Source of the DNA: Patescibacteria group bacterium
GTDB taxonomy: Bacteria > Patescibacteriota > Minisyncoccia > UBA6257 > HR35
Assembly (NCBI GenBank): GCA_030549845.1
Contig: JAUQQN010000001.1
Location: forward strand, 6,879-70,878
Direction of reading: 5' to 3'
Length of the DNA stretch: 64,000 bases
Shown here: piece by piece, positions 1-64,000 of the stretch
How the letters are laid out: every line of letters starts with the position of its first letter
How positions within the stretch are numbered: the stretch's first letter is position 1
The notes under the pieces: model-generated
What the model was told of the DNA's origin: nothing
Seen by the model: the letters and a program-made list of their open reading frames with translations, nothing else
Databases searched by the model: none
Program-made: the position numbers and the translations under genes

Positions 1-377
1 TCTAATTCTTTATTTTTTATCAAACCTTTCAAAATAGAACCACCTATTAGACCTACTCCAATTATCCCAATTTTTTTAAAGGGTATATCTATATTTTTGT
101 TTAAAAGAAATTTTTCCTTACTTATTTTAAAAATCAACTCATAAATTTGTGGGATAGAATCTTTTACTGCTTGATCTTTAGCTATATTTTTCAAATTTTC
201 TAAAATTTCTTTTTCTCGTTTTATATCTGTTATAGGAAGACCTAATTCTATTTTTCTTTTTATAATCTTTTGAGATAACCTAATTCTTTTTTCAAGAACT
301 CTAATAAGTTTTTTATCAATTTTGTCAATTTCTCTCCTTAAAATAGCAATATTTTCATCCAAGTTTGCCCTCCTCAT
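1..377 (-). CDS. Chorismate mutase / prephenate dehydrogenase (TyrA-like), 5' part only; gene runs off the window start
   Basis: rc translation from ATG at 375-377: MRRANLDENIAILRREIDKIDKKLIRVLEKRIRLSQKI (AroQ chorismate mutase motif), then IGIIGVGLIGGSILKGL (NAD-binding GxGxxG of prephenate dehydrogenase). Not in the ORF track because there is no stop in the window. Overlaps pheA 3' end by ~23 nt. Confidence 0.6.
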   Translation of the reverse strand, partial: MRRANLDENIAILRREIDKIDKKLIRVLEKRIRLSQKIIKRKIELGLPITDIKREKEILENLKNIAKDQAVKDSIPQIYELIFKISKEKFLLNKNIDIPFKKIGIIGVGLIGGSILKGLIKNKEL

Positions 378-1203
378 AAAAACCCAAAATTTTTAATTTG
401 TTAACTCTTTTTGAAAATTCTTTAATAATATCTATAATCTCTTCTATTTTTCTATTCTTAAAAACAAAATCTAAGAAAAAGAAGTACTCAAATGGTCTTG
501 TGGGGATAGGCCTTGATTCAATTTTTGTTAAATTTAAATTATTTTTAGCAAACACCTCTAATGATCTATATAAACTTCCTGGCGTATGAGATAAGACAAA
601 AATCAAAGAACATTTATCAGCTTTTTTATTTATTTTATATTTCTTTTCATGTGTAATTATTAAAAATCTTGTGTAATTAAAATCAAAATCTTGAATATTT
701 TCCTTTAAGATTTGTAAATTATATATTTTTGCACATTCTTTACTTGCTATGGCTGCTAAAGAAATATCTTCTGTTTCCGAAATAAACTTTGCCGCTCTCG
801 CTGTGTCAGAAAAAGCAATTTTTTCTAAATATGGATATTTCTCAAAAAATTTTTTACACTGTTCCAATGCCTTAGGATGGGAATAAACTTTTCTAAGATA
901 TTTTAATCTTAAATCAATAGGTATTTCTGATCTTATGCCCAAAAGAAAGAGGTTGATTTTCAAATAGATTTCTCCACAAACTTTAACAGGATATTTATTC
1001 AAAAAATCTACATTTTCATAAACTGAACCAGCTAAAGAATTTTCTATTGGTATTACACCATAATCAACTTCTTGTTTGGAAATTTTTTCGAAGATTTCTT
1101 TAAACTCATTTGTACCTATAAATTTTCCCTTTTTTGAAAAAAACTTATTACCTGCCAAATAAGAATAAGAACCTTCTATTCCTTGGTATGCTATTTTTAC
1201 CAT
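355..1203 (-). CDS. pheA: Prephenate dehydratase
   Basis: PDT domain (IAYQGIEGSYS...TRF) plus C-terminal ACT domain (ESRPIPTRPFEYFFFLDF). Confidence 0.85.
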   Translation of the reverse strand: MVKIAYQGIEGSYSYLAGNKFFSKKGKFIGTNEFKEIFEKISKQEVDYGVIPIENSLAGSVYENVDFLNKYPVKVCGEIYLKINLFLLGIRSEIPIDLRLKYLRKVYSHPKALEQCKKFFEKYPYLEKIAFSDTARAAKFISETEDISLAAIASKECAKIYNLQILKENIQDFDFNYTRFLIITHEKKYKINKKADKCSLIFVLSHTPGSLYRSLEVFAKNNLNLTKIESRPIPTRPFEYFFFLDFVFKNRKIEEIIDIIKEFSKRVNKLKILGFYEEGKLG

Positions 1204-1222
1204 TTAAAATTTAAACTGTAAT

Positions 1223-1447
1223 CTAAAATCCAACTGAGGCTTTTAAAATCTCTAATGATTTAAAATATGTATAGGCAATAATAATTCCTGCTATCAATCC
1301 TGCAATAAATCCAGCTAGACCGGAGGCTACAGATTTTCCTATGGATATCTTATAAACTTTTTGTTCTTTTACCACCAATTCTTCAAGAATTTTCTGGAGC
1401 TCATTAAACTGAAGATTTTCTTTTATTAAACCCATTTTACTTAACAA
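1223..1447 (-). CDS. Small hypothetical membrane protein (one TM helix)
   Basis: 74 aa; hydrophobic GLAGFIAGLIAGIIIAYTYF; sits between ilvE and pheA in the same orientation. Confidence 0.3.
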   Translation of the reverse strand: MLSKMGLIKENLQFNELQKILEELVVKEQKVYKISIGKSVASGLAGFIAGLIAGIIIAYTYFKSLEILKASVGF

Positions 1448-2360
1448 AAGTCAGCCACTTGTAATAATTTTTTAATTCGGCCCTTACTATTTTTTCAAAT
1501 GTTTCCTTTATTTTTTGAGTTATAGGCCCAATTTTGCCTTTGTTTATTAATTTTTTATCAATTTTAAAAATAGGGGTTATTTCAGCGGCAGTACCTGTAA
1601 AGAAAGCTTCATCTGCATTTAAAAGCTCTTTGACCGAAATGTCCTTTTCGAATGTTTTAATACCTAAATCTTTTGCTATTTTAATAACACTATCTCTTGT
1701 GATTCCTAATAGAATCGATCCTGGTTTTGGAGTATAGAGTGTATTCTTTTTTACTATAAAAATGTTTTCTCCTGGACCTTCTGCAACATATCCTCTAAAG
1801 TCTAACAATATTGCTTCATCATATTTTTTCTTTTTAGCCTCCATAGTTGCAAAAATAGAATTTACATAATAACCTGAAACCTTAGCAGTAGATATTACAG
1901 ATTGAGGATGAAGCCTTATGAAATCTGATACAATTACCTTAACTTTTTCTTTTAAATATTTACCCCATGGCCATACAGCAATAGCAATATTTAATTCTGC
2001 ACCTTCAGGATTTAGACCCATCTTCCCGTAACCATAAAAAACTATAGGTCTTATATAACCTTGATTTATTTTGTTTATTTTTACTAATTTTATTATTGCA
2101 TTTTTAATATCTTTTTTAGAAAACGGTATTCTCATTGAAAAAACTTTAGCAGAGTTAAAAAGTCTTTCTATATGTTCATTTAATCTAAATATAGCTGGCC
2201 CTTTTATAGTATTATATAACCTTATTCCTTCAAAAACTGCTGACCCATAATGCAAGGCATGAGAAAGAACATGAATCTTTGCTTGCTGCCATTTTACAAA
2301 CTTGCCATTTAACCAAATGTATTTTGTTTTTTCCATTTTATTTTTAAAATTATAAAACAA
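1437..2360 (-). CDS. ilvE: Branched-chain amino acid aminotransferase (class IV PLP enzyme)
   Basis: Motifs FEGIRLY, EGPGENIFIV, GITRDSVI typical of BCAT. Confidence 0.85.
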   Translation of the reverse strand: MFYNFKNKMEKTKYIWLNGKFVKWQQAKIHVLSHALHYGSAVFEGIRLYNTIKGPAIFRLNEHIERLFNSAKVFSMRIPFSKKDIKNAIIKLVKINKINQGYIRPIVFYGYGKMGLNPEGAELNIAIAVWPWGKYLKEKVKVIVSDFIRLHPQSVISTAKVSGYYVNSIFATMEAKKKKYDEAILLDFRGYVAEGPGENIFIVKKNTLYTPKPGSILLGITRDSVIKIAKDLGIKTFEKDISVKELLNADEAFFTGTAAEITPIFKIDKKLINKGKIGPITQKIKETFEKIVRAELKNYYKWLTFVK

Positions 2361-2384
2361 ATTTAATAAATATTTGTTAAAATT

Positions 2385-3035
2385 TTGGAAATAAAAATGA
2401 TATCATGCATAATACCTGCCTATAATGAAGAAAAATTTATAAAAGATGTAATAGAAACTTTAAAAAAATGCGAATTTATAGATGAAATAATAGTAGTTTC
2501 AGATGGTTCAACAGATAATACGGCTTTAATAGCAGAGAGTTTAAATGTGAATAAGGTAATACAATTAGAAAAAAACATAGGAAAGGCAGGAGCAATTTTT
2601 GAAGGCTTAAAATATGCAAAAGGAGATATCGTAATTTTAGTTGATGCTGATCTTAGAGGGTTGACAGAAAAAAATTTGTACCAACTTGTAAAACCTATTT
2701 TAGAAAATACAGCAGACATGACAATAGGTTCAGGAATTCCTTTTGTCATGAATAAGTTTTCAGGCTTAAGAGCATTAAGAAAATGGTTTTTAGAAAAAAT
2801 TTCAAAAGATTTCCCAGATTATTTTAAGTCTCTTGAATACAACATAGAAAATGAGTTAAATACCCAAGCTAAAATTTTAGGTTTAAGGGTAAAGTATATA
2901 AAAATGGAAGGAGTGCGAAATGTTCACAAAATAAAAAAATATGGTTTAAAAGAAGGATTAAAAAGAACTTTAAAAATGTATTTACAATTAGCCTTATATC
3001 CTAAAAAAATTAGAAAAAGAAATGGCGGTAGTTAA
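2385..3035 (+). CDS. Family 2 glycosyltransferase (dolichyl-phosphate mannosyltransferase-like)
   Basis: CIIPAYNEE...VVSDGSTDNT...DADL motifs; track start is TTG at 2385, an ATG at 2397 (MISC...) is the more likely start. Confidence 0.75.
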   Translation: MEIKMISCIIPAYNEEKFIKDVIETLKKCEFIDEIIVVSDGSTDNTALIAESLNVNKVIQLEKNIGKAGAIFEGLKYAKGDIVILVDADLRGLTEKNLYQLVKPILENTADMTIGSGIPFVMNKFSGLRALRKWFLEKISKDFPDYFKSLEYNIENELNTQAKILGLRVKYIKMEGVRNVHKIKKYGLKEGLKRTLKMYLQLALYPKKIRKRNGGS

Positions 3036-3039
3036 AATT

Positions 3040-4965
3040 TTATTTGATAGTTTGAAGAATATCTAAAATCTGAGGATCCAAGCTTAAATTATAGGCAGTT
3101 TGAATTATTTGTTTAGCCAAATTTTTATTTCCTATATTTAAATACACTAAGCCAAGATTCAAATAATGAGTATGATTTGTTGGGTCTAATTCTATTGCTT
3201 TTTTATAATTATCAACCACTAAGGTTAACACTTGTTGATTATTTAAGCCAAGATTTTGGTATATGCTTGCTAAGTTAGAGTAATTTAAGGGCTCTTTAGG
3301 ATTTAAAAGAATAGCTGTATTTGCAGAATTTATAGCATTTGACAACGAATTCAAAATAAATTGTTGAGTTTGGGGTGATGTAGTGGCAAGATTTTGTATA
3401 CTTTGATTAAGTTTTTGCATCATTAAAAAGCTTAAATCTCTATAATACAAATCTGTAGTTGGGTCTATGGTTATTGAAATAACTAAATTATTAATAGCTA
3501 AGTCTAAATTATTATTTTGAAAACTTAGTATACCCTTTGCATAGTATACATTGGCTATATATTTCAAAGAAATAGAATATAAAAAGTAAATTATTGTTAC
3601 AATTAAAAGAACCCATATAATAAATGAGGTGATTTTTGTAAATTTATTTTTGTCAATTTCTAACTTTAATGAATCTTCTTTCGAAATTGATGTTATCATA
3701 CCTAAAAGGAAAAACATATAAATTCCATTTACTAAGCCTAATGGATAATATAAGGTGCTTAATGCTAGAATCAAACCTAAAGGGTAAAAGAGTTTTACTT
3801 CGATTAAGTTTATGTTTTGAATATTGAGCAACAAAAGGTAAAGCAGAAAGAAAAGAAAGGTAATAAAAGTTAAAAATCCTGTTTCACAAAGAAGTGTGAA
3901 AAGAAAATTGTAACCTTGCTCAAATCTCAATAAAGGTTGATATGGAAGTTGAGGTTTGTATTTAAGCCAGTTGTACAAAAAAGTATTTGGCCCAGTGCCT
4001 AATAAAAGATTTTTAATACTTTCATTAAGAGATCTAAAGGTTATCTGAAGAGTGACATTTAGGTTTGGCCTTGACTCTAAAATAGGTTGTGTTTTAAAAA
4101 TATTATTCAAAAATATGCTCAAATATGATGAGAAGAAGTATAAAATTATAAATATTGTCAAAATGGTTAGCCAATAAAAAGATTCTTTATCCAAAGGCTT
4201 AAAATGGAAGTGTTTATAGGCAAGTAAGGCAAGTATTATTAAGGAAAGAAGAAGCCATATTTGATTGAAATTTATAATTGTCATTAAAAACATACTAATC
4301 AACAAATTGATTATAGATAAAACAGTAATAAAATAAAACAGTTTTTTATTCTCTATTATTTCATGTAGAGATTTTAAATTAAGTAATATTAAAAGAGAGA
4401 AAAATAAACCTAACGAGATAAATATCACTAAATCAGAGATGCTTCCAATAAAGAAAATCCCAACGATGGTAAGTGGTTTTTGAAAAATAACAAAAAGAGT
4501 GAAAATGTTTGAAATAAAAAATATAACAGGAAAAATAAACAATAAAATTTTAATGTCTTCTTTTTGTAAAAGATAAATAGAAATCAGAAAGGTCAAAAAA
4601 TATAAAATATATGCAAGAAAAGAATGGGATGAAGATAATAAACCATACAAAGAATAATATTTAGCTTGGGATAAAAATGAGCTCGTTAGAGTAAGAATTA
4701 AAAATAAAAGAAAAATCAAAATAAATATCCATGCTTTTATTTTTATCTCTTTATTTATTAAGATGTTATTAAGTGTGGATAAAAATATTAATCCGAGAAG
4801 TATAGCCAGTAAAAATGTTTTATTAATTAGAACAAAATTGGAAGTATTAGTTAAAAAGAAAAATGGCAAAATAAAGATTGTTAATATTAATAAATATTTA
4901 GCAAGAAAATAAAAAACATTTTGGTAAGAAATTCCTTGGATTTTTAAAATTTTTAATGCTTTCAT
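3040..4965 (-). CDS. Polytopic membrane protein, O-antigen ligase/Wzy-like, with C-terminal TPR repeats
   Basis: >12 predicted TM segments, then TPR-like repeats (AYYAKGILSFQNNNLDLAINNL, AIELDPTNHTHYLNLGLVYLNIG). Confidence 0.55.
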   Translation of the reverse strand: MKALKILKIQGISYQNVFYFLAKYLLILTIFILPFFFLTNTSNFVLINKTFLLAILLGLIFLSTLNNILINKEIKIKAWIFILIFLLFLILTLTSSFLSQAKYYSLYGLLSSSHSFLAYILYFLTFLISIYLLQKEDIKILLFIFPVIFFISNIFTLFVIFQKPLTIVGIFFIGSISDLVIFISLGLFFSLLILLNLKSLHEIIENKKLFYFITVLSIINLLISMFLMTIINFNQIWLLLSLIILALLAYKHFHFKPLDKESFYWLTILTIFIILYFFSSYLSIFLNNIFKTQPILESRPNLNVTLQITFRSLNESIKNLLLGTGPNTFLYNWLKYKPQLPYQPLLRFEQGYNFLFTLLCETGFLTFITFLFFLLYLLLLNIQNINLIEVKLFYPLGLILALSTLYYPLGLVNGIYMFFLLGMITSISKEDSLKLEIDKNKFTKITSFIIWVLLIVTIIYFLYSISLKYIANVYYAKGILSFQNNNLDLAINNLVISITIDPTTDLYYRDLSFLMMQKLNQSIQNLATTSPQTQQFILNSLSNAINSANTAILLNPKEPLNYSNLASIYQNLGLNNQQVLTLVVDNYKKAIELDPTNHTHYLNLGLVYLNIGNKNLAKQIIQTAYNLSLDPQILDILQTIK

Positions 4966-4983
4966 GGTTTGATAAAAATTATA

Positions 4984-5694
4984 TCAAATTAAAATGTTAT
5001 CTGCTATAAATTGTGGATATGTTTTATGAAAGCTATGTCCCCCTTGAGGACAAATTATTAATTTTGAATTTTTAATCAATTTATTGATTATATAAGCATT
5101 TTTTAGAGGTGTGATTTTGTCTTTTTTACCCCAAATTAATATCGTTTCTGTTTTTATTTCAGGCAAAATAGGAGTTAAATCTTCAGAAATTACATTTTGC
5201 ATTGTTTTTTGCATAATAGGGGGAAGTTTTAAGTAATCAGTAGAACCAGTAAAAATTTTATAAAAAACCTTTTTGCAAAAAGGTGAAAGAGTAAAAAGAG
5301 TTTTTCCTAAGGGTTTAAATATACTAAGTATTTTTTGTATTAATGATTTTTTCCTAACACAAGCTCCATTGTATATTATTAATTTTTCCACTTTTTCTGG
5401 ATAAAGATAAGTAAATTTACAAGCTATCTGCCCGCCGAATGAATGCCCCATTAAATAAAATTTATCTATTCCCTTCTCTTCTAGGTATTTTTTCACATAC
5501 TCTACATAATCATCTAAAGTAAATGGCCTTTCAAGCTCTTTATTACTACTAAATCCTGGCAAAATAATAAATTCAACATCAAATTTTTCTTTTAAGCAGT
5601 TAACTAATTCTTTATAAAAATCAAAAATATTTTCTTCTCTATTAATAATATATTTATTTATCCATCCATGCAAAAAAACCAACTTCTTTTTCAT
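4984..5694 (-). CDS. Alpha/beta-fold hydrolase
   Basis: GHSFGG nucleophile elbow (GxSxG), later HSFH. Confidence 0.7.
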   Translation of the reverse strand: MKKKLVFLHGWINKYIINREENIFDFYKELVNCLKEKFDVEFIILPGFSSNKELERPFTLDDYVEYVKKYLEEKGIDKFYLMGHSFGGQIACKFTYLYPEKVEKLIIYNGACVRKKSLIQKILSIFKPLGKTLFTLSPFCKKVFYKIFTGSTDYLKLPPIMQKTMQNVISEDLTPILPEIKTETILIWGKKDKITPLKNAYIINKLIKNSKLIICPQGGHSFHKTYPQFIADNILI

Positions 5695-5707
5695 CTTACC
5701 TTAATTG

Positions 5708-5737
5708 AACAAATAATTCCGTACGGAACTATTTGTT
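5708..5737. repeat. 30-bp palindromic repeat AACAAATAATTCCGTACGGAACTATTTGTT (family P2, copy 1)
   Basis: Near-perfect palindrome with CCGTACGG centre; exact reverse complement of copy 2 at 6484-6513. Confidence 0.8.
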
Positions 5738-5747
5738 TAATTATGAT

Positions 5748-6434
5748 TTACTCATGGGGTTTAATTTTATTTAAATGGAATTTGTATTTTAAAACTTCTT
5801 CTCCTTCTATTACTTTCGCTTTAATATATATTATATTTTCATATACACCTAAAACAGCACTTAAAAAATCAATTTCTTTTTTAATATCAAAAGGATAAAC
5901 ATATACACTTTTTTGTAATCTATATAACCCCAAATTTTTTAACCACTTAGAAAATAATTTACGAAAAATTTCTTTTTTATTTGGAATATCAAAAATAACA
6001 ATCCTCCAATAACCATCCCATTCTTTATATTTTGGCAATTTTAATAATGAAAGGCTGTATTTTAATATATATTTTTTACCCTCATCATTTATTGTGATAA
6101 AATGTTCTTCTCCTTTTTTTGTTATTCTAATCAATTTTCTTTTTTTCAATTTTTCTATACTATATATAAAATTTTTGGGTGTGGTATTAAACTTTTTGCT
6201 TATTTTTTTCAAAAATGGATATAAACCTGAAGGCAAATTTGGAAAAAGAAAAGCTGCAGTAATTACTCCCCCTAAAGCTAGGAAGATTAATATATCTCTC
6301 ATTAGTTCATTTCTTTTTCTTCTTATCGGAGTATTTTGATAATCTTTATCTACAATATTTTTTTCTTTCAAAGACTTTTTTAAATATAAATAAGCTAATT
6401 TTTCTATATCTTGAATATTCTTACCCTTTTTCAT
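5748..6434 (-). CDS. Putative transcriptional regulator, PaaX-C/Cas2-like domain with N-terminal TM segment
   Basis: C-terminal WRIVIFDIPNKKEIFRKLFSKWLKNLGLYRLQKSVYVYP resembles PaaX C-terminal / Cas2-like fold; flanked on both sides by inverted copies of the P2 palindrome. Confidence 0.35.
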   Translation of the reverse strand: MKKGKNIQDIEKLAYLYLKKSLKEKNIVDKDYQNTPIRRKRNELMRDILIFLALGGVITAAFLFPNLPSGLYPFLKKISKKFNTTPKNFIYSIEKLKKRKLIRITKKGEEHFITINDEGKKYILKYSLSLLKLPKYKEWDGYWRIVIFDIPNKKEIFRKLFSKWLKNLGLYRLQKSVYVYPFDIKKEIDFLSAVLGVYENIIYIKAKVIEGEEVLKYKFHLNKIKPHE

Positions 6435-6483
6435 CCTAAATGGTAAAATTATAAAATAAAAAATTAAAAAATAAATTAATTTA

Positions 6484-6513
6484 ACAAATAGTTCCGTACG
6501 GAATTATTTGTTT
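6484..6513. repeat. 30-bp palindromic repeat, family P2 copy 2 (inverted relative to copy 1)
   Basis: AACAAATAGTTCCGTACGGAATTATTTGTT; lies in the divergent spacer between the PaaX-like gene and recG. Confidence 0.8.
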
Positions 6514-6532
6514 TATAAAAGAAGGAAGAAAA

Positions 6533-8620
6533 ATGGAATTGGAAGATTTGGAAATTCCTTTAACTGAGTTTAAGGGAATAGGAGTAAAAACTGCAGAAAA
6601 ATTTAGAAAGAACAAGATCTTGACAATTAAAGATCTATTATATTTTTTTCCTTATAGATATGATGACTTAAGGAATGTTGTAAAAATTAAAGAAGCTAAA
6701 ATTAACGAATATTGCGTAATAGTTGGACAGATTAAAAATATAAAAGTTTTCCCTACTCCTAAAAAGAAGATGATATTGATCCAAGGAATTATTGAAGACG
6801 AAACAGGTTCATTAAAAGTTATTTGGTATAATCAAACTTATATTGCAAAACTCTTAAGCGGTGCTCCGTATGTTATGCTTTATGGGAAGGTTATAAAAAA
6901 TAAATATGGTTTACATCTTTCTAATCCAGATTTCAAAATTTTAGAAAGAGGTGTAAAGTTTAAGGGAGAAATAATTCCTGTATACAGAGAAATAAGCGAA
7001 ATACCTTCTGGTTTCATAAGAAGGATAATTTTAGAAATTTTTAAAAAATTTCCTATAAACAAGCTACAAGATCCGATTCCAGAATTGATAAGAATAAAAG
7101 CAAATATTCCAGAAATTTCAAAAGCTTTAATTGCTATTCATAAGCCTACAAATTTGGAAGAGATTGAAAAAAGCAGAAGAAGATTTTTGTTTGAAGAAAT
7201 TTTCTATGTCCAATTAAAAATCAATCAAGAAAAAATCATGCTTAAATTAGAAAAATCTCCCTCTATAAATTATGATCCTAATTTAATCGAGGACTTTCTT
7301 CAAAAAATAAACATAACCCTAACTAATGCCCAAAAGGAGGTTTTTAATGAAATTTTAAATGACCTCAATAAGCCTTATCCTATGAATAGATTGATACAAG
7401 GAGAAACGGGGGCTGGTAAAACTTTAATTGCGGAATTAATTACTTTACTAACTGTAAATAGCGGATATATGGTAATTTTTATGGCTCCTACTGAAATATT
7501 AGCTAACCAACATTTCCACCGATTTTTAAATGATTTTTCTTATTATGATTATGGCATAGGTTTATTAATAAAAAATTCAGGATATTATGGAATTCATGGT
7601 TTTAAAGTAAGAAAAAATAAAGAAGATATAATCAGACTAATTTTGAGCAAAAAAATAAATATTTTAATTGGAACACATGCTTTAATCGAAAGTCCTATTC
7701 CCTACCCTAACGTAGGTCTTGTAATTATTGATGAACAACAAAGATTTGGGGTTAATCAAAGAAAAAAATTGTTAGAAAAATCATCTCAAGATTATTTGCC
7801 TCATTTTATATCAATGACAGCAACACCTATTCCAAGAACTTTATATTTGGCATTTTATGGGGATTTAGATCTTTCTATATTAAAAGAAAAACCACCCGGG
7901 AGGAAAGATGTTAAAACTTATGTAGTGGATAAAGAAAACATAAATGAAGTTTGGAATTTTGCAAGAAAAGAAGTTGAGAAAGGTCATCAGGTTTTTGTCA
8001 TTTGTCCAAGAATAGAAAAAAGTGATACTGGTAAATATGAAATTAGAACAGTTAAAGAAGAATATGAGAAAATAATAAAATTGTTTCCTGATTATAATGT
8101 AGCAATGCTTCACGGTAAAATGAATAGCCTAGAAAAAGAAATGATAATGAAAAAAATGCAAAATGGAGAAGTTCAGATTTTAGTAGCTTCATCTGTAGTA
8201 GAAGTAGGAATTGATTTACCTTTAGCTACAGTTATAATAATAGAAGGAGCAGAAAGATTTGGACTATCTCAATTACATCAACTTAGAGGAAGGGTTGGAA
8301 GATCTATTCATGAAAGCTATTGTTTTCTAATTCCGGAAGTTTATACTCCTCTTTCTTATAAGAGATTAAAAATTCTAGAAGAATCACAAGATGCTTTTTA
8401 CATCGCAGAAAAAGATCTAGAAATAAGAGGACCTGGGGAACTTTTGGGTGAAAAACAATCTGGAATTCCAGATTTGGCCATGGAAGCTCTTTCAAATATA
8501 GAAATAGTCAATTTAGCTCAAAAATTAGCAGAAGAACTCATTTCACAAAATCCTAAACTTGAAGGTTATCCACTTTTACGAAGAGAAATTGAGAAAAGGA
8601 AAGAATTTGTCATAAGTTAA
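6533..8620 (+). CDS. recG: ATP-dependent DNA helicase RecG
   Basis: N-terminal wedge/OB region, helicase motifs GETGAGKT, DEQQRFGV, QLHQLRGRVGR. Confidence 0.9.
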   Translation: MELEDLEIPLTEFKGIGVKTAEKFRKNKILTIKDLLYFFPYRYDDLRNVVKIKEAKINEYCVIVGQIKNIKVFPTPKKKMILIQGIIEDETGSLKVIWYNQTYIAKLLSGAPYVMLYGKVIKNKYGLHLSNPDFKILERGVKFKGEIIPVYREISEIPSGFIRRIILEIFKKFPINKLQDPIPELIRIKANIPEISKALIAIHKPTNLEEIEKSRRRFLFEEIFYVQLKINQEKIMLKLEKSPSINYDPNLIEDFLQKINITLTNAQKEVFNEILNDLNKPYPMNRLIQGETGAGKTLIAELITLLTVNSGYMVIFMAPTEILANQHFHRFLNDFSYYDYGIGLLIKNSGYYGIHGFKVRKNKEDIIRLILSKKINILIGTHALIESPIPYPNVGLVIIDEQQRFGVNQRKKLLEKSSQDYLPHFISMTATPIPRTLYLAFYGDLDLSILKEKPPGRKDVKTYVVDKENINEVWNFARKEVEKGHQVFVICPRIEKSDTGKYEIRTVKEEYEKIIKLFPDYNVAMLHGKMNSLEKEMIMKKMQNGEVQILVASSVVEVGIDLPLATVIIIEGAERFGLSQLHQLRGRVGRSIHESYCFLIPEVYTPLSYKRLKILEESQDAFYIAEKDLEIRGPGELLGEKQSGIPDLAMEALSNIEIVNLAQKLAEELISQNPKLEGYPLLRREIEKRKEFVIS

Positions 8621-8632
8621 AATTAAATTAAT

Positions 8633-9262
8633 ATGCTTTTTAGATCAAACAAAGAATTAGTAGATTATTTAATAAATACAGGGGTTTTAAGGACTGAAAA
8701 AATTATTCAAGCTTTCTTAAATATTGATAGGAAAAATTTTGTAAGAGAAGAAAACTTATTTGAAGCCTACGGTGATTATCCTCTTTATATTGGAGAAGGA
8801 CAAACAATTTCTCAACCATGGACCGTTGCTTTTATGTTGGAATTACTCAATCCACAAGAGGGACAAAAAATCTTAGATGTAGGATTTGGATCTGGTTGGA
8901 CTACTTCTTTGCTTGCCTATATAGTTGGTGAGAATGGAAAAGTTTATGGAATTGAGATATTGCCTTCTATATTTGAATTTGGAAAGAATAATATTTCAAA
9001 ATATAACTTTTTAGAAAAAGGCAGGGTTGAATTAAAATTAGGAGATGGATCCAAAGGTTGGAAGGAACATTCTCCTTTTGACAGAATTTTAGTGAGTGCT
9101 GCAGCAAAAGAAATTCCTCCAAAACTAATAGAGCAATTAGGAAATAATGGAATTTTAGTAATCCCTGATAGAAATGGAATATGGCAGATTGTTAAAAAAG
9201 ATAGCGAATTAGAAAAAAATTATTTTCCAGGCTTTGCTTTTGTGCCATTAGTAGAAGAGTAA
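8633..9262 (+). CDS. pcm: Protein-L-isoaspartate O-methyltransferase
   Basis: LDVGFGSGWTTSLLAYIVG SAM-binding motif and overall PCMT architecture (~209 aa). Confidence 0.8.
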   Translation: MLFRSNKELVDYLINTGVLRTEKIIQAFLNIDRKNFVREENLFEAYGDYPLYIGEGQTISQPWTVAFMLELLNPQEGQKILDVGFGSGWTTSLLAYIVGENGKVYGIEILPSIFEFGKNNISKYNFLEKGRVELKLGDGSKGWKEHSPFDRILVSAAAKEIPPKLIEQLGNNGILVIPDRNGIWQIVKKDSELEKNYFPGFAFVPLVEE

Positions 9263-9285
9263 CTAGTTTGTACGCGATAAAATTC

Positions 9286-9774
9286 CTAACTTCTCCTAAT
9301 TTTCTTTCTTAGAGCTTTTTTCAAGCTCTTAATTTTCTTTTCTTTTATTCTCTCTTCCTTTGCCTCTTTGCTCTCTTTAGATTCAAAAATTCGAGGTTTG
9401 GGAAAAAGTTTTTCAATAATTTTATATATCTTTTCAAGTAATCTTTCAGTGGCTAATTTTTTATTTTTTAATTGGCTTCTTTCGTCTTCAGAAATTGCTT
9501 CAATAAATTTGCCTAATTCTTTTATTTTTAATTTTTGATTAACACTTATTGGAAGCTCTAAATCTCTTTCTAATATGTTAATAAAATCATTTATAGAAAT
9601 CTTTGCCCTAACTTTCGATTTTGTTGTATGCAGATACTGGCCACCATGCTTTGAGGCTGTCATAAATTCATAATTTATATACTTTTCAAAAAACTTAGAA
9701 ATTTTCTTTTTCTCATTTAAAAGAGAATTTACTTTCTCATGTAATTGTTCTTTTTCGTAATAATCAAGGGGCAT
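9286..9774 (-). CDS. Hypothetical Lys/Glu-rich protein
   Basis: ORF only; no recognisable motif. Confidence 0.3.
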   Translation of the reverse strand: MPLDYYEKEQLHEKVNSLLNEKKKISKFFEKYINYEFMTASKHGGQYLHTTKSKVRAKISINDFINILERDLELPISVNQKLKIKELGKFIEAISEDERSQLKNKKLATERLLEKIYKIIEKLFPKPRIFESKESKEAKEERIKEKKIKSLKKALRKKIRRS

Positions 9775-9826
9775 AATTTTTTAATTTTTTTTATTAATTT
9801 CGACTTGCTTTTATAATTATATAATA

Positions 9827-10120
9827 ATGCTAACAAAAGAAGAATTAGAACATTTAGCAAAATTAGCAAAGATTGAATTTAAAGAAAAAGAGTTAGAAAA
9901 AATTTTGGAAGATATTGAAAAAATTTTTGGCTATGTAAATGAAATCCACAAATTAGATTTAGAAAATTATGAACCAATGATAGGAGGACCTATTCAAACA
10001 TTAGGATTAAGAGAAGATATTAAAGAGGTGTGCGATTTAGAAATTAAAGAACTGATCATCAATCAATTTCCAGAAAAAGAGAAAAATTTCTTAAAAGTTC
10101 CTAAAATAATTGAAAAATAA
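9827..10120 (+). CDS. gatC: Asp-tRNA(Asn)/Glu-tRNA(Gln) amidotransferase subunit C
   Basis: 97 aa, LTKEELEHLAKLAKIEF...E.E...DL pattern typical of GatC. Confidence 0.7.
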   Translation: MLTKEELEHLAKLAKIEFKEKELEKILEDIEKIFGYVNEIHKLDLENYEPMIGGPIQTLGLREDIKEVCDLEIKELIINQFPEKEKNFLKVPKIIEK

Positions 10121-10122
10121 AT

Positions 10123-11025
10123 TTATATTTTTAGATATTTTTGAATAGCAATACTACTAGAAATTATTGTAATCAAAAATAAAAAGAAAAACAAAAGAAG
10201 ATTTATTTGCCAAAAGTTTATAAAATAAAATAGCTCTGGGTTTAATGTAACTAAAATGTTTCTCCAAAAACCCCTTGTTTTTATTAATATTAAAATAAAA
10301 ACTCCTTGAGCTAATAAAAATCCTATTATTAACGAAATTAACTGTGAAATAAGGAATGGTAATCTAATAAAATAATTGGGAGCCCCTATTAATCTGAAAA
10401 TTTCTATTTCTTCTTTTTGTGAATAAATAGAAAGCAAAGTAGAATTAAAAATTATTAAAGCATTAAATCCTACTATTAATATTAAAAATATTGCTAAAGA
10501 GTATTTTAATTGAGTAGAAATTTTTATAAATCTGTTTATAACTTCTCTATTTTCTGAATAAGTAAGAAAATCTATAATTGCCCTATAAGGTGAATGCTCC
10601 AAATAACTTGCTACTTCTTCGTATACCTCTGGTTTATCTGCTTTAATAACTAAATAATCAACAAAAGGATTAATTTTTAATTCATTCAAGGCTTTTAAAA
10701 TGGTTGGGTTTGCTAAAAATTTTGTTTGAAATTCTTGCCATGCTGTTTCTTTAGTTATAAAATTTACCCTTCTTACTCCTTGAAAATTTTCTAAAATATT
10801 TTTGAGTTTATTAATATCTTCTCTACTTGTATTTTCTTTAAAATAGACAGTAAAATCTAATTTAGTTTTTACATATTCTATACCTTCATTCATTACATAA
10901 TATGAAATTACAACAATAAAAATAAACAAAGTTGTAAGAAAAGTTATAAAAATATTAACTAAGCTTATTAAGGTTTTATTTCGAAATAAACCAAAGCCTT
11001 CTCGAAGGATTCTTATTATAAGCAT
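10123..11025 (-). CDS. ftsX: Cell division permease FtsX
   Basis: FtsX-like 4-TM topology with periplasmic loop; immediately downstream of ftsE. Confidence 0.8.
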   Translation of the reverse strand: MLIIRILREGFGLFRNKTLISLVNIFITFLTTLFIFIVVISYYVMNEGIEYVKTKLDFTVYFKENTSREDINKLKNILENFQGVRRVNFITKETAWQEFQTKFLANPTILKALNELKINPFVDYLVIKADKPEVYEEVASYLEHSPYRAIIDFLTYSENREVINRFIKISTQLKYSLAIFLILIVGFNALIIFNSTLLSIYSQKEEIEIFRLIGAPNYFIRLPFLISQLISLIIGFLLAQGVFILILIKTRGFWRNILVTLNPELFYFINFWQINLLLFFFLFLITIISSSIAIQKYLKI

Positions 11026-11040
11026 CTTTAAATTTTAACA

Positions 11041-11724
11041 TCAAACTAAAGTATACTTCCCAGGATTTTCATCTCTTACTATTCGACCTTGATGTAAGGT
11101 AATAACCCTTTTATTTAGATAATTCACTATATCCTTATGATGGGTAGCTAATATAACTGTAATTCCTTGTTGATTAATGTTCTTCAAAAGTTCTACAATT
11201 TCCATCGCAGAGATAGGATCCAAATTACCTGTTGGTTCATCTGCTAATAAAACTTCTGGGTTTGTAGATAATGCTCTTGCTATAGCTAATTTTTGTTTTT
11301 CACCACCAGATAAAAATTTTGCTAATATTTTTCTATGACTCCAAAGATCAATCATTCTTAAAAGTTCTTCTGTCTTTTTCATTATTTCTTTATTTGAAGC
11401 TCCAATAATTTCTAATGGCAATCGTAAATTGTCATATACAGTTCTATCTAGCAATAATTTAAACTCTTGAAATACAATTCCTATTTTTCTTCTAAGCTCA
11501 GAAAGGGTTTTACCTTTTATTTTTTTATATTCTAAATTTTTATAATAAATAGTTCCTTCGGTGGGAGTTTCTTCTTTTCTTATTAATTTTAAAATTGTCG
11601 TCTTACCTGCGCCGGATCTACCTACAAATATCACAAATTCACCACTTTTGATTTCAAAAGATGCTTTTTCTACAGCTACTATGTTAGGATAATAAATTTT
11701 AGTTACATTTCTGAAAATTATCAT
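11041..11724 (-). CDS. ftsE: Cell division ATP-binding protein FtsE
   Basis: Walker A GRSGAGKTT, ABC signature LSGGEKQKLAIARAL, Walker B LLADEPTGNLD. Confidence 0.85.
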   Translation of the reverse strand: MIIFRNVTKIYYPNIVAVEKASFEIKSGEFVIFVGRSGAGKTTILKLIRKEETPTEGTIYYKNLEYKKIKGKTLSELRRKIGIVFQEFKLLLDRTVYDNLRLPLEIIGASNKEIMKKTEELLRMIDLWSHRKILAKFLSGGEKQKLAIARALSTNPEVLLADEPTGNLDPISAMEIVELLKNINQQGITVILATHHKDIVNYLNKRVITLHQGRIVRDENPGKYTLV

Positions 11725-11726
11725 TT

Positions 11727-12747
11727 TTAAGTTAACAAAGCCCCTAATGGATGAATTAATTCTAAATGACCTTCTAAAACTTCAATTAATTTATTTGTTT
11801 CATAACCAAATTGATGATCATTTACTAATTTATAAGGATCCATAATGTAAGATCTTTTTTGATGCCCCCAACTTATTTCTATTTTTTTGCCTTTTAATTC
11901 TTCTATTTTTTTAACTTTCATTTCTTGTAAATAATTATAAATTCTTGATTTCAAAATCTTTAAAGCAATCTCTTTGTTTTGATGCTGTGTTCGTTCACTT
12001 TGACAAGTTACTGTTATGTTTAATGGTTTATATCTAACCCTTACAGCTGTTTCTACTTTATTTACATTTTGACCTCCTTTACCGCTTGATCTAAATGTTT
12101 CAATTTCTAAGTCTTCTTCTCTAATTTCAATTTTGGGTTCTTCAATTAATGGTAAAACCTCAACATATGCAAAACTTGTATGTCGCAAGCCTTTTGCAGA
12201 AAAGGGTGAAATTCTTACTAATCTATGAACTCCTTTCTCAAATTTTAGAATTGGATAACAATTTTTAGTATCTATTTTCATTTCAACATATCTATAACCA
12301 CCATATTCATTTTTGTTTTCGTCAGTAATTCTAAAAGCAATATTTTGATTTTCAAAAAATTTTGAATACATCCGAAGCAAAATACTTACCCAATCTTCAG
12401 CATCTTTCCCACCAGTGCCAGCATAAATATTCATTATAACAGGACTTGATTTATATTCATCATCTTTCAGGCAATAGTTAAAATATATGTCTTTTAATAT
12501 ATTTTTAGCTTCAAGGTAATTTTCCTTTTCTAAATTTTCTTTTAAAGTTTCAAGCTTTTCTTTAAAGGATTTCAAAAATTCATATTCCTCTAAAACCTTA
12601 AAATTCCCTTCATTTTCCCAAAATTTTGGATTTTCTATCTCTTTTTCTATTTTTTCTATCTCTTTGACTTTTTCAAAAACAGCCCTCCAAAAACTGGAGG
12701 GTTCTTAACCAAATTTGGTTTTTTATTTGAATATTTACTATGTTCAT
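11727..12747 (-). CDS. prfB: Peptide chain release factor 2, with programmed +1 frameshift at ~12674-12680
   Basis: SPF and GGQ motifs in the track ORF (11727..12575). A frame-0 leader from ATG 12745-12747 (MNIVNIQIKNQIWLRTLQFLEGCF) ends at UGA in the context GGAGGG-CUG-UUU-UGA-A. The +1 frame continues ...EKVKEIEKIEKEIENPKFWENEGNF..., the RF2 N-domain. Confidence 0.85.
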
Positions 12748-12794
12748 AGTAAAAATTATAAAATATAATTGTAATTAAGTTATAATTTTAAATA

Positions 12795-12882
12795 GGAGGG
12801 TTGTGCCGAATGGTAAGGCGACGGCCTGCTAAGCCGTGCTCCCACTTTAGGGAGCTTGCGGGTTCGAGTCCCGCACCCTCCG
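12795..12882 (+). tRNA. tRNA-Ser (anticodon GCU), class II with long variable arm
   Basis: Acceptor stem GGAGGGT/ACCCTCC, anticodon loop CUGCUAA, long variable arm GCUCCCACUUUAGGGAGCU, T-arm GGGTTCGAGTCCC; CCA not encoded. Confidence 0.9.
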
Positions 12883-12916
12883 CTTTTTAAGCAGCTCTAA
12901 AAAGCTAATAAAAATA

Positions 12917-14533
12917 ATGAGTTTTTCAAAAAATAAATGTTTAAAAATTCAAAGTTTTACTCTTTTGGAACTAATAATCTCAATTTTAATTTTAGGAATT
13001 TTAACATCTCTTATTGTCAAAATAACCAAACCATCAGAATTTTTTTCAAACTTACGAGATACAAATAGATTTACAAATCTCAAAAAAATCGAAGAGATGA
13101 TTAATATTAAAATTGCTTCTTCACCTTATTTTAATGTATCACAATTTGCTTCTTCTAATGTAATTTATATTTCTTTACCAGATGAATCTCCTACTTGTAC
13201 GAGCTACATAAATGATCTTCCTGCTCTTCCTTCGGGTTGGACTTACAGATGTTCGCCAAATCCAGAAAATATAGATGGGACGGGATGGATTCCTCTAAAT
13301 TTGCAGGATGTTAGCAATATTAATAAACTGCCCATTGACCCAAGAAATACACCAGGGAGTTTTTATTCTCTTATTATAGGAGACAATTCTTTCAAATTAA
13401 CTGCAACCCTAGAAAATGAAAAAAATAAAAAGGAATTGGCTGCAAAAGATGGTGGAATTAATGATAATGTTTTAGAGTTAGGAGATTCAAAACTAAAGAT
13501 ACCTTTATGTTTTCTTGTATATCAAAATCCCATCGAAACTACTACATTAATTTCGATTTTTCTAGCAGGAGATAGGCCATGGACGGATATGGATGCAAAT
13601 GACAAATATTTATTTTATAATGAATTTTATGATTCACCACCCGAAAACCATATAATAGATATAACTAATCCTAAAAATCCTATTGATGTCATAAGATCAG
13701 TCTATCCTCAACCATCTACACAATATAACTGGCGTCCGGGTCAAGGTGTTCAAGGCCCAGAAGCTATTAAAGACAATTACATATTTTTTTATAATAGATC
13801 AACTGGGAAATTAGAAATATATGACTTTTCAAACCCACTGCCCAAACCTACTTTAGTTAGTTCTGTTTCTTTGCCTGCCTCATGGCCAGAGGCTGTCATA
13901 ATAAGAGATAATCTGGTTTATACATTAAACCAAGGAGGGCAGATTAGAATTATAGATATTTCAACCATTACTTCTCCTACTGTAATTGGAATGTATGATA
14001 TAGGTGTTACTGCTAGAGCAATGAAAGAAAAAAATGGATATTTATTTGTTACTACTGATGGAACTTATAATTTTAGAATTTTTGATGCAAGAAACCCCTC
14101 AAACATAACACAAATAAGTGCTCTTTCATTGGCGGGGGCTAGTTATTACCATATTCAATTAGAAGTATATGAAAATGCAGCTTACGTTGTAGCTAATAAT
14201 AGAATAATGTATGTAATTAATATATCAAATCCTGCTTCACCAAACGTAGTAAAAATAATAAACACACAATACACCCCAATTGATCCAGGTAATGCTTTAG
14301 AAGCTGTAGAAATATTTAAGGAAAAAAGATTATATGGAGGAGGGGGAGATACAACTGAAGGAGTAATTGAGGTTTTCGATATCTCTAATCCCTTAGAACC
14401 TAACTCATTAGGTACTATACTAACAGGAGAAAATGCTTTTGTTCGTACATTAAAAATTAAAAATTGTCATATTTATATTGGAACAAGACCAACACATGAC
14501 ATAAGAATTTTCCAAATAGGGAGAAAATATTAA
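12917..14533 (+). CDS. Type IV pilin-like (prepilin N-terminal methylation motif) protein with large beta-propeller-like C-terminal domain
   Basis: N-terminus FTLLELIISILILGILTSLIV (class III signal), then repeated LVYTxxxGG.IRIIDIS / YLFVTTDG motifs. Confidence 0.65.
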   Translation: MSFSKNKCLKIQSFTLLELIISILILGILTSLIVKITKPSEFFSNLRDTNRFTNLKKIEEMINIKIASSPYFNVSQFASSNVIYISLPDESPTCTSYINDLPALPSGWTYRCSPNPENIDGTGWIPLNLQDVSNINKLPIDPRNTPGSFYSLIIGDNSFKLTATLENEKNKKELAAKDGGINDNVLELGDSKLKIPLCFLVYQNPIETTTLISIFLAGDRPWTDMDANDKYLFYNEFYDSPPENHIIDITNPKNPIDVIRSVYPQPSTQYNWRPGQGVQGPEAIKDNYIFFYNRSTGKLEIYDFSNPLPKPTLVSSVSLPASWPEAVIIRDNLVYTLNQGGQIRIIDISTITSPTVIGMYDIGVTARAMKEKNGYLFVTTDGTYNFRIFDARNPSNITQISALSLAGASYYHIQLEVYENAAYVVANNRIMYVINISNPASPNVVKIINTQYTPIDPGNALEAVEIFKEKRLYGGGGDTTEGVIEVFDISNPLEPNSLGTILTGENAFVRTLKIKNCHIYIGTRPTHDIRIFQIGRKY

Positions 14534-14915
14534 AGTTATATTTACTTTTTGTCACTATTCTTTTAAATTTTTCAGTTAATTTTATCTATAATTCCTCCCT
14601 AATTAATGACCTATTTTTTAAAATTAATAATTTAAAAATTTTTAAATTTAATTTTTAAAACGAAATTCTAAACAAATCATTTTCAATAAACCAACAAAAG
14701 GAACAAATAAAATTAAACTTTTAAACATTTATTTGTCAAAGATTAATATTCATTTTGATATTATTTTTACTTCAAAGCTTTCTCCTCATAGATATTAAAA
14801 TTTTTTAAATTATTGAAATAAATTTAAAATTAGCTTCTGTAAAAGTAGCAAAAATTAAGTAAAAGTTTTTTCATAACTACAAAATTAAAGCGAAAATCTT
14901 TTTTAAGTATAAAAG

Positions 14916-15437
14916 TTAAGGTAAAATTGCTAAAGAATTATTAAAGCGATTAATATAATTAAAGAAGCACATTACAGATATTATTTCTATAATCTGTTTC
15001 GGGCTAAATTTTTCTTTTAATTTTTGAAACAATTCTGGTTTATCTAAATGACCATCTAGTGTTATATCTTTAATCAACTCAAAAATTTCTTTTTCAGCAT
15101 CGGTCTCTCCTTCAGCATTTTTTATTTTTTCAATAGTTTCATTAGAAAGACCAAAAGATAACAGCATTTTCTCTGAAACATCTATACAAAAAGGACATTT
15201 TAAGGTTTGAGAAACAACTAATGCTATTTTCCACTTCAAAATAGAATCTATTTCGCTTTCTCTTTTCATAATAACTTCAAAAAGCTCGACAAATGCTTTT
15301 AAAATTAATGGATCATAAGCCATCACTTTTACCCATTGGGGTATTTTTCCTGTAGCTTTTTCAAATTTTTCATAAACTTCTCGCGCAATGGTATCTACTT
15401 GTTCTTTTGGCAAGGGTGGTAAAAATGGGATTTCCAT
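14916..15437 (-). CDS. Carboxymuconolactone decarboxylase / AhpD-like family protein
   Basis: CPFCI (CxxC-type AhpD motif) and overall CMD-family size. Confidence 0.6.
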   Translation of the reverse strand: MEIPFLPPLPKEQVDTIAREVYEKFEKATGKIPQWVKVMAYDPLILKAFVELFEVIMKRESEIDSILKWKIALVVSQTLKCPFCIDVSEKMLLSFGLSNETIEKIKNAEGETDAEKEIFELIKDITLDGHLDKPELFQKLKEKFSPKQIIEIISVMCFFNYINRFNNSLAILP

Positions 15438-15566
15438 TAAATAATTATATAATAATTGTTATTTTAGCATGGGTTTTACTTCAAAAAATGAATTTCAAAT
15501 ATGTTTTGTGTCATTATTTAAACTTTTAATACTTTCAATATAATTTATTAAAATTAAAAAAACACC

Positions 15567-16844
15567 ATGAGTATTTATGAAAACACTCTTAAAAGATTAG
15601 AAGAAATTAAAGATTTAATAATAGAAAAGGGAGAATCAGAAAACAAAGTTGATGAAGTCTTTCAAATATTAAAAATACCACAAAGAATAATCAAGGTTAA
15701 CCTTCCCCTACGAAAAGATAATGGAAAATTAGAAATATACGAAGGTTATAGAGTTCAACATAATAATTTTTTAGGCCCATATAAAGGAGGTATAAGATAT
15801 TTATTACAGGTTGATGAAGATGAAATAAAAACTTTAGCTTTATTAATGACATTGAAGTGTGCATTAGTAAATTTGCCATTAGGAGGTGCTAAGGGTGGGA
15901 TTAAAGTGGATCCTAAAGCTTTATCAGAAAATGAACTTGAAAAACTTTCAAGAGAATATGTAAGAAAAATTTACGATTTTATAGGTCCCGATAAAGATAT
16001 TCCTGCTCCAGATATAAATACAAACTCAAAAATAATGGACTGGATGGTTGATGAATATTTAAAAATTAAAGGAGAAAAAAAGGAGGTTTTTAAAGCAGCA
16101 TTTACAGGAAAATCTCTAGAGAATGATGGCATTGAAGGAAGAGAGGAGGCAACTGGCAAGGGAGGAGAAATTATTTTGGAAGCACTAATTAAAAAATTAG
16201 GTCTTAAAAAACCACTTACTGTTGCCATTCAAGGTTTTGGTAATGTTGGTTACAATGTAGCTAAATTTTTATATAAAAGGGGTTATAAAATAATTGCAAT
16301 TACTGATAGTAAAGCAGGAATATATTCCAAAAATGGACTAAACCCAGAAATGATGATAATATGGAAAAAGGAGAAAGGGAGTTTTGATGATTATAAAATT
16401 TCAAAGTCAAATTCTGAATATAAGATAAAGAATGAAGAAATTTTTAATTTAGAAGTAGATGTATTAATTCCTGCAGCAATTGAAAACGTAATTACTGGAA
16501 ATAATGCTAATAATATAAAATCAAAAATCATTTTAGAAATGGCAAACAATCCATTGACAGAAGAAGCAGAAAAAATTTTAGATTCTAGAGGTATTTTAAT
16601 AGTACCAGATATACTAGCTAACGTTGGAGGTGTAATTGTTTCATATTTTGAAATGTTACAAAATATTGAGGGAAAAAGATGGAGTAAAGAAAAAGTTTTC
16701 AAGGAATTAACGAATATTTTAGAAAATACCTTTCAAGAAGTGTGGCAAATAAGTAAAAAATTTAATACAAATTTTAGAAAGGCCTCTTTATTTCTTGCAG
16801 TAAAGAGAATTTATAAAAGATACTTAGAACTAGGGAGCTATTAG
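15567..16844 (+). CDS. gdh: Glutamate dehydrogenase (Glu/Leu/Phe/Val dehydrogenase family)
   Basis: Catalytic GGAKGG and NAD-binding QGFGNVG motifs. Confidence 0.85.
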   Translation: MSIYENTLKRLEEIKDLIIEKGESENKVDEVFQILKIPQRIIKVNLPLRKDNGKLEIYEGYRVQHNNFLGPYKGGIRYLLQVDEDEIKTLALLMTLKCALVNLPLGGAKGGIKVDPKALSENELEKLSREYVRKIYDFIGPDKDIPAPDINTNSKIMDWMVDEYLKIKGEKKEVFKAAFTGKSLENDGIEGREEATGKGGEIILEALIKKLGLKKPLTVAIQGFGNVGYNVAKFLYKRGYKIIAITDSKAGIYSKNGLNPEMMIIWKKEKGSFDDYKISKSNSEYKIKNEEIFNLEVDVLIPAAIENVITGNNANNIKSKIILEMANNPLTEEAEKILDSRGILIVPDILANVGGVIVSYFEMLQNIEGKRWSKEKVFKELTNILENTFQEVWQISKKFNTNFRKASLFLAVKRIYKRYLELGSY

Positions 16845-16878
16845 GGTCTTTACTTCATATTTAGTTTAATATAATTAC

Positions 16879-18090
16879 TTACTCATATCTTAATGCTTCT
16901 ATGGGATCAAGATTAGCAGCTTTTTTAGCAGGATAATAACCAAAAATTATTCCAATAGAAGTTGAAACTAAAATTGAAATTAATATTGCTTTATAAGAAA
17001 TAATAATTGTTATATTTGTTATTTTACCTACAAATATAGTAATACAACTTCCCAAAATTATGCCCACCGCACCACCAATCAAAGTTATAAATACAGATTC
17101 CAAAAGGATTTGATTCAAAATATTCTTATTTTTAGCACCAATAGCTTTTCTTAAACCAATTTCTCTTGTTCTTTCAGTAACACTAGTTAACATCATATTC
17201 ATAATACCTATCCCGCCAACAATCAGCGAAATCCCAGCAATAAAAGAAAGGAAAATTGTAAAAGTATTAATAACAGAAGTTAAGGTAGTTAAAATATCTT
17301 CTTGTGAAAAAATAGAAAAATCTGGTTCAGTAACTTTATGAAGCTCTGTTAACCTTATTTCTATTTCTTCTCTAACTTTTTCAATATTTTCTTTACTATC
17401 TACTTTTACAGTTATTGAATTAAAATATTCAGTACCAGCTAATTGTTTTTGCATTACAGTATAAGGAACCAAAATAAAATCGTCATAACTTACAAAACCA
17501 GCTGATCCTTTAGGTTGCATAACTCCTATTACCCTAAAACTTAAATTATTTATTCTAATTTTTCTTCCTAAAGGATCAATATCACCAAATAAATCTTTAG
17601 CAACATTGCTTCCTAACACAGCTACTTTAGAAAATGACCTTATATTTTCGTTAGTAATTTGGTCACCTTCAGCAATTTGTATATTTCTTACTTGAAAAAA
17701 TTCAGGAGCGATTCCTAATACTGTTGAGTTTATATTATTACCAATATCAGAAACAATTTGAAATCTTCTTTGAACCTCTGGAGAAACAGCGCTTACGTTT
17801 TCAATTTTTTTTATTTCTTCAACGTCTTTTATTTTCAAAACCTCTGCACTACCACGACCACTAGCTACAAATCCTCTTCCTGGCTGTACTATACCTGGGA
17901 AAACAATTAAATTATTTGAACCTAAGCTTTCGATACTTTGCTGAATACTAACTTTTGAGCCTTCTCCTAATGAAATCATAGAAATTACAGAAGCGACACC
18001 AATTATGATACCAAGCATTGTAAGCCCTGTTCTTAACTTATTTGACTTCAACGAACTTAAGCTTTCTTTTAATAAATCATTAAATTTCAT
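16879..18090 (-). CDS. macB: ABC transporter permease, MacB/FtsX-like
   Basis: N-terminal TM, large periplasmic domain, C-terminal FtsX-like 3-TM bundle; overlaps upstream ATPase gene by 11 nt. Confidence 0.75.
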   Translation of the reverse strand: MKFNDLLKESLSSLKSNKLRTGLTMLGIIIGVASVISMISLGEGSKVSIQQSIESLGSNNLIVFPGIVQPGRGFVASGRGSAEVLKIKDVEEIKKIENVSAVSPEVQRRFQIVSDIGNNINSTVLGIAPEFFQVRNIQIAEGDQITNENIRSFSKVAVLGSNVAKDLFGDIDPLGRKIRINNLSFRVIGVMQPKGSAGFVSYDDFILVPYTVMQKQLAGTEYFNSITVKVDSKENIEKVREEIEIRLTELHKVTEPDFSIFSQEDILTTLTSVINTFTIFLSFIAGISLIVGGIGIMNMMLTSVTERTREIGLRKAIGAKNKNILNQILLESVFITLIGGAVGIILGSCITIFVGKITNITIIISYKAILISILVSTSIGIIFGYYPAKKAANLDPIEALRYE

Positions 18091-18796
18091 TATTGTGATA
18101 TAAAATTTTTCTATTTTTTACTTCTTCTTCAGCAATAATTTCTCCATCTCTTATTTTAATAATTTTTTCAGCATGTTGAGCAATATATTCTTCATGGGTA
18201 ATTAAAACAATCGTTATGCCTTTTTCAAAATTAAGTTTTTGTAAAGTATGCATAATAATTTCTCCAGTTTTAGTATCTAAATTACCTGTAGGCTCATCAG
18301 CTAAGATTATTTCTGGATCATTAACTAAAGCTCTAGCAATAGCAACCCTTTGCATCATTCCTCCAGAAAGTTGATTTGGATAATGATATATAAAATTTTC
18401 TGGGAAAGCAGAAGCTTTTAGGGCTTCTTTAGCTTTTTCTATTCTTAGTTTTGAATTTAGTCCACTATAAATTGTTGGCAAAATTACATTTTCTAAAACA
18501 TTTTTTCTAGGAAGCAAATAAAAAGCTTGAAAAACAAATCCGATTTTTTTATTCCTCAATTTGGCAAGATCATCATCGTCTAACTTATTAACATTAACTC
18601 CTTCTAAAAAGTATTCACCAGATGTTGGTCTATCTAACAACCCAATAATATGCATTAAAGTTGATTTACCAGAACCAGATGGTCCCATTATTGCTACAAA
18701 TTCACCTTTATTTATTTTTAGATTTACATTTTTAAGAGCTATAGTTTCTACTTCGCCAGTTTTATAAATTTTCGTTATGTTTTTAAGTTCTATCAT
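18080..18796 (-). CDS. ABC transporter ATP-binding protein (MacB/LolD-type)
   Basis: GPSGSGKST, LSGGMMQRVAIARAL, ILADEPTGNLD. Confidence 0.85.
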   Translation of the reverse strand: MIELKNITKIYKTGEVETIALKNVNLKINKGEFVAIMGPSGSGKSTLMHIIGLLDRPTSGEYFLEGVNVNKLDDDDLAKLRNKKIGFVFQAFYLLPRKNVLENVILPTIYSGLNSKLRIEKAKEALKASAFPENFIYHYPNQLSGGMMQRVAIARALVNDPEIILADEPTGNLDTKTGEIIMHTLQKLNFEKGITIVLITHEEYIAQHAEKIIKIRDGEIIAEEEVKNRKILYHNNEI

Positions 18797-20523
18797 TGTC
18801 TAATTCCAGGAGAACGAATAAATCTTCTTGGCTGAGGGAAAAGTTTTTGAAATAAGCCTTCATTTTGGTTAGTAGAAATTATTTGAGCGTTTGTTAAAGA
18901 TTTAACTATAATCCATTCTCCCTCTTCTAAGCCTTTTAAAATTTCAACATTCTTTTCATCACTTAGGCCTGTTTCAATAAACTTTTTCTGTGGTGGATAA
19001 TTTAAATTAACATTAATTATTTTTTCAATATTTCTTTCTTTATTAAGTGTTGTAAGGTTACTTAAATTAGAAAATCTCTGGTTTAAAATAGCTATATCTC
19101 TTTCGTCTGGCACTTCAACGTATTTTCGATTTTTAAACATTTTAACAGCTTGATTAGGAACAATTAAAACATTATTTTTTCCTTCAACGGCAATATCAGC
19201 ATTAACAGTCATGCCTATTTTTACTTTAGGATTATTCTCAAAAGCAATTTTAACTTTATAACTAACTACCCCCTGAGAAATTTCACCAATTGGATCTATA
19301 GAAATAATTTTTCCTTTTAATTGAAAATTAGGTAAAGCATCGAAGGTTAAAATGACATCATTTCCAATTTTTATTTCAGCTGCATCTACTTCATTAAGTT
19401 TAACTTCAGCAATTTTATCTAAAGATTGGATGGTTAACAAAACTTGAGATGGATTCACATAGTCATTTATCTTAACATTCATTTGAGAAATATAACCAGT
19501 AACTGGTGAGTAAATAACATAATCTTTCAAGTCGTCTCTTAAATCTTGAATTTTAATTTCTAATTGCTTAATATTAATTTGGGTATTTTTAATATCTAAA
19601 TCCAAACTATTAAGATTATCATAAAAAGCGTTACTTTTATTAATATAATCGCCGAAATTATTTAAGTAAACAAGAAAAGTAGAATAAAGTTCATTTAAAT
19701 TATTTATATGCTCATTAATTGTATCTTGAAAAATATGCTGTTGTTGATTAAATATTGAACTTTCTTTAATAGACCTAATTTTATCTAAGCCAAATTTTAT
19801 TAAATTAAGATACTCAAGGGTTAAGTTGTAATAATCTTTAATAAAATTCTGATCTATCTCAGAAGGTTCACTTTTTATAAGATTAAATTTAGAGGCAAGC
19901 TTTAAATACCTCTCTTTTAAGGAGTCGAAGGTTTTTTTAATCTTATCAGTTTGTAATTGGTAGTCTTTATTATAATAGCTAAGATAATATTCCAAATTAT
20001 TTTTAATATAAGTTACTTTTGGAAAATCATTACTAAAGTAAATCTTATTTAATCTATCATGAGCTATAGGCAGTTTCTCTGTAAATTCTGAAATAATACT
20101 AAGATATGATTCATTTAATTTTCTTAAATCATCACTTCTTTGTAATTGTTCTTTCTTTTGAAGTAATTTTTCAAGGTTGATTTTTTGAGATTCTAGATTA
20201 AACTCTAGATCCCGAATTTGTTTTTCTAAATCAGTGGAATCAATTTTTGCCAATAATTCACCTCTTTTTACTAAATCTCCTTCTTTGAATGGTAAATATA
20301 TTATTTTGCCACTGACTTGAGATCTAACATCAAATGACTCAATAGAGACTATATTACCACTTCCAGAAACAGTTTTCTGAATAGATCCTCTAGTTACTTG
20401 AGTTATAGCAAAAAGATTGTTGTTTTTCTTAATTATAAGTTTTTTATAAATATAATATCCGCCAACAAGAATTGAAGCTATAATAAACAAAAGAAAAAAC
20501 TTGTTTTTGAATATTTTAAACAT
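18793..20523 (-). CDS. HlyD/MacA-family periplasmic efflux adaptor with extended coiled coil
   Basis: N-terminal TM anchor, lipoyl/barrel segments flanking a long coiled coil; same operon as the ABC pair. Confidence 0.7.
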   Translation of the reverse strand: MFKIFKNKFFLLFIIASILVGGYYIYKKLIIKKNNNLFAITQVTRGSIQKTVSGSGNIVSIESFDVRSQVSGKIIYLPFKEGDLVKRGELLAKIDSTDLEKQIRDLEFNLESQKINLEKLLQKKEQLQRSDDLRKLNESYLSIISEFTEKLPIAHDRLNKIYFSNDFPKVTYIKNNLEYYLSYYNKDYQLQTDKIKKTFDSLKERYLKLASKFNLIKSEPSEIDQNFIKDYYNLTLEYLNLIKFGLDKIRSIKESSIFNQQQHIFQDTINEHINNLNELYSTFLVYLNNFGDYINKSNAFYDNLNSLDLDIKNTQINIKQLEIKIQDLRDDLKDYVIYSPVTGYISQMNVKINDYVNPSQVLLTIQSLDKIAEVKLNEVDAAEIKIGNDVILTFDALPNFQLKGKIISIDPIGEISQGVVSYKVKIAFENNPKVKIGMTVNADIAVEGKNNVLIVPNQAVKMFKNRKYVEVPDERDIAILNQRFSNLSNLTTLNKERNIEKIINVNLNYPPQKKFIETGLSDEKNVEILKGLEEGEWIIVKSLTNAQIISTNQNEGLFQKLFPQPRRFIRSPGIRQ

Positions 20524-20597
20524 TCTTAAAATTATAAAACTATTTAATTATAACCCTAATAACTTTATTATCCTACATTATAAAATTTTGGTAATAT

Positions 20598-20624
20598 AAT
20601 TTTGGTAATCAGATTACGAAAATT
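20598..20624. repeat. P1 palindrome copy A (TTTTGGTAATCAGATTACGAAAA)
   Basis: Perfect inverted repeat 11+1+11; ~80 bp upstream of the efflux operon start and downstream of the GxxExxY gene. Confidence 0.9.
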
Positions 20625-20686
20625 CGTAAATAATTATTATCTAGAAACGATCAATTTCTATACTCAAGTTACAAAAATATAAGTTT

Positions 20687-21154
20687 TTAATCATTATGAT
20701 TCTCTAATTTTATTTCTGCAATTTTTAGACCTTTATAATTTTTCACCTCTGCCTTCAGTTGTCCTGATGGTTTTGTAAAATTAAAAACAAAACCTATTGG
20801 ATAAAGTTCTTCGTTATCTTTTAATTCCTTTCTTAGTTCTTGCATATACCTTTCAACTTGTTTTTGGCTATCGATCTTAAGCTCAGAAATAGACTTTAAC
20901 TCAATAATTATCGCGATTTTTTTCTTTCCTTTTGTATACCAAACTATTAAGTCAGGGGCTCCTCTTCCAACAACATAACCATTAAAAGTTATAGGTAATG
21001 TTCTTTGAGCTTCATATTTTATTCCTTTCTCTCTTAAAGCTACTTCCATTGCTTTTTGATAAATATCTTCTTCCCAGCCTGCGCCTAATTCCTCATAAAC
21101 CCTTGCTGCACATTCTTTCAATTCATTTATTAATTCTTTAATCCCTTTCTCCAT
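20687..21154 (-). CDS. GxxExxY-family protein (PD-(D/E)XK nuclease-like)
   Basis: GWEEDIY signature near N-terminus, ~155 aa as for TIGR04256-type proteins. Confidence 0.65.
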   Translation of the reverse strand: MEKGIKELINELKECAARVYEELGAGWEEDIYQKAMEVALREKGIKYEAQRTLPITFNGYVVGRGAPDLIVWYTKGKKKIAIIIELKSISELKIDSQKQVERYMQELRKELKDNEELYPIGFVFNFTKPSGQLKAEVKNYKGLKIAEIKLENHND

Positions 21155-21294
21155 TTTTTTATTTTTTAAATTAATCCTTCAATCTTTCTACTTTGCTTTT
21201 TTTAATAATCTTTTAATAATTTATACTTTTTCTTATTTTCGTATGATTTTTAAACCAAATCAGTAATTTTTATTGGATGAATTTTTGAAACAAT

Positions 21295-21317
21295 TTTGGT
21301 AATCAGATTACGAAAAT
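21295..21317. repeat. P1 palindrome copy B
   Basis: CAATTTTGGTAATCAGATTACGAAAAT; promoter-proximal to the GxxExxY gene. Confidence 0.9.
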
Positions 21318-21365
21318 GATTAATTCCTGACTTTTTTAAATAATTACTGGAATATTTAATTGCTT

Positions 21366-21409
21366 ATAATCTTGTTTCATTAATTTAATTTTATCACTTT
21401 TTAGGAAAG
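21366..21409. repeat. Duplicate of the mod promoter and first 7 codons ('box' copy 1)
   Basis: ATAATCTTGTTTCATTAATTTAATTTTATCACTTTTTAGGAAAG matches 46173-46215 with 2 mismatches. Similarity extends ~8 nt further 5' (TTGCT[T/C]ATAATCTTG). Encodes a remnant MKQDYKQ... (mod begins MRQDYEQ). Confidence 0.85.
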
Positions 21410-21436
21410 TTTTAGGTTGGCAGATAGAAAAACAAT

Positions 21437-21459
21437 TTTGGTAATCAGATTACGAAAAT
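21437..21459. repeat. P1 palindrome copy C
   Basis: TTTTGGTAATCAGATTACGAAAATACGTAAATAAT, same extended flank as copy A. Confidence 0.9.
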
Positions 21460-21508
21460 ACGTAAATAATGTTATATTGCTAAAAAGAAAGTTATTAGTT
21501 GTTAGCTT

Positions 21509-22510
21509 CTAGTTTTTTAATAAATAGTCCCGAATCAAAGGAATTAAACGCTTCCATTTAGGTGGTAATTCTTTCCCCAAAAATGCAAAAAGATTCTCTT
21601 CGTGAATGCTATTTTGTAATATTTCTCTAAGTTGTTCCTCCTCTTCTTCTGTTATAATCCTATTTACTTTAGCTTCTTTTACAATTTCATCTATATCTTG
21701 CTTATTAAGTTTAATCTTTTTCAATCTCTCTTCGTTTTTAATTTCTTGGATTTTTCTTCTTACAGCCTCGACAGAACCAAGATTAATCAACTGATCTTTT
21801 ATTTGTTGCTTTTTAACTTCATCTGCTTGAAGGCTTTGCAGAAATTCATCAATAATCATATAACATTCCCAAGCTATTATCATATTTATAAAACCGGTAA
21901 AATCAGACAACCCTTCGGAATTTAATGAACCCGCAATATCAAGAAAACAAGCAGTAAAAAACAAATTAATATCTATACCTTTTTCTATAATATGTTTCTC
22001 GAAATTTCTAGCTGAACTACTCTGGTTAAATATTTGAAAATACACCTCGTGGCTTGAAATTATTTTTAAAAGCTGTTCATTTCTATTAATAAAATCATTT
22101 ATTTCTTCTTCTTGAGCAAATTCTTGGATAATCCTTACCCCTTCTTCGCCATGATCTTTATTGCCAATACGGTAACTAATTTGTGTATAACCTTCACTTT
22201 TCAAAACTTCTAAAGCTGCATCACTATTTCCATTAGTCCTTTGTAAATACTCTTGCCATCTATCCATAGTAAAAGGCGTTTGATTTTTTTGAGAATCTAT
22301 GATCATCATACAATTCAATTTGCCTATATCATGTAGATAAATAAACCATAGTAATTGTTCAAATGAATTTTTGACAGTAGTGGTTATTATGCTAATAACT
22401 CGATTTCTAAGTTCCTCTAATCCTGGAGGGAATTTTAAGATACTAAAATCAAAAGAACCTCCCTTAATTTCTTCTAGGGCTTGAATCATTAGACCAATAT
22501 GAGCAGCCAT
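21509..22510 (-). CDS. HD-domain phosphohydrolase-like protein
   Basis: LWFIYLHDIGK (H..HD metal-binding motif); in-frame open extension continues to 22651 without an ATG, so the true start is uncertain. Confidence 0.55.
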   Translation of the reverse strand: MAAHIGLMIQALEEIKGGSFDFSILKFPPGLEELRNRVISIITTTVKNSFEQLLWFIYLHDIGKLNCMMIIDSQKNQTPFTMDRWQEYLQRTNGNSDAALEVLKSEGYTQISYRIGNKDHGEEGVRIIQEFAQEEEINDFINRNEQLLKIISSHEVYFQIFNQSSSARNFEKHIIEKGIDINLFFTACFLDIAGSLNSEGLSDFTGFINMIIAWECYMIIDEFLQSLQADEVKKQQIKDQLINLGSVEAVRRKIQEIKNEERLKKIKLNKQDIDEIVKEAKVNRIITEEEEEQLREILQNSIHEENLFAFLGKELPPKWKRLIPLIRDYLLKN

Positions 22511-22968
22511 TACAGGACCTTCACTATGATAAGGACCTAATTGAGGAATATTTAAAGATTCTTCAACAATCTCTCTTAATTTTTGGGGTATTTTAATATC
22601 TTGAAGTTTTTCTCGAGCTAAATTAATCCAACTTTCTATATTTTGTGCTGTTAATTTCCGTGAGTCCTTTGAGCGATTTTCTTAATGAGGTTGTGGTTTA
22701 TAAATTTCGGATTGCATTTAAAAATTTATACAATAAGCTTGTAAAGTTTTTTTTGCTTAACCTATTGATGACGAAAATTTTATATAGAGTTTTCTCGGTT
22801 ATTTTTCTCTCTTTTCTTTTTTCAAGAATTCCAAATTTTTCTTCACATAAAACTCCTTTTATTAAATCCTCAAGTATTGCATTATTATATTATAACTTAA
22901 TTATTAATTAGCACAATTCTTTTTCATTACTTAACCAGTTAATTGATTTTTCGTCTTTTTCGTAAGTC

Positions 22969-22992
22969 TTTTTCGTAATCAGATTACAAAAC
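22969..22992. repeat. P1 palindrome copy D (degenerate)
   Basis: TTTTTCGTAATCAGATTACAAAAC. Confidence 0.8.
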
Positions 22993-23047
22993 CTCAAATG
23001 CGACAAATAAATCCTTTTTCTCAAGAGGCTGAGAAATTAATTATAAT

Positions 23048-23863
23048 TTAGAGAATTATTCTTAAATCATCATTTTTTAAGATAATATTTTTTGTTTTAA
23101 GGTCGAGATATATTTGAATAGCTTTGATTTTTATATCTTTCTTTTTAGCAATTTTAAGTAATTTATAGATTTTTTCATCAGCATCCTTATTTGGTTTAAA
23201 AGCATTAATATTTTTAATACCTGCGATAAAAAGGATAATTGAATTTTTTGGTTTTCTTATTAATTCTTTAATATGTTTTTGACCCCTCAAAGAGGGACAG
23301 TCAGGATACATAGCAAGATTATCTCTTTTCATTACAGCACTTTTAATTTCTAAATAATATTTTTTATTTTTGTATTGAACTAAATAATCAATTAGAGAAT
23401 TATTTAATTTTATATTCTTTTTCAATATTTTTGCTCCTTTAAGCCATGAAATCAAATTTTTTTCAACAGCAATTTCAAAACATTTCATTTGAAGTAAAGT
23501 ATCTATTATACTTGCTGAGTTTTTGTCTTCTTTAATAAAGGAAAGTCTATATTTTGTTTTTTTAGGATTTTTTAGAGGGGAAAGATAACCAATTTTTCTT
23601 TTAATTAAAAATTGTTCTAATCTTCCAGTATTATTTAAAGAAGCTTTAGTAATTTTATTATTAATTTTTACCTCGATAACAAATCTATTTACTCGTCTAA
23701 CAATTTTAGAGGGGATTAAAGAAGGGATTTTTAAAATGCTTCTCATCAAACAAAATTCTATTATAATTAATTTCTCATTATCTTGAGAAAATAAGGAAGA
23801 TTTTCGCTCTGCGCCGTTTTTACGCTGTAAAGCAATTTTTAAGTAATCTGAAGAAATATTCAA
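23048..23863 (-). CDS. sfsA: SfsA-like (sugar fermentation stimulation protein A family; nuclease-fold DNA-binding protein)
   Basis: YLEIKSAVMKRDNLAMYPDCPSLRGQKHIKELI matches the SfsA core (Y.EVKSVTL......FPDAPTERGQKHL.EL); N-terminal RFV.EV.....TKA...NTGRL. Confidence 0.7.
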   Translation of the reverse strand: MNISSDYLKIALQRKNGAERKSSLFSQDNEKLIIIEFCLMRSILKIPSLIPSKIVRRVNRFVIEVKINNKITKASLNNTGRLEQFLIKRKIGYLSPLKNPKKTKYRLSFIKEDKNSASIIDTLLQMKCFEIAVEKNLISWLKGAKILKKNIKLNNSLIDYLVQYKNKKYYLEIKSAVMKRDNLAMYPDCPSLRGQKHIKELIRKPKNSIILFIAGIKNINAFKPNKDADEKIYKLLKIAKKKDIKIKAIQIYLDLKTKNIILKNDDLRIIL

Positions 23864-23882
23864 TTAAATCCTACCAAATATT

Positions 23883-24914
23883 TTAATAAACCTGATTTAA
23901 TTCCAAATATGCTAAAGTTGCAAATGAATAAAGAAAAGTTTTAAAAATACCTGATAATAAAAGAACCCCTCCGAAAACTAATGTGCCTAATATAATTCCA
24001 ATTATAATTCCTGCTATAGGTGAAATAAAATATAACCCTATAACAAGCATTATAATAATAAAAATTGTAGGGGAAAGAATAAAATATTTAATTCCTGTTT
24101 CCAGAGCCATATATATAAGCCAAGTTAATAAAACATTTTTAGGATTAGCAAATAATAATCTTCCCGCATTCTTTAATGAACCCAAAGCTCCGTTATTTTT
24201 TATTACAATAAACCTTTCAGCAAATATATGTAATATAGAAAGATAAGCTAAGATTAATAACCATAAAATAAGTGAAATTATTCCTACAAAAATAGAAGCG
24301 GGGACATTTCTTGTAGTAAAATTAAAGTAGAGAAATAGTAAAACAAAAAGTAATAAACTAAAATCACCGAGAAATGAAATAATTAACTTCAAAAAGAACA
24401 TTCTGAAGAAATAATGAGCTCCATCTTTGAATAATTTTCTAAAATTTATTTCTTCCTCTTTTTTAATATTATTTACTCCAGAAATCAATGCAGTCTTTGA
24501 TATAAAACCTAGGATTATAAAAATTAAATAAATTGCAATTAGAATAAATATTATTTCTATATAATCCCACCAAAGGCGCCTTAAAATACTTATATAAGGA
24601 TCTTCTAAAATCAAGCTTTTCGCAGTTTCTAAACTATCATATGGAGGGTATATTGGTAATGTCTCTTTTAAAGATTCATGAATAGATGCTAAAAATTTTG
24701 TTGACCATATTGGAGGCAGAAAAAGAAGAGGGAGATTCAAAAACCCTTCTTGCTTAAATTCCTTTAATATATTTAATATATCATTAATATCAATTAAAAA
24801 TCTCAAATCAATAAAAATAAACTCTAATAAAAATGCGAATATTCCAAAGATCCAAAGAAATTTATACTTAAATGTTATTTGCCAAGCTCTTGAAATTATA
24901 TAAGAATAATTCAT
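23883..24914 (-). CDS. Hypothetical polytopic membrane protein
   Basis: ~8 hydrophobic helices, no recognisable motif. Confidence 0.45.
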   Translation of the reverse strand: MNYSYIISRAWQITFKYKFLWIFGIFAFLLEFIFIDLRFLIDINDILNILKEFKQEGFLNLPLLFLPPIWSTKFLASIHESLKETLPIYPPYDSLETAKSLILEDPYISILRRLWWDYIEIIFILIAIYLIFIILGFISKTALISGVNNIKKEEEINFRKLFKDGAHYFFRMFFLKLIISFLGDFSLLLFVLLFLYFNFTTRNVPASIFVGIISLILWLLILAYLSILHIFAERFIVIKNNGALGSLKNAGRLLFANPKNVLLTWLIYMALETGIKYFILSPTIFIIIMLVIGLYFISPIAGIIIGIILGTLVFGGVLLLSGIFKTFLYSFATLAYLELNQVY

Positions 24915-24958
24915 TTATAGAATTATAGAACAAATCAATTCCAAATTTCAATTTAATA

Positions 24959-24981
24959 GTTTCGTAATCAGATTACGGAAG
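24959..24981. repeat. P1 palindrome copy E
   Basis: GTTTCGTAATCAGATTACGGAAG, ~45 bp upstream of the 23883..24914 gene start. Confidence 0.85.
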
Positions 24982-25066
24982 ACATGTTATTTTTAGAAGA
25001 AAAATTACAAAAAAAATTTTATTTATTTAAGGGCACCTCTAGAATTTTTAAGTTCTTTTAATCACT

Positions 25067-25089
25067 TTTCGCAATCAGATTACGGAAGA
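25067..25089. repeat. P1 palindrome copy F
   Basis: TTTTCGCAATCAGATTACGGAAG, ~58 bp upstream of the 25147 (+) gene. Confidence 0.85.
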
Positions 25090-25146
25090 GAGGACTTGTT
25101 AAAATAATTTTAAAATAATTTTAATGTTAAGATAATTTTAAGCAAC

Positions 25147-26166
25147 ATGGGAAATTTTGAAAGACAATTTATTTCAGGACAAAAAAGACAGGAACGAAAA
25201 AAATCAGAAATAAAAATTACACCAGAACAAAAAGAAATTTTAGAATCTGCAGTAAAATTTGCTGAATATATAGTATCTCGTTTCCCTCAGATTGATGAAA
25301 ATCGTAGGATAATAATTGAAGTCAGTGAAGAAGGGCCTACTGTCGAACTTCCCGAGATGCCGGAATTCATAGAAACAGTATTGATGATGTTGAATTACTA
25401 TTTTTCCGGTTCTTTAGCTACAATGCTTTTATCGATGGCTGAGCAATTTACTGAAATAGATGAAAGCGAACTGCCTGGCATAAAAGAAGGTCAAACCCGT
25501 ACTATTCCAGAAAGTGCGCGAGAAATCTTAGCAACTTTTGCACGCCCTATAGGAGATTTAGATTATGTTCCTACAGATTTCTATGAAGGGAAAAGAGCAC
25601 ATGTTAGAAGTCTTTATGGAAAAGTAAGTAGTGAAGAATATCAAAAATTGTGCGCTAAGTTTTTGTGGAAAGGTGGTAGTATAGGGTTTGATGAAATTCC
25701 GGAGGAAGCATCTAAATGTCTTAAACGAGAAGCAACACAATTGAGAATATTCGTTGATCCTCTTGAATGTTATGGCGTGAAACGAGTTGCAAAAATTGTG
25801 GTTGCTGGAAAAGAATATTTCATAGCGAGACCGGATGCTATGTTTGCTTATAAAGTTTTACATTTGTTGCAAGCGTATGAACAAAAGCCGGAAAAATTTA
25901 ACGCTGATTTTAGTAAATTGTTTTCAGCTATGAAGGAAATTTACAGTGAAGACGAATTACTACAAACAGTTTTTCAAGTTCTTAAGGATTATGAAAATGC
26001 TATGGAAGCTTCTCATCGCAGATGGCATGAAGCCCTAGGTTATGAAAAGCCATACAAATCCGAAATCCCGGCTTTTTGTAAAAAAATTTTAGGCAATCCA
26101 AGCATTACACCCGAGATTAGATATGTTATTGAAGAAATTCAAAAAAAATTTACCGTCAAAGAATAA
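25147..26166 (+). CDS. Hypothetical protein with locally elevated GC content (cassette-like, flanked by P1 copies F and G)
   Basis: 339 aa, no recognisable motif; visibly more G/C-containing codons than neighbours (e.g. GAAGGGCCTACTGTCGAACTTCCCGAGATGCCGGAATTC). Confidence 0.5.
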   Translation: MGNFERQFISGQKRQERKKSEIKITPEQKEILESAVKFAEYIVSRFPQIDENRRIIIEVSEEGPTVELPEMPEFIETVLMMLNYYFSGSLATMLLSMAEQFTEIDESELPGIKEGQTRTIPESAREILATFARPIGDLDYVPTDFYEGKRAHVRSLYGKVSSEEYQKLCAKFLWKGGSIGFDEIPEEASKCLKREATQLRIFVDPLECYGVKRVAKIVVAGKEYFIARPDAMFAYKVLHLLQAYEQKPEKFNADFSKLFSAMKEIYSEDELLQTVFQVLKDYENAMEASHRRWHEALGYEKPYKSEIPAFCKKILGNPSITPEIRYVIEEIQKKFTVKE

Positions 26167-26202
26167 AATCTTACATATCCTTCAGCCACCAAAAATCTAC
26201 AG

Positions 26203-26225
26203 TTTTCGTAATCAGATTACGAAAA
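26203..26225. repeat. P1 palindrome copy G
   Basis: TTTTCGTAATCAGATTACGAAAA, perfect; sits between convergent gene ends. Confidence 0.9.
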
Positions 26226-26273
26226 TTTATTGTAATTGTAAGTAGTTTTAAAAATAAATTTTTTGTATAAAAT

Positions 26274-27539
26274 CTATAGACCAAATTCTGCTGGAAGGTT
26301 GTTTAAGATGAATTCTTGTGGTTTTTCTGTAAAAATAATTCTTTTTCCTAAAGATTGTGCAAAACCAATTTCTAAAAGAGCTGAAGCTTCAACATATCCA
26401 TCTGGATCGCAAACTATTAAAGCATCAGAGTTAATAATTGAGTTTAAATGGTAACGTTCTAATTCTAATGGAGATAAACCTTCCTTGCCGCTAAAAATTA
26501 CGAATTCTTCTCCAGGATTTTTAGGTTCAATAAACCTTGGACTAAGAACTTTAACTCCAGAAGCTTCTAATTCTTTCTTTATTTTCAAAATGTAATCTAG
26601 ATGTTTTCTAAAACTCCCACTTAAAGTTACATACCTAAACTCTTGTCTAATAACACCATTTATCAAATTAGAATCTGATGGAATAATTTTTAAAATCCCA
26701 TACTTTTCGCATATAGCTTGCGAAATAGCCGAAAAAGCTCTTGCCCCATGCATCCATTTTGGATTATCTGGCATTAAATCTTCAAGTTCTTTTAAGGTTA
26801 TCTTTTCAAAAATTTCCTTATTTTTAATTTTGTAATCATCAATTGTAATCAAAAAAGGATGATCTTCATCTTCAAATAAATTATTTTTTTGAAGTGGATA
26901 ATCGGCTAACTTCATATATGTTAATTCTCCTCCTGTTAAGAAGGCAATTTCAGATTTATTATCTAATACCGGAAGTTTTGACTCCACAAAATTTACAATT
27001 TCATCTAACTTTGTCCTAGATATATTTTCATTAATCTCAGGAAATTTAGTTAAAATTGTACCAACTCCTATGTCTAGATTCTTTCTTTCAATAGCTTCGT
27101 CGCCATACATTACTACTAATTCAGTCGTTCCTCCGCCAATGTTAATAAGCAAAATAGGTTCTTTTAAACTACATTTTCTTATTAGCGCCTTTTCAAGATA
27201 AAAATTTTCTAACTCCTGACTTATGATATTAAAATACAACCCCGTTCTTAAAAAAACTTCATCAATAAAATCTGTTTTAGTCGCTGGAGCTAATTTTCTA
27301 AAAATTCCTGTAGCATAAATTTTTATCTGGGCATTTCTATTTTGTGCTTTTATTGCATCCAAAAGTTCGAAAAGTTCTTTTTTAGATTCTGGCGAAATTC
27401 CACCTTCAGGGTCAAAATTTTCTTTAAAAAAGATGGAACGTTTTAATAATAAACTTAATTTTTGACCAGAATATTTATAAACCTTAATAGTTGGAGAACC
27501 AATATCCAAAAGAATTTTTTCCATATTTATAAAAAACAA
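26274..27539 (-). CDS. Fusion protein: Ppx/GppA-like (ASKHA) N-terminal domain plus nucleoside 2-deoxyribosyltransferase-like C-terminal domain
   Basis: N-terminus LLDIGSPTIKVYKY...ATGIFRKL resembles the Ppx/GppA phosphatase fold. C-terminus DALIVCDPDGYVEASALLEIGFAQSLGKRIIF resembles the NDT/LOG-like motif (Y.G.S...E.G.A.A.GKPI). Confidence 0.5.
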   Translation of the reverse strand: MFFINMEKILLDIGSPTIKVYKYSGQKLSLLLKRSIFFKENFDPEGGISPESKKELFELLDAIKAQNRNAQIKIYATGIFRKLAPATKTDFIDEVFLRTGLYFNIISQELENFYLEKALIRKCSLKEPILLINIGGGTTELVVMYGDEAIERKNLDIGVGTILTKFPEINENISRTKLDEIVNFVESKLPVLDNKSEIAFLTGGELTYMKLADYPLQKNNLFEDEDHPFLITIDDYKIKNKEIFEKITLKELEDLMPDNPKWMHGARAFSAISQAICEKYGILKIIPSDSNLINGVIRQEFRYVTLSGSFRKHLDYILKIKKELEASGVKVLSPRFIEPKNPGEEFVIFSGKEGLSPLELERYHLNSIINSDALIVCDPDGYVEASALLEIGFAQSLGKRIIFTEKPQEFILNNLPAEFGL

Positions 27540-27654
27540 AATTTGATTAATTTAACAAATTGCTAATCTTTTATGAAAATTATATCAAGTTGCAAATTAA
27601 AAAGGTATAATAAATAAGCTAAAATGAAGAATGAATAATTACAAAATCCTACAG

Positions 27655-27677
27655 TTTTCGTAATCAGATTACGAAAA
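27655..27677. repeat. P1 palindrome copy H
   Basis: ACAGTTTTCGTAATCAGATTACGAAAATTTATT; flank identical to copy G over ~35 nt. Confidence 0.9.
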
Positions 27678-27954
27678 TTTATTAGGTTATAAATGGAGAG
27701 AACAAAATAAAAAGCAACTAAAAAAGCAAAGATAATTAAAATGAAAATAATCTTTAGGTTTTAGAACCAAGAAAATTAACTTAGGACTAGTTTTATATTC
27801 TGGAGTAAAGTAAATTTGAACAATAAGAAAAAGAGAAAAAGAATAAAATTAAAACAATTAAAAAAGCTAAATATATTGGTTTTCGCAAAGGCTTTATAAA
27901 TATTTGAACATCCATTCAAATATTATAAATTAAAAAAATTTTTCTTATCAAGTT

Positions 27955-30243
27955 TTATTTTAATCTCAAAGCATTTAAAGCAACGATTATTGTGGATAAA
28001 CTCATAAAAATTGCACCTAAAGCTGGAGAGAGTAAAATTCCTTTAAAAGCTAAAATTCCAGCAGCAAGAGGAAGAGCAATAATGTTATAACCAGTTGCCC
28101 AAAATAAATTTTCTATCATTTTTTGATAAGTTTTTCTTGAAAGTTCAATTATTTTGACAATGTCTCTTGGATCATTCTTTACTAAAATTATTCCTGCAGA
28201 TTCAATGGCAACATTTGTTCCGGCGCCAATAGCAACTCCAACATCAGCTTGCATAAGTGCTGGCGTATCATTAATTCCATCACCAACCATCATTACTTTA
28301 AAGCCACGCTTTTGTAATTCTTTAACTTTATTTACTTTCTCTTCTGGTAAAACTTCAGCAAAATATTCATCAATGCCAAGCTCTTTTGAAACTTTCTCAG
28401 CAACTTCTTTTTTATCACCAGTTATCATTGAAACTTTAATGCCTAATTTATGAAGTCCCTTAACTGCTTCAAAAGATTCTTTTCTTATTTCATCTTCCAA
28501 AATAATTGCTCCTAAAATATTTTTCTCTTCAATTAAATAAACTATTGTTCCGATTTCAGATAAAAGTGGTTTTTCAATACCTAATTCTTTTAATAAATTA
28601 TCACCACCCAAATAATAAAGTTTACCACCAATTTTTCCCTTAACCCCTCTTCCAGGTAAATTTTCAAAATCTTCAACTTTTAAAAACTCTAATCCATCTT
28701 CTTTTGCCTTTTCCAAAATTCCTTGAGAGATAAAATGAGAAGAATATTGACTTAAAGAAGCTGCAAGTTGAAGGATTGTTAATTCTTGTGAACCTTCTCG
28801 CGAACTATTATGTGAATTTTCTCGAATATTAAATTGTCTTCCGAGGTTCGTTCCGGCGGAGGTATTTAATATCTTTTTCACTTTAAATTTTCCTGAAGTT
28901 AAGGTTCCAGTTTTATCAAATAAAACAATATCTATTTTTCTTGCAAATTCAAGCTGGAGTCTATTTCTAATTAAAAATCCATTATGAACTGCTAAAGATG
29001 TTGAAATAGCAGCAACAAGAGGAACAGCTAAACCTAAAGCATGAGGACAAGCAATAATCAAAATAGTAACTAATCTTTCTAAAGCAAAATCAAAATCTTT
29101 TTTAACTAAAAGCCAAAGAGTAAAACTTAAAAGACCAATAAAAATAGCGATAAATGTTAAATATTTTGCAAAAACATCAGCTAAAACCTGAAGTTTTGAT
29201 TTTGAAGCTTGGGCTTCTTTAATTAGTCTTTTGATACCTGCTAAAAATGTCTCTTCACCAATTTTTGTTACTTTAATTTTCAGCATTCCATCACCATTAA
29301 TTGTTCCAGCAATAACTTCTGAACCAACTTCTTTCAAAACTGGCTTACTTTCACCAGTAATCATACTTTCATTAACTTCTGATTTCCCTTCAATAACAAT
29401 TCCATCAGCGGGAATTTTTCCTCCTGGTCTTACTAAAACTATATCGCCTACTTTAATTTCTTCGAGTTTTATTATTTTTATTTCTTCTTTTTTATTAACA
29501 GAATCTTCTGCATTATCAAAGTCATCCTGCGAGCGAGAATCGGGTAGGCCGTGGGTAAATGTTTGATTTAATATTATTACTTCTGCTGTATCTGGTAATA
29601 ATTTCTCAATTTCTTGTAAAGCTCTCTGGGCTGAAGAAACTGATTTCATTTCAAAATAATGTCCTAAAAGCATAATCGTAATTAAACTTGTCAGTTCCCA
29701 GAAAAATTCATGTCCAATTTTAAATAAAACAGGAAAAACACTATAAACATATGCAGAAGATATGGCTAAACCAATTAAAGTCATCATCCCGGGATTTTTA
29801 GCCTTAAGTTCGCGATATGCACCAACAAGAAAAACAAAGCCACCATAGAAAAAAATAATTGAGCCAAGAATTAAAATCAAATATTGAATTCCCTCGAAAG
29901 ATGGCAATTTTATCCCAATAAATTTTTGAAAGACATCAGAATAAAGAATGATAGGAATAGTCAAAATTAAAGAAAGCCAAAATTTATTTAAAAAATCTTC
30001 AGCACGGTGGCCATGATGTTTATTTTGGGTCGCGAACTTCTGCGAACTTTCTCGCGAACTGATGTGAATACTACTTTCGCTAGAAACATCTTCAACTTCA
30101 ATGAGTTTCATTCCACAGACATGACAATTACCAGGCTTTTCCTGTGGTTCAATACACTGCATTGGGCAAATATATTTCTTCATTCTCAAAAATATTATAT
30201 CATAAAAATACCCCCAGGTGGTATATAGAGTTTTTAAAAACAC
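27955..30243 (-). CDS. copA: Copper-translocating P1B-type ATPase (CopA/CopB-like)
   Basis: N-terminal CPMQC...CHVCGMKL metal-binding motif, His-rich stretch HHGHRAED, TGES, CPH transmembrane metal site, DKTGTLT, GDGINDTPAL. The true start is probably the internal MKKYICPMQC. Confidence 0.85.
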   Translation of the reverse strand: MFLKTLYTTWGYFYDIIFLRMKKYICPMQCIEPQEKPGNCHVCGMKLIEVEDVSSESSIHISSRESSQKFATQNKHHGHRAEDFLNKFWLSLILTIPIILYSDVFQKFIGIKLPSFEGIQYLILILGSIIFFYGGFVFLVGAYRELKAKNPGMMTLIGLAISSAYVYSVFPVLFKIGHEFFWELTSLITIMLLGHYFEMKSVSSAQRALQEIEKLLPDTAEVIILNQTFTHGLPDSRSQDDFDNAEDSVNKKEEIKIIKLEEIKVGDIVLVRPGGKIPADGIVIEGKSEVNESMITGESKPVLKEVGSEVIAGTINGDGMLKIKVTKIGEETFLAGIKRLIKEAQASKSKLQVLADVFAKYLTFIAIFIGLLSFTLWLLVKKDFDFALERLVTILIIACPHALGLAVPLVAAISTSLAVHNGFLIRNRLQLEFARKIDIVLFDKTGTLTSGKFKVKKILNTSAGTNLGRQFNIRENSHNSSREGSQELTILQLAASLSQYSSHFISQGILEKAKEDGLEFLKVEDFENLPGRGVKGKIGGKLYYLGGDNLLKELGIEKPLLSEIGTIVYLIEEKNILGAIILEDEIRKESFEAVKGLHKLGIKVSMITGDKKEVAEKVSKELGIDEYFAEVLPEEKVNKVKELQKRGFKVMMVGDGINDTPALMQADVGVAIGAGTNVAIESAGIILVKNDPRDIVKIIELSRKTYQKMIENLFWATGYNIIALPLAAGILAFKGILLSPALGAIFMSLSTIIVALNALRLK

Positions 30244-30340
30244 TAAACTAAAATTTGAAAAAGAATGCTAAGTAAAATTAATAATAAAAAGGTTATTACT
30301 AGTCTTTGATAAGGAAAAGCCCTTCCCTGACGAAGTTGAC

Positions 30341-30796
30341 TTAATTTTTATTTAGCAAAGGTGAAATTAAAATAACCAAACCACCCAAAATTGAATCCAA
30401 CAAAAATTTATCATAAACATATGTTCGATTAAACAAACTTCCATAATCCCCAAATAAATATAAATAAAAAGAACCGATTTCATAGAAATAGAGCTTTAAA
30501 GGAAGAACAACGGAGAGAAAAGAAATTAAAATTAGTAGAAATTTTGCAAGGTTGGCGAGCGAGATTCGGGTAGGCCGTGGGCGAATGTTTGAGCCGAAGC
30601 GGAGCGGAGGCCAAACTGGCGCATCGAGTGAGCCAACTTGCAAAATATTAGAAAGCCACCATCCTAAAGCAACACTAAAAGCTCCTATCCAAACGCCAAT
30701 CGCTGATGATTTCATTCCTAATTCTCGTGCCAATAAAGCACCTATTTCAACTCCAATAGTACATAAAGGACAATGAGCAAAAGCAAAGATTGGCAA
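30341..30796 (-). CDS. Small membrane protein with N-terminal CxxC (HCPLC) motif, carrying a GC-rich in-frame insertion
   Basis: 151 aa, 3-4 TM; internal segment ...RFGSNIRPRPTRISLANLAKF is encoded by the GC-rich block at 30553-30640. Confidence 0.45.
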   Translation of the reverse strand: MPIFAFAHCPLCTIGVEIGALLARELGMKSSAIGVWIGAFSVALGWWLSNILQVGSLDAPVWPPLRFGSNIRPRPTRISLANLAKFLLILISFLSVVLPLKLYFYEIGSFYLYLFGDYGSLFNRTYVYDKFLLDSILGGLVILISPLLNKN

Positions 30797-30822
30797 AAAA
30801 AATTAAAACTATGATTATTATT

Positions 30823-31317
30823 TTATATTTCCATAAATAATCCTTGATCTTTACCATCTTTGACTGAATGAATTCTGAATGGATAAAATTTAATTCCTGG
30901 CATTCCCGGTGAACCAGAAGGCATTTCTGGAAGAGCAATGCCATTAATTTTTGGCTTTTCAGTTAAAAGTTTTTCAATTGCTTCAACTGGAATATGGCCT
31001 TCAACAAAATAATTGTTCAAAAAAACTGTATGACAAGACCATAAATTATAAGGAATATTATTTTGCCTCTTAATATTTTCAAGTTCTTCATCAGAAACTT
31101 CTCTAACTTCAACTTTAAAGCCATTTGCTTTTAAATAATTTGCGTATTGGGCACAACAATTGCAGTTAGGGGATTTATAAATAACTGCTGACATACCAGA
31201 AAATTTAGTTCGTTTTGAAGATTGATTTTTTATTAAAACCATAATTGACCCAACTAAAAGAAAACCTATTATTAACCCTAAAATTATACTTTTGTTTTTC
31301 ATTTTTATAATCCACAA
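30823..31317 (-). CDS. DUF411 / CopG-like periplasmic copper-resistance protein
   Basis: N-terminal TM anchor, CNCC motif, conserved His and Met-rich MPSGSPGMPG segment, typical of the DUF411 family found in cop loci. Confidence 0.65.
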   Translation of the reverse strand: MWIIKMKNKSIILGLIIGFLLVGSIMVLIKNQSSKRTKFSGMSAVIYKSPNCNCCAQYANYLKANGFKVEVREVSDEELENIKRQNNIPYNLWSCHTVFLNNYFVEGHIPVEAIEKLLTEKPKINGIALPEMPSGSPGMPGIKFYPFRIHSVKDGKDQGLFMEI

Positions 31318-32393
31318 CCTCCGCCAGATGATTGAAGTTCTGGCAAATTTAATTTTGCTAATTTTTGTTCGACGTTTTGAAGATAACCCGAAATTGAAGA
31401 ATATTTAGCTGACATAATTTCTTTGGGGTCAACATTTTGCCAGTCGATATTTTCAACTAATTTTAAATACATAGCAATCTTAACATAATTTTGAGGAAAC
31501 CAAAAAGAATTTAACTGAAGAGCCAATTTATAAAGTTCATCCTTTGTATATCCTTGACTAGCTGCAAGTTCTAAAGCTCCAAGTAAAGCTGAACCGTGAT
31601 TACAATCTTGAGCAAAAGTTGAATTATCACAACAAGGCCTAAAAGTATTTTGAGCAACCTCATAAACAATTTCCTCTTGCTTAGGAGTTAATTTTATAAT
31701 TTCACATTTATTAAAATATCCAGCTCCATTATCTTTCTTACCTAACCACCAACCACCAGTTGAAGCTAAATAAGGTAAATCTTTCTCACTAAAAGGAATA
31801 TTCTTATTAAATTCAGTTTTATTTGAAAGTCCCAAGGGCCAGAAAATATTTAACAAGTAATTAGCTGTTTCTTGATCAATAACTAAAGGTTCGTAATAAC
31901 CATTAATTAACTTTTGAAGATATTCAGGAATTTGCCCATTATAAAGTTTCTTCATTTTTTCTAAATCAATTACCCCACAATCAACCATTTTTTTAACAGC
32001 ATCACCCAAAACTAATCTAGTTTTAAATCCTTCAAGCGGAAGAACTTGGTTAATTATTTGCTGATATAATTCTTGATTAAAATTTGTTTGTTGGTTTGAA
32101 GATTGAGATAAATTTGAAGTAGTAGGTGAATTACTTAATTTAAAATTAAAAAACAGAAAAACCAAAACACCTCCCAACAAAACACCTATAAGAAGTTGTT
32201 GAATGTTGTAAGAGAAAATTTGGTGATTTATTTCTTCTTTGCCTATACTTTGTTTTATTATTTCTGAATTACAGCTTTTGTGTTCTCTACACCAATTTTC
32301 ACACTGTTTTGCTAATCCTTCGGTATCATAATAATAGCCACAAATTTCACACTGATAATAAACTTTGTTCTCCTTTTTAATTTCTTTTACCAT
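31305..32393 (-). CDS. Hypothetical protein with N-terminal zinc-ribbon (CEICGYYYDTEGLAKQCENWC), one TM and Cys-containing C-terminal domain
   Basis: Motif inspection only. Confidence 0.4.
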   Translation of the reverse strand: MVKEIKKENKVYYQCEICGYYYDTEGLAKQCENWCREHKSCNSEIIKQSIGKEEINHQIFSYNIQQLLIGVLLGGVLVFLFFNFKLSNSPTTSNLSQSSNQQTNFNQELYQQIINQVLPLEGFKTRLVLGDAVKKMVDCGVIDLEKMKKLYNGQIPEYLQKLINGYYEPLVIDQETANYLLNIFWPLGLSNKTEFNKNIPFSEKDLPYLASTGGWWLGKKDNGAGYFNKCEIIKLTPKQEEIVYEVAQNTFRPCCDNSTFAQDCNHGSALLGALELAASQGYTKDELYKLALQLNSFWFPQNYVKIAMYLKLVENIDWQNVDPKEIMSAKYSSISGYLQNVEQKLAKLNLPELQSSGGGCGL

Positions 32394-32406
32394 CTTTATA
32401 TATTAT

Positions 32407-32943
32407 TTATTTATTAATTCCTTCTTTTAATCTTTTGATTAAATAAATTATTCCCAAAATTAATAAGATTAAAACAAGTATTGGAACAACTAAAATAATT
32501 AACATCCAAAAAACACCGACAATCGCAAAAATAGGTGCAAAAATACTCCAACCTTTCCAATTAGAAAAATTCCACCATTCCCAATACCCCATCATTGGAC
32601 CCATCATCCAATTTGACCTACTATAACTAACTTCACAACCACTAAATCTTTTACCCATATTTATATGCATTTGTTCTTCAGCTTCTTTGCCATGCATTCT
32701 TTCCATCATTTGATTCATTAAAAGATGATCGCTTCCACCAACCATAAGTTCCATAGCATATTCACCAATTGCATGAAAATCTTCATTGGTTAAATCTTGA
32801 CAAGTAATTTTTCCTTGTTGCAATTTCTCAAAAAGTTCCTTTCCTTTTTGAATTTCAGCATTCAACTCAGCATCTTCACTGTGAGCAAAAGCAAAAGAAA
32901 TAACGACGAAAAATAATAAAATAATAATTAAAAGCTTTTTCAT
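32407..32943 (-). CDS. Met/His-rich putative periplasmic metal-binding protein with C-terminal membrane anchor
   Basis: Signal peptide; MNQMMERMHGKEAEEQMHINMG and MMGPMMGYWEWW segments; C-terminal TM helix. Confidence 0.4.
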   Translation of the reverse strand: MKKLLIIILLFFVVISFAFAHSEDAELNAEIQKGKELFEKLQQGKITCQDLTNEDFHAIGEYAMELMVGGSDHLLMNQMMERMHGKEAEEQMHINMGKRFSGCEVSYSRSNWMMGPMMGYWEWWNFSNWKGWSIFAPIFAIVGVFWMLIILVVPILVLILLILGIIYLIKRLKEGINK

Positions 32944-33206
32944 TTTCTTTTTGCTAATTTGAAAATTTTCAATAATTCTTTAATAGCGACCTCTTTTTTA
33001 TTTTTAAAATTTTTAGGAGCGCAAGTTCGAAAATGATTTTCTAAAATTAAATCCTCAATTCCCGATAGAGCATTTTTTATGGCCATTGATTGAATTAAAA
33101 TATCAATACAATATTTTTCATTTTCTATCATTTTCTTTAGCCCATCTAATTGACCTCTTACTATATTTAATCTTTTTAAAATTTTTCTTTTCAATTCTTT
33201 CTCCAT
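32940..33206 (-). CDS. csoR: CsoR/RcnR-family metal-sensing transcriptional repressor
   Basis: 88 aa; LNIVRGQLDGLKKMIENEKYCIDILIQSMAIKNAL...ENHFRTC carries the conserved Cys...His...Cys ligand pattern of CsoR (DUF156). Confidence 0.8.
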   Translation of the reverse strand: MEKELKRKILKRLNIVRGQLDGLKKMIENEKYCIDILIQSMAIKNALSGIEDLILENHFRTCAPKNFKNKKEVAIKELLKIFKLAKRK

Positions 33207-33216
33207 AGGTTAATTA

Positions 33217-33233
33217 TACCATACCCGGGTATT
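33217..33233. promoter_or_regulatory. Candidate CsoR operator (TACCATACCCGGGTAT, containing the perfect 12-bp palindrome ATACCCGGGTAT)
   Basis: GC-tract palindrome flanked by ATAC/GTAT, 11-27 bp upstream of the csoR start. Resembles known CsoR operators (e.g. B. subtilis copZA TACCCTACGGGGGTATGGTA). Confidence 0.55.
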
Positions 33234-33287
33234 TTAACAAAATTTCTTCCTGATTATATTATAGCTTATAATTTAAAAAATCTTCCT

Positions 33288-33641
33288 ATGAAAATAATTT
33301 ATACTATTGGGCATTCAACAAGAAAATTAGAAGAATTTATTGAGCTTTTAAAGAATTTTAAAATTGAAGTTTTAATAGACATTCGTCATTTTCCCCATTC
33401 AAAACATAATCCTCAATTTAACAAAGAAATTTTAGAAAAAGAATCACCGAAAGAAGGAATAGATTATCTTTGGCTTGAAGAACTTGGCGGATTTAGAAAG
33501 GGAGGTTACTTAGCTTACACTGAAACACAAGATTTTAAAGAAGGATTAAGAAAACTTACAAAAATTACTGAAGAAAAAGTAACCAATTTTCGTAATCAGA
33601 TTACGAAAATTTTAGGAATTCATTGCAATTTTAGGTTTTAA
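33288..33641 (+). CDS. DUF488-family protein, C-terminally truncated/replaced by a P1 palindrome copy
   Basis: N-terminus MKIIYTIGHSTRKLEEFIELLKNFKIEVLIDIRHFPHSKHNPQFNKE is canonical DUF488. The usual C-terminal ...CAE...CHR segment is absent; the last 17 codons are encoded by the P1 repeat (33587-33609) and its flank. Confidence 0.6.
   Translation: MKIIYTIGHSTRKLEEFIELLKNFKIEVLIDIRHFPHSKHNPQFNKEILEKESPKEGIDYLWLEELGGFRKGGYLAYTETQDFKEGLRKLTKITEEKVTNFRNQITKILGIHCNFRF
33587..33609. repeat. P1 palindrome copy I (inside the DUF488 3' end)
   Basis: CCAATTTTCGTAATCAGATTACGAAAATTTTAGG. Confidence 0.9.
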
Positions 33642-33672
33642 TTCATAGAAGATTATTTACTTTATTATCCAA

Positions 33673-34719
33673 TTACTCTATCTCGATAATGCTCTTTTGG
33701 ATACCAAATTTGTTTTCAATTTCCCTGAACCTTTCCATAAGTTTGTTGCTATCCATTTGCATAATTCTTGGCAAAACTTGGGATTTTAGATATTTCTCAG
33801 CCTCTAAATCTATCAATTCCTGCAACTTTTTCAACGCATTAAGTTTGTAAGGGTCTTCATCATTTTCAAGAATTTTCCAAAATACCTTATTGTACTGTGC
33901 TAATTCATCAGCTATTATCAATAAGGCAATATACTGTGCTTTCTCATAAAGACTTAAAGGGTTTTGCTGTTCTTTTGTAGTTCTGTTTTCTGCTATTCTA
34001 TTTAAAGAATACTCTAATTGCTGGTTGAATATTTCGTTATCTTTAGGGTTGAATATAAATTGGACAATATGGCTAGCAATTTCGGTTTTAATTTGACTTA
34101 TCAATCCATCATCTCGCTCTAAATGAGTTAATTCGTGAACAATAGAGGCAGCAAGGTGCTTTTGTTGGCTATCTATTTCTTTTTTATTTTTAGCCTTAAT
34201 TGCTTCTATTAAAGGCATTAATTCTCGGTAACTAATCCTAATCCCCCCGATATCTCCAGCTTCCATACCAAAATGCTTACTTCCTTCAATAACAAACCCT
34301 TTTGGTTTGTATCGCCAGTTGTAAAAATGAATTGCGCTATTGTAGGTTTCGATAAGCAGTTTATTAACCTCCTCAATAATTTCAGGCTGCTCGGTTAAGT
34401 CTTTCCATGCCTCTTGAGGTATTGTTTCGTAGGTATAAAGCAACTCCTCAGATTTGTTATAAATCCAAATTACATGGTTCAGTCGTTTTTCTTGCTCATT
34501 TTCTATTTCATACAAATAAACAGCATCTCTATTTAGAGAAATAATGTTATGAATGTTTGCTTGAGCTAGCGAGTTTGTAGTATAATTCTCCCAATATTCT
34601 TTAAATCTTTTATCAATTCTAGCAATACCTTCTATTCGTTCTCTCCTCTGCCTGGCTAATTCTTCCCTCTCTTCTTCAGATAACTTTTTAAATCTTGATT
34701 CAAATATTTCGGGATTCAT
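33673..34719 (-). CDS. Hypothetical protein with HExxH motif (possible metallopeptidase-like)
   Basis: VHELTHLERDDG; otherwise unassigned. Confidence 0.4.
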   Translation of the reverse strand: MNPEIFESRFKKLSEEEREELARQRRERIEGIARIDKRFKEYWENYTTNSLAQANIHNIISLNRDAVYLYEIENEQEKRLNHVIWIYNKSEELLYTYETIPQEAWKDLTEQPEIIEEVNKLLIETYNSAIHFYNWRYKPKGFVIEGSKHFGMEAGDIGGIRISYRELMPLIEAIKAKNKKEIDSQQKHLAASIVHELTHLERDDGLISQIKTEIASHIVQFIFNPKDNEIFNQQLEYSLNRIAENRTTKEQQNPLSLYEKAQYIALLIIADELAQYNKVFWKILENDEDPYKLNALKKLQELIDLEAEKYLKSQVLPRIMQMDSNKLMERFREIENKFGIQKSIIEIE

Positions 34720-34755
34720 CTTAATAAAAAATAATTTTATAAAGATTTCTCAATT

Positions 34756-34777
34756 TTTGTAACCTGATTACGAAAAT
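34756..34777. repeat. P1 palindrome copy J (degenerate, ~40 bp upstream of gene start 34719)
   Basis: TTTTTGTAACCTGATTACGAAAA. Confidence 0.8.
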
Positions 34778-34933
34778 ATTAATTCATGGATTTCTTTTAT
34801 CTTAAGATGATATTCTTCTCATATAGTTTCTTTTAATTGAGGTGTTATCGTAATAAAAACTTTTGAATAAAAAAGACTAACAAATCCATCAAAAATTAAA
34901 ACCATTAACTGAGTAAAATTTTTATCCCTATTT

Positions 34934-35983
34934 TTATTGTCTCGGCACTGGGGTACAAACATTATTAACACATTTTATTCTAAATTGGCCAGTAAAACCC
35001 GTACAAAAATCAGGACATTCTCTTGAAGTATCAATAAATCTTTTATTTCCAAAAGCACATTTTTTTGTTTCTTTATCAACTCCGCAGGCACAATCAGCAT
35101 CAGTTTGGCAAAACATTTTACCTACTTCTGAAGGAAAACCTGGAAATTGTGATCCTGGCGGAAAACTAGGAAGTTCTGAAGTTTTCTTACAAGCTTTAAG
35201 ATCATTATCAGTGAAATTTGGTAAGCCTCCATCCATACCAAAATTAGTAAGCATAATTGATCTCTGCTGTATCCCTATTCTTTCTTTAAACATTACAAAA
35301 TAAATTGGTACTTCTCCTGAAAGCCAAAATTCATTTATTACTTTTTCATTTTCCATTACCCCTTCTTTTTTAAATTTAGCAACTTTAATCTTTTTACCTG
35401 ACTCCAAAGTTATTTCTTCTTCGCCAACAAAATTCCATTCAGAAAGATTAACTTTATATTCTTTTTCTAAATTCTCATTTGAAAATGCTACATCTGGTAA
35501 ACCACCAACAAATCCCTTCATAAATTTTTCTTTCAAGCATTGAGTGGGCATCCCCTTACCTTTTGCTAAATAAAGAGATTCCCCTGTTTCTTTATTAAAC
35601 ACCATAGCAAATATCATTCCTCCCATTAATTCGTCACTATCCATTTCAATTCCAACATATTCTTTACCACCAATCGGAAGAGAAATAAGTTTGACTAAAG
35701 CTTTAAAAATTCTTGGCGTCTCTTTACTACCCATTAAACTTACTCCATAACCTTCAAGCTTATATTCTAACCAAGCTTCTTTTTTAAACCCAATTCCTGG
35801 AATTATTTTAAAATTATCCCCTTCTACTTTGGGCACTTCATAACCTTCTGGCGCTTTATATCCACCAATTTCTGGAACTTGATAACTTCCTTTTTGTGAT
35901 TTTCCTTTAAGAACAAAAAATCCAATCACCATAACTAAAACCATTATCCCTACTAAAATAAAAAGTAAAAATTTTTTATCCAT
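34934..35983 (-). CDS. Secreted/anchored hypothetical protein with Cys-rich C-terminus
   Basis: N-terminal TM/signal (FLLFILVGIMVLVMVIGFFVL); C-terminal CQTDADCACG...CAFGNKRFIDTSRECPDFCTG...CVNNVCTP. Confidence 0.5.
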   Translation of the reverse strand: MDKKFLLFILVGIMVLVMVIGFFVLKGKSQKGSYQVPEIGGYKAPEGYEVPKVEGDNFKIIPGIGFKKEAWLEYKLEGYGVSLMGSKETPRIFKALVKLISLPIGGKEYVGIEMDSDELMGGMIFAMVFNKETGESLYLAKGKGMPTQCLKEKFMKGFVGGLPDVAFSNENLEKEYKVNLSEWNFVGEEEITLESGKKIKVAKFKKEGVMENEKVINEFWLSGEVPIYFVMFKERIGIQQRSIMLTNFGMDGGLPNFTDNDLKACKKTSELPSFPPGSQFPGFPSEVGKMFCQTDADCACGVDKETKKCAFGNKRFIDTSRECPDFCTGFTGQFRIKCVNNVCTPVPRQ

Positions 35984-36083
35984 TTTTTTATTATATTTTT
36001 AATGCCGCCCTCTTTGGATAAATTTTACAATAAAAACTTAAATTTTTATTTTAGTAAATATATCTTTAAAAATAAACTTAAAA

Positions 36084-36275
36084 TTATAAATTTTACATTT
36101 ACAATGCTATAGCATTTTAAATTTACAGCCCTTTCAGTAAGCATAGTTTTTTAAATGTGGGCTCATTTTTGAAGGTAGGCTAAGGATTTTAAATTTACAA
36201 TGCTATAGCATTTTAAATTTACAATTCTTTTTAAATAAGCATATTCTTCGAAGGTGGGTTAGAATTTTTCAGAAG
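36084..36275. repeat. Two ~96-bp tandem units, each with TTTAAATTTACA direct repeats flanking the palindrome AATGCTATAGCATT
   Basis: Palindromes at 36103-36116 and 36199-36212; unit tails share TAAGCATA...GAAGGT.GG.TA. Lies in a 560-bp spacer upstream of the 34934..35983 gene. Confidence 0.8.
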
Positions 36276-36543
36276 CTCCACTGCAGTGTTTTTTTTAATC
36301 TTCATTATAAATAATGGGATTTTCTGAAGTACTGTAATAAGCAATAAATGCTTTAAAGGATTCAAAGGAATTTCCATCATTGAATTTTCTTCGATTTTTG
36401 ATATTGTTTCTAGTTTAAATCCTAGATAGTAGATTATCTCATGACATATTTTATCCGTTATTGATTTTGGCGAGTCATCTTCTGATGGTTTATAAACTAT
36501 TACAGGATAAAAACCAAACTCTTTTTTTATACCTATAACTCCA

Positions 36544-37230
36544 TCAACATCGAGAAAGGGTGCTTCGCCTAGAAGTGTGGTAAGGGTGAGTTTTAAGGGA
36601 TAGAAGAAAATTATTTAAATAATAAGTAAATGAGGAAATTATTGAAAAATTGTGTTGGTTAAGAAGATCTTCTAATTCTTTTTTTGAATAATATTTTCTT
36701 GCTGATTCTAAATTTTTTATTATTTTAAGAAGTAGTTTAAGATAAAAAACATCAGGCGAGGGATCAACTAATAAAAATAAACCATTATCTTTTAAAACTC
36801 TTCCTATTTCTTTTAAAGCTGAGTCTGGATTGTAGAAATGATGGAAAGTATCCACACAGATAACAAAATTAAAACTTCCCTCTTCAAAGGGTAAATTTTC
36901 AACATTAGCTTCAATAATTTTTGTATTATTTAGATTAAAAGTTTTGTTTATTGCTTTTTCAACCATACCTTTTGAGAAATCAACACCGAAGAATTCTACT
37001 TCTTTAAATTCTTTTGCTAATTTGAAAATAACTTCAGCTGTTCCACATCCAACATCTAAAAATTTGCTTTTAGGTTTTAAGTATCCATTTGTTTGATTTT
37101 TGATTACTTCGATTACTTTTTTATAAAGTTTTTCAAAATAAATTAATCTAAATATCGAAGAATCATAAAACCTTGACCACAAATCAAACTGTTTTTTATT
37201 TAAATTTTCAAATTCTTCTTTTGTCATCAA
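36544..37230 (-). CDS. Class I SAM-dependent methyltransferase
   Basis: LDVGCGTAEVIF motif I, DTFHHF; odd GC-richer C-terminal tail ...KTHPYHTSRRSTLSRC suggests the 3' end may be altered. Confidence 0.7.
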   Translation of the reverse strand: MMTKEEFENLNKKQFDLWSRFYDSSIFRLIYFEKLYKKVIEVIKNQTNGYLKPKSKFLDVGCGTAEVIFKLAKEFKEVEFFGVDFSKGMVEKAINKTFNLNNTKIIEANVENLPFEEGSFNFVICVDTFHHFYNPDSALKEIGRVLKDNGLFLLVDPSPDVFYLKLLLKIIKNLESARKYYSKKELEDLLNQHNFSIISSFTYYLNNFLLSLKTHPYHTSRRSTLSRC

Positions 37231-37313
37231 AAGTTTTTTAAATTAAGAATTATATAACCTTAAAAAACTAAAAATAGTATTCAAGATAAAATTGAATTCA
37301 AAAATAATTATTT

Positions 37314-38015
37314 TTATATACTATTTCTTTTTTCAAAATAACTACAATAAGCACAATTTGGATTAGCAAGTGGAGGAGTTTTGCTATAATAAACCTCTTT
37401 TAAGTTTTCTAAAATTTCATCATATTTTTCATAATCTAAATTTTCTACCAAAACAACATCTCTTTCTTCAATTATTAAGGTTTCTCGCCTGTTTGAATCC
37501 CCTAATTCTTTAATGATATCAATTTTAACTACATAAAAAGCTCCATAATTTGCTACTTTTTCTTTATTTTTTAAAAGCAAGTAGCCATAAATTTCTAACT
37601 GTCTTTTATAACTCTCATAAATTTGAAAATTTTTACTTAATGTTGTTTTGAAATCAAAAGGTACAAGATTATTATGTTTATCAATTAAAAGTTCATCAAT
37701 CTTCCCCCAATAAATAAAATTATGTTCTGGATGATAAAACTCTATGCCTTTACCTCGCCAAGTTTTTAATTTTTCAAAATCATCAAAAAGATCTAATCCA
37801 AGTTCTTTTAATTTTTCTGGCTTAGTAAAGCTTTGGCGGTAATTGTCGAATTCACTTTTAATTAATGGATCGTATTTTTGGCCTATAAACCCACCTGTAA
37901 TTCCTTCAGGTCTTTTAATATTATGTTTAATTTCTAACCAAAAACACCTTGGACAATCAATAAAAAGTTCAATTTTAGCTCTGGATATTTTGATAGTACT
38001 GTTTGTATTTTTCAT
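37314..38015 (-). CDS. PD-(D/E)XK nuclease, Cas4/RecB-like with 4-Cys cluster
   Basis: N-terminal CPRC and C-terminal CAYC cysteine pairs bracketing a nuclease core (..D..K pattern FDFKTT...QLEIYGYLL); architecture like DUF83/Cas4-family exonucleases. No cas genes nearby. Confidence 0.55.
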   Translation of the reverse strand: MKNTNSTIKISRAKIELFIDCPRCFWLEIKHNIKRPEGITGGFIGQKYDPLIKSEFDNYRQSFTKPEKLKELGLDLFDDFEKLKTWRGKGIEFYHPEHNFIYWGKIDELLIDKHNNLVPFDFKTTLSKNFQIYESYKRQLEIYGYLLLKNKEKVANYGAFYVVKIDIIKELGDSNRRETLIIEERDVVLVENLDYEKYDEILENLKEVYYSKTPPLANPNCAYCSYFEKRNSI

Positions 38016-38329
38016 GGAAAAACATTTTAAATTTCGACATATTCCAATTTTTTAATTATAGAACAATAATTTAAAAAATCTAATAATTTTTATCATTAAT
38101 CATTCAGCCAACAAAAAAGGCCTTAAAATTCCTTAGTCATTGTTCAAATTTATTTTCTCAATTTCTAGAGAAAATAAGAAAGGTAAATTTTTAAAATTTC
38201 TAAAGTAAATTTTTAAATTTTATAAAATACCTTTTTAATTTCGGCCTTTTTGAATAAATTTCGCAATAAAATTTTTATTTTTCAATTTTGGTTAGTATAT
38301 TTTTAGATACCATGTTTAAGCTGTTTTAA

Positions 38330-39142
38330 ATTTATTATTATTTTTGATCTTTAATACATCCAAAATCTTTTTTTCTAAGTTTTTATTCCAATTTTCTATA
38401 TCGGTTAATTTATTAATAAAATCAACTAATTTGTAATATTCTATAACAAAACAATTATCTAACCCCTGAACATTTTCTATTTTTCCATTTACAAAAACAA
38501 CAATTGGGATTGTTTTTATATTGATGTTATTATCCTTTAATAACTCATTTAAAAAAATTCTCTTTCTAAAATTTGGCGAATCGGATTTTTATAATAAAGT
38601 TTATATCTCATTTTACCTTTTTCTTTGCGATATAATTCTTGACCACTAACCCTAAATAATCCGTGGTAATTTTTAATCTCTAATAAAATTATTCCTTTAG
38701 GCCCTATTAGTATTCCATCAATATCACCTGTCTCTATATTGGATAATTCATAATTTTTAATATAATTGGATAATTCATAATTTTTAATATAAACATATTT
38801 ATCACTCAAATGTCTTTTTAAAAATTTTATAACCCTATTTTCTCCTTCTTCGCCTTTTATCAAAGAGTCTAATTTATCAATTAAACTATCTAAATACTCA
38901 AAACCTCCTAAAATAGAAAATAATAAAAATACAATTAAAAAGAAAATTGCTATACTGGAAAAGAATTTTTTGACAGGCTCTAAGAATTTAAGAAATTCTG
39001 GTAATGGTACTAATGAAAAAACGCCTGTAAAAACAAAAATAAGCAAAAATACTAATAAAAGTAAAAGAATAATTGTTGGTTTATTGCCAATTTTTTCAAG
39101 TTCTTTGGCGAGGTATGATTTTTGATATTCTATTATCCTCAT
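38330..39142 (-). pseudogene. NERD-domain protein with N-terminal TM segments, interrupted by a frameshift at an A7 tract (38551-38557)
   Basis: Track ORF 38549..39142 ends ...QILEREFF*. The adjacent frame continues LNELLKDNNINIKTIPIVVFVNGKIENVQG... (canonical NERD continuation) to a stop near 38330. Removing one A from the homopolymer fuses the two parts. Confidence 0.6.
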
Positions 39143-39252
39143 TTATAAAAATCAAATATAAACATATTTTTATCTCATAAATTGACTTTAAAAAAATTTT
39201 TATTTTGATACATTGATTATCGTAGTTTTTATCTCGATTAATTTATTAAACA

Positions 39253-42144
39253 TCACAACTTGCCTTTTGTAAAATTTACAATGTTTTCTAAGATCTTATC
39301 AAAATTTTCAAACCAATAATCTTTATAGCCGGAAGATCTAACTCTATCTTCATCTTCTGTGTATAGAAAACAAAAAATATAACAATTTAGATTTTTGTAT
39401 TGGAATTTTTTAGGCTTATTTTCTTCTTCGAAAATTTCTTTATATCCTAAAACTTTATCTTCAAAATTCCTATAACTTGTACTCTTAGGATCAACAAAAA
39501 CTATATAATAATCATTCCCTCTCTTAAGCCAAAAAATAAAGTCTGGTTTGAAGTTTTCAAACTGGGATTTTTCATAATTATAGTAAGGAATATAGACATC
39601 ATCTAAATTTTCATCAATTTTGCTAAATAACCACCAATCAAAATTATTGAATTTACTTTCTTTACTAGCAATATATTTTTCTAACTCTTCTATAAATTTA
39701 ATCTCGCTTTTAGTTTTTATTATATGTTTTATATATTCCACTCTCTCATTTCTTTGCAAAATCAAAGGAAGATAATAATGTTGAGGAATGTATTTTAAAT
39801 CTAATTCTCTGCCATATACTGAAGTTTTTTTATTTTCAAATACATTCTTTATTAAATTTTCAAAATTTTTAAAGTCTGCTTCTTCTAATTCAACAATAAT
39901 TTTTTTATAATGCTTTATCTCATCCTTTAATTCTTCAATATTTTCTAATTCTCTTAATTCTTTATTCCAGAAATTAAAAATATTATTCAAAACTACTACG
40001 GGATTTTTGACAATTGACTGATCTACAAATTTGTAAAACTGATTTTCTCTTTCAAAAGAATTTTTAACAAATTTCAAAAGTTTAGGCTCAACATTGTAAT
40101 TAACTAACAAAATTCTTTCATCTTTAATAAATTCGTAAAATTCTCTAACCAAACTCAATTCATCTCGTGATAATTTAAACCTTGATTTTACTTCACTTTC
40201 TTCAAATAACTTTTTATCTGCAAGCTTGTATTTAGGAATTAAGAGAATTTTATCTTTTATAATTTCTTCATTTTTAAATAGACGAAGTTCTTTTTTAGCT
40301 TTTGTTTCTTTTTTAAACTCTTCTGTTTCTTTTAAGATCGTCTCCAATGCTGATTTGTTAGTGCCAAATATAAATAAAGTTTCTATAGAAGGCACAAAAT
40401 CTTTAATTTTTTGAAAAACATCCTTAAACTCTGGATCTAAATCTATATATATTCCTCTTTTCCTTTGATTTTTAACAGGTTCAATTCTTACCCCTCTCCC
40501 TATTGACTGCAAAACAAATTTCCTAGCATTTTTCTGCGTGCCAATATTTATAAACATTATTATATTCGGCCTATTGGAATCCCATCCTTCATAAAATACT
40601 CTTGAACCAAGTAAGATGTTTACTGAAGATTCTTCATCATTTACCCTTTCAAAAAATCCTTCATTTTCGAATGTATGATTTACTTCAAAATTCAATAACT
40701 CATTTTTAAGCCAATTTGGCATTTGTCCGGTTTTACTAAGACAAAAATGAGAATCTGATGTTTTTAATTTAAAAGCAACTTCACTATTATTTGAAGGATT
40801 AAAAGATATTTCTATTTCTCCAGGTTTTTCCGAATTAAACACATATCTTAAAATATCTCGGTAATTTATTGATTGTAAAAGTTGGTCATCAAATTCAATT
40901 TCCTCGTTTGGCAGTATATATTCCTTTTTATTATTTAATTCTTCTATAATTTCATTTTTAGCCTCTTCAATAATTTTTTCTTCTACTTTTCCTTTCCCTA
41001 TCTTCTCTAATTCTTTAAATATTTTCTTTAAATCAGCTAATTCATTATCAACAGAGTTTACTAATACTAAAATTAATGGCTTATGATATAAATTGGTTTT
41101 GATTTTTCTAATCTCTTCAAGATTCTTTTTAATATATGTCAAAAGAATTAATGCTTTAAGAATAATTTTTTGTTTAGTTAAATCATCAAAATCTTCTTTA
41201 TTTCTAAAAGCATCAATATCTCTTTCGAAAATATAAATTTTCTTACCGAATCCTTTTTCAATAAAACTTGAAAGATTAAATTCATAAACGCAAGTTACTA
41301 AATCTCTAATATCATCAAAAGTCGCTGAAAAATTAAAAAGAAAACCATTTTGTGAAAGAATAGAATAGATATGTTGTCTTTTTGATTCATCTTTGTCGCC
41401 TTTATGAGCTTCGTCCAAAATTAAATACCATTTACCTTCATTATAATAATTTCTAAAATCTATAATTTTTTCTTTCTCTTCATCGCTAAACAAATCTGAT
41501 CTATAATAAAAAACAATATTTTCTTTAAAAAGTTTTAAAGAAGATTTTATTTTCTCATAATCCTTAAAATTACAAAGTTCAATTCTATTTTGTATATTAA
41601 ACTTATTATATTCATCTATGTGCTCTTGAAATTGCTTTATTAAATCTTCCCTATGAGTCAGAAATAAAATGTCATAATCAGGTATTTCTCTTCTTTGAAT
41701 CAAATTTTTGAGAATTTCTATAAGTTTAATAATCACCAAAGTCTTTCCGCTCCCAGTTGCCATCCAAAAACTCATCCTATTAATGAAATGCTTAAAACTT
41801 ATCTCGTTATTTTCTAACTCGTAATAATCAAAAATAAATTTATGCTTTCTTTCTTCCTTGTATTTATGAGAAACTTCTTGAGGATTTAAGCCCCAATCTA
41901 AATATTTTTCATACAAAATTTTCTTTCTTCGCTCATTAATTTCTAAATTTTCATTTTCAAAATAGTCATACTCTTTATCATAGTAGAACCATAAAATTTT
42001 TAAAGCATTCTCTAGAGCTTCTTTTTGAAAATCATAAAGTTTTTTATTCTCAGAGAAATTATCTAAATCAAAATTCTGCCAATTAAAAGATAATTGATTT
42101 TTATCAATATTTTCAGCTATTTTTTGAAGAATTAACTTTGCCAT
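39253..42144 (-). CDS. res: Type III restriction enzyme Res-like subunit (SF2 helicase plus C-terminal PD-(D/E)XK endonuclease)
   Basis: Motif I MATGSGKT, motif II ILDEAHKG, motif III NFSATF, motif VI QSIGRGVR; C-terminal KPDFIFWLK...YIVFVDPK nuclease motif. Confidence 0.75.
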   Translation of the reverse strand: MAKLILQKIAENIDKNQLSFNWQNFDLDNFSENKKLYDFQKEALENALKILWFYYDKEYDYFENENLEINERRKKILYEKYLDWGLNPQEVSHKYKEERKHKFIFDYYELENNEISFKHFINRMSFWMATGSGKTLVIIKLIEILKNLIQRREIPDYDILFLTHREDLIKQFQEHIDEYNKFNIQNRIELCNFKDYEKIKSSLKLFKENIVFYYRSDLFSDEEKEKIIDFRNYYNEGKWYLILDEAHKGDKDESKRQHIYSILSQNGFLFNFSATFDDIRDLVTCVYEFNLSSFIEKGFGKKIYIFERDIDAFRNKEDFDDLTKQKIILKALILLTYIKKNLEEIRKIKTNLYHKPLILVLVNSVDNELADLKKIFKELEKIGKGKVEEKIIEEAKNEIIEELNNKKEYILPNEEIEFDDQLLQSINYRDILRYVFNSEKPGEIEISFNPSNNSEVAFKLKTSDSHFCLSKTGQMPNWLKNELLNFEVNHTFENEGFFERVNDEESSVNILLGSRVFYEGWDSNRPNIIMFINIGTQKNARKFVLQSIGRGVRIEPVKNQRKRGIYIDLDPEFKDVFQKIKDFVPSIETLFIFGTNKSALETILKETEEFKKETKAKKELRLFKNEEIIKDKILLIPKYKLADKKLFEESEVKSRFKLSRDELSLVREFYEFIKDERILLVNYNVEPKLLKFVKNSFERENQFYKFVDQSIVKNPVVVLNNIFNFWNKELRELENIEELKDEIKHYKKIIVELEEADFKNFENLIKNVFENKKTSVYGRELDLKYIPQHYYLPLILQRNERVEYIKHIIKTKSEIKFIEELEKYIASKESKFNNFDWWLFSKIDENLDDVYIPYYNYEKSQFENFKPDFIFWLKRGNDYYIVFVDPKSTSYRNFEDKVLGYKEIFEEENKPKKFQYKNLNCYIFCFLYTEDEDRVRSSGYKDYWFENFDKILENIVNFTKGKL

Positions 42145-42179
42145 TTATTAAATTTTAAAATTAGGATTTATTGTTGCTG

Positions 42180-42956
42180 TCATATAATTAATTTTTCTAA
42201 AATATTCCTATCTAATCTCTTTAAATATTCATTAACATAAAAATAGTCTGGTTCTTGTTTAATCGCTCTTGTTATTATTCTAAAAGCTTTATCTAAGCCT
42301 ATATCTTCTTTCAAAACTTGATTGACATTGAAAAGAATTAAACCTATTCCAAATCTTAAACATAAAGATTCTAATCTACTTAAATCAACCTGAGATATTG
42401 TCTCTGGTAATACTAAATAAACTTTATGACTAAATAATTTATAAGAACAAGCTTGACCAAAAGCAATAATTGGCTGATTAGTATCTATTTTAATTTCAGC
42501 ACTAATTATTTCTGGTAATGGTTCAATTATTGATGGCTTCGAGATTTTATAAATTCCTAAAACATCTGGAGTACCCCATCTATCTCTAAACACACTACCT
42601 CCTAATGGTATAGTTTTTGTACATCCTTCTAATTCTTGTACTAAATAATCAGCAAATTTTTGATAGATTGTCTCTTCTCTAATTTTTGTTTCTTCTTCAA
42701 ATATTTTTTCTTCCTTAAGATTTTCATAAAATTTCCTTAAAATATAGAGCCCTCTTTCTGGTTTTATTACATCTTTGATTTTTTTATCTAAATTCCATAT
42801 TTCCCATTGAATAAGTTTTAATTTAATTTCTGGATATTCTTCGTAAATTTTATTTACTAATTTAGAATACCTTATTCCTTGAGGTGAATTTTCTAAAATC
42901 TCCAAAGCTTTTTCTCTTATTGCTTCCTGTTTTTGTTTATGGGTTAGTTTTTTCAT
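42180..42956 (-). CDS. Hypothetical protein with possible PD-(D/E)XK-like core, embedded between mod and res
   Basis: GTPDVLGIYK ... SAEIKID (PD...E.K pattern); N-terminal helical/wHTH-like region. Overlaps the upstream gene by 20 nt, so co-transcribed. Confidence 0.4.
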   Translation of the reverse strand: MKKLTHKQKQEAIREKALEILENSPQGIRYSKLVNKIYEEYPEIKLKLIQWEIWNLDKKIKDVIKPERGLYILRKFYENLKEEKIFEEETKIREETIYQKFADYLVQELEGCTKTIPLGGSVFRDRWGTPDVLGIYKISKPSIIEPLPEIISAEIKIDTNQPIIAFGQACSYKLFSHKVYLVLPETISQVDLSRLESLCLRFGIGLILFNVNQVLKEDIGLDKAFRIITRAIKQEPDYFYVNEYLKRLDRNILEKLII

Positions 42957-43626
42957 TTTTATAATTTAAATACTTCAAAAGATATATAAAATCCTCTTTA
43001 ACACCAACAATTTCACTAATACTCATAGGGGTAATATTTTTTTTCATAACAATATGTAAGGATAATGTATGATTACTAGGTTTAATTTTCATTGTTTTTA
43101 TTTGAAAATATTTTAATATTTCATTAAACATTTTTTGAATATAATCAATTATCTCTTTTAATTCATCTATGATGTCATTAAATTTAATAACTGATAATAT
43201 ATCTACCGCAGATAATTTTTTATTGATATCTATATGGGCTACAACCTTATTTACAGTTTTTAAAATCTCATTAATTTCATTGTTTTTATATTTATCAATT
43301 TCTGATTCAATTTCTTTTAATTTCTGCACATCTTCCAATAAATTTTTGTGTTGGAATTCTTTAGAGAAATAGATTAGGGGAAAATATAAAGAATATACAT
43401 CATCTCTTTCTCTTTTATCGAAAATTTTTCTTATTTCTAATAAAGTTATTAAAAGAGTGTTGATAACAAACAAAATAAAAAAATTTCTAAATTTTTTTAT
43501 TAGAATATGATTCCTATATTCTTCTAGTACATTTAAATTTGTTTTAACAAAAGCAATTTCTTTTGCCAAAATATCTTTCCACTCTTCCAGTTTTTTAATT
43601 GCATTTTTATTTAAAATTTCTTCCAT
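42937..43626 (-). CDS. Hypothetical protein with one TM helix and coiled-coil regions, embedded between mod and res
   Basis: FRNFFILFVINTLLITLLEI hydrophobic segment; starts 4 nt after the mod stop. Confidence 0.4.
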   Translation of the reverse strand: MEEILNKNAIKKLEEWKDILAKEIAFVKTNLNVLEEYRNHILIKKFRNFFILFVINTLLITLLEIRKIFDKRERDDVYSLYFPLIYFSKEFQHKNLLEDVQKLKEIESEIDKYKNNEINEILKTVNKVVAHIDINKKLSAVDILSVIKFNDIIDELKEIIDYIQKMFNEILKYFQIKTMKIKPSNHTLSLHIVMKKNITPMSISEIVGVKEDFIYLLKYLNYKNEKTNP

Positions 43627-43630
43627 CTTT

Positions 43631-46186
43631 TCACCACCAAATTAATTTTTTAATTTCTGGCAAATGTTTTTCTAATTGATTTAAACTTACTTTTTCTCCA
43701 TCTTCAAATTCAACTTCATTTTCTGAAATTTTTTTAAGCCACTTGCCTTTTAAACAAGAAAGTGTTTCAGCAATATCTACATTTGAATAAATTTTACTAA
43801 AATCAATTTTTATCTTGTTATTTTCATAATTAATTTCTAAGGCTTCTAACATTTTAGGGTCAGCCATAAATATATAATTAAAATCTTCTTTAAATAATTT
43901 AGGTGATTCTTTTTCAGTCAAATATTTTGCTTTATCCAAAATATCTGGAAATTGCTCAAGTTCATAATATTTGAAAAATCCACCTGCTTTATCTTCGTTA
44001 TATTTTTCCTTAACATCCTTTTCTTTTGATATTCCAAATTTATCATAAGCTAAAACCTTTTTCATTCTTGGTAAAACTACTGTATAAAAATGCTCTCCCA
44101 TCTCTACACCAATCCATTTTCTTTTTAGTTTATGTGCTACTGCTGTTGTTGTGCCACTTCCTAAAAAGAAATCCATAACTAAATCGTCTTCGTTGGAAGT
44201 AGATTCTATGACACGTTTGAGAAGGATTTCAGAGTTTTCGGTAGGGAAACCAGTTGATTTGGATATAACGTAAGTGTAGCCTAAAATATCTGTCCAGTCA
44301 TTATTTACAGGAACCTCTCGTCTTAAATAGAAAGCATCAAACTCCCTAGAGCTACATTTTTGACAACAGAGAATCTTTAGATTAGGATCAGTATTTTGAT
44401 ATTCCCATCCACAATTCTTACACACGATTTTTATATTTCCTTTACTTATTTCAATTTCTATTCTCTCTTGAGAAAATTGCCAATGAGTTCCTTTTGGTGC
44501 TTTAATAATCATTCCCCAAAATACCCGTGTTGGTTCTCCTCGTTCCCCAGGGAAAAACATTATTGTCCATTCTAGCTTTTCGTCAGGTTTAGGTCTTAAA
44601 GGTATAGTTATGGTTGCTTTTTGTTTATTCACGGAAAAAAATATTAAGCTTTCTGTATCATTTTCAAATTTATTTCTCTCTTTACTCTCAGTTCTCTTTC
44701 CTTTTCTTACTATTATCTCATTCCTAAAATTCTCCTTTCCAAAAATCTCATCCATCAAAGGTCTTACAATCCAATTCCCATTGTAATCACATCTAACAAA
44801 AATACTTCCTGTATCTTTTAACAACTCTCTTGCAAGCCTTAGTCTATTTTCAAGCATTGTAGCCCAGGTGGAGTCTTTGTATTTTACAGAATAGAAATAA
44901 TCTGCTTCTTGTTCTTTATTAAATGGTGGATCGATATAAATAGTTTGCACTTTTTCTTTAAATTTTGGTAAGATTGTATTTAATGCTTGATAATTTTCGC
45001 TCTTTATTAACCAACCATCTAAATTTTCATCTAAATTATCAAAAAGGCTTAAAATTTCAAGTTCTAAATCTTTAAAGTATTTTGTATCTATAGGTAAAAA
45101 TTGATATTTTTTGTTTAAATTTTTGCCACTTAAATCTTTTTGAATGATTTTATTTTTGTCAAAATCTTCATCAATTATATTTAATTCTTTCCATTCTTTT
45201 ATTTGTTCACTAAAATTTTTATGATTTATTATCTTTTCAATAATTTGGATTCCCTTTTCATGATTTTGTTTTACTAATCTATCTAAAGTGATAACATAAT
45301 TCGAATTTAAAACAAATCTTGGTTTATTCCATATTTTTACAAGTTCATCCTCAAATTTAGAGACAAAATCAATAATAAATTCTGCGCATTCCCTTAACTT
45401 ATTTATCTGATCGATTCTTTCTGGAGTATAATCTTGGTTAGTTGAGAAAAATTTATTATAGATAAATAGTTTTAATTGTTCGGTTAAAAAAGCTTTTGCA
45501 TTTTTATGAATAAAATAATCTATTTCTGATTGTTGTTCAAATTTTTTGAATGCTTTTTCTAAAATTTCTTCTGTTAACTTGATATTCTTGTTTTTAAATT
45601 TATTTTTTAATTTTTTGAGAATTTCATCTATTTTTGTTGTTTTCCCTTTTTCTGAATAATAAACTTTAAAAACAAATCTTTCTTCTGATGTTTGACTTTC
45701 ATCTAATTCATAAATAAGCTCTCTTTTCTCATTTGCTTTTTTAGCTTCAAGAGTTGAAACATCAAAGTAAAATCTAAATTCTTTATTATTTTCTTGTAAG
45801 ACAACTTCTAATGATTTATATATTCTATCGGTTTTAAGATAATAAAGATCACGGGTTTTCCAAAATAAAATTATGTCTTCTTTATCTGTATAAACCCTGT
45901 CATAAATTTGATGATAGTATGGAGTATTAACAAAATAGATTGATCCTGATTCTGAAAAATATCGAGAAAAGAAAGTATAAATTTTTTCAAAAAGTTCTTC
46001 CTTAAAATTTGGGTATTTCTTTAAAATTTCTTTTATTTTTTGTTCGAGCTTAGGTTTAAAAACTTCATCGTAATATTTCTTTTTAATTTTCATCAAATTT
46101 ATATAGCCACCAGTGCCCTCAATCTCAGCCCCAACAAACATATTAGTTAAAAGATTGTAAAATTTTTGCTCATAATCTTGTCTCAT
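43631..46186 (-). CDS. mod: Large beta-class N6-adenine/N4-cytosine DNA methyltransferase (Type III Mod-like) with Zn-ribbon insertion
   Basis: Motif IV IYIDPPFN precedes motif I VMDFFLGSGTTTAVA (beta-class order); CKNC...CCQKC zinc ribbon between them; 851 aa. Confidence 0.75.
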   Translation of the reverse strand: MRQDYEQKFYNLLTNMFVGAEIEGTGGYINLMKIKKKYYDEVFKPKLEQKIKEILKKYPNFKEELFEKIYTFFSRYFSESGSIYFVNTPYYHQIYDRVYTDKEDIILFWKTRDLYYLKTDRIYKSLEVVLQENNKEFRFYFDVSTLEAKKANEKRELIYELDESQTSEERFVFKVYYSEKGKTTKIDEILKKLKNKFKNKNIKLTEEILEKAFKKFEQQSEIDYFIHKNAKAFLTEQLKLFIYNKFFSTNQDYTPERIDQINKLRECAEFIIDFVSKFEDELVKIWNKPRFVLNSNYVITLDRLVKQNHEKGIQIIEKIINHKNFSEQIKEWKELNIIDEDFDKNKIIQKDLSGKNLNKKYQFLPIDTKYFKDLELEILSLFDNLDENLDGWLIKSENYQALNTILPKFKEKVQTIYIDPPFNKEQEADYFYSVKYKDSTWATMLENRLRLARELLKDTGSIFVRCDYNGNWIVRPLMDEIFGKENFRNEIIVRKGKRTESKERNKFENDTESLIFFSVNKQKATITIPLRPKPDEKLEWTIMFFPGERGEPTRVFWGMIIKAPKGTHWQFSQERIEIEISKGNIKIVCKNCGWEYQNTDPNLKILCCQKCSSREFDAFYLRREVPVNNDWTDILGYTYVISKSTGFPTENSEILLKRVIESTSNEDDLVMDFFLGSGTTTAVAHKLKRKWIGVEMGEHFYTVVLPRMKKVLAYDKFGISKEKDVKEKYNEDKAGGFFKYYELEQFPDILDKAKYLTEKESPKLFKEDFNYIFMADPKMLEALEINYENNKIKIDFSKIYSNVDIAETLSCLKGKWLKKISENEVEFEDGEKVSLNQLEKHLPEIKKLIWW

Positions 46187-46215
46187 TAATTTAATTTTAT
46201 CACTTTTTAGGAAGG
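46173..46215. repeat. Mod promoter / 5' end 'box' (copy 2, the functional one)
   Basis: ATAATCTTGTCTCATTAATTTAATTTTATCACTTTTTAGGAAGG; includes the mod ATG (CAT at 46184-46186). Confidence 0.85.
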
Positions 46216-46220
46216 ATCAG

Positions 46221-46244
46221 TTTTTCGTAATCTGATTACGAAAA
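46221..46244. repeat. P1 palindrome copy K (42 bp upstream of the mod start)
   Basis: TTTTTCGTAATCTGATTACGAAAA. Confidence 0.85.
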
Positions 46245-46283
46245 GGTGTAAGTTATACAACTTATACCAAAATAAATAAAAAT

Positions 46284-46760
46284 TTACTTAAACCTGATTG
46301 GTAGTTCGAAATAGTATTGATTTTCTAAAAGGCCTGACGGGTTAGAATTTCTAAAAATTAATGTTCCTCGATGAGAAAAATGGTTAATGTCAGTATTTGG
46401 AAAGGATGGGTTTTTAAATTCTAATTTTCCTTCAAAAGTAACAAAATCTTCTGTCATCCAATTATCTTTTGCTTCAACATAGCTTTCAGTAATAATCTTT
46501 CCGTCCCAATCAACTAAAGTAACTGGGAAGGTTGCTTCAAAAAACCAATTACCTTTTGCTTTACCTTTAATAATAAGTGGAGAGTCAATAACATCATTTG
46601 CTTTTGGAGATTCGATTATTATTGTTTTTGATATTTCTTTTTCTGTTTTTATTTCTTTTTGTGGTTTAAAATAAAGTTTTTCAAGATAAGAACGAGACAA
46701 AAATAATAAAATTAACAGAGTTACTGATGTTATTATAAAAATTATTATTTTCTTAAGCAT
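46284..46760 (-). CDS. Secreted hypothetical protein
   Basis: Signal/TM N-terminus, no recognisable domain. Confidence 0.45.
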   Translation of the reverse strand: MLKKIIIFIITSVTLLILLFLSRSYLEKLYFKPQKEIKTEKEISKTIIIESPKANDVIDSPLIIKGKAKGNWFFEATFPVTLVDWDGKIITESYVEAKDNWMTEDFVTFEGKLEFKNPSFPNTDINHFSHRGTLIFRNSNPSGLLENQYYFELPIRFK

Positions 46761-47919
46761 TGATTTTTAGTGATTTTAGAAGAATTAAAAGAGAAATTGA
46801 CATTAAGATTATACCGATTGTGAACGAATAAGTAAAGCCAAATTTTGTCCAGATATAACCAGCAAGTGAACCACCAAGAAGTTGGCCTATGCCAAAAAGA
46901 GCATTTAAAGTGCCTTGGGAGGTTGCTAAATATTCAGAAGAAACATTCTTGCCTATATAAACCATTTTTATCCCATCTATTGAAGCTAAACTAAATGCTA
47001 AAACAATAATTCCTAAAATCACAAGTAAATTAATATTTATTAGAAATAAGAAGTAAGAACTAATTGCAGTTAAAAATCCAATAATTAAAACTTTATCTTC
47101 GCCTAATTTATCAGCGGTTTTTCCTAGAAAAAAAGCAAAAATTACAAAAGATAAATTAAAAATAAAATAAAACAATGGGAAAAATTTTAATGAAGGATCA
47201 ATTGTTTGAGTCCTTAAAAGAACTAAAGCTAAAGGAAAATAACCTAAAGAAAAAATAAAAAATGAAAGAAGATAAAGCTTTATTTTGGATGAAAAAATTT
47301 TGAAATCAAAAATAAATTTTTTGTTTTTATTATGAGGTTCTTTTTTGTCTTCAACAAAAATAAAAGTTAAAATTGCTAAAAAACCAATAAGTGTTCCGAA
47401 CAAAAATAAACTTTTATAATTCAAATTTAAAAAATAGTTTAAGAGAAAAAAGCCTAAAAGAGGGCCTAAAATAGCGCCAATAGTATCAAAAGCTCTATGA
47501 AAATTAAATGATTTATTAAGCTCTTCTTTGTCTGAAGAAAGATATAGTAAAGCATCGCGAGGTGCATCTCTTAATCCCTTCCCTACTCTATCAATAATTC
47601 TTAAGGTAAATACTTGCCAAATGCTATTTACAAAATAAAGCATAAACCTTGTAAGATTAGAAATTGTATAGCCTAAAACAGCAAATATTTTTCTTTTATT
47701 GTAATAGTCAGAAAGTCTTCCCGAAAAAATTTTAAAGATATTGACTAAAGCATCAGCAGTTCCTTCTAAAAAACCAACAAACCATAAGGGTGCATTTAAA
47801 CTTTTAACTAAAAAAGCAGGCATAACAGAATAAATCATCTCACTTGAAAAATCATTAAATAAACTCACAAGACTTAAAAAGAAAACATTCTTATTTACTC
47901 CTAAGATTTTATTTTTCAT
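46753..47919 (-). CDS. MFS-family transporter
   Basis: 12 TM helices, motif GRLSDYYNKRK in loop 2-3 (MFS signature G-R-[LI]-[SA]-D-R). Confidence 0.7.
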   Translation of the reverse strand: MKNKILGVNKNVFFLSLVSLFNDFSSEMIYSVMPAFLVKSLNAPLWFVGFLEGTADALVNIFKIFSGRLSDYYNKRKIFAVLGYTISNLTRFMLYFVNSIWQVFTLRIIDRVGKGLRDAPRDALLYLSSDKEELNKSFNFHRAFDTIGAILGPLLGFFLLNYFLNLNYKSLFLFGTLIGFLAILTFIFVEDKKEPHNKNKKFIFDFKIFSSKIKLYLLSFFIFSLGYFPLALVLLRTQTIDPSLKFFPLFYFIFNLSFVIFAFFLGKTADKLGEDKVLIIGFLTAISSYFLFLININLLVILGIIVLAFSLASIDGIKMVYIGKNVSSEYLATSQGTLNALFGIGQLLGGSLAGYIWTKFGFTYSFTIGIILMSISLLILLKSLKINA

Positions 47920-47969
47920 ATCTTTTATTATTTATTATATATTTTTATTAATAAACGCGATAACTTCGT

Positions 47970-48640
47970 TCAGCACTTCCAACAACTCATCGATTCTATG
48001 AATTCTTTTTTCCCAACAAGAATTTGATCTTGCGGATAACGAGGTTTAGGAGATAATTTTATTTCTGATTGCATTGTATTTATCAATTGAGATAAATAAA
48101 TTATAAACCTCATGCATAAAGCTTCGTCTTCATAATTATCAATTAGATTCCATAACACATCTTCACTTACAGCTAATAAAATTACTGGTAAACCCTCAAT
48201 ATTTGTTGTTAATTCAAAACTCTTATTTTCTTTAAGTCTGAAACCAAAAACAATCGTAGCGCCTTTTTCCAAATCAATTCTTCTTACTTTATTTTTTTCT
48301 CTTGATATCTAAGTGAGTTTACATCAGCAATGTCGTCTATAGTTGTAATTAATTCACCACTGTTCATATCTACAATAATATTATCTATTCCATTAAAATA
48401 ATCATTATATTCAGCACTTCTTAAACATAAAAACTCTCTTTCAATTAAGTATTTATTTAAAATAAAAGTTTTAAAAATTTCCAAGGCTTCACCAGAAGAT
48501 AATATAGATTTTTTCTCATTTATTCTTAATTCATCAATAATAGGAATTTCAGGAAATCTTTATTCAATTTGTTTATGGATTTTTTTTATAATATTTCTTA
48601 ATCTTTCAGTCCTATTTCTTTTTCTTCTCTTTCACTTTTT
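47970..48640 (-). pseudogene. Possible degraded gene: three adjacent ORF fragments in different frames plus an in-frame TAA
   Basis: ORFs 47970..48272 and 48284..48484 abut in different frames. Upstream of 48484 the same frame reads ...KKIHKQIE*RFPEIPIIDELRINEKKSILSSGEALEIFKTF... across a stop. Confidence 0.3.
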
Positions 48641-48685
48641 CTTAATACATAAAATTCAGGATTATATTTATATATAGAATAAATC

Positions 48686-49117
48686 TTATAAAATCATTAA
48701 AATCGCTCCAATAGTTATTAATATTGCTCCCAATAATTTGTAAAAAGTTAATTTTTCCGCTAAGAATAAAACACTAAAAATTAAAACAAAGACAACGCTT
48801 AACCTATCTAAAGCAGCAACTCCTGATGCTGGGCCAAGTTGTAAAGCCAAAAAATAAAATAACCAAGATAAAGCTCCAGAAATTCCGGCCAAAATTATAA
48901 AACCTAAAGCTTTTGAATCAATTGTTGTTATAAGCTGGTATTTCCCTAGCGCAAAAGATACAAGAATCAAAAATAAAGCCATTATAATAGCCCTTACAGT
49001 TGTTGCCAAGGTTGAATCAATATTAGAAACTCCAATTTTCCCAAAGATTGCTACCAAAGCTGCAGAAATTGCTGAAAGTAAAGCAAAAATTACCCAGCTC
49101 ATTTTGATTCCTCCCAT
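48686..49117 (-). CDS. EamA-like (DMT superfamily) small transporter
   Basis: 143 aa, 4 TM; typical EamA half-repeat composition. Confidence 0.6.
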   Translation of the reverse strand: MGGIKMSWVIFALLSAISAALVAIFGKIGVSNIDSTLATTVRAIIMALFLILVSFALGKYQLITTIDSKALGFIILAGISGALSWLFYFLALQLGPASGVAALDRLSVVFVLIFSVLFLAEKLTFYKLLGAILITIGAILMIL

Positions 49118-49413
49118 TTTTCTGCATTTTCTAAAATATCTCCTTCTTTAAATAAGATTGCCTTTAATACCTCCCTCCATTTAGGCAATTTTCTTGTTAA
49201 CCATTCCAAATCGATAGCAAAGTGTTCAAACTCTTCTGCTTGTGCATGCTCTAAAATTTTTTTTACCTCTGAATCTTTGGTAACAGAAATTCTTTGCTGA
49301 TACCAATTAATCGCTTCAGCTTCTTCAATTAATGATGCCATTACTCTTGCAAAATCTTTTGTTTCTTCATTTAATTCTTCTGGTGATTCGTGGTATTGAC
49401 TAAATCCTGCCAT
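49099..49413 (-). CDS. Ferritin-like (EncFtn/rubrerythrin-like) small protein
   Basis: EEAEAINWYQQR ... AQAEEFEHF (E..EExH di-iron ligand pattern), ~100 aa. Confidence 0.5.
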   Translation of the reverse strand: MAGFSQYHESPEELNEETKDFARVMASLIEEAEAINWYQQRISVTKDSEVKKILEHAQAEEFEHFAIDLEWLTRKLPKWREVLKAILFKEGDILENAEKWEESK

Positions 49414-49631
49414 TTTTATTTTTATTAATTAATTATTGACCTTGTTGTAATTTTTAAACTAAATAATGTAAGAAATAAGAAACATAAAAATTATAACAAA
49501 AAATTAACCCAGAAATATACTAGCAAAAGCAAATTGATCTTATTGAAAAACCTTAAAAATAAAGCAAAAATTGTTGCTACTTTTAAAAGATAAAACAACA
49601 AAATTTAAAATAGAAGTAAAAAATAAATTTA

Positions 49632-49667
49632 ATAAAAAGGCCAGCGCCTTAAAGCACTGGCCTTCGA
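49632..49667 (-). terminator. Rho-independent terminator for the 49690..50112 gene
   Basis: GC-rich hairpin AAGGCCAG(C)GC-TTAAA-GC(A)CTGGCCTT, followed on the minus strand by TTTTATTAAATTTATTTTTT. Confidence 0.65.
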
Positions 49668-49689
49668 CCGTCAAAAATTTATTAATTTA

Positions 49690-50112
49690 TTATTGTGAAG
49701 TGGAGGTTGATGTAGTTGATGTTGTAACTGGTGTTGATGTAGGTATCATTAATTGTCTACATTCTGCTTTAATTCTTCTCAATTCTTGATTAAACCATTT
49801 GTTCATTTCTTTTATTTCTTGATTATAGGTTCTCCTCATCTCTCTTTTTGCCTCAGTAGTTGTTGCATTTTTATATCCTTCTTTAAATTTGCTTAAAGCT
49901 TGTTTTTTTCTATTCTGCATTTCCCTTGTTAGCGCTCTTACCTTTTCACCAACACACGTATTATAAGCTTTATTTTTCTGTAAAAAAGAAGGAGTTGATG
50001 TTGTTGAAGTTGCTCTACGATGAAACATAAATTTTGACCTTTCAGTAGCAGCAAAAGTTAATTGTGTAATTAAGAAAATAACTAAGGCTATAAAGATAAA
50101 ATATTTTTTCAT
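49690..50112 (-). CDS. Secreted basic protein with C-terminal Thr/Ser-rich tail
   Basis: Signal peptide; K/R-rich helical region; TSTPVTTSTTSTSTSQ tail. Confidence 0.45.
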   Translation of the reverse strand: MKKYFIFIALVIFLITQLTFAATERSKFMFHRRATSTTSTPSFLQKNKAYNTCVGEKVRALTREMQNRKKQALSKFKEGYKNATTTEAKREMRRTYNQEIKEMNKWFNQELRRIKAECRQLMIPTSTPVTTSTTSTSTSQ

Positions 50113-50172
50113 CTTTAATTATTAATATTTTTAATTTTGACCTTATCAATAATTATCCTGTTAATTACCCTA

Positions 50173-50487
50173 TTAATAGACTAAAGGAGGCGAACGAGTA
50201 TAAAGTTTATTTGTAAAATTAGCTGGTCGTATAATTTCAAAGGTGATAGATAATTTATTAAAATAATTTTTAAAAATAATAAGGATGATCAAAAATAAAT
50301 TAACTAAAAGGAGAATTGCATAAATTAGGTTATTTTCAGGAAAAATAAATTCTAAAATATCATAGTTATCAGGATCAAGAATAAAAATTAAATTTAAATC
50401 TGGATCCAAATAGTTATTATAAAGAAGAACAGGAAGGCTAATAATTAATGATATTAACAAAAATAAAAATAATAAATATTTTTTCAT
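50173..50487 (-). CDS. Hypothetical small membrane protein
   Basis: Two hydrophobic helices. Confidence 0.35.
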   Translation of the reverse strand: MKKYLLFLFLLISLIISLPVLLYNNYLDPDLNLIFILDPDNYDILEFIFPENNLIYAILLLVNLFLIILIIFKNYFNKLSITFEIIRPANFTNKLYTRSPPLVY

Positions 50488-50579
50488 TATTATAATAATT
50501 ATAGCATAGATAGTATAAAATTTAAAAATATCAGCTTTACTTCATACAACTTGCGCTTTAATTACACTATTTTTCTTAA

Positions 50580-50706
50580 CTTATTGGTACTTCTTTAATC
50601 CTTCCTTTTGAAAATAAAAATTTAATTTTAGGAACTTGGCAAAGGGTGGTTTTAGTTGAATTTAATGGACCACGAGAAAGAGAGATTTATATTAGAATTA
50701 TTTAAT
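50580..50706 (+). repeat. Duplicated 3' end (~125 bp) of yjbQ-like gene (gene remnant)
   Basis: Near-identical to 54500-54624 (...GGTACTTCTTTAAT[C/T]CTTCCTTTTGAAAATAAAAATTTAATTTTAGGAACTTGGCAAAGGGTGGTTTTAGTTGAATTTAATGGACCA[C/A]GAGAAAGAGAGATTTATATTAGAATTATTTAA). Confidence 0.85.
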
Positions 50707-51417
50707 CTCATAAGTGAGAGTCACTAAAATTTTTATTTCTTGGGAGCCGGTTTCAATTTGAGGAGTCCCAATTCCTCCTTGCTCTCCTGCACCTATTCCT
50801 TTTGGAAAAATTGCATAAGGCAGTAATCCAGATGATTCTGTTATATTTACAATTTTGCCAAGTCTAAAGCCTGCTGTTTTAGCAATTTTTTCTGCTTTTT
50901 CTTTTGCCTCTTTGATTGCTTTTTCTCTTGCTTTATCTAAATAGATTTTTTCATCATCAATTGTAAAATTAGGACCATAAATATTATTAGCACCATTTTG
51001 AACTGCTCCACTTAAAATTTCTCCGATTTTCCTTAAATCTCTAATCTTTACAGAAAAACTTTGATTAATTGTATAACCAACTATTTCTGCCACTTGACCA
51101 TATTTATATTTGGGTGTAATTGAATAATTTTCTGTACTTATATCTTTCTCTTCAATACCTTGACTTTTTAAAAAATTTATTACTTTATTAAATTTCTCAC
51201 TATTTTCTTTTTGGAGTTCAATTAAATCTTTCCCTTCACTAATTAAACCAATTCTTATTTCAGCAATATTTGGAATAACAATTTCTTTTCCCTCACCCGA
51301 AACAGAAAAAGTTCTTTGAGGCGTGATTGTTTTTGAATATTCATAAACAAACCAAAATACTGCGGTGACAAGAAGGAAAATTCCAATAATTATTGAATTT
51401 CTTAGTGCTTTGTCCAT
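50698..51417 (-). CDS. SIMPL/DUF541-family periplasmic protein
   Basis: N-terminal anchor, then GEGKEIVIPNIAEIRIGLISEGKD and ...GPNFTIDDEKIYLDKAREKAIKEAKEKAEKIAK... typical of DUF541. Confidence 0.6.
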   Translation of the reverse strand: MDKALRNSIIIGIFLLVTAVFWFVYEYSKTITPQRTFSVSGEGKEIVIPNIAEIRIGLISEGKDLIELQKENSEKFNKVINFLKSQGIEEKDISTENYSITPKYKYGQVAEIVGYTINQSFSVKIRDLRKIGEILSGAVQNGANNIYGPNFTIDDEKIYLDKAREKAIKEAKEKAEKIAKTAGFRLGKIVNITESSGLLPYAIFPKGIGAGEQGGIGTPQIETGSQEIKILVTLTYEIK

Positions 51418-51481
51418 TTATATAAAAATTTTAATCTCGGCCAAAGTTATAATTTTTCTTCTAACTTTTTATGAATTTTAT

Positions 51482-51868
51482 CTATTTTTTAACAATTAAA
51501 GACGAATGATGATGTAAAATCTCCCAATTATTGTTTTTATGCCAAACAAATGTAAACTTAGCATCTACTTTTTTCTTCTTATTTTTGTTTTGAATTTCAA
51601 ATTGATATAAACCGCAATGAATATAACAAATCTCTGAAATAATTTTGGTTTTTTCCTCAACAATATTAACTTTAGGTTTTTTCTTTATAAATTCTTCAAA
51701 ATACCTTTGAATTTCTTTTCTTCCAATTCTTATTTTTTTATCAAATGTAGGAAGTAATATAGCATTTTTAGAATATAGATTTAAAATCTCATTAATATTT
51801 TGGTTTTCTAATGCCTTTTTCCATTTATTAAAATTTTCTTTTGCAATATTTTTCATTTTTAAATTCAA
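51482..51868 (-). CDS. NTF2-like/SnoaL-like small protein
   Basis: Size and hydrophobic pattern; weak. Confidence 0.35.
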   Translation of the reverse strand: MNLKMKNIAKENFNKWKKALENQNINEILNLYSKNAILLPTFDKKIRIGRKEIQRYFEEFIKKKPKVNIVEEKTKIISEICYIHCGLYQFEIQNKNKKKKVDAKFTFVWHKNNNWEILHHHSSLIVKK

Positions 51869-51908
51869 GTCTATCTAATTTAAAAACGACCTTTTGTTGT
51901 TATAATAT

Positions 51909-54092
51909 TTATTCTTCTAAAGAAAGCTCTTTTATGGCTTCGAAGTTTTTTTCGTCTAAAACTATAATTTTATTTTCGCTTATTACATAAAGATAATCAT
52001 TGATATAAATAGCCCTTTTAACACTATAGTTTGATATTGATTTTACCAAATTTAACTTATCATCTTTATACGAAAAAATATAGCCACCATTACTTGCAGG
52101 CAAGAAAAATATTTGATGTTTGTCATCAAGTAAGAAAGCATGAAAGTTATTTAAAACTTCGCTCCAATATTCACTTAATACATATTTGTCTTTCTCGATT
52201 GGATTTTCAGGATTTGATACATCAAAAAGAGAAATTTTTACTTCTTGTCCATCTTTACCTATTCCTAAGATTTTGTCTTTTGTAATTGGATGCAAATATG
52301 ATGACCAACCTGGAATTTTTAATTCTCCTTTCAAAACAGGATTTTGTGGGTTACTTAGATCTAAAACATAAAATGGATCAGTTTCTCTAAATGTTACTAC
52401 GTATCCCTTATCTTCTATAAATCTAACTGAATATATTCTTTCGCCCTTTCCTAAATCTAAAACATAACTTAAGACTTTTAAGTTTTTATCTAAAATATAA
52501 ACATCATTTACGCTTTCTCTACTTCCAATGAATAGTCCCATCTCCCAAAATCTTTCTCCTATAGTTACTGCTATCCTCAAATTATCGTTATATTCATCTA
52601 AAGAAAACTGATTAAGCGGATAACCAGGAACTTCGCCTGTTGAATCTATTTCTAATGTGTCATTATTTATTTTAACTATTATTGTTTTTTCAAATTTTCT
52701 TTTATTTAAAGAATAATATTTCTTAAATCTATTTATAATCTCATTTTGAATTCTTAAAACCTCATCTGAATTGAGTGTTTTAGAGTAATTTTCTAATATA
52801 AATTCAATTTCATTTAATTTTGAATAACTGCTTATTTCATAATTTTTTAATTGAGATAATTTTTTAATAACCGAAGAAGGCAACAAATCTGATAATTGGG
52901 TGAAGAAATCAATAATCAAGTTAGGGGTTTCTTCATTATAGCTGTAAGTTAAATAAATATTTTTATAAGACATATAAAAAACCGAATCTTGAGTAGAACC
53001 CAAGAAAGAAACTTGTTTTTCAATTTCACCATTTTTAGGATTAATCACTGAAACAACAAATAATGCATTTGTTGGGAATAAAATATTAGGATGATAAATT
53101 TCTTTGCAGTTTAAAATTATTTCTTTATTATTTAACAAAAATAATTTTATCGGACAAGCTTCATTAATTTCTATAAATCTTTTTGTTGCTAAATAAATTT
53201 TATTTTTAAACAATCGAGCTGTTATTATTGAGGTATTTTCTAGGCTAATGTTCCATTTTTCTTTAGGATTTTGAGGTTCAGAAATATCATAACCATAGAT
53301 TTTGTTTAAATTTTTATCGAATATTATTAAAATTTTTTCATCTTTCAAAAGCAATAAATCTCCAGCTTTATCAATTTTAGAAAGAACCCTTAAATTCTCA
53401 ACAGGAAAGGCATTTATTAGTAACAATAATGATTCTATTTCATAATATGGAGATATAAAATTACTTTCTTTTGGAGGCCTTGAAATTACATAACGAGGCT
53501 CTTTTGAAAAATAAATATTATAACCATCAGTTTTTACTATATCAGGCTCATCAATTCCCTTAATTTGAACTGTAGTTTCTGAAACTCTTTCGGGGCTTGG
53601 TGTTAAAGAAGTAGCCTCAGGCATTTCTAGTATCATACCTTTGGATATTCCCAGCCCTTTTAGTTCTCTATCTTTATTTGCTAATAATAAATAATTCATA
53701 AAATCTTTTTCAGATTTAAATCTTTCAAATTTTATTTTTGAAGTTTTAGAAGGTAAAAGTGTAACAAGTTCTTTTAATTTTTTAATCCCTAATTGCCCAA
53801 TACTATATCCACTTACATTACCATACCAAAGTTTATAAAATTCTTTAACTGCTTCTATTGTTTGCTTTCCATAATAACCTGTAGCGCCAGAAGGAATATT
53901 GATTCCTATCTTAATTAAACATAATTGCAAATTTTTTACATAATAGCCAGATTGTTTATATTTAATCGGAATTAATTTTTGTGGGTTGCAGTCACTTATT
54001 TTTTGCGCAAAGCTTATATTTGTAAATCCAAAAATTATGAGAAATAACAAAAAAGAAATCAATATTACTTTTTTAATTTTTAACAAGTACAT
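51909..54092 (-). CDS. Secreted protein with N-terminal peptidoglycan-binding domain and large beta-rich C-terminal region
   Basis: Signal peptide; PG_binding_1-like LQLCLIKIGINIPSGATGYYGKQTIEAVKEFYKLW. Confidence 0.55.
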   Translation of the reverse strand: MYLLKIKKVILISFLLFLIIFGFTNISFAQKISDCNPQKLIPIKYKQSGYYVKNLQLCLIKIGINIPSGATGYYGKQTIEAVKEFYKLWYGNVSGYSIGQLGIKKLKELVTLLPSKTSKIKFERFKSEKDFMNYLLLANKDRELKGLGISKGMILEMPEATSLTPSPERVSETTVQIKGIDEPDIVKTDGYNIYFSKEPRYVISRPPKESNFISPYYEIESLLLLINAFPVENLRVLSKIDKAGDLLLLKDEKILIIFDKNLNKIYGYDISEPQNPKEKWNISLENTSIITARLFKNKIYLATKRFIEINEACPIKLFLLNNKEIILNCKEIYHPNILFPTNALFVVSVINPKNGEIEKQVSFLGSTQDSVFYMSYKNIYLTYSYNEETPNLIIDFFTQLSDLLPSSVIKKLSQLKNYEISSYSKLNEIEFILENYSKTLNSDEVLRIQNEIINRFKKYYSLNKRKFEKTIIVKINNDTLEIDSTGEVPGYPLNQFSLDEYNDNLRIAVTIGERFWEMGLFIGSRESVNDVYILDKNLKVLSYVLDLGKGERIYSVRFIEDKGYVVTFRETDPFYVLDLSNPQNPVLKGELKIPGWSSYLHPITKDKILGIGKDGQEVKISLFDVSNPENPIEKDKYVLSEYWSEVLNNFHAFLLDDKHQIFFLPASNGGYIFSYKDDKLNLVKSISNYSVKRAIYINDYLYVISENKIIVLDEKNFEAIKELSLEE

Positions 54093-54234
54093 TTTTGTTT
54101 ATTAACATAATATTTAATTTAATACCCGACTGTTTCAAGACTTAATTATAACTTAAAATTTAAATCTACTTAAAGTATGTATTATCGAAAGCTGGATTTT
54201 AATTGTTTAAAATTATAATAAAGTTATTCAAAAA

Positions 54235-54624
54235 ATGAAGATTTTGAAAATAAAAACAAATAAAGAAAAACAAATTTTAGACATAACGGGGGAGATTAAT
54301 AAATTATTACAAAATCAAAACAAAAATGAAGGCTTGATTTATCTTTTTTTACTTCATACAACCTGTGCTTTAACTACTGCTGATCTAGATCCAGGGGCAG
54401 ATTTAGATTATTTAAATGCTTTTGAAAAAATTGCTCCTAAATTAAAATATCGTCATCCACATAACCCAGCGCATTTTCCTGATCATTTTCTTTCTTCAGT
54501 TGTTGGTACTTCTTTAATTCTTCCTTTTGAAAATAAAAATTTAATTTTAGGAACTTGGCAAAGGGTGGTTTTAGTTGAATTTAATGGACCAAGAGAAAGA
54601 GAGATTTATATTAGAATTATTTAA
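54235..54624 (+). CDS. yjbQ: YjbQ/UPF0047-family protein
   Basis: LHTTCALTTADLDPGADLDYL ... HPHNPAHFP...LILPFENKNLILGTWQRVVLVEFNGPRER signature. Confidence 0.75.
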   Translation: MKILKIKTNKEKQILDITGEINKLLQNQNKNEGLIYLFLLHTTCALTTADLDPGADLDYLNAFEKIAPKLKYRHPHNPAHFPDHFLSSVVGTSLILPFENKNLILGTWQRVVLVEFNGPREREIYIRII

Positions 54625-55319
54625 TGAAAAAAGGTAATAAATTACTTGTATTTTTATCCTTAATTTTGGTGATTTTTATAATAATTTATTTTGCTAAAGA
54701 GATAAATAAAACGCCATCTAAACCACTAATTAAAAATTTAGAAAAATCTCAAAATATTGAAAAAATAAAAGAAAGAAAATTAGATTGGGCTTTATTATTA
54801 CCCGAAATAAAAGAAATAATTTCGCAAAGTTTAAAAATTCCATCTTCGACTTTAGAAGTAACAATTCATCAAGAAATTGATCTAAATAATGATAAAGTAA
54901 ATGAAGTTATTGTTGAAATATTAAACCCATATCATGGTGCAGTTGCCTTAGAACAGTATGCTATTTTTAAAATAGGAGAAAATAATAAACCAGAGTTTAT
55001 TAAATTAAAAGAAAAAAGTGGTGAGATACAAGAAGCAATGTTTTCACAAGGTGAAGGTGGAGCAGGAAGATATGGATTTAATTTTGGATTTTTACCAGAA
55101 AAACAAATTATATATAGACAAGCTTTTTCTGCTTATAATTCTCCAAGTGATTTCTGTAAAGTTGATGCCTATATTTATAAACCTTTATCTGGCTACTTTG
55201 AGTATGATGAAAATATCTCAAAGGATTTAACAAAAAAATATTGCAAAGAATTATGTGACTATATTTCTAAAATGGAAGGAATGGAAGAGTATTTTTCAAA
55301 TATTTGCAGCCAGTTTTAA
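54624..55319 (+). CDS. Hypothetical membrane-anchored protein
   Basis: N-terminal TM; no motif. Confidence 0.4.
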   Translation: MKKGNKLLVFLSLILVIFIIIYFAKEINKTPSKPLIKNLEKSQNIEKIKERKLDWALLLPEIKEIISQSLKIPSSTLEVTIHQEIDLNNDKVNEVIVEILNPYHGAVALEQYAIFKIGENNKPEFIKLKEKSGEIQEAMFSQGEGGAGRYGFNFGFLPEKQIIYRQAFSAYNSPSDFCKVDAYIYKPLSGYFEYDENISKDLTKKYCKELCDYISKMEGMEEYFSNICSQF

Positions 55320-55834
55320 ATCTCTTTTATTATGATTTCTTTTAAACTTTTTCTTGGAGGTCTTTCTTTGTCTTCTTTTGAAAAACCAAGAGGAATTACT
55401 GCTATTGGTTTTAACTCGTCCTTCAAATTTAATAGCTGTTTTAATGTGTCTTCATTAAAAGCCCCTACCCAACAAGAAGCTAAACCAAAATTTGTAGCAA
55501 CTAATTGAATATAAGAAGCAAAAATGGTGGCATCTTGAATTGCATATAAATTTCTTCCTCTTTCTCCATATTTTTTAGCTGATTCTTCCAAGTTAGCACA
55601 AATCACAAAGACAACCGTAGCTGATTCAATAAAACTTTGCCCATAACAAATCTCAGCTATTTTCTTTTTAACTTCTTTATCTTTTACGATTACTACGCTT
55701 CTTGCTTGCAAATTTCCTGCGGAAGGAGATAAATTAGCTAATTCTATAATTTTGTAAATTAATTCCTGAGGGATTTCTTTAGCTTCAAATTTCCTTATTG
55801 ATTTTCTTTTATTTATGACTTCCTCAAATTCCAT
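55316..55834 (-). CDS. Nitroreductase-family protein
   Basis: KRKSIRKF ... PSAGNLQ N-terminal nitroreductase signature. Confidence 0.7.
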   Translation of the reverse strand: MEFEEVINKRKSIRKFEAKEIPQELIYKIIELANLSPSAGNLQARSVVIVKDKEVKKKIAEICYGQSFIESATVVFVICANLEESAKKYGERGRNLYAIQDATIFASYIQLVATNFGLASCWVGAFNEDTLKQLLNLKDELKPIAVIPLGFSKEDKERPPRKSLKEIIIKEI

Positions 55835-55854
55835 TAAAAAATTATAATATAACT

Positions 55855-56832
55855 ATGAAAATAGCTTTTATAGGAGATGTAATGATAGGAAGGTTGGTTA
55901 ATGAGATTTTAAAGTATGAAGAATTTAAATATGTTTGGGGAGATACATTAGAAATTTTGAAAAATGCAGACTTGAGAGCTTGTAACTTAGAATGTGTAAT
56001 TTCTGATATAGGTGAACCATGGTCAATAACTCCTAAAGTTTTTCATTTTCGCTCGGATTCTAAAAATATTGAAGTTTTAAAAGTTGCAAATATTAATATT
56101 GTTTCTTTAGCTAATAATCATACCTTAGATTATGGTTATGAAGCAATGTTTGATATGTTAGAGAATTTAAAAAAGAATGGTATCTATTATACCGGAGCTG
56201 GTAAGAATTTAGGAGAAGCTTCTCAACCTGTGATTTTAAAAATCAAAAATAAAAAACTGGGGTTTATCGCTTTTACCGATAATGAACCTTTCTGGTCAGC
56301 GACAAATAATAAACCAGGAATATTTTATGTAGAATTAAAAGAGGGTGGCAAAAATCTTGATTATTTATTAAGCCTTATTGAAGAAACAAAAAGAAAGGTT
56401 GATTATTTGATTATTTCAGTCCACTGGGGACCAAATTGGGGATATCAACCATTGAAAGAACATATTTATTTTGCTCATAAATTTATTGAGTGCGGAGCTG
56501 ATTTTATTTTTGGACATTCTCCTCATATCTTTAGAGGTATTGAGATTTATAAAGAGAAATTTGTTCTTTATAGTGTTGGAGATTTTATTGACGATTATGC
56601 AGTAGATGAAGTTGAAAGGAATGACGAAAGTTTTATTTTTATTTGGGATATAGAAAGGCAAACTTTAGAGCTTTATCCCACAATAATAGAGAATTTCCAA
56701 GCAAGATTAGCAAAGGAAGATAAAAAAATGAAAATAATGGAAAAAATGATAAAACTTTGTAATATATTAGGAACTAAAGTAGAACTAGAAAAAGACAAAT
56801 TATTAATTAAAGATAAGTTAAAATTAAATTAA
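55855..56832 (+). CDS. CapA/PGA_cap-family metallophosphatase (capsule biosynthesis-like)
   Basis: FIGDVMIGR, NLECVISD, NINIVSLANNHTLDYGYEA, HWGPNWGYQP motifs. Confidence 0.75.
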   Translation: MKIAFIGDVMIGRLVNEILKYEEFKYVWGDTLEILKNADLRACNLECVISDIGEPWSITPKVFHFRSDSKNIEVLKVANINIVSLANNHTLDYGYEAMFDMLENLKKNGIYYTGAGKNLGEASQPVILKIKNKKLGFIAFTDNEPFWSATNNKPGIFYVELKEGGKNLDYLLSLIEETKRKVDYLIISVHWGPNWGYQPLKEHIYFAHKFIECGADFIFGHSPHIFRGIEIYKEKFVLYSVGDFIDDYAVDEVERNDESFIFIWDIERQTLELYPTIIENFQARLAKEDKKMKIMEKMIKLCNILGTKVELEKDKLLIKDKLKLN

Positions 56833-57239
56833 TGACAAATTTTGTAGTTGTCGGAATAATTTTAAACAAAAAAGGCGAGGTTTTGATAGTAAAGAGAAAA
56901 AAGGTCGAAATTACTCAATCTGGTAAAAAACTTATTTGGGTATTCCCTGGAGGTAAGGTAGAAAAAGATAAGTCTCGTGAAGAAAAAGTTGTTGAAGAAG
57001 TGTTAGCTGAAACAGGTTATAAAGTAAAACCAATAAAACAAATTCATTTAAGAATTCATCCAGATTCTTTTTTAATGATTGCTTATTTTTTGTGTGAACT
57101 TGAAAACGAAGAACCTATAAAAGAAATTGAGGAGAAGGATGAGATAGAGGAAGTTAGATGGGTAAAACCAGAGGAACTAAAAAATTATTTCACAACTGAT
57201 ATAGACCCTGAAGTTAAAAAGATTTTAAAAATAGAATAA
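56832..57239 (+). CDS. NUDIX hydrolase
   Basis: Nudix box GGKVEKDKSREEKVVEEVLAETGY. Confidence 0.8.
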   Translation: MTNFVVVGIILNKKGEVLIVKRKKVEITQSGKKLIWVFPGGKVEKDKSREEKVVEEVLAETGYKVKPIKQIHLRIHPDSFLMIAYFLCELENEEPIKEIEEKDEIEEVRWVKPEELKNYFTTDIDPEVKKILKIE

Positions 57240-57257
57240 AAATTACTCTTTGGTTGT

Positions 57258-57914
57258 CTAAAATAAATTTGGAAAGTCTGTGGCAATCCCATCTACACCT
57301 TTTTTAATATATTCTAAAATTTCTTCCTTTTTATTAATTGTCCAAACTAAAACTTTTATATTATTTTTATGGTAGCTTTCTATATCTTTTGAGTGAATAA
57401 ATTTATAAAAAGGTAGCACATAATTAACATTTAAATCTTTAGCGGTTGTTAAAGGATTTTTATACTTTACATAAATGAATCCTGTTTCTGCATTTTTTGA
57501 TAGATTTTTTATTCTTTTTACAGAGTTTTCATGAAAACTTACAAATATGACATGGGTTAATAATTTTTTCTCTTTTATCACTTTGAAAACTTTCTCTTCA
57601 TAACCTTCTTCTTTTATTTCTATTAAAATTTTTTCAACTTTCCTGTCGATAAAGTCTATTGCTTCCTCAAAAGTTGGTATAAGATCATTCGAAATTTCTT
57701 TTATCTCTTTCAATTTTAGATCCTTTACAAAAAGATTTTTATTCCAAACTCTTTTTAAATTATCATCATGGATAACAACTAATTTATTATCTTTAGTTTT
57801 TCTTATATCAAATTCGATAGCATTGCAACCTAATTCAATCGCTAATTCAAAGCTTTTTAAAGTATTTTCAATTTCTAACCCTTTTGCTCCACGATGTCCA
57901 ATTTTTAAAAACAT
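57258..57914 (-). CDS. Glycerophosphodiester phosphodiesterase
   Basis: GHRGAKGLEIENTLKSFELAIELGCNAIEFDIRKTKDNKLVVIHDDNL. Confidence 0.8.
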   Translation of the reverse strand: MFLKIGHRGAKGLEIENTLKSFELAIELGCNAIEFDIRKTKDNKLVVIHDDNLKRVWNKNLFVKDLKLKEIKEISNDLIPTFEEAIDFIDRKVEKILIEIKEEGYEEKVFKVIKEKKLLTHVIFVSFHENSVKRIKNLSKNAETGFIYVKYKNPLTTAKDLNVNYVLPFYKFIHSKDIESYHKNNIKVLVWTINKKEEILEYIKKGVDGIATDFPNLF

Positions 57915-57937
57915 CTAATAATTTTATAATCAAATAG

Positions 57938-58417
57938 ATGGTATTAAAAATCAAACGACTTCGCAACCCAGAAGTTTTTAAAAATAAATTTAAAGAAATT
58001 TATCTTTCTGCATATGAAAGTGTAAAGAATGAGTATTATGAGCATACTGAAGAAGAAATTGAAGATTATTTTAATTGGTTAGTAAAACATGCGTATGATG
58101 GATTTTTAGTTGCATATTATAAAAATAAGCCTGTTGGTTTTTTGATTCTAGATTTAGATTGGTATGACAATAAATTAAGAAAAAAAGTAGCTGAAATTCA
58201 TGAAATTTGTATTAAAGAAAAATATAAAAGAAAAGGTATTGGTAAGAAATTAGTAAAAACAGCTGAGAAATTAGCTGGAAAATATGGCTTAAATTATATA
58301 TGTGGTTGGGTTGGTAAAGAAAATTATGGATCAATGAATTTTTTCAAAAAACTTGGTTTTGAAGAGGGAGAAATAGGTTGGAATATTTGGAAAAGAATAA
58401 GAAAGAAAATTAATTAA
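57938..58417 (+). CDS. GNAT-family N-acetyltransferase
   Basis: RKGIGKKLVKTAEKLAGKYG acetyl-CoA binding motif (R/Q-x-x-G-x-G/A). Confidence 0.7.
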   Translation: MVLKIKRLRNPEVFKNKFKEIYLSAYESVKNEYYEHTEEEIEDYFNWLVKHAYDGFLVAYYKNKPVGFLILDLDWYDNKLRKKVAEIHEICIKEKYKRKGIGKKLVKTAEKLAGKYGLNYICGWVGKENYGSMNFFKKLGFEEGEIGWNIWKRIRKKIN

Positions 58418-58458
58418 AATCTACTAATCAATCCCTTTACTTCAAAAAATCTTCCTTA

Positions 58459-58488
58459 AACAAATAGTTCCGTACGGAATTATTTATT
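58459..58488. repeat. 30-bp palindromic repeat, family P2 copy 3
   Basis: AACAAATAGTTCCGTACGGAATTATTTATT between convergent genes. Confidence 0.8.
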
Positions 58489-58517
58489 ATAGAAAAAAGT
58501 GGAAGGTGGGGGAAAAA

Positions 58518-59507
58518 TTAAGGAAGGATTAAGTTTTTGACGGCTTCTTTGATGGCTTCTTTGTCCAATCCATATTTTTTGATTAAATCTTCCATACTTC
58601 CAGATTCACCGAAGGTATTTTGAAGCCCAATAAAATTCATTTTTATAGGTTTTGTCTTTGCTAAAAATTCAGCAACAGCACTTCCCATTCCACCATGAAT
58701 CTGATGATCTTCCACTGTAACAATCCCCTTAACTTTATTTGCAACTTCTAATATTTTTTCTTCATCCAATGGTTTTATAGTATGTACATTAAAGACATAA
58801 ACATCTATTCCCTGCTCTTCCAATTCTTTTGCTGCAAGTAGCGCTTGATAGACTAAATGTCCAGTTGCCATAATGGCAATTTCAGCACTTTCTGTTTTAG
58901 GTTTCCAAAAACATTCTATCTTCCCAAACCTAAAAGGTGTTTCTTCGGTTGTAATAATTGGAGTTTTTTCTCTTACAAATCTTAAATAAAAAGGACCATA
59001 GATTGTTGCAGAATATAAAGTTGCTTTTTTTGCTTCAAAATAATCACATGGAGAGATTATTCTTATATTAGGCAAACATCTCATAATTGCAATATCCTCT
59101 GTTGCTTGGTGAGTTACTCCATCAGGTCCAGTAGAAATTCCAGCATGGTGTCCTGCAATTTTAACATTAGAGTTGTTATAAATAATAGTTGTTCTTATTG
59201 TTTCCCAATTTTTACCAGGTGAAAAGGTTGCAAATGAAGAAATAAAAGCAATTTTATTAGAAATACCAAGACCAGCAGCAATTCCGGCCATATTTTGTTC
59301 AGCAACCCCACATTCAATGAATCTTTCTGGCCATTTTTCAGCAAATTTATGAATTCTTGTTGATTCAGCTAAATCAGCAGTCAATACTACAACGTTAGGA
59401 TTTTTTTCCCCAAGTTCTAATAGAGCATCACCATAACCATCCCTTATTGATTTTCTTTCTGGCTCTTCAAAAATTTTTGAATTTAACTTTAATTCAGGGT
59501 TAAGCAT
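58518..59507 (-). CDS. Transketolase, C-terminal (pyrimidine-binding/C-domain) subunit of a split enzyme
   Basis: YGDALLELGEKNPNVVVLTADL..., GISTGPDGVTHQATEDIAIMR; no N-terminal subunit adjacent. Confidence 0.8.
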   Translation of the reverse strand: MLNPELKLNSKIFEEPERKSIRDGYGDALLELGEKNPNVVVLTADLAESTRIHKFAEKWPERFIECGVAEQNMAGIAAGLGISNKIAFISSFATFSPGKNWETIRTTIIYNNSNVKIAGHHAGISTGPDGVTHQATEDIAIMRCLPNIRIISPCDYFEAKKATLYSATIYGPFYLRFVREKTPIITTEETPFRFGKIECFWKPKTESAEIAIMATGHLVYQALLAAKELEEQGIDVYVFNVHTIKPLDEEKILEVANKVKGIVTVEDHQIHGGMGSAVAEFLAKTKPIKMNFIGLQNTFGESGSMEDLIKKYGLDKEAIKEAVKNLILP

Positions 59508-60946
59508 TATGGTTTATTATATCCTTTTTCTTCTTCTAAATATTCTTCAAACTCTTTTTCTGCTTTTTCCATTATTTCCTTGAATCTCCTATAAATATTT
59601 CTTTCCTCTTCGTTAAGGGTTGGATTTTCATCAAGATTTTTGATTTCTTCTTTCATTTCTCTTATAAATTGCTTAAATTTATTTTTATATCTCTCTTCAA
59701 AATCTTTCCAATGTACTTCTCTTGATTGCTTTTCTGATTTTTCGATTCGTAAAACTAAAATAATAAGTATAATTAAAACAATTAATAGTAGAAAACTGAT
59801 AAATATAAAAATAAACCAGTTGCTAAATGGAACTTCTTTTTCAATTATAATGGGTTTTTCAATGGCTTGGAAAGAAATAATTTCTTCTTTTATCGTTTCA
59901 TTATTTGCTTTATCCTTAATCACAATTTTTATTTTTTGAGTACCGCTTAAATTTGTAATTGTTTTTAGTAGCGTTCCATCAACAAATTTTTCTTTAGAAT
60001 ACAATGAATCATTTAGATATATTTCTGCTAAATCTAAACCAGAAAGTTCATCTTTAGCAGATACTTTAATATGAAGCGAATTTTGATCGGGAATAAGTGA
60101 AAACTCAGAAATAGTTGGGGGGTTTGTATCGATATTAAACTTAAATCTGGAAATTTCACTAACTCCAGCCTCATTTTCAAATTGTACAGCGAAATAATAA
60201 GTTCCATCAGGAATATTTTCTAATTTCCTACGAGAAATAGGGGGGCTATATTCTACATAAGGAATTAAATCAGGATTTTTACCATAAGCTGTTTTTACTA
60301 GATCTACATCTGAAGGAAGATACCATTCAAAAATAGGATTACTATTGTTGTACCATTTATTGGGATCTGGATGGGTAGGTGAGGTTATTATTGGCTTAGG
60401 AGGCAAATAAGTTATTGGAGACTCTTCTCTAACAATAATTTCTTCTCTTTGTTGTGCTTGAACAACTTTATAACTTCCCCCATACATTGCTTTTAAAATA
60501 TTGGTCCCCATACCATCATTTGCTAAAACCATCCCAGAAATGAAATCAATCTTTACCTCTCCTGGTTTAATAGCTTTAAAGTTTATTGTTAAAATTTTTC
60601 CTGATTTGCCCTTAAAACCTGGATTAAAAACCACTCCTTCAAAAACAAACTCATTACCTTCTATTTCTGGTTCTCTTACCCAAAAATTAAAAATTGATCC
60701 AGACTTTGAATGACTAACATATTTTAAAATACTATTATCCCAGGTAATTCTGCCTGAAGCAGCATTCATCGATTGGTCGGAAGATTCAACATAAATTGTA
60801 ATTGTTAAGTTATCGCCGACATTCAAATTCTTACTTGAAGGTTGAAGATATAAAGAAGCAGAAAAAGAGAATGCAGGTAATATTAAAAAAACACCAAAAA
60901 TAAAGAAAATTATAATTATTTTCTTCTTAAAAATTTTACTATCCAT
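59507..60946 (-). CDS. Cell-surface protein with cohesin-like N-terminal domain, TM helix and charged C-terminal tail
   Basis: Signal peptide; TINFKAIKPGEVKIDFISGMVLANDGMGTNIL; paralogous to 60916..61725; TM FIFISFLLLIVLIILIILV. Confidence 0.45.
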   Translation of the reverse strand: MDSKIFKKKIIIIFFIFGVFLILPAFSFSASLYLQPSSKNLNVGDNLTITIYVESSDQSMNAASGRITWDNSILKYVSHSKSGSIFNFWVREPEIEGNEFVFEGVVFNPGFKGKSGKILTINFKAIKPGEVKIDFISGMVLANDGMGTNILKAMYGGSYKVVQAQQREEIIVREESPITYLPPKPIITSPTHPDPNKWYNNSNPIFEWYLPSDVDLVKTAYGKNPDLIPYVEYSPPISRRKLENIPDGTYYFAVQFENEAGVSEISRFKFNIDTNPPTISEFSLIPDQNSLHIKVSAKDELSGLDLAEIYLNDSLYSKEKFVDGTLLKTITNLSGTQKIKIVIKDKANNETIKEEIISFQAIEKPIIIEKEVPFSNWFIFIFISFLLLIVLIILIILVLRIEKSEKQSREVHWKDFEERYKNKFKQFIREMKEEIKNLDENPTLNEEERNIYRRFKEIMEKAEKEFEEYLEEEKGYNKP

Positions 60947-61725
60947 TTATCTTTAATTAATTTTATCAATAAATACATAAAAATAGCCAAAAAAACAAGA
61001 CTGAAAATTTCATCAAAACTTAATATTTTTTTAGGTGATAAATATTCTATTCTTTCATTGCCTGCTTTGTCTACAGCCTTAACAAAAATATAACTTCTTA
61101 AGGTTTGATCCTTTAGAATATGCGGAGATTCTGCTTTTACGAAATTTAAATCTTTTAAGTTAGGCTTTATAAAACCTTGTTTTTCAGCAACTTCATAATA
61201 AGCAATTCCTGATTGTTTATCAGTAGTATTAAAAACAATAAAATATTTATTACCAAAGATTTCTTTATTTCGGGATAAATAGATTTTAAAACTTTCTGGA
61301 GGGTATTTATCCTCAATTACTTCTTGAACTTTTAATTTTTGATTATCTAAAAATTTTTTTTCTACTTTTAATTCTACTGAAGTACCTGAACCATCATTTA
61401 ACAAAACCTTAGACAAAGGTAGAATTTCAATTAATGCTTTATCTTTTTTAGCTTCAAAAATTAAGTTTATTAAAAGCCCCTTTTTGCCAATATATCCCCC
61501 AATACTAACTCCTGAAAATTGAATTATATTATTTTGAATAAATGGTTTTTCTATCCAAAAATTAATAATTGAGCCTGCTTCTTGAAAATCGCGAAAAATT
61601 AAACTATCAGAAAATTTTATTTTAACCTCAAAAGCATTTACTGACTCTCCTTCGCTATCTATATGAATAGGAACTATAATTTTTTTATTTACACTGCTCG
61701 GCTCTCCAAAATAAATTTTTGCCAT
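60916..61725 (-). CDS. Paralogous cohesin-like surface protein with C-terminal TM
   Basis: INLIFEAKKDKALIEILPLSKVLLNDGSGTSVEL aligns with the upstream paralog. Confidence 0.4.
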   Translation of the reverse strand: MAKIYFGEPSSVNKKIIVPIHIDSEGESVNAFEVKIKFSDSLIFRDFQEAGSIINFWIEKPFIQNNIIQFSGVSIGGYIGKKGLLINLIFEAKKDKALIEILPLSKVLLNDGSGTSVELKVEKKFLDNQKLKVQEVIEDKYPPESFKIYLSRNKEIFGNKYFIVFNTTDKQSGIAYYEVAEKQGFIKPNLKDLNFVKAESPHILKDQTLRSYIFVKAVDKAGNERIEYLSPKKILSFDEIFSLVFLAIFMYLLIKLIKDKWIVKFLRRK

Positions 61726-61726
61726 T

Positions 61727-62770
61727 TTATCCTGTATAATAATAAGCCATAATAGAAAAATCTATTAAATCTACTTTACCATCCCCATTTAATTTTTCTT
61801 TTTCTATTTTTGCAAATTCAGAACTTAATTTTTTCTTATACCAATAAGCAGCAATGGAAAAATCAACTAAATTTACCTTACAATCATTATTTAAATCTCC
61901 TTTTAGGGGACATTTTCCTATTGTTTTTTTAGGTATAGAAACTTCTCCAACATAAAAACTAAGCGCTCTTGAATAAGGACTAACTAATTGATTTAGGTAA
62001 ATTTGCCGTGATTTTGTATAGTGCTGGCCGGTTTCCAAAATACCTGTATCTAAAACATATAAATATGAACCATCTTTTTCGGTTGGAATTCTAAAAAATA
62101 ACTCTTCTTCAGATGAAACATTAATAATAACATCGGCATCAGGGGTTGCCTGACCAAAAATTTGTAAAACATCTCCTTTTTTGACAGAGGTTTTATCAAT
62201 ATCAATTGTTGGTGAAAGAAAAAATCCTGAGCTTCTAACAGTTTGTCCAGCAATAACATTTACTTGAAAAGTTAATAAACTTGATCTTCTACCTTTTGAG
62301 TCTTCAGAATACAGGGTAAATAAATAAAAGCCTGGAGTAAGATTACTTAAGGTAATTTCAAAATCTCCTCTTGCTCCAGCTTTTGTGATCTGTCTTATTT
62401 GACCGTCAGAAAGGAGGGTTACTTCAGAATTTGGATAAGCTTTACCAGAAATTATAACTGTTCCATACTGAAGGGGTGGAGGAGCCCATCCTCCGCCTCC
62501 GCCACCAGGAGGTTGGATTATGCATTGAGAAGTATTAAAAGTGCAATTAGAATTACAACTTAAATTACCACCACTATATCCTAAAGAAGTGCAGGTTTGT
62601 CCACCTAAATCTGGACCATCGCACTCTTCATTATTTTCCTTTATATTATTTCCACAAATACCTGGTTTAAATGCTGTTACGCTTACGGAGGCAGATTTTA
62701 TTTTATAGATAAAAGCTAAGGAAACAATTAAAAATAATATTAAAATTAGTATAAAATCTTTTAATTTCAT
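61727..62770 (-). CDS. Secreted protein with Cys-rich module and C-terminal dockerin-like repeats
   Basis: DLNNDCKVNLVDFSIAAYWY and LNGDGKVDLIDFSIMAYYY (type I dockerin-like D.N.DG.V...D repeats); CGNNIKENNEECDG...CNSNCTFNTSQC. Confidence 0.55.
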   Translation of the reverse strand: MKLKDFILILILFLIVSLAFIYKIKSASVSVTAFKPGICGNNIKENNEECDGPDLGGQTCTSLGYSGGNLSCNSNCTFNTSQCIIQPPGGGGGGWAPPPLQYGTVIISGKAYPNSEVTLLSDGQIRQITKAGARGDFEITLSNLTPGFYLFTLYSEDSKGRRSSLLTFQVNVIAGQTVRSSGFFLSPTIDIDKTSVKKGDVLQIFGQATPDADVIINVSSEEELFFRIPTEKDGSYLYVLDTGILETGQHYTKSRQIYLNQLVSPYSRALSFYVGEVSIPKKTIGKCPLKGDLNNDCKVNLVDFSIAAYWYKKKLSSEFAKIEKEKLNGDGKVDLIDFSIMAYYYTG

Positions 62771-63657
62771 TCATGCTTTTGGGTATATTTTCTAATAATA
62801 TAAGCGTTATATTTCCTGATTAATATTGGTAACACAAAAACAACAAATATTATTAAAGCTACAATCACTGCTATGTAGTAAATATTCAAGAAAATAAACC
62901 AGTAATTAAAATTCAAACTATTGTTTTCTCCATAATTCATATTAAAAATAGCTTTATAAATTCCAAAGGCGAACTTTCCTTGCCATTCGGTTTCTAAAAG
63001 CCTTTCAGCATTTGGCAAAATTTGAAGTTCTTTAGGGTTAATTGGTAAACTAGCTACTTCTTTACCAAAAATATTTTTAATATCGATATAACCTCGAGGA
63101 GTGATATAAGTATTTCCTTCATTTTTGATTAAATAAGCAAACTTTACTGGAAAATCCCAAACAATTCTTTTGGCATCAAATTTTGCAATAGTTGCTTTAT
63201 AAATGGCATTACCTCTAACATTAATAAAAACTAAAGCGCCAACACGGGCAATAATTCCAACTTGACCTGCTTCTGTTTTGGGAGCACCACTCCCAACCCA
63301 AATTGCTAAGAAATGTCCGCCAGGTGGGGCTGCTTGAGGAATATTTATTTTAACTGGGATTTGTATATCTTCTTTTGCTTTTAAAGAAAATTCTTTTTGA
63401 ACATTAACCCAGTCTTTTTCAGGGGGATTTTCAAAAAACTTTCTTTCTCCCCCAACATCTGTAAACCCCTCGACAGTGATATAAAATTTAGAATCCCAAT
63501 CGCTATCGTTTCTAATAAACAAATTAAAATCTAAAACATCTCCTGGATTAGCAGTAAATTCTATCTTTGCAGGACCAACAGTTAAAGCATAAGAGTAATT
63601 TATTATCACGAGAAAGAGAATTAAAGGAGAGATGAGGATTAATAACTGTTTCTTCAT
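62767..63657 (-). CDS. Cell-surface hypothetical protein (signal peptide, C-terminal TM)
   Basis: Topology only. Confidence 0.4.
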   Translation of the reverse strand: MKKQLLILISPLILFLVIINYSYALTVGPAKIEFTANPGDVLDFNLFIRNDSDWDSKFYITVEGFTDVGGERKFFENPPEKDWVNVQKEFSLKAKEDIQIPVKINIPQAAPPGGHFLAIWVGSGAPKTEAGQVGIIARVGALVFINVRGNAIYKATIAKFDAKRIVWDFPVKFAYLIKNEGNTYITPRGYIDIKNIFGKEVASLPINPKELQILPNAERLLETEWQGKFAFGIYKAIFNMNYGENNSLNFNYWFIFLNIYYIAVIVALIIFVVFVLPILIRKYNAYIIRKYTQKHE

Positions 63658-63677
63658 ACCTGCTTGTTATGTTTTTT

Positions 63678-64000
63678 AATTAGCACTACATTGATAAGTT
63701 ATTGTATCACTATAATCACCTGCTGGAGCTAATGCTGAAACAGCTACTTTATGGGTAACAACAACTTCTCTATTAGCCACTGGTTGTGATGAGGAGGCTA
63801 AGGTCTGAAATGTTGTAGTTAATTTGCCAACAGTATTACCTGTTTGATTATAGATTGGGTTTAAGGATAAAATACCCCCTGAACCAGATGTTGTTGTAGC
63901 TGCTTGAATTCCATAACCATCTGTTCCAGGCTGTAAGGTTGCTGTATTTGGAAAACCACTTGCTGGTGAAGGAATTAAATATGTAGGAGAAGTTGACTTG
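63678..64000 (-). CDS. 3' end of a Thr/Ser/Gly-rich secreted protein (partial, continues beyond the window)
   Basis: Open minus-strand frame ending ...ITYQCSAN* at 63678-63680. Confidence 0.4.

Follow-up and report, generated by a model that had tools for sequence, protein, structure and literature searches.

A clustered 23-bp palindrome in the spacers of a Patescibacteria contig: a possible REP/BIME-like repeat at local recombination breakpoints

The window analysed here, i.e., the whole 64-kb stretch of DNA, comes from a Patescibacteria/Parcubacteria bacterium with a small genome of ~27% GC, and 89% of it is coding, with a non-coding share of 11%. It contains eleven copies (A to K) of a 23-bp palindrome, TTTTCGTAATC-A-GATTACGAAAA, starting at positions 20600, 21294, 21436, 22970, 24959, 25066, 26203, 27655, 33587, 34754 and 46222, and the genes flanking them encode, among others, an efflux pump, nucleases, an HD protein, Mod and a Ppx-like protein, without forming a recognisable metal regulon. 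The preliminary description had reported the same eleven copies, at positions right to within 1-2 bp, and the chance expectation obtained from shuffled sequences is zero (23-mers with <=3 mismatches, or 15-mer cores with <=2). Its term "perfect" suits the four exact copies (26203, 27655, 33587 and 46222, the last with T at its centre on the + strand), but not the other seven, which carry 1-3 mismatches. Thus, one and the same C->G change is present in 20600, 21294 and 21436, and 2-3 mismatches are found in each of 22970, 24959, 25066 and 34754; in all seven the pairs are broken without compensation. The site has 11-1-11 symmetry, and the central base, its sole asymmetric position, flips from A to T (+ strand) in J and K. 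When a symmetrised weight matrix was run along the window, the eleven copies scored 31-39 bits, against 1.3 bits for the runner-up in the 64 kb, so decayed or weak copies are absent from the whole window, flanks included. At least two further intergenic palindrome families occur in the same genome, likewise in a mixture of divergent, tandem and convergent spacers.

Ten of the eleven copies are intergenic, the exception being, as had been described, the one at 33587 in the 3' end of a DUF488 gene. Among spacers of at least 40 bp, a copy is carried by 8/14 within 20.5-46.3 kb versus 0/16 outside it (Fisher p=5e-4), in agreement with the earlier remark that the flanks are free of the element. The clustering inside the window is therefore statistically real, although "nearly every spacer" overstates it, even for the denser 20.5-35 kb (7/9 spacers). 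Similarly, the proposal that the palindrome marks an island is upheld by this clustering within the window, but not by composition, for which 20.5-46.3 kb gives no distinct signal compared with the rest; moreover, the region includes a protein kept at 70-84% across Parcubacteria, so the "island" is not purely accessory.

Copy A (20600..20622; TTTTGGTAATCAGATTACGAAAA, one mismatch) lies 76 nt upstream of a HlyD/MacA-like start (20523) and 64 nt beyond the stop of a GxxExxY PD-(D/E)XK gene, flanked by half-site-like direct repeats upstream (TTTTGGTAAT) and downstream (TTCGTAAAT). Copy B (21294..21316) carries the G variant also seen in A and C and is placed 139 nt upstream of the GxxExxY start (21154), and copy C (21436..21458) 50 nt beyond the stop of an HD-domain ORF (21509-22510), directly upstream of a truncated mod' stub. 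Copy D (22970..22992, two mismatches) is found 55 nt beyond the SfsA stop and 459 nt from the next start, preceded by two tandem half-site-like repeats, TTTTCGTC and TTTTTCGTAAGTC; a + strand "orf88" beside it looks spurious. Copies E (24959..24981) and F (25066..25088), each with three mismatches and a common GGAAG end, are 107 bp apart in direct orientation within a divergent promoter region, E preceding by 8 nt the -35/-10 pair (11/12 matches) of the apparently leaderless orf343 (start 24914) and F preceding the start of orf339 (25147) by 58 nt.

The perfect copy G (26203..26225) occupies the spacer where orf339 (stop 26166) and a Ppx/GppA-like gene (stop 26274) converge, and the equally perfect H (27655..27677) lies ~130 nt upstream of the ATG of that Ppx/GppA-like gene (27524), upstream of its conserved TGnTATAAT promoter and 277 nt beyond a Cu-ATPase stop. 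Copy I (33587..33609), also perfect, falls within the DUF488 stub at its 3' end, opposite a convergent gene and 63 nt beyond the orf348 stop. Copy J (34754..34776; 2-3 mismatches, with a central T on the + strand) precedes the orf348 start by 34 nt, a predicted -35 overlapping its arm, and copy K (46222..46244), perfect and with T at its centre (+ strand), is found 35 nt upstream of the ATG of a Type III mod gene, whose transcript appears leaderless and whose TGnTAAAAT promoter is ~47 nt downstream of the centre of K.

Taken together, seven copies have a start codon 34-139 nt downstream (the earlier statement gave 40-150 bp for most copies), and G, I, D and C are otherwise placed. The setting of G bears out the observation that copies also occur between convergent gene ends. 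A stop codon lies upstream of 9/11 copies; canonical terminators are scarce in this genome. Distances from predicted promoters to copies range from about -40 to -150, with other copies besides J abutting a predicted -35, and in four copies TTG directly follows the palindrome. E, F and J, which lie closest to promoters, are degenerate, and perfect copies are found at the clearest non-promoter positions (G and I).

Resemblance between copies extends beyond the 23 bp. G and H share a 42-nt unit (26190-26231 at G) at 95%, and a 37-nt match at 97% links A and C, as previously noticed in outline; B, which had been grouped with A and C, has in common with C only the left "AAACAA", and on its other side (GGAATTAATCA) it matches J (47 nt at 83%). 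The flanks are thus mosaic, segments of 6-14 nt being combined between copies. Together with the private variants (C->G in A, B and C; the GGAAG end in E and F), these shared flanks indicate that the copies descend from one another. Since pairing is not preserved in the variants, they appear to reflect drift in copies, not selection on structure.

Two gene stubs end at copies or beside them. The DUF488 stub (33288..33641, + strand) matches the Pfam model over positions 1-89 of 121; copy I marks the exact point of truncation and, with its flank, supplies the last 12-19 codons. In a relative (contig L047), the orf348 and csoR homologues adjoin, with neither DUF488 nor palindrome between them, which points to stub and copy I being an insertion in the present lineage. 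The mod stub (21348..21407, - strand), comprising the mod promoter and the first ~13 codons, duplicates 46156-46213 at 90-96% identity, and a ~130-nt duplicate of flank, palindrome, mod promoter and first 13 codons sits between B and C. No target-site duplication was detected at the copies, and no empty-site/filled-site pair was found.

In a sister strain, one contig (L039, 97% identity) ends in copy G and stops 3 nt short of H, and another (L046, 98.6%) reads through I and J, with one core substitution in I and J identical. The strain is collinear at the three sites covered (G, I and J), and one change in the 69 palindrome positions covered is similar to the background of 1.4-3%; thus, within these 69 positions of one sister strain, no extra constraint on the palindrome was detected. 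Among relatives of other species, the palindrome is absent at 12 loci with the same genes, nine with a Ppx-like orthologue (78-84% identical) and three with orf348 homologues. A perfect copy accompanied by a second shared motif is present on an unrelated contig (L004).

Taking this evidence into account, we tentatively propose, at somewhat less than an even chance, that the palindrome is an intergenic repeat of REP/BIME type, restricted to this lineage and propagated by duplication, and that its copies act as local recombination breakpoints. A short sequence able to form a hairpin or cruciform would be copied or gene-converted, mainly among nearby spacers, and a trans-acting enzyme encoded outside the window would recognise the symmetric site or the extruded hairpin and catalyse copying or strand exchange; candidates would be an HUH/RAYT-type transposase, a tyrosine recombinase or a structure-specific nuclease. 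Adjacent segments could then be duplicated, deleted or re-joined as copies recombine. Many copies would lie just upstream of promoters because surviving insertions are in spacers, and any effect on expression would be secondary. This proposal is favoured by the near-identity over 23 bp without a weak tail, the private variants, which do not preserve pairing, the mosaic flanks, the perfection of G and I where no promoter is expected, the stubs, the absence beside the same genes in relatives, the independent assembly breaks at copies, the lack of extra constraint in the sister-strain positions covered and the similar placement of the other palindrome families. Against it, neither a target-site duplication nor, within 64 kb, a candidate enzyme was found, the REP-type GTAG/CTAC head is next to only 2/11 copies, and within the window all copies fall in 26 kb; besides, the L004 copy with its motif fits a conserved protein-binding site equally well, the half-sites equal those of a Zur box, and several copies are immediately upstream of a predicted -35. 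The preliminary description had suggested looking for a cognate regulator or recombinase, and the 64-kb window yielded no transposase, RAYT, recombinase, Fur-family gene or other candidate.

That description had also suggested a shared operator of a dimeric HTH regulator, and a site for activation or repression by one symmetric dimer, encoded elsewhere and possibly of the Fur/Zur family or another winged-helix type, which would co-regulate the flanking transcription units, is the strongest competitor, although rather unlikely. The 11-1-11 symmetry, the seven copies upstream of starts, the positions of J, E and K relative to predicted promoters, the recurrent TTG, the direct repeats beside A and D and the copy on L004 all speak for it. 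So do the half-sites TCGTAAT/ATTACGA, which we take to be those of the Firmicutes Zur box, an identity supported by an EMSA primer, AGCGTAATAATTACGATTTA (PMC6336718). In Bacillus subtilis, Zur also binds many non-promoter sites by ChIP (PMC4324032), which counts for an operator as well. However, the half-sites are 3 bp apart instead of 1, so a 7-1-7 Zur box was rejected in spite of the equal half-site TCGTAAT; no Fur-family gene or recognisable metal regulon accompanies the copies in the window; and promoter distances vary with neither weak sites nor a gradient of site strength. Perfect G and I against degenerate E, F and J, descent of the copies from one another, the truncation of DUF488 by a copy and the lack of conservation upstream of orthologues at the 12 loci are likewise unfavourable. 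The shared operator is thus weakly supported and the duplicative, recombination-associated repeat better supported; the copies look like a recombination-prone copy-and-paste repeat rather than a conserved regulatory switch.

The other earlier suggestion, a MITE-like or cassette-boundary element, survives in this duplicative form, but its specific models fail: a MITE was ruled out by the lack of a target-site duplication and of a 50-500 bp body, and an integron by the lack of a GTTRRRY core, of a 57-141 bp attC structure and of an integrase, and because the "cassettes" are equipped with promoters of their own and a core gene is among them. A related possibility, which we regard as improbable, is the core site of a site-specific recombinase, with 8-bp arms around a 7-bp overlap (TTTTCGTA-ATCAGAT-TACGAAAA), bounding self-contained gene modules that, like Acinetobacter dif modules or integron cassettes, could be excised, inverted or exchanged. 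Across 14 kb, copies do mark off transcription units of one to a few genes, and they cluster in one stretch like attC arrays; the mosaic flanks are those expected after crossover inside the site, the mod and DUF488 stubs end at copies, the central base alone is asymmetric and flips in J and K, and the outer 8 bp, TTTTCGTA, are similar to a XerC arm, ATTTCGTA(TAA) (PMC13141974). Nevertheless, the window holds no recombinase, dif was rejected on geometry (not 11-6-11) and on the missing inner arm bases ATAA/TTAT, and the attC R'/R'' cores are absent. Furthermore, the sister strain is collinear at all three sites covered, modules were not encountered in any other context, and the palindrome is missing around module-gene homologues in other genomes.

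Very unlikely is a role as an RNA hairpin, in transcription termination or in protection or processing of mRNA ends. Perfect copies do fold into hairpins of 10-12 bp (-7 to -9 kcal/mol, z -2.8 to -4.6), and 9/11 copies lie beyond a stop codon in a genome with few canonical terminators. However, a canonical terminator was rejected, as neither strand has a U-tract after the stem; the seven variants all break pairs uncompensated, with predicted energies falling to -4 to -6 kcal/mol and z near background; the divergent promoter region of E and F offers nothing to terminate; and Rfam gives no match. Hardly credible, finally, is a binding-site cluster for a chromosome-organising or partition protein (parS-, NBS- or matS-like), since, for all the density of identical palindromes in one region regardless of gene orientation and the exact copy on another contig, parS was rejected for lack of similarity, no parAB, dnaA or GC-skew switch was found near the cluster in the window, such sites tolerate the coding positions that the present copies avoid, and the shared flanks and gene stubs would be left unexplained.

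Among known systems, integron attC sites and Vibrio cholerae repeats also form clustered palindromes between most genes of one chromosomal stretch, but attC sites have 57-141 bp, R''/L''/L'/R' cores and extrahelical bases and are found beside intI/attI, none of which is seen here, and integron cassettes are mostly promoterless and co-oriented, which does not hold at this locus. The Firmicutes Zur box (a Fur-family 7-1-7 / 9-1-9 operator, TCGTAATnATTACGA) has identical 7-bp half-sites, A/T-rich outer flanks and a similar overall length, and differs in the half-site spacing (1 versus 3 bp), the duplicative ancestry of the present copies and their lack, within the window, of zinc-regulon genes and of a Fur-family gene. 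Acinetobacter pdif sites (XerC/XerD) similarly punctuate self-contained one- to few-gene modules, including metal-resistance and defence-type genes, and have alike outer arm bases (ATTTCGTA versus TTTTCGTA here); yet they are 11-6-11, with distinct XerC/XerD arms and inner ATAA/TTAT, and the present site is 11-1-11 (or 8-7-8), fully symmetric and chromosomal, not plasmid-borne, with no recombinase found in the window.

REP elements are normally dispersed genome-wide and typically have a GTAG/CTAC head. Compared with the RAYT-associated REP/BIMEs of Proteobacteria, the present repeat, in a Patescibacteria host, where our literature search yielded no description of such repeats, is nearly perfect instead of imperfect, is clustered in 26 kb of the window, does not conserve that head and has no RAYT gene in the window. 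Both, however, are short palindromes of about 20-40 nt, strictly extragenic, placed in tandem, divergent and convergent spacers, divided into subfamilies with mosaic flanking motifs and species-restricted, and both break short-read assemblies at their copies.

A 23-bp palindrome, made up of two 11-nt arms around a single central base, occurs eleven times in the window, in copies that start at 20600 (A), 21294 (B), 21436 (C), 22970 (D), 24959 (E), 25066 (F), 26203 (G), 27655 (H), 33587 (I), 34754 (J) and 46222 (K). A search for TTTTCGTAATCAGATTACGAAAA, a pattern also written TCGTAATCWGATTACGA, allowing up to three mismatches, recovered 11 sites in the window and none in shuffled sequences, and the 15-nt core with up to two mismatches returned the same sites against 0.02 expected. 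The preliminary description had spoken of eleven perfect copies; the number holds, but only four of them are exact. A, B and C have one C-to-G change in common, four copies carry two or three mismatches, and no mismatch is paired with a compensating change in the other arm. In a symmetrised weight-matrix scan the copies score 31-39 bits and no other site in the 64 kb exceeds 1.3 bits, so that the window contains no weak or decayed members of the family.

The window is 89% coding (11% non-coding), yet ten of the eleven copies are intergenic, the other one, I, lying inside ORF 33288-33641 and replacing the 3' end of that gene, a DUF488 stub, just as had been described. Their distribution in the window is clustered rather than dispersed: of the spacers of at least 40 bp, 8 of the 14 from 20.5 to 46.3 kb contain a copy, compared with 0 of 16 outside (Fisher p=5e-4). 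Thus, the enrichment and the absence of copies from the flanks are both confirmed, but it was an overstatement that nearly every spacer of the region is occupied.

The genes found between copies encode a MacAB/HlyD-type efflux operon, a GxxExxY PD-(D/E)XK protein (20687-21154, flanked by A and B), an HD-domain ORF, SfsA (23048-23863), a divergent pair formed by a membrane protein and an orphan ORF, a Ppx/GppA-like protein (26274-27524, minus strand, 416 aa), a csoR-copA copper operon, the DUF488 stub, whose match stops at model position 89 of 121, and orf348, an HExxH orphan. A methyltransferase, Cas4-like and NERD nucleases, and a Type III R-M operon with AbiU2 are located further on. A winged-helix protein is encoded at 42180-42956. 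RecG, FtsE/FtsX, bacterial release factors and comparable housekeeping proteins are encoded in the flanks, and the homologues known for window proteins carry the labels Patescibacteria, Parcubacteria or Minisyncoccia. Of the proposal that the palindrome marks an accessory island, the clustering remains, but GC is ~27% throughout, leaving the palindrome-bearing stretch without a distinct composition, and since hundreds of Parcubacteria share the Ppx/GppA-like protein at 70-84% identity, this stretch is not simply accessory. The five ~340-aa ORFs without Pfam domains that adjoin copies are not mutual paralogues. Neither a transposase (Y1_Tnp, including RAYT), nor a recombinase, nor a Fur-family gene was detected among the ~65 window ORFs scanned, and the search for a cognate recombinase that had been recommended was thus negative among these ORFs.

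Some observations on gene models in this region should be recorded. The unusually conserved Ppx/GppA-like protein is also present in MAGs labelled DPANN archaea; its gene has different neighbours at every locus fetched, its upstream promoter/leader block recurs in two of them (L038 and L042), and the TTG start listed for it (421 aa) probably lies 5 codons upstream of the true one. The first ~40 codons of the SfsA ORF, from a TTG start, fall outside Pfam domains, so the true start is probably downstream. The 537-bp spacer at 22511-23047 has as its sole content the low-complexity, GTG-start 'orf88' (22645-22911), which matches no family and is probably not a gene.

The sequences adjoining the palindrome are informative about the relationships among copies. 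G and H have 42 nt in common at 95%, and A and C have 37 nt at 97%, which bears out the extended flanks reported for these pairs, but B, which had been grouped with A and C, shares only one flank with C, the other being common to J and I. E and F have the same GGAAG end, and extra half-site-like direct repeats adjoin A and D. Taking into account that flanks are shared in differing combinations (B with C, or with J and I), they can be considered mosaic.

Two gene stubs are associated with copies. Between B and C there is a 60-75 nt duplicate of the mod promoter and first ~13 codons, whose alignment runs on through the palindrome (C/K) and about 16 nt further; a ~130-nt piece carrying the palindrome was thus duplicated and then truncated near B. 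The end of the DUF488 gene falls exactly within copy I, and a six-frame search of the window did not recover the C-terminus that it lacks (C.E...CHR motif). In the relative L047, which carries an orf348 homologue, the order is GDH, orf348 homologue and csoR, with neither DUF488 nor palindrome, which indicates that the stub and copy I are an insertion in this lineage. In a sister strain, one contig (L039, 97% identity) ends inside G and breaks off 3 nt from H, as repeats do when they exceed the k-mer length of the assembler. A second contig (L046, 98.6% identity, gap-free) spans I and J at unchanged positions, showing that these copies are not assembly artefacts. Separately, a 135-bp direct repeat of 96% identity (50572-50706 and 54491-54625) corresponds to the last ~134 nt of a UPF0047 gene (54235-54624), duplicated into the spacer beside a SIMPL gene; this other gene fragment points to segmental duplication in the genome.

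Among the relatives fetched, the site appears only in the sister strain in SRR27730019, 97-99% identical, which is collinear at G, I and J and shows one substitution in the 69 palindrome positions covered, comparable to background divergence; more distant relatives lack it altogether. Neither the palindrome nor a near copy exists at nine loci with Ppx-like orthologues (78-84% identity; L034-L038 and L040-L043) or at three with orf348 homologues (58-62% identity; L047-L049). In the equivalent place upstream of the Ppx-like gene, L042 has G+C-rich hairpins. As a separate observation, L038 has at 7573-7597, about 125 nt upstream of its Ppx-like orthologue and in the same relative place as copy H, a different perfect palindrome of 25 bp, TCTATCGAAGTTCAACTTCGATAGA. 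When 185,579 species genomes, 241 million metagenome records and IMG/VR were scanned for the pattern, only single matches emerged, mostly due to chance (those at L019 and L028 were discarded, having unrelated contexts, one of them inside coding sequence), and BLAST of the palindrome with its flanks yielded no plasmid or phage match below E=3.

The one meaningful outside match, and the only other exact copy, is on a 4.5-kb contig (L004, JAWAJM010000061.1) binned as the DPANN archaeon Candidatus Aenigmatarchaeota, where the palindrome is perfect and agrees at 26 of 26 nt with flanks included. At 3470-4077 this contig has a consensus sigma-70 promoter (TTGACA-17-TATAAT), a GGAGG Shine-Dalgarno sequence and a G+C-rich hairpin with a T-run terminator. 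It is probably a mis-binned bacterial or mobile-element contig. Its proteins are orphans, the large one having a single orphan homologue and matching collagen-repeat families only.

The genome holds two further intergenic palindrome families with the same mixed placement. The AACAAATAGTTCCGTACGGAATTATTTGTT family comprises units of about 42-53 nt, 83-91% identical, at 5693-5745, 6468-6520 and 58444-58496; two of them bracket a PaaX_M/Cas2-like gene (5748-6434), one being in the divergent spacer with recG, and the third lies between the convergent genes 57938-58417 and 58518-59507. This family could be an operator of the PaaX_M/Cas2-like regulator, a terminator, or another REP-like family. The second consists of two tandem ~96-bp units with AATGCTATAGCATT (36090-36161 and 36186-36258) in the 560-bp spacer upstream of orf349, without an Rfam match. 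Its palindrome sits in a 31-nt block that recurs almost unchanged on L004 (3666-3706), 200 bp from the copy of the 23-bp palindrome on that contig.

We tentatively favour, with a confidence somewhat short of even, the interpretation that the palindrome is a REP/BIME-like repeat: short, extragenic, restricted to the species, with mosaic flanks, duplicative and linked to local rearrangements. A trans-acting enzyme encoded outside the window would recognise the hairpin or dimer site and would copy or recombine the sites. Their spread may be short-range, or may proceed by gene conversion, as is suggested by copies that are tightly clustered and most closely related to their neighbours.

It is less probable, and on balance unlikely, that the palindrome is the operator of a regulator, which would explain both its symmetry and the promoter-proximal copies. 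The location upstream of start codons previously attributed to most copies is correct for A (76 nt to the HlyD start), B (139 nt, GxxExxY), E (44 nt, orf343), F (58 nt, orf339), H (about 130 nt, Ppx-like), J (34 nt, orf348) and K (35 nt, mod), but not for C, which precedes a gene stub, D, which follows the SfsA stop by 55 nt and is 459 nt away from the next start, G, between two convergent stops, or I, opposite the orf348 stop. Promoter-scan matches were at or below shuffle expectation, the scan being uninformative in 27% GC DNA, and distances were therefore taken from hand-read extended -10 boxes. Several of these promoters appear leaderless, the last base of the TATAAT or TGnTAAAAT box being only 7 nt from the ATG; at the starts 46186, 24914, 20523 and 35983 (minus strand) there is no Shine-Dalgarno sequence, and this reading of the sequence suggests that leaderless mRNAs are common in this organism. 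The palindrome would be centred roughly at -47 (mod), -56 (orf343), -66 (orf339) and about -40 (orf348), and further off at -89 (HlyD), about -95 (Ppx-like) and about -150 (GxxExxY), with no common register, which speaks against an operator. Moreover, G and I, the clearest non-promoter copies, are both perfect, whereas the most promoter-proximal ones (E, F and J) are degenerate; site strength is not graded, copies together with their flanks are derived from one another, and the site is not conserved with the genes at the Ppx-like and orf348 loci.

The likeness to a Zur box is a further point in favour of an operator. Perfect copies read T-TCGTAAT-CAG-ATTACGA-A, and the half-sites TCGTAAT/ATTACGA equal those of the Firmicutes Zur box, which we take to be TCGTAATnATTACGA. 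A primer in PMC6336718 supports this motif. However, the half-sites are separated here by 3 bp, instead of the 1 bp of the 7-1-7 arrangement, the window lacks both a Fur-family gene and a zinc regulon, and none of the genes adjoining copies is of the znu/adc, L31/L33-paralogue or COG0523 type. A CodY box was discarded, the outer AATTTTC...GAAAATT resembling its two halves but lying 13 nt apart, not 1. A literature search on LexA-type motifs found nothing relevant.

A true site-specific recombination system of modules is improbable. In its most specific and decidedly improbable form, the copies would be crossover sites of a previously undescribed CPR chromosomal module-shuffling system, in which a single recombinase acting on a symmetric 23-bp core (8-7-8) would excise, invert or exchange self-contained transcription units. 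If so, these units would include defence, metal-resistance and even core genes, and the function would parallel that of dif modules and integron cassettes with an unrelated site.

A role as an RNA hairpin is very improbable: perfect copies are predicted to form hairpins of 10-12 bp (-7 to -9 kcal/mol), but variants lose stability and there is no Rfam match at gathering or E<=1 thresholds. An intrinsic terminator was rejected, as the stem, with 4 G-C pairs followed by AAAA on both strands, has no U-tract on either strand and no copy was picked up in the terminator scan. A chromosome-organisation site is hardly credible, there being no parS (TGTTNCACGTGAAACA-type) site beyond chance and no parAB or dnaA in the window.

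Short palindromic extragenic repeats are a well-known kind of element, the unusual aspect here being the dense clustering in a single region with gene stubs. The tiny, streamlined genomes of Patescibacteria are usually said to contain few repeats and regulators, and a literature search found no paper on such repeats in this group. This genome has at least three intergenic palindrome families, one of them dense enough to break assemblies and leave gene stubs, which suggests that repeat-driven local rearrangement adds to gene-order turnover in these organisms. Such repeats can also cause short contigs and mis-binning in metagenome-assembled genomes. Were the copies recombinase sites or regulator boxes, they would open a way to study how this uncultivated lineage exchanges genes, or to study one of its few regulons.

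Regarding known systems, MITEs have terminal inverted repeats, a 50-500 bp body and target-site duplications; the unit common to these copies is 23-42 bp and no direct repeats flank any of them, and the MITE-like label given in the preliminary description has to be abandoned. The same applies to its comparison with integron attC sites, which are imperfect palindromes of 57-141 bp with RYYYAAC/GTTRRRY cores, near intI/attI and with promoterless, co-oriented cassettes: the palindrome neither contains nor adjoins a GTT core, no integrase was found among window ORFs, and the units, a core gene among them, come with predicted promoters of their own. The dif/pdif sites have two 11-bp arms with inner ATAA/TTAT and a 6-bp spacer, and the palindrome is 11-1-11. 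Its outer bases resemble the XerC arm (PMC13141974) at 7 of 8 positions only. As the attC, dif, MITE, parS and terminator models each fail in a defining feature, the REP/BIME-like repeat remains. REP/BIME families have many copies scattered over the chromosome, and within the 64 kb of the window those of the palindrome lie clustered. It differs from REP/BIME elements in that no cognate Y1/HUH (RAYT) gene, which REPs usually flank, was detected among the ~65 window ORFs scanned and in that the GTAG/CTAC head is not conserved, CTAC adjoining G and H only, and it resembles them in being a short palindrome, extragenic in ten of its eleven copies, with the eleventh replacing the 3' end of a gene.

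Follow-up and report, generated by a model that had tools for sequence, protein, structure and literature searches.

Why does the start of a restriction-modification gene occur twice, in the same orientation, in the 64-kb stretch of DNA analysed here (the window), and do the two copies mark the ends of one inserted element? A sequence-only reading of the window had taken them for scars of integration or recombination that enclose 21.4–46.2 kb as a single unit. Our best explanation, which we consider probable as a whole, is that the 24.8 kb between the copies is not one element. The copy at 21.4 kb (the stub) would be a truncated second copy of the 5' end of the lineage's own Type III mod gene, not an island edge or an attachment-site scar, and 20.6–46.2 kb would be a mosaic of about ten modules parted by a 23-bp palindrome. 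Table 1 lists the features; palindromes are named in the text by their central position.

Table 1. Features of the interval in window coordinates, with their strand where one applies
Feature	Position	Strand	Content or context
Strain-variable unit, 836 bp	20598..21470		palindrome, PDDEXK_3 gene, palindrome, mod stub, palindrome
Palindrome	20600..20622		TTTTGGTAATCAGATTACGAAAA; upstream of HlyD-like gene; one edge of 836-bp unit
PDDEXK_3 gene (PD-(D/E)XK family, PF13366)	20687..21154	-	226 nt downstream of stub ATG, same strand
Palindrome	21294..21316		between stub and PDDEXK_3; 30 identical nt with copy at 21430-21459
Stub ORF, 14 codons	21336..21380	-	MKQDYKQLNIPVII*; mod similarity stops after codon 7
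Box B and ~20 nt of ancestral mod upstream sequence	21360..21427	-	TATCTGCCAACCTAAAAC lost from box A
Palindrome	21436..21458		upstream of stub; junction in L001 (to 24970 flank) and L014 (to 20611 flank)
Palindrome	22970..22992		between 333-aa gene and SfsA; one end of 600-bp vs 60-bp L014 difference
Palindrome	24959..24981		upstream of 343-aa membrane-protein gene; second junction of 3.5-kb L001 difference
Palindrome, degenerate	25066..25088		upstream of 339-aa gene (plus strand); edge of 9.85-kb stretch missing in L014
Palindrome	26203..26225		between two convergent genes
Palindrome	27655..27677		between Ppx-like gene and copA
Palindrome	33587..33609		3' end of truncated DUF488 ORF
Palindrome, central T, degenerate	34754..34776		~160 nt downstream of 349-aa gene
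Resident block	34931..46215	-	mod, AbiU2-HEPN, WH protein, Type III res, NERD, 2.2-kb insert, 349-aa gene
Type III mod gene	43631..46186	-	851 aa, N6_N4_Mtase domain (PF01555), starts MRQDYEQ
Box A	46166..46213	-	inferred leaderless promoter and codons 1-7 of intact mod
Palindrome, central T	46222..46244		8 nt upstream of box A; L012/L013 synteny ends here

The repeat pair at the start of mod

The direct repeats (box A at mod, box B at the stub) lie 24.8 kb apart, and 46/48 bases are identical between 21360–21407 and 46166–46213. Over the 50-nt strings used in the sequence-only reading the identity is 47/50, so its estimate of ~94% in the same orientation stands, with start coordinates that were ~1–2 nt too low. 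When up to three mismatches are allowed, the box pattern has these two matches in the window, no third copy there, and none in 100 dinucleotide shuffles; a 28-nt core is likewise confined in the window to boxes A and B, and a search of IMG/VR with the box pattern gave no match. The palindrome reported beside each box is also there, 8 nt from box A (46222–46244) and 28 nt from box B (21436–21458), on the upstream side in gene orientation in both cases.

The 46.2-kb copy had rightly been read as the working 5' end of mod, an 851-aa ORF that begins MRQDYEQ and carries the N6_N4_Mtase domain. The methylase gene lies upstream of a Type III res gene (39253–42144; 963 aa, with PF04851, ResIII helicase-type, and a PADLOC REase_III match), with two extra genes between them, and the NERD gene of the same block is cut short. 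A tblastn search found no other mod or res fragment in the window, and thus no sign of a second restriction-modification system there. The extended -10 element of box A (TGATAAAAT) lies 7 nt before the ATG. A consensus promoter scan flagged neither box, because both lack a -35 element.

Could the box simply be a generic promoter or leader used by many genes, with a similarity that carries no historical information? The leaderless layout, with a TAnAAT motif 12–14 nt ahead of the start codon, is seen at ~20/64 genes of the window. The sequence-only reading had allowed that reuse of a common leader by unrelated genes would weaken its case, and had suggested looking for further box copies; what turned up is a 15–17-nt core (TAAAATTAAATTAATG), a leaderless promoter of generic type, which stands at the start of two other, unrelated genes (8633 and 56832) as well. 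Reuse in that sense is found, but it stops at the core: the similarity runs over 48 nt within the window and 67–68 nt to the mod genes of relatives, takes in seven mod codons and non-promoter upstream sequence, is specific to mod, and has only its two copies in the window. We therefore regard a generic leader as a very improbable explanation.

The description of the 21.4-kb copy as a gene-start remnant is borne out: it encodes MKQDYKQLNIPVII* and aligns to the region upstream of mod in two related assemblies, L012 (9954–10020; 89.6% over 67 nt) and L013 (88.2% over 68 nt). This match to relatives, at 67–68 nt, is longer than the 48 nt shared with the window's own mod copy. Retained in the stub are ~47 nt from upstream of mod, the extended -10 promoter of leaderless type, the ATG and seven codons. 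L001 and L002, two independent assemblies from Logan, carry the stub as well (in L001 the ORF reads MKQDYEQLNIPIII*), so it is not an assembly artefact of the window. Nothing matches the 43 nt between the stub's codon 7 and palindrome 21305 above chance: shuffled controls score as high as the best local hits, one at 23.6 kb and the other in the sequence flanking palindrome 34765. This leaves without support a derivation of the stub from the entire restriction-modification module by internal deletion.

Both boxes read TAAAAAG where L012 and L013 have CAACAAG. Because of these shared bases, the stub probably postdates the separation from the L012/L013 lineage. The relatives' mod loci are homologous from 46215 on, 7 nt from the palindrome at 46222–46244, and the stub may predate, or be independent of, the remodelling that set that palindrome 8 nt from box A. 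We tentatively infer that it came from a partial duplication or a truncation, linked to recombination at copies of the palindrome. It is possible, as a tentative reading of the sequence, that the stub now supplies transcription into the PDDEXK_3 gene.

Related assemblies across the interval

Four related assemblies were available for comparison, three of them short and all from metagenomes. The NCBI 'archaeon' labels of related metagenome-assembled genomes were treated as probable mis-binning: the window's RecG, FtsX and MacB/HlyD genes are bacterial, and the nearest homologues of its HlyD and Ppx are bacterial (Patescibacteria) as well. The resident block is common to L012 and L013 at 91–98% nucleotide identity in the alignable segments, swapped segments excepted. 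In L012 the order is mod, WH, res, NERD and the 349-aa gene, followed by HlyD, in the same orientation as in the window, with one box and no palindrome. Since the block stands beside HlyD there with a single box and no palindrome, the linkage of block and HlyD predates the duplication.

The assembly L014 shares 98.7% identity with the window across HlyD. There only one 37-mer separates the 333-aa gene from HlyD, and the left box is missing; L014 also lacks 25.1–34.9 kb (9.85 kb), with an edge at palindrome 25077. In the window, the 836-bp unit is flanked by 37-nt direct repeats (20598–20634 and 21434–21470, 36/37 identical), of which L014, without the unit, retains one. The unit is thus an accessory piece that near-identical strains either have in full or lack, and the PDDEXK_3 gene is linked to the stub wherever it was seen (the window, L001 and L002). 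L001 keeps the stub and is without the neighbouring 3.5 kb, so that the palindrome upstream of the stub is joined to the flank of palindrome 24970. The two parent sites of this junction share a longest exact run of 14 nt, which is too short for the junction to be an assembly collapse at k=31. The junctions of both L001 and L014 are located in the palindrome, not in the box; 6/8 breakpoint ends relative to these two assemblies fall on a palindrome, as does the break in L012/L013 synteny upstream of mod.

These observations bear on the island that had been proposed, in which the boxes would be attL/attR-like scars of the site-specific or Campbell-type integration of one 24.8-kb element carrying the nucleases, the copper module and the restriction-modification operon. 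The repeats are indeed direct, 48 nt long and 96% identical, and a circle (box, mod through the 333-aa gene, palindrome, upstream sequence) opened in the box would put the ancestral mod upstream sequence at the stub. Against this, a Pfam scan found no integrase, recombinase or transposase domain in the 22 main ORFs (at least 88 aa) of 20.6–46.2 kb or in 28 flank ORFs, the GC content is flat across the interval (~27%), and the only match of Rfam and tRNA scans, a tRNA-Ser, lies at 12.8 kb, a long way from either box. L012 has the restriction-modification and 349-aa block beside HlyD with one box; in L014 interior modules adjoin HlyD without the left box, and in L001 the left box stands without the neighbouring interior modules. 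The interval also holds a Ppx-like gene conserved at 70–84% across hundreds of Patescibacteria, and both boxes share the lineage-specific bases that L012 and L013 lack. The comparison of related genomes that had been suggested as a check shows no absence of the whole block: L012 keeps the restriction-modification part next to HlyD, and L001 and L014 vary at palindromes. The boxes as bounds of a single unit are contradicted by these assemblies, by the lack of a recombinase domain and by the flat GC, and we consider one integrated island highly doubtful.

The ancestral upstream sequence that is kept in the stub and missing from box A would also be predicted by integration of a circle through the box, so it does not alone separate the models.

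Known att-flanked islands resemble the locus in that direct repeats of tens of nt, one of them in an intact gene, bracket defence and metal-resistance genes. They differ in what is missing here (an integrase, a compositional signal, and an empty site or gain or loss of the whole block in relatives), in that the intact gene lies inside the bracket here, not outside, and in that variation among the relatives falls at other sites and some of the DNA between the repeats is ancestral here.

In the mosaic that we favour, the interval would consist of the resident restriction-modification block, ancestrally linked to HlyD, and roughly nine small palindrome-separated modules, and gains, losses and rearrangements between strains would take place at the palindromes. 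The restriction, copper-resistance and nuclease genes should then not be treated as one mobile unit, which removes a false island call, and gene content within one species-level lineage (probable hot-spring Patescibacteria) would change by 0.1–10 kb at copies of one short palindrome.

A 23-bp palindrome between the modules

The palindrome (TTTTCGTAATC-A-GATTACGAAAA) has 11 copies, as compared to 0.02 expected, all of them inside 20.6–46.2 kb and none in the remaining 38 kb of the window. Ten of the 11 copies are intergenic, each copy spans 23 nt, and the same central base is found in 9/11; asymmetry is limited to this base and a C/G at arm position 5. Direct repeats of 37, 35 and 30 nt around modules each include the palindrome (e.g. 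the ~35-nt repeat formed by the copies at 26203–26225 and 27655–27677, which flank the Ppx-like gene), and an 'empty' module between 24970 and 25077 measures 107 bp. Searches with TTTSGTAATCWGATTACGRAA gave four isolated matches in GTDB species genomes, five in JGI metagenomes and none in IMG/VR, in unrelated organisms, and yielded no further relatives. In more distant relatives (L016–L019) the Ppx-like gene sits in other neighbourhoods and no palindrome accompanies it; this says no more than that the palindrome is a lineage-specific feature.

The copies could instead serve a single transcription factor as its operators, or act as RNA hairpins with a terminating or stabilising role, in which case the strain differences would be ordinary short-repeat deletions and the stub a functionless relic. 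Several copies lie 35–90 nt upstream of the start codons of the mod, 348-aa, membrane-protein, 339-aa and HlyD genes, a 10-bp hairpin is predicted (-4 to -9 kcal/mol), and other hairpins flank the same Ppx-like gene in more distant relatives. Against this stand the irregular distances to start codons (46 to >400 nt), the two copies between convergent genes and one inside an ORF end, and the concentration of breakpoint ends in L001 and L014, together with the L012/L013 synteny break, on the palindrome. A role as terminator finds no support, since no T-run follows the hairpin and a scan found no terminator-like sites. On balance we hold the operator or hairpin reading to be unlikely. It concerns the role of the palindrome and is compatible with the main conclusion on the boxes.

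Comparison with known shuffling and exchange systems

In the dif modules of Acinetobacter plasmids, gene modules are separated by XerC/XerD pdif sites (PMC13141974, PMC6449649). As in these plasmids, small accessory, resistance or toxin modules are parted here by one short recombination-type site, and relatives differ by whole modules with crossovers centred on the site (the L001 and L014 junctions, along with the 'empty' module). The arm TTTTCGTAATC resembles the Acinetobacter XerC arm ATTTCGTATAA, which we take as a lead only. The sites themselves differ: a dif site has 28 bp with intrinsic polarity (11-bp XerC arm, 6-bp spacer, 11-bp XerD arm, the two arms being distinct), whereas the 23-bp near-perfect palindrome has an odd centre (11-1-11), and with the same central base in most copies there is no alternating orientation. 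The array is also chromosomal, in a probable Patescibacteria genome, and no Xer-like gene was found within the 64-kb window.

One end of REP and REPIN sequences, which go with RAYT transposases, bears a conserved GTAG or CGTC tag (PMC3733652). They share with our palindrome the form of repeated, hairpin-capable extragenic palindromes of 20–40 nt (here 23 nt) that are linked to rearrangements. Here, however, a GTAG tag lies near only 2/11 copies (26214 and 27666, with CTGTAG adjacent), the copies are clustered in 26 kb and not dispersed across the window, and no RAYT gene or Y1 transposase was found within the window.

Integrons, too, are made of mostly single-gene units parted by one repeated palindromic site, with one more site than units. 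The window differs in having no IntI or other tyrosine recombinase, no attI and no Pc, in its 23-bp sites (attC sites measure 57–141 bp), in units with leaderless promoters of their own (TAnAAT 12–20 nt before the unit ATGs), and in one unit that is inverted on the opposite strand.

By analogy with dif modules and integrons, a hitherto undescribed system in Patescibacteria might shuffle chromosomal modules by crossing over at the palindrome, though with a site of near-perfect symmetry and with self-promoted cassettes, and the 142-bp segment 21305–21447 might be a mod-derived cassette that holds a promoter only. We regard this as speculative and rather improbable. If it were true, the mod-derived promoter cassette could be placed before other cassettes (e.g. 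PDDEXK_3), and if the palindrome is the target of a recombinase, it would give genes a simple path of movement, open to testing, in a phylum about whose mobile elements little is known.

The mod gene itself resembles Type III loci under allelic replacement, where the target-recognition domain of mod is exchanged: its 5' and 3' parts are conserved (92–98%) on either side of a centre that cannot be aligned, and relatives carry a different gene next to it. The first 1.5 kb of mod is 97–98% identical at the nucleotide level to L012 and L013, and its centre (44250–44706) cannot be aligned to either, being a different target-recognition region. The swap of this region and of the neighbouring gene implies that the locus recombines often, circumstances under which partial copies can remain. 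Type III domain exchange normally leaves no promoter stub 24.8 kb away; the stub is an example of how copying can bring a leaderless promoter into a new gene neighbourhood.

The two copies of the mod gene start

The start of the intact Type III mod gene (box A, 46166-46213) and its copy at 21.4 kb (box B, 21360-21407) are direct repeats identical at 46 of 48 bases, bearing out the sequence-only reading that the mod start is duplicated 24.8 kb away. At up to three mismatches the box pattern matches twice in the window and not once in 100 shuffles, and the two boxes hold the only window copies of the 28-nt box core. On the minus strand, box A reads TTCCTAAAAAGTGATAAAATTAAATTA-ATG-AGA-CAA-GAT-TAT-GAG-CAA and runs into ORF 43631-46186 (minus strand; 851 aa, with an N6_N4 methylase domain), so the 46.2-kb copy was rightly taken for the real 5' end of mod. 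Box B translates as MKQDYKQLNIPVII* and matches mod upstream sequence of the relatives L012 and L013, in agreement with its description as a gene-start remnant (hereafter the stub). A copy of a 23-bp palindrome lies close upstream of each box.

The box contains a predicted promoter of a kind present at many window genes (TAnAAT 12-14 nt before the ATG, in a leaderless layout), with an extended -10 element (TGATAAAAT). The idea that the box is a common leader of unrelated genes is correct for a 15-17-nt core of this promoter, which is also found at the starts of the genes at 8633 and 56832, but not for the remainder of the box, which is specific. About 20 of the 64 window genes have TAnAAT at this distance and no Shine-Dalgarno sequence; the sequence suggests that leaderless transcripts are widespread in this organism.

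Box B and its upstream sequence share 88-90% identity over 67-68 nt with the mod upstream region of L012 and L013, and this match goes past the upstream limit of the match to box A by about 20 nt (TATCTGCCAA.C.AAAAC); box A has palindrome-bearing sequence instead of everything beyond -29. Boxes A and B have TAAAAAG in common (CAACAAG in L012 and L013), and the stub of the Logan contig L001 differs from box A at one of 50 positions; by these sequence features the stub is descended from the mod 5' end of this very lineage and arose once L012 and L013 had branched off. Codon 7 is the last with similarity to mod; the 43 nt from there to palindrome 21305 resemble nothing above chance, and no further mod or res fragments are found in the window.

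The extended -10 element and ATG of the stub are intact in all three assemblies, and the stub lies 226 nt upstream of the PDDEXK_3 gene on the same strand, while the start of PDDEXK_3 has no TAnAAT at -12 and no well-placed ribosome-binding site. Capture of the stub promoter by PDDEXK_3 is therefore plausible, if somewhat doubtful. L001 differs from the window at 8 positions in the 87 nt of the stub segment (21347-21433) and at 4, one of which is an indel, in the 1,077 nt before it (20270-21346); five of the eight fall in the 14-codon stub ORF, three synonymous and two not, a number too small for inferring selection.

Gene content and related loci

Pfam annotation of every main ORF in 20.6-46.2 kb identified no integrase, recombinase or transposase (see table). 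GC content is about 27% across the window without a compositional step at either box, and the only tRNA gene in the window is at 12.8 kb. With neither a recombinase nor a compositional signal, the boxes are not borne out as a scar of site-specific integration. The flanking genes are ordinary bacterial ones (RecG, FtsX, a MacB/HlyD efflux system, glutamate dehydrogenase), and HlyD and Ppx have their closest homologues in hot-spring Patescibacteria/Parcubacteria.

Genes annotated between 20.6 and 46.2 kb of the window
Feature	Position	Source
PDDEXK_3 nuclease-family gene	within 20.6-46.2 kb	Pfam
333-aa protein, unknown function	within 20.6-46.2 kb	
SfsA and membrane protein	within 20.6-46.2 kb	Pfam
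339-aa protein, unknown function	within 20.6-46.2 kb	
Ppx/GppA-like gene	26274-27539	Pfam
Copper module: P-type ATPase, DUF411, CsoR-type repressor	within 20.6-46.2 kb	Pfam
Truncated DUF488 ORF	33288-33641	Pfam
348-aa and 349-aa proteins, unknown function	within 20.6-46.2 kb	
SAM methyltransferase and Cas4-like nuclease	insert 36068-38250	Pfam
NERD gene	38315-39142	Pfam
Type III operon: mod, AbiU2-HEPN, winged-helix protein, res	within 20.6-46.2 kb	Pfam

L012 and L013, two of five informative relatives and both NCBI metagenome-assembled genomes found via Mod homologues (83% amino-acid identity), carry the same Type III operon. Their mod genes are 97-98% identical to that of the window over the first 1.5 kb and 92-95% over the last 0.6 kb (nucleotide level), while the centre (44250-44706) is unalignable; conserved ends around such a centre suggest exchange of the target-recognition domain. 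The winged-helix (WH), res and NERD genes share 95-98% nucleotide identity with both relatives. In place of the second operon gene, AbiU2-HEPN (42937-43626), L012 carries an unrelated 288-aa gene, and in L013 identity of this gene is down to 37%. L013 has a Fic gene ahead of res. The NERD gene encodes 197 aa in the window and 263 aa in L012; homology to L012 runs on beyond the stop codon, so that the window gene is probably a frameshifted pseudogene.

The gene order in L012 is mod, 288aa, WH, res, NERD, 349aa, 78aa, 44aa, PGA_cap and an HlyD-like gene (91% amino-acid identity to that of the window); the locus has one box copy and no copy of the palindrome. Upstream of mod, synteny with L012 and L013 breaks 7 nt from a palindrome. 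As its linkage to HlyD is common to L012, the restriction-modification block was already linked to HlyD when the stub arose. The claim that the boxes bracket 21.4-46.2 kb as one unit thus fails, since the DNA between them includes this block, which is ancestral at the locus. A circle opened by a crossover inside the box would place ancestral upstream sequence beside box B, as is seen, and yet we regard the two boxes as very unlikely to be the integration or recombination scars of one unit, given the HlyD linkage shared with L012 and the presence in the interval of the Ppx/GppA-like gene, which is 70-84% conserved over hundreds of Patescibacteria.

Assemblies repeatedly yield this gene on a contig of about 1.45 kb, suggesting repeats on both sides of it in several lineages; at one locus (L017) its flanks are GC-rich hairpins, the 23-bp palindrome not among them, and a more distant Ppx-like locus (L018) has a CRISPR array. 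Four of the relatives (L012, L013, L014, L018) carry the NCBI record name 'Candidatus Aenigmatarchaeota archaeon' or 'Nitrososphaerota archaeon', probably by mis-binning or mislabelling, the region being clearly bacterial.

A palindrome family at strain breakpoints

The palindrome TTTTCGTAATC-A-GATTACGAAAA (small variants allowed) is found in 11 copies (0.02 expected), all within 20.60-46.24 kb and none in the remaining 38 kb of the window. Ten are intergenic and one is the end of the truncated DUF488 ORF. The central base on the plus strand is A in nine copies and T in palindromes 34765 and 46233, which flank the restriction-modification and 349aa block. Direct repeats surround palindromes 20611 and 21447 (37 nt), 21305 and 21447 (30 nt), and 26214 and 27666, between which the Ppx-like gene lies (about 35 nt). 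The palindrome can fold into a 10-bp hairpin; the T-run after it is absent, and the terminator scan returned none. Searches of GTDB species genomes, JGI metagenomes and IMG/VR returned only isolated matches in unrelated organisms. The DUF488 ORF stops inside palindrome 33587-33609, with its Pfam match ending at profile position 89 of 121, and appears truncated at the palindrome junction.

The NCBI relative L014, 98.7% identical to the window over HlyD and the ABC transporter (nucleotide level), has the order 349aa, 78aa, palindrome, palindrome, membrane protein, truncated SfsA, palindrome, 333aa, a single 37-mer (the 37-nt repeat) and HlyD. It is without 836 bp from 20611 to 21447 (stub, palindrome, PDDEXK_3) and also without 25.1-34.9 kb. 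L001 carries HlyD, PDDEXK_3 and the stub, with zero differences from the window over 20270-21106; there the stub's upstream palindrome is fused to the sequence right of palindrome 24970, and 3.5 kb (333aa, SfsA, membrane protein) are absent. With no more than 14 exact bases common to the two parental sites of this junction, their fusion by a k=31 assembly is impossible. Another Logan contig, L002, terminates within the box, and L015 is a Ppx-like module cut at both flanking repeats.

Six of the eight ends of structural differences from L001 and L014 lie on a palindrome: a lineage-specific palindrome family marks breakpoints between strains. Interior modules occur without the left box (L014), and the left box occurs without interior modules (L001), in a small unit gained or lost independently, which does not fit a single repeat-bounded unit. 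Alignment of related genomes over the block, proposed as a check, likewise went against bracketing, with breakpoints against L001 and L014 mostly at palindromes and the restriction-modification block linked to HlyD in the one-box L012.

In our favoured explanation the interval has a mosaic structure, its units being exchanged, lost or duplicated via recombination at palindrome copies, and the stub is a by-product, a partial mod 5' copy enclosed by two palindromes beside PDDEXK_3. Exchange could be either site-specific (Xer-like, as in dif modules) or ordinary short-repeat recombination, the identity of the sites masking the crossover points. The family resembles both REP elements and dif modules but in each comparison lacks at least one of the defining features tested. 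A system that shuffles cassettes at the palindrome, one of them a promoter-only cassette, is improbable; the gene-start relic is ordinary.

Other relics and repeats

The 2.2-kb insert with the Cas4-like PD-(D/E)XK and SAM methyltransferase genes is absent from L012 and L013. On each side of it stands an imperfect copy (about 70 nt; 35990-36060 and 38236-38300) of the intergenic sequence between NERD and 349aa, of which both relatives have a single copy. The 3' end of the UPF0047 gene, including its stop codon, has a 142-nt relic copy 3.9 kb upstream of the gene (50565-50706 vs 54484-54625, 94% identical). Short gene-end relics at the borders of variable blocks are thus a common feature of the genome, and the mod stub is accordingly less exceptional. 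Between the two UPF0047 copies lie SIMPL, a 128-aa ORF and a beta-propeller gene.

At the inner edge of the 2.2-kb insert, a 45-nt unit (ATTTTAAATTTACAATGCTATAGCATTTTAAATTTACA...) with its own palindrome (ATGCTATAGCAT) occurs in two copies 96 nt apart (36089-36230). A second palindrome family (AACAAATAGTTCCGTACGGAATTATTTGTT), unrelated to the 23-bp one, is found at 5693-5745, 6468-6520 and 58444-58496; two of these copies flank a PaaX/Cas2-like gene (5748-6434) and the third lies 52 kb off.

Follow-up and report, generated by a model that had tools for sequence, protein, structure and literature searches.

Selfish DNA inside protein-coding reading frames is best documented in Rickettsia, whose palindromic elements (RPEs) were reportedly described by Ogata et al. 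in 2000. In yeast mitochondria, mobile GC clusters occur in frame in var1, and in the mitochondria of Magnusiomyces the ribosome skips GC-rich 'byp' elements, which need not be in frame. Coding sequences may also harbor inteins or homing-endonuclease genes fused in frame to the host gene, such as LAGLIDADG in fungal mitochondrial rps3. Proteins of the Candidate Phyla Radiation (CPR) are often noted for unexplained insertions. Among bacterial MITEs, Correia, Nezha and ERIC elements land in frame, and the same review also covers RPEs (PMC10969869).

Here we analyzed a 64-kb stretch of DNA (the window) with a GC content of 27.3%, from a genome of the Parcubacteria/Paceibacteria CPR type. GC-rich in-frame patches lie at three sites in copA and at one in the adjoining gene for a membrane protein. 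An earlier note on this DNA had read them as selfish repeats that insert in frame as RPEs do, and this reading was supported in every test we ran. The patches are probably what is left of several families of short, palindromic, GC-rich mobile elements in a clade of Parcubacteria/Paceibacteria. The elements are repeated, polymorphic between orthologues, read in multiple frames and in both orientations, hairpin-shaped, situated in loops and decaying. The copA gene and its inserts are as follows.

27955-30183, minus strand: copA, for a 742-aa copper ATPase of the P1B type that has an HMBD domain at its N-terminus; ATG at 30183
30022-30090, minus strand: insert 1, in the linker that joins the metal-binding domain to membrane helix 1; aa 32-54, DVSSESSIHISSRESSQKFATQN
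29485-29568, minus strand: insert 2, where the A-domain begins; aa 206-233, NQTFTHGLPDSRSQDDFDNAEDSVNKKE
28786-28866, minus strand: insert 3, within the N-domain and 17 residues downstream of DKTGT; aa 440-466, NTSAGTNLGRQFNIRENSHNSSREGSQ

The copA product matches Pfam E1-E2_ATPase, Hydrolase and HMBD as well as CopA of known structure (3RFU, 2.9e-110), and an identical protein is encoded on a 302,595-bp NCBI contig. When aligned with the solved CopA (3RFU) and HMA4, all three copA patches proved to be insertions. We then compared 57 relatives with 55-95% identity to the copA product, most of them obtained by protein search, which biases the set towards intact reading frames. Distant orthologues and most of these close ones lack the copA patches, in agreement with the proposal that the inserts are lineage-specific. 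At site 1, where the relatives' baseline linker is 25-30 aa long and H/K/E-rich, 18 of the 57 have at least 8 extra residues; site 2, with a 27-aa baseline stretch (KLLPD..AELENGKIVSLNELKVGDIVL), is expanded in 13; and site 3, with a baseline of 37 aa, is expanded in 18, by as many as 270 aa where an entire nuclease gene is present. Different sequences make up the expansions at each site. Orthologues of 65-95% identity lack the inserts, carry other elements in the same loops or have longer versions, and both the presence and the length of each insert vary among orthologues of 80-95% identity. A nucleotide alignment of four orthologues (80-93% protein identity) showed clean indels at the insert sites.

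The inserts had also been said to fall in loops, and the AlphaFold model of the copA product bears this out: its long segments with pLDDT < 50 (residues 32-58, 207-232 and 443-463) coincide with all three patches, and insert 2 lies between strands E199-205 and E233-239. If the inserts were functional modules selected by the host, such as a flexible or a metal-binding linker by which the copper pump is tuned, one might point to their concentration in cop-locus genes (in 4 of 6 loci, GC-patch density is 28-141 nt/kb in copA vs 9-14 nt/kb outside) and to an N-terminal linker that is naturally His-rich. However, the insert peptides show no enrichment of Cys, His or Met, they are predicted to be disordered, close orthologues manage without them, and the same nucleotide element, read in different frames and orientations, yields unrelated peptides. 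We therefore regard host-selected modules as very unlikely.

The GC-rich patches were described as ~55-65% GC. This holds for 30538-30645 (55-63% in 40-60-nt windows) and for 30027-30066 (~55%); it is only approached at 29514-29566 (~49-55%) and fails at 28795-28860 (~42% at most). The pair of similar 38-mers was recovered at 29529-29566 and 30555-30592, the second of which had been placed 2 nt too low. The two agree at 35 of 38 positions, a search in which none of 100 shuffles gave even one match, and they are indeed read in different frames, NQTFTHGLPDSRS in copA vs SNIRPRPTRISLA in the neighboring gene. Likewise, TTCTCGCGAACT is located at 28795-28806 and 30049-30060, the stretch common to both patches being in fact 17 nt long (GAACyTTCTCGCGAACT; chance expectation 0.05 matches), and CGAACT occurs three times within 30030-30060. 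What did not survive is the idea of one repeat. The patches belong to at least three families, which we call A (28795-28806 and 30049-30060), B (29529-29566) and E (28831-28866). Because the patches come from different families, the likeness of the peptide DSRSQ to SRESSQ and SREGSQ is no evidence for a common origin. The GC-richer tail of a methyltransferase gene, suggested as a relative, has no similarity to family A, B or E (36551-36590, encoding ..THPYHTSRRSTLSRC and a stop). The ORF at 25147-26166 was also set aside, the GC-richer stretches in it resembling normal coding sequence; the fetched loci contained no homologue for comparison.

Family B links copA to its neighbor.

30243-30857, minus strand: gene for a small membrane protein with a CPLC motif, part of the cop operon and without a Pfam family
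30541-30646, minus strand: intact family B element, 106 nt; stem arms 30541-30556 and 30632-30646, 75-nt core 30557-30631
29515-29566, minus strand: family B remnant in copA; ~36 nt of the 3' core plus the 3' stem arm (GCAGGATGACTTTGAT)

In this assembly two 1-nt frameshifts break the membrane-protein gene, one within a T8 run at ~30790 and the other within an A5 run at ~30345; its 90% identical counterpart P0121 is intact and 204 aa long. These homopolymer frameshifts could be taken to favor an assembly or binning artifact, such as chimeric reads from a GC-richer organism. Such an origin is scarcely credible: the same inserts are present in the independent assemblies P0002, P0003 and P0121, and they recur, identical or near-identical and at the same positions, across NCBI, JGI, ENA and Logan assemblies. 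The inserts are thus not assembly artifacts.

The intact family B element occupies a single loop of the membrane protein (baseline KKKIN) in which relatives hold many different inserts. Its stem comprises 15 bp with a 1-nt bulge, and the RNA fold has a free energy of -43.3 kcal/mol (z = -3.8) on the plus strand and -32.2 kcal/mol (z = -3.4) on the minus strand, a hairpin such as the earlier note had suggested looking for. Truncated remnants fold with z ~0. The covariance model R1 scores 137 bits on the intact copy and 21.8 bits (E = 0.0077) on the copA remnant. The remnant can be understood from its orthologues. The 89% identical L001 has a full family B element where the window keeps half, the 5' 48 nt being deleted in the window; in L003 the same 48 nt are absent and an extra 21-nt hairpin is nested; and L002 has a nuclease cassette at this position. 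Since the element is complete (110 nt) at this site in L001, the 38 nt in the window's copA are a deletion remnant rather than a short local copy, and the copA patches in general are deletion remnants rather than complete units.

We tabulated nine family B copies, seven of them intact, from different Paceibacteria assemblies. Further copies, on which the proposal of a mobile repeat had been made to depend, are therein represented: beyond copA and the membrane gene, other Paceibacteria have the core in a gene for a RumA-like methyltransferase and, between genes, in a GC-rich cluster, four settings in all. The common architecture is a conserved core of 75-79 nt enclosed in a copy-specific 15-bp stem. 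Across copies, all 15 outer-stem pairs change on both sides, 92.8% of cells are paired vs 29-43.5% in slid controls, and 2 compensatory pairs occur in the inner helix. Between copies the outer stem diverges by ~40-70% and the core by ~5%, a pattern that the decay of one element alone does not explain. The element is read in three sense frames, and its one antisense occurrence (P0134/L018) uses the only open antisense frame. The copy in L019 has fallen to 35% GC and still keeps the frame.

Family B copy number appears low. The 64-kb window has no copy beyond the two in the cop locus, exact-pattern scans (596 Gb of genomes plus a metagenome set) gave only ~4 independent sites, and no copy was found in viral contigs. 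Apparent copies in the Actinoplanes loci L006 and L007 and in L012 were rejected as chance matches of large scans in ~70% GC DNA. We found no convincing target-site duplication, the flanks of the nine copies sharing only AT-rich runs of 3-5 nt that are chance-like in a 27% GC genome, and no partner enzyme. A peptide search with the four translated frames joined returned nothing at E up to 1.

An alternative is that removal takes place before or during translation, the elements being intron-like sequences, RNase-processed hairpins or, like the Magnusiomyces byps, ribosomally bypassed segments, so that host proteins are not expanded. In family B, a conserved stem joins the ends of the element, its bulge always lying equally far from the core; just two stem changes are one-sided, and both lead to G-U on the sense strand; and all in-gene copies but one are sense-oriented. 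This sense bias is, however, expected from selection alone, because three sense frames are open vs one antisense frame, and the antisense copy that does exist lies in that one frame. Moreover, all four inserts in the window and all those of the relatives are in frame and stop-free, which would be unnecessary if they were excised (4 of 4 in frame, P ~0.01 without selection on frame), and truncated remnants that are unable to fold are still carried in frame. Rfam offers no matching family even at E = 10: at the gathering threshold, Rfam 15 found only a tRNA-Ser in the window, and at E up to 10 only a chance lncRNA match of 11 bits within 30480-30700. Removal of the elements is therefore unlikely in our view, and from frame maintenance alone we infer that the inserts are translated. 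Other known hairpin or hypervariable systems were tried and rejected: a BHB intron (there is one 1-nt bulge, not two 3-nt bulges), an attC-like site (there are no R-box ends) and a DGR target (the 38-mer mismatches are A/T, T/C and A/G, not adenine-specific; no reverse transcriptase was seen among the Pfam-scanned neighbors).

The locus has probably formed as follows. Time and again, elements inserted into a small set of permissive loops at the surface of the copA product and into one loop of the membrane protein. Only insertions that keep the reading frame open would survive, so that the elements would be translated as disordered loop extensions in any open frame or orientation. In-frame deletions, nested insertions and AT-biased mutation would then erode them.

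The remaining patches of insert 1 and insert 3 belong to families A and E.

30029-30060, minus strand: family A array with three GTTCGC units (coding strand), AGTTCGCGAGAA AGTTCGCAGA AGTTCGCGAC
28786-28830, minus strand: two family A units, one degenerate, AATATTCGAGAAAATTCACATAAT and AGTTCGCGAGAAGGTTCACAA
28831-28866, minus strand: family E fragment, the 3' end of another hairpin element, AATACCTCCGCCGGAACGAACCTCGGAAGACAATTT

The family E fragment matches the 3' end of a ~95-nt element in the copA of L015 (..CCTCCGCCGGAACGAGTCTCGGGGAACA) and, as peptide, ASAGTSFGRH in P0005; the window shares the fragment with L003, whereas L001 and L002 do not have it. Family A consists of arrays of 11-12-nt GTTCGCGAGAA units, in the window at 30029-60 and 28786-830. 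At the site of 28786-28830, the units of L001 and L002 (one or two, AGTTCGCGAGArGGTTCGCA) are intact. In relatives, family A arrays flank, as inverted repeats, an in-frame gene for a GxxExxY PD-(D/E)XK nuclease (TIGR04256, 2.7e-33). L002 and L005 have this cassette at the A-site of copA, and L010 has it in a transketolase gene. In L013 the nuclease occupies the copA N-site, flanked by a different unit, and L014 has arrays without the nuclease gene. The array at 30029-30060 is near-identical over ~32 nt (counted from printed sequences) to the right-end array of the L002 and L005 cassettes, with which it shares an exact 20-mer, AGTTCGCGAGAAAGTTCGCA. The window keeps only the arrays (30029-30060 and 28786-28830), and the two patches appear to be terminal repeats of the nuclease-gene cassette, which L002, L005 and L013 have in complete form at these copA sites. 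A free-standing GxxExxY gene at 20687-21154 of the window is without family A arrays. A supposed family A copy on viral contigs (L020) was dismissed as a chance match in 65% GC DNA.

These data also bear on whether any mobile element is needed. Local templated repair or gene conversion could have produced the 38-nt match, the window's two family B copies being <1.1 kb apart, and slippage could have expanded the other loops, family A being a tandem 11-12-nt repeat that could grow in this way. Against such purely local events stand the whole 110-nt element at the L001 copA site, the occurrence of the same core in the methyltransferase gene and intergenic region of other genomes, and the inverted family A pairs around the nuclease gene at three different host sites. 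This alternative is already largely refuted and very unlikely.

The inserts can be compared with known mobile elements. As with RPEs, whose length is ~100-150 nt, the intact family B element has a stable hairpin; insertion is in frame at fold-compatible positions of coding genes (four of four window inserts; three copA loops); and several frames are used, all stages of decay occur and there is no transposase of their own. In contrast to RPEs, the elements are much GC-richer than the host genome, are at very low copy number as far as measurable, and comprise several unrelated families that pile into the same few loops, one of them apparently the terminal repeat of a nuclease-gene cassette and another (family B) with a conserved core in a copy-specific stem. 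Because the host is a Parcubacteria-type CPR bacterium, of a phylum unrelated to Rickettsia, they are at most an RPE analogue. Like the yeast GC clusters and byps, they are short GC-rich palindromic mobile units inside coding sequence of an extremely AT-rich genome; unlike those organellar units of 30-55 nt, they always keep the frame. With MITEs they share a non-autonomous nature, terminal inverted repeats and occasional translation in a host protein, but in family B it is the core that is conserved and the ends that vary from copy to copy, and neither target-site duplication nor a matching IS transposase was found. No parent IS was evident, since no transposase adjoins the elements in any fetched locus; family A instead flanks the PD-(D/E)XK nuclease.

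The driver of family A is likely this nuclease gene, which would act as a homing-type cassette of which the window retains just the terminal arrays. Like inteins and homing-endonuclease fusions, the cassette places a nuclease frame in frame beside highly conserved housekeeping motifs, and it is found again and again at one site across many lineages. An intein was nonetheless rejected: the cassette has no Hint or splicing domain and no room for one, and its nuclease is of the GxxExxY/PDDEXK_3 type, bounded by inverted 11-12-nt repeat arrays. In P0004, P0041 and 55 cassette-bearing proteins, no Hint domain occurred among the 25 of 44 matched Pfam families listed; the families were PDDEXK_3 and host domains. 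The flanks consist of 15-40 aa of repeat peptide per side, without conserved Cys, Ser or Thr and without His-Asn.

Separately, we observed the nuclease cassette in frame, without an intein, beside conserved motifs of RecG, LepA, GatB and glycosyltransferases.

We tentatively propose, as one possible account of the whole, that the family A patches are footprints of an undescribed class of selfish genes, the array-bounded GxxExxY PD-(D/E)XK nuclease cassette. Such cassettes would home into loops beside the most conserved motifs of housekeeping proteins, among them DKTGT of P-type ATPases, DEQH of RecG, the LepA G-domain, GatB, RtcB, transketolase and glycosyltransferases. There being no intein, a domain of 130-190 aa would be tolerated in the host protein or removed somehow; the proximity of the cassettes to catalytic motifs (DKTGT; DEQH of RecG), where an insert of that size might harm function, is a point in favor of the removal considered above. 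Hairpin-only derivatives and solo arrays, as in the window, would be MITE-like debris, and family B may move by a hairpin-dependent route that rebuilds the stem at each insertion. We found no target-site duplication, transposase or within-population pair of empty and filled alleles. Our literature searches (GxxExxY, PF13366, CPR palindromic elements, Parcubacteria inteins and homing endonucleases) found no description of these elements, and the GxxExxY/PDDEXK_3 family is listed with unknown function (PMC3424549).

These findings place selfish DNA in reading frames in the Candidate Phyla Radiation. They suggest a candidate role for the large GxxExxY/PDDEXK_3 family, which would provide the nuclease of a homing cassette that targets conserved genes in frame and has no intein, and they raise the question of how essential enzymes tolerate or shed a whole nuclease domain beside their catalytic motifs. 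For annotators, a GC-rich, low-confidence loop in a CPR protein may be left over from a mobile element and not be a functional domain.

The copper operon is encoded on the minus strand of the window, whose overall GC content is 27.3%:

32940-33206, minus strand, csoR
Two genes of unknown function, minus strand
30823-31317, minus strand, DUF411 gene
30243-30857, minus strand, gene for a small CPLC-motif membrane protein, next to copA
27955-30183, minus strand, copA

The earlier note had described four patches of roughly 55–65% GC in the last two of these genes. GC content was 55–63% at 30538-30645, ~55% at 30027-30066 and ~50% at 29514-29566, but only ~42% near 28800-28860. Both copies of a quoted 38-mer were present, at 29529-29566 in copA and at 30555-30592 in the membrane gene (the note had placed the latter 2 nt too low), with 3 mismatches and no match in 100 shuffles; as claimed, they are read in different frames. 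TTCTCGCGAACT was found at 28795 and 30049 as reported, and the common stretch is 17 nt. Relative to P0121, an intact homologue with 90% identity, the membrane gene carries two 1-nt frameshifts, in a T8 run near 30790 and an A5 run near 30345, which are due either to sequencing errors in the homopolymers or to pseudogenisation at an early stage.

All three copA patches fall opposite gaps in an alignment with the solved CopA (3RFU) and HMA4, and are insertions relative to these two. A database search identified the host as a Parcubacteria/Paceibacteria-type CPR bacterium and returned many copA relatives with 55–95% identity and lengths of 664 to 964 aa. Among 57 of these that we aligned, length varied mainly at the three patch sites (N-terminal linker, A-domain and N-domain), where modal segment lengths were 29, 27 and 37 aa with conserved flanks counted in each, and where 18/57, 13/57 and 18/57 proteins, respectively, carried at least 8 extra residues belonging to several unrelated classes. 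In an AlphaFold model computed from this alignment, confidence is low in five segments. Three of these are long (residues 32-58, 207-232 and 443-463), are each flanked by well-predicted secondary-structure elements and coincide exactly with the three inserts, in agreement with the proposed loop location.

Nucleotide alignment of the window with orthologous loci L001 (89% identity), L002 (80%) and L003 (93%) revealed clean indels at each copA site. The element at the A-domain site is complete in L001 (~110 nt), and its 5' 48 nt are gone in the window and L003. A 21-nt hairpin, GCCTGCCTGTCGGGCAGACAG, is nested in the L003 copy as a gain and aligns to window position ~29541. In L002 the same nucleotide position is occupied by an insertion of 558 nt that codes for an entire PD-(D/E)XK nuclease domain. 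One or two AGTTCGCGAGAAGGTTCGCA units are present at the N-domain site in each of the four sequences, with an additional 36 nt in the window and L003. These indels indicate that the patches in the window are what is left of longer elements, and that these belong to several families. The idea of a small selfish repeat stands insofar as repeated elements have inserted in frame, but not as a single intact family. The GCCTGCCTGTCGGGCAGACAG hairpin unit is also nested in other elements, in proteins P0002, P0127 and P0137 (peptides such as PACLSGRQ and SAEQAG), and looks like a further, still smaller mobile palindrome.

Of these families, B is a hairpin element whose intact window copy occupies 30541-30646 in the membrane gene, with a 75-nt core between 16-nt and 15-nt arms that form a 15-bp stem interrupted by a single bulged base. 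On either strand the unit folds much more stably than shuffled controls. Copies were sought by exact-pattern scans of genome, metagenome and viral collections, and the fetched loci were also searched with a covariance model derived from six of the copies; all those found come from Paceibacteria-type assemblies.

Family B copies in the fetched loci
L005, L016, L017, L019: orthologous membrane-gene loop
L018: membrane-gene loop, antisense
L008, L009: RumA-like methyltransferase gene
L004, L010: GC-rich intergenic cluster
L001: copA A-domain site; the window, L003 and L015 keep remnants

The normal loop at the membrane-protein site is five residues, KKKIN. Among relatives, family B is read there in three sense frames, the antisense copy uses the only open antisense frame, and the loop also harbours two or more other elements, which occur in either orientation. 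Such a pattern is not what a protein module would give; it is consistent with parasitic DNA that is retained only if the frame stays open. The L019 copy has decayed to 35% GC and still keeps its frame.

Across copies, 15/15 outer-stem pairs change on both sides, two inner-helix pairs covary, and 92.8% of cells pair versus 29–43.5% in slid controls. Divergence between copies is ~5% in the core and 40–70% in the outer stem. Five copies have the GC-rich stem AGCTCGCGAnTCGGC / GCCGAnnTCGCTCGCT in common; the stems of the window, L005 and L001 are AT-richer and unrelated, and still pair, with the bulge 5–6 nt from the core. The elements may insert into pre-existing hairpins or rebuild their stem when they insert; alternatively, quasi-palindromes may be corrected by template switching, or a single-stranded hairpin may be under selection.

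Family A consists of arrays of 11–12-nt units. The N-terminal patch of the window (30029-30060) is three GTTCGC units, nearly identical to the right end of an insertion in L002 and L005, with the exact 20-mer AGTTCGCGAGAAAGTTCGCA in common. This cassette comprises left GCGAAC units, a reading frame matching the GxxExxY nucleases (TIGR04256, 2.7e-33; PF13366) and about ten right GTTCGC units, all in frame with copA; the window cop locus retains arrays only, without the nuclease gene.

Cassettes and related arrays
L002, 10595-11160: cassette in copA
L005, 2290-2830: cassette in copA
L010, 3330-3800: same arrangement, in frame, in a transketolase gene
L013, 7200-7930: cassette in the copA N-domain site, built on another unit, ACGCGGA / ATCCGCGT
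L014: copA N-domain site, arrays without nuclease gene

Family A-type arrays also occur outside coding sequence: L014 (5884-5965) and L015 (5884-5953) have GTTCGC/GCGAAC arrays immediately before the start codon of copA.

A search of 1.84 billion representatives with the cassette protein gave 7399 matches, of which the closest ~50 were mostly internal domains of 225–907-aa proteins; more distant relatives were free-standing proteins of ~130 aa. Pfam analysis of 55 matches (host proteins within P0170-P0297) identified as hosts RecG, EF-Tu-family GTPases including LepA, transketolase, GatB, GT1/GT4 and GT2 glycosyltransferases, Wzy and RtcB; P-type ATPases were likewise among the hosts. In the matches examined, RecG cassettes always lay between DEQHRFG and PHxLSMTATPIPRT, and LepA cassettes between GITIK..PVRM and LNLIDTPGH. 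The flanking peptides (left, T-x-T-D/N-A-D/E type; right, R-K/E-S-A type) are translations of the inverted nucleotide arrays. The examined cassettes are inserted in frame without an intein, and the space they offer is too small for an intein splicing domain. A superfamily survey lists PDDEXK_3 function as unknown (PMC3424549), and in the literature searched we found neither an account of such cassettes nor a description of palindromic elements lying in frame in genes of CPR bacteria.

The window also has a free-standing GxxExxY/PDDEXK_3 gene (20687-21154, minus strand, 155 aa; Pfam 9.7e-23, TIGR04256 2e-18) ~7 kb from copA, without GC-rich arrays and flanked by an AT-rich palindrome, TTTTCGTAATCAGATTACGAAAAT. 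This 24-nt perfect or near-perfect palindrome has at least eight intergenic copies (20593-20634, 21287-21328, 21429-21470, 26196-26237, 27628-27682, 33560-33614, 34727-34781 and 46215-46256), some of which flank the cop operon region to the left and right; it may serve as operator or terminator, or may represent one more repeat family. Other repeats are a second intergenic palindrome, AACAAATAGTTCCGTACGGAATTATTTGTT (5693-5745, 6468-6520 and 58444-58496); a 142-nt direct repeat with 94% identity (50565-50706 and 54484-54625, 3.9 kb apart); and a 45-nt unit with an internal palindrome (ATTTTAmATTTACAATGCTATAGCATTTTAAATTTACA), repeated twice at 36089-36230 between the gene at 34934-35983 and a SAM methyltransferase gene. 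The last 15 codons of the latter (36551-36590) are GC-rich, ending in THPYHTSRRSTLSRC before the stop, with AAGGGTG directly repeated twice; this tail, suspected of kinship with the patches, has no relation to families A, B or E (the last a hairpin fragment).

In the best-supported account of the patches, small palindromic elements rich in GC would insert into coding DNA, survive only at places that leave the frame open and where the protein can bear a disordered loop, and then erode. We infer that the inserts are translated, because all four in the window and every one seen in relatives keep frame, and because remnants no longer able to fold are still carried in frame. The obvious candidate mover of family A is a homing-type nuclease; the fetched loci yielded no candidate for family B. 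Inserts are denser in copA than in flanking genes at most loci, perhaps because this gene is non-essential and tolerates them, or because they are targeted to it. MITEs (no conserved ends, no parent IS), inteins (no Hint domain) and Rfam RNA families (none fits) failed as identifications. The suggested likeness to Rickettsia palindromic elements proved to be one of kind, in in-frame insertion, hairpin and decay, and the elements also resemble the GC clusters of yeast mitochondria; they are members of neither, the likeness being one of behaviour. Of these findings, the nuclease cassette and the odd behaviour of the family B stem offer the main promise.
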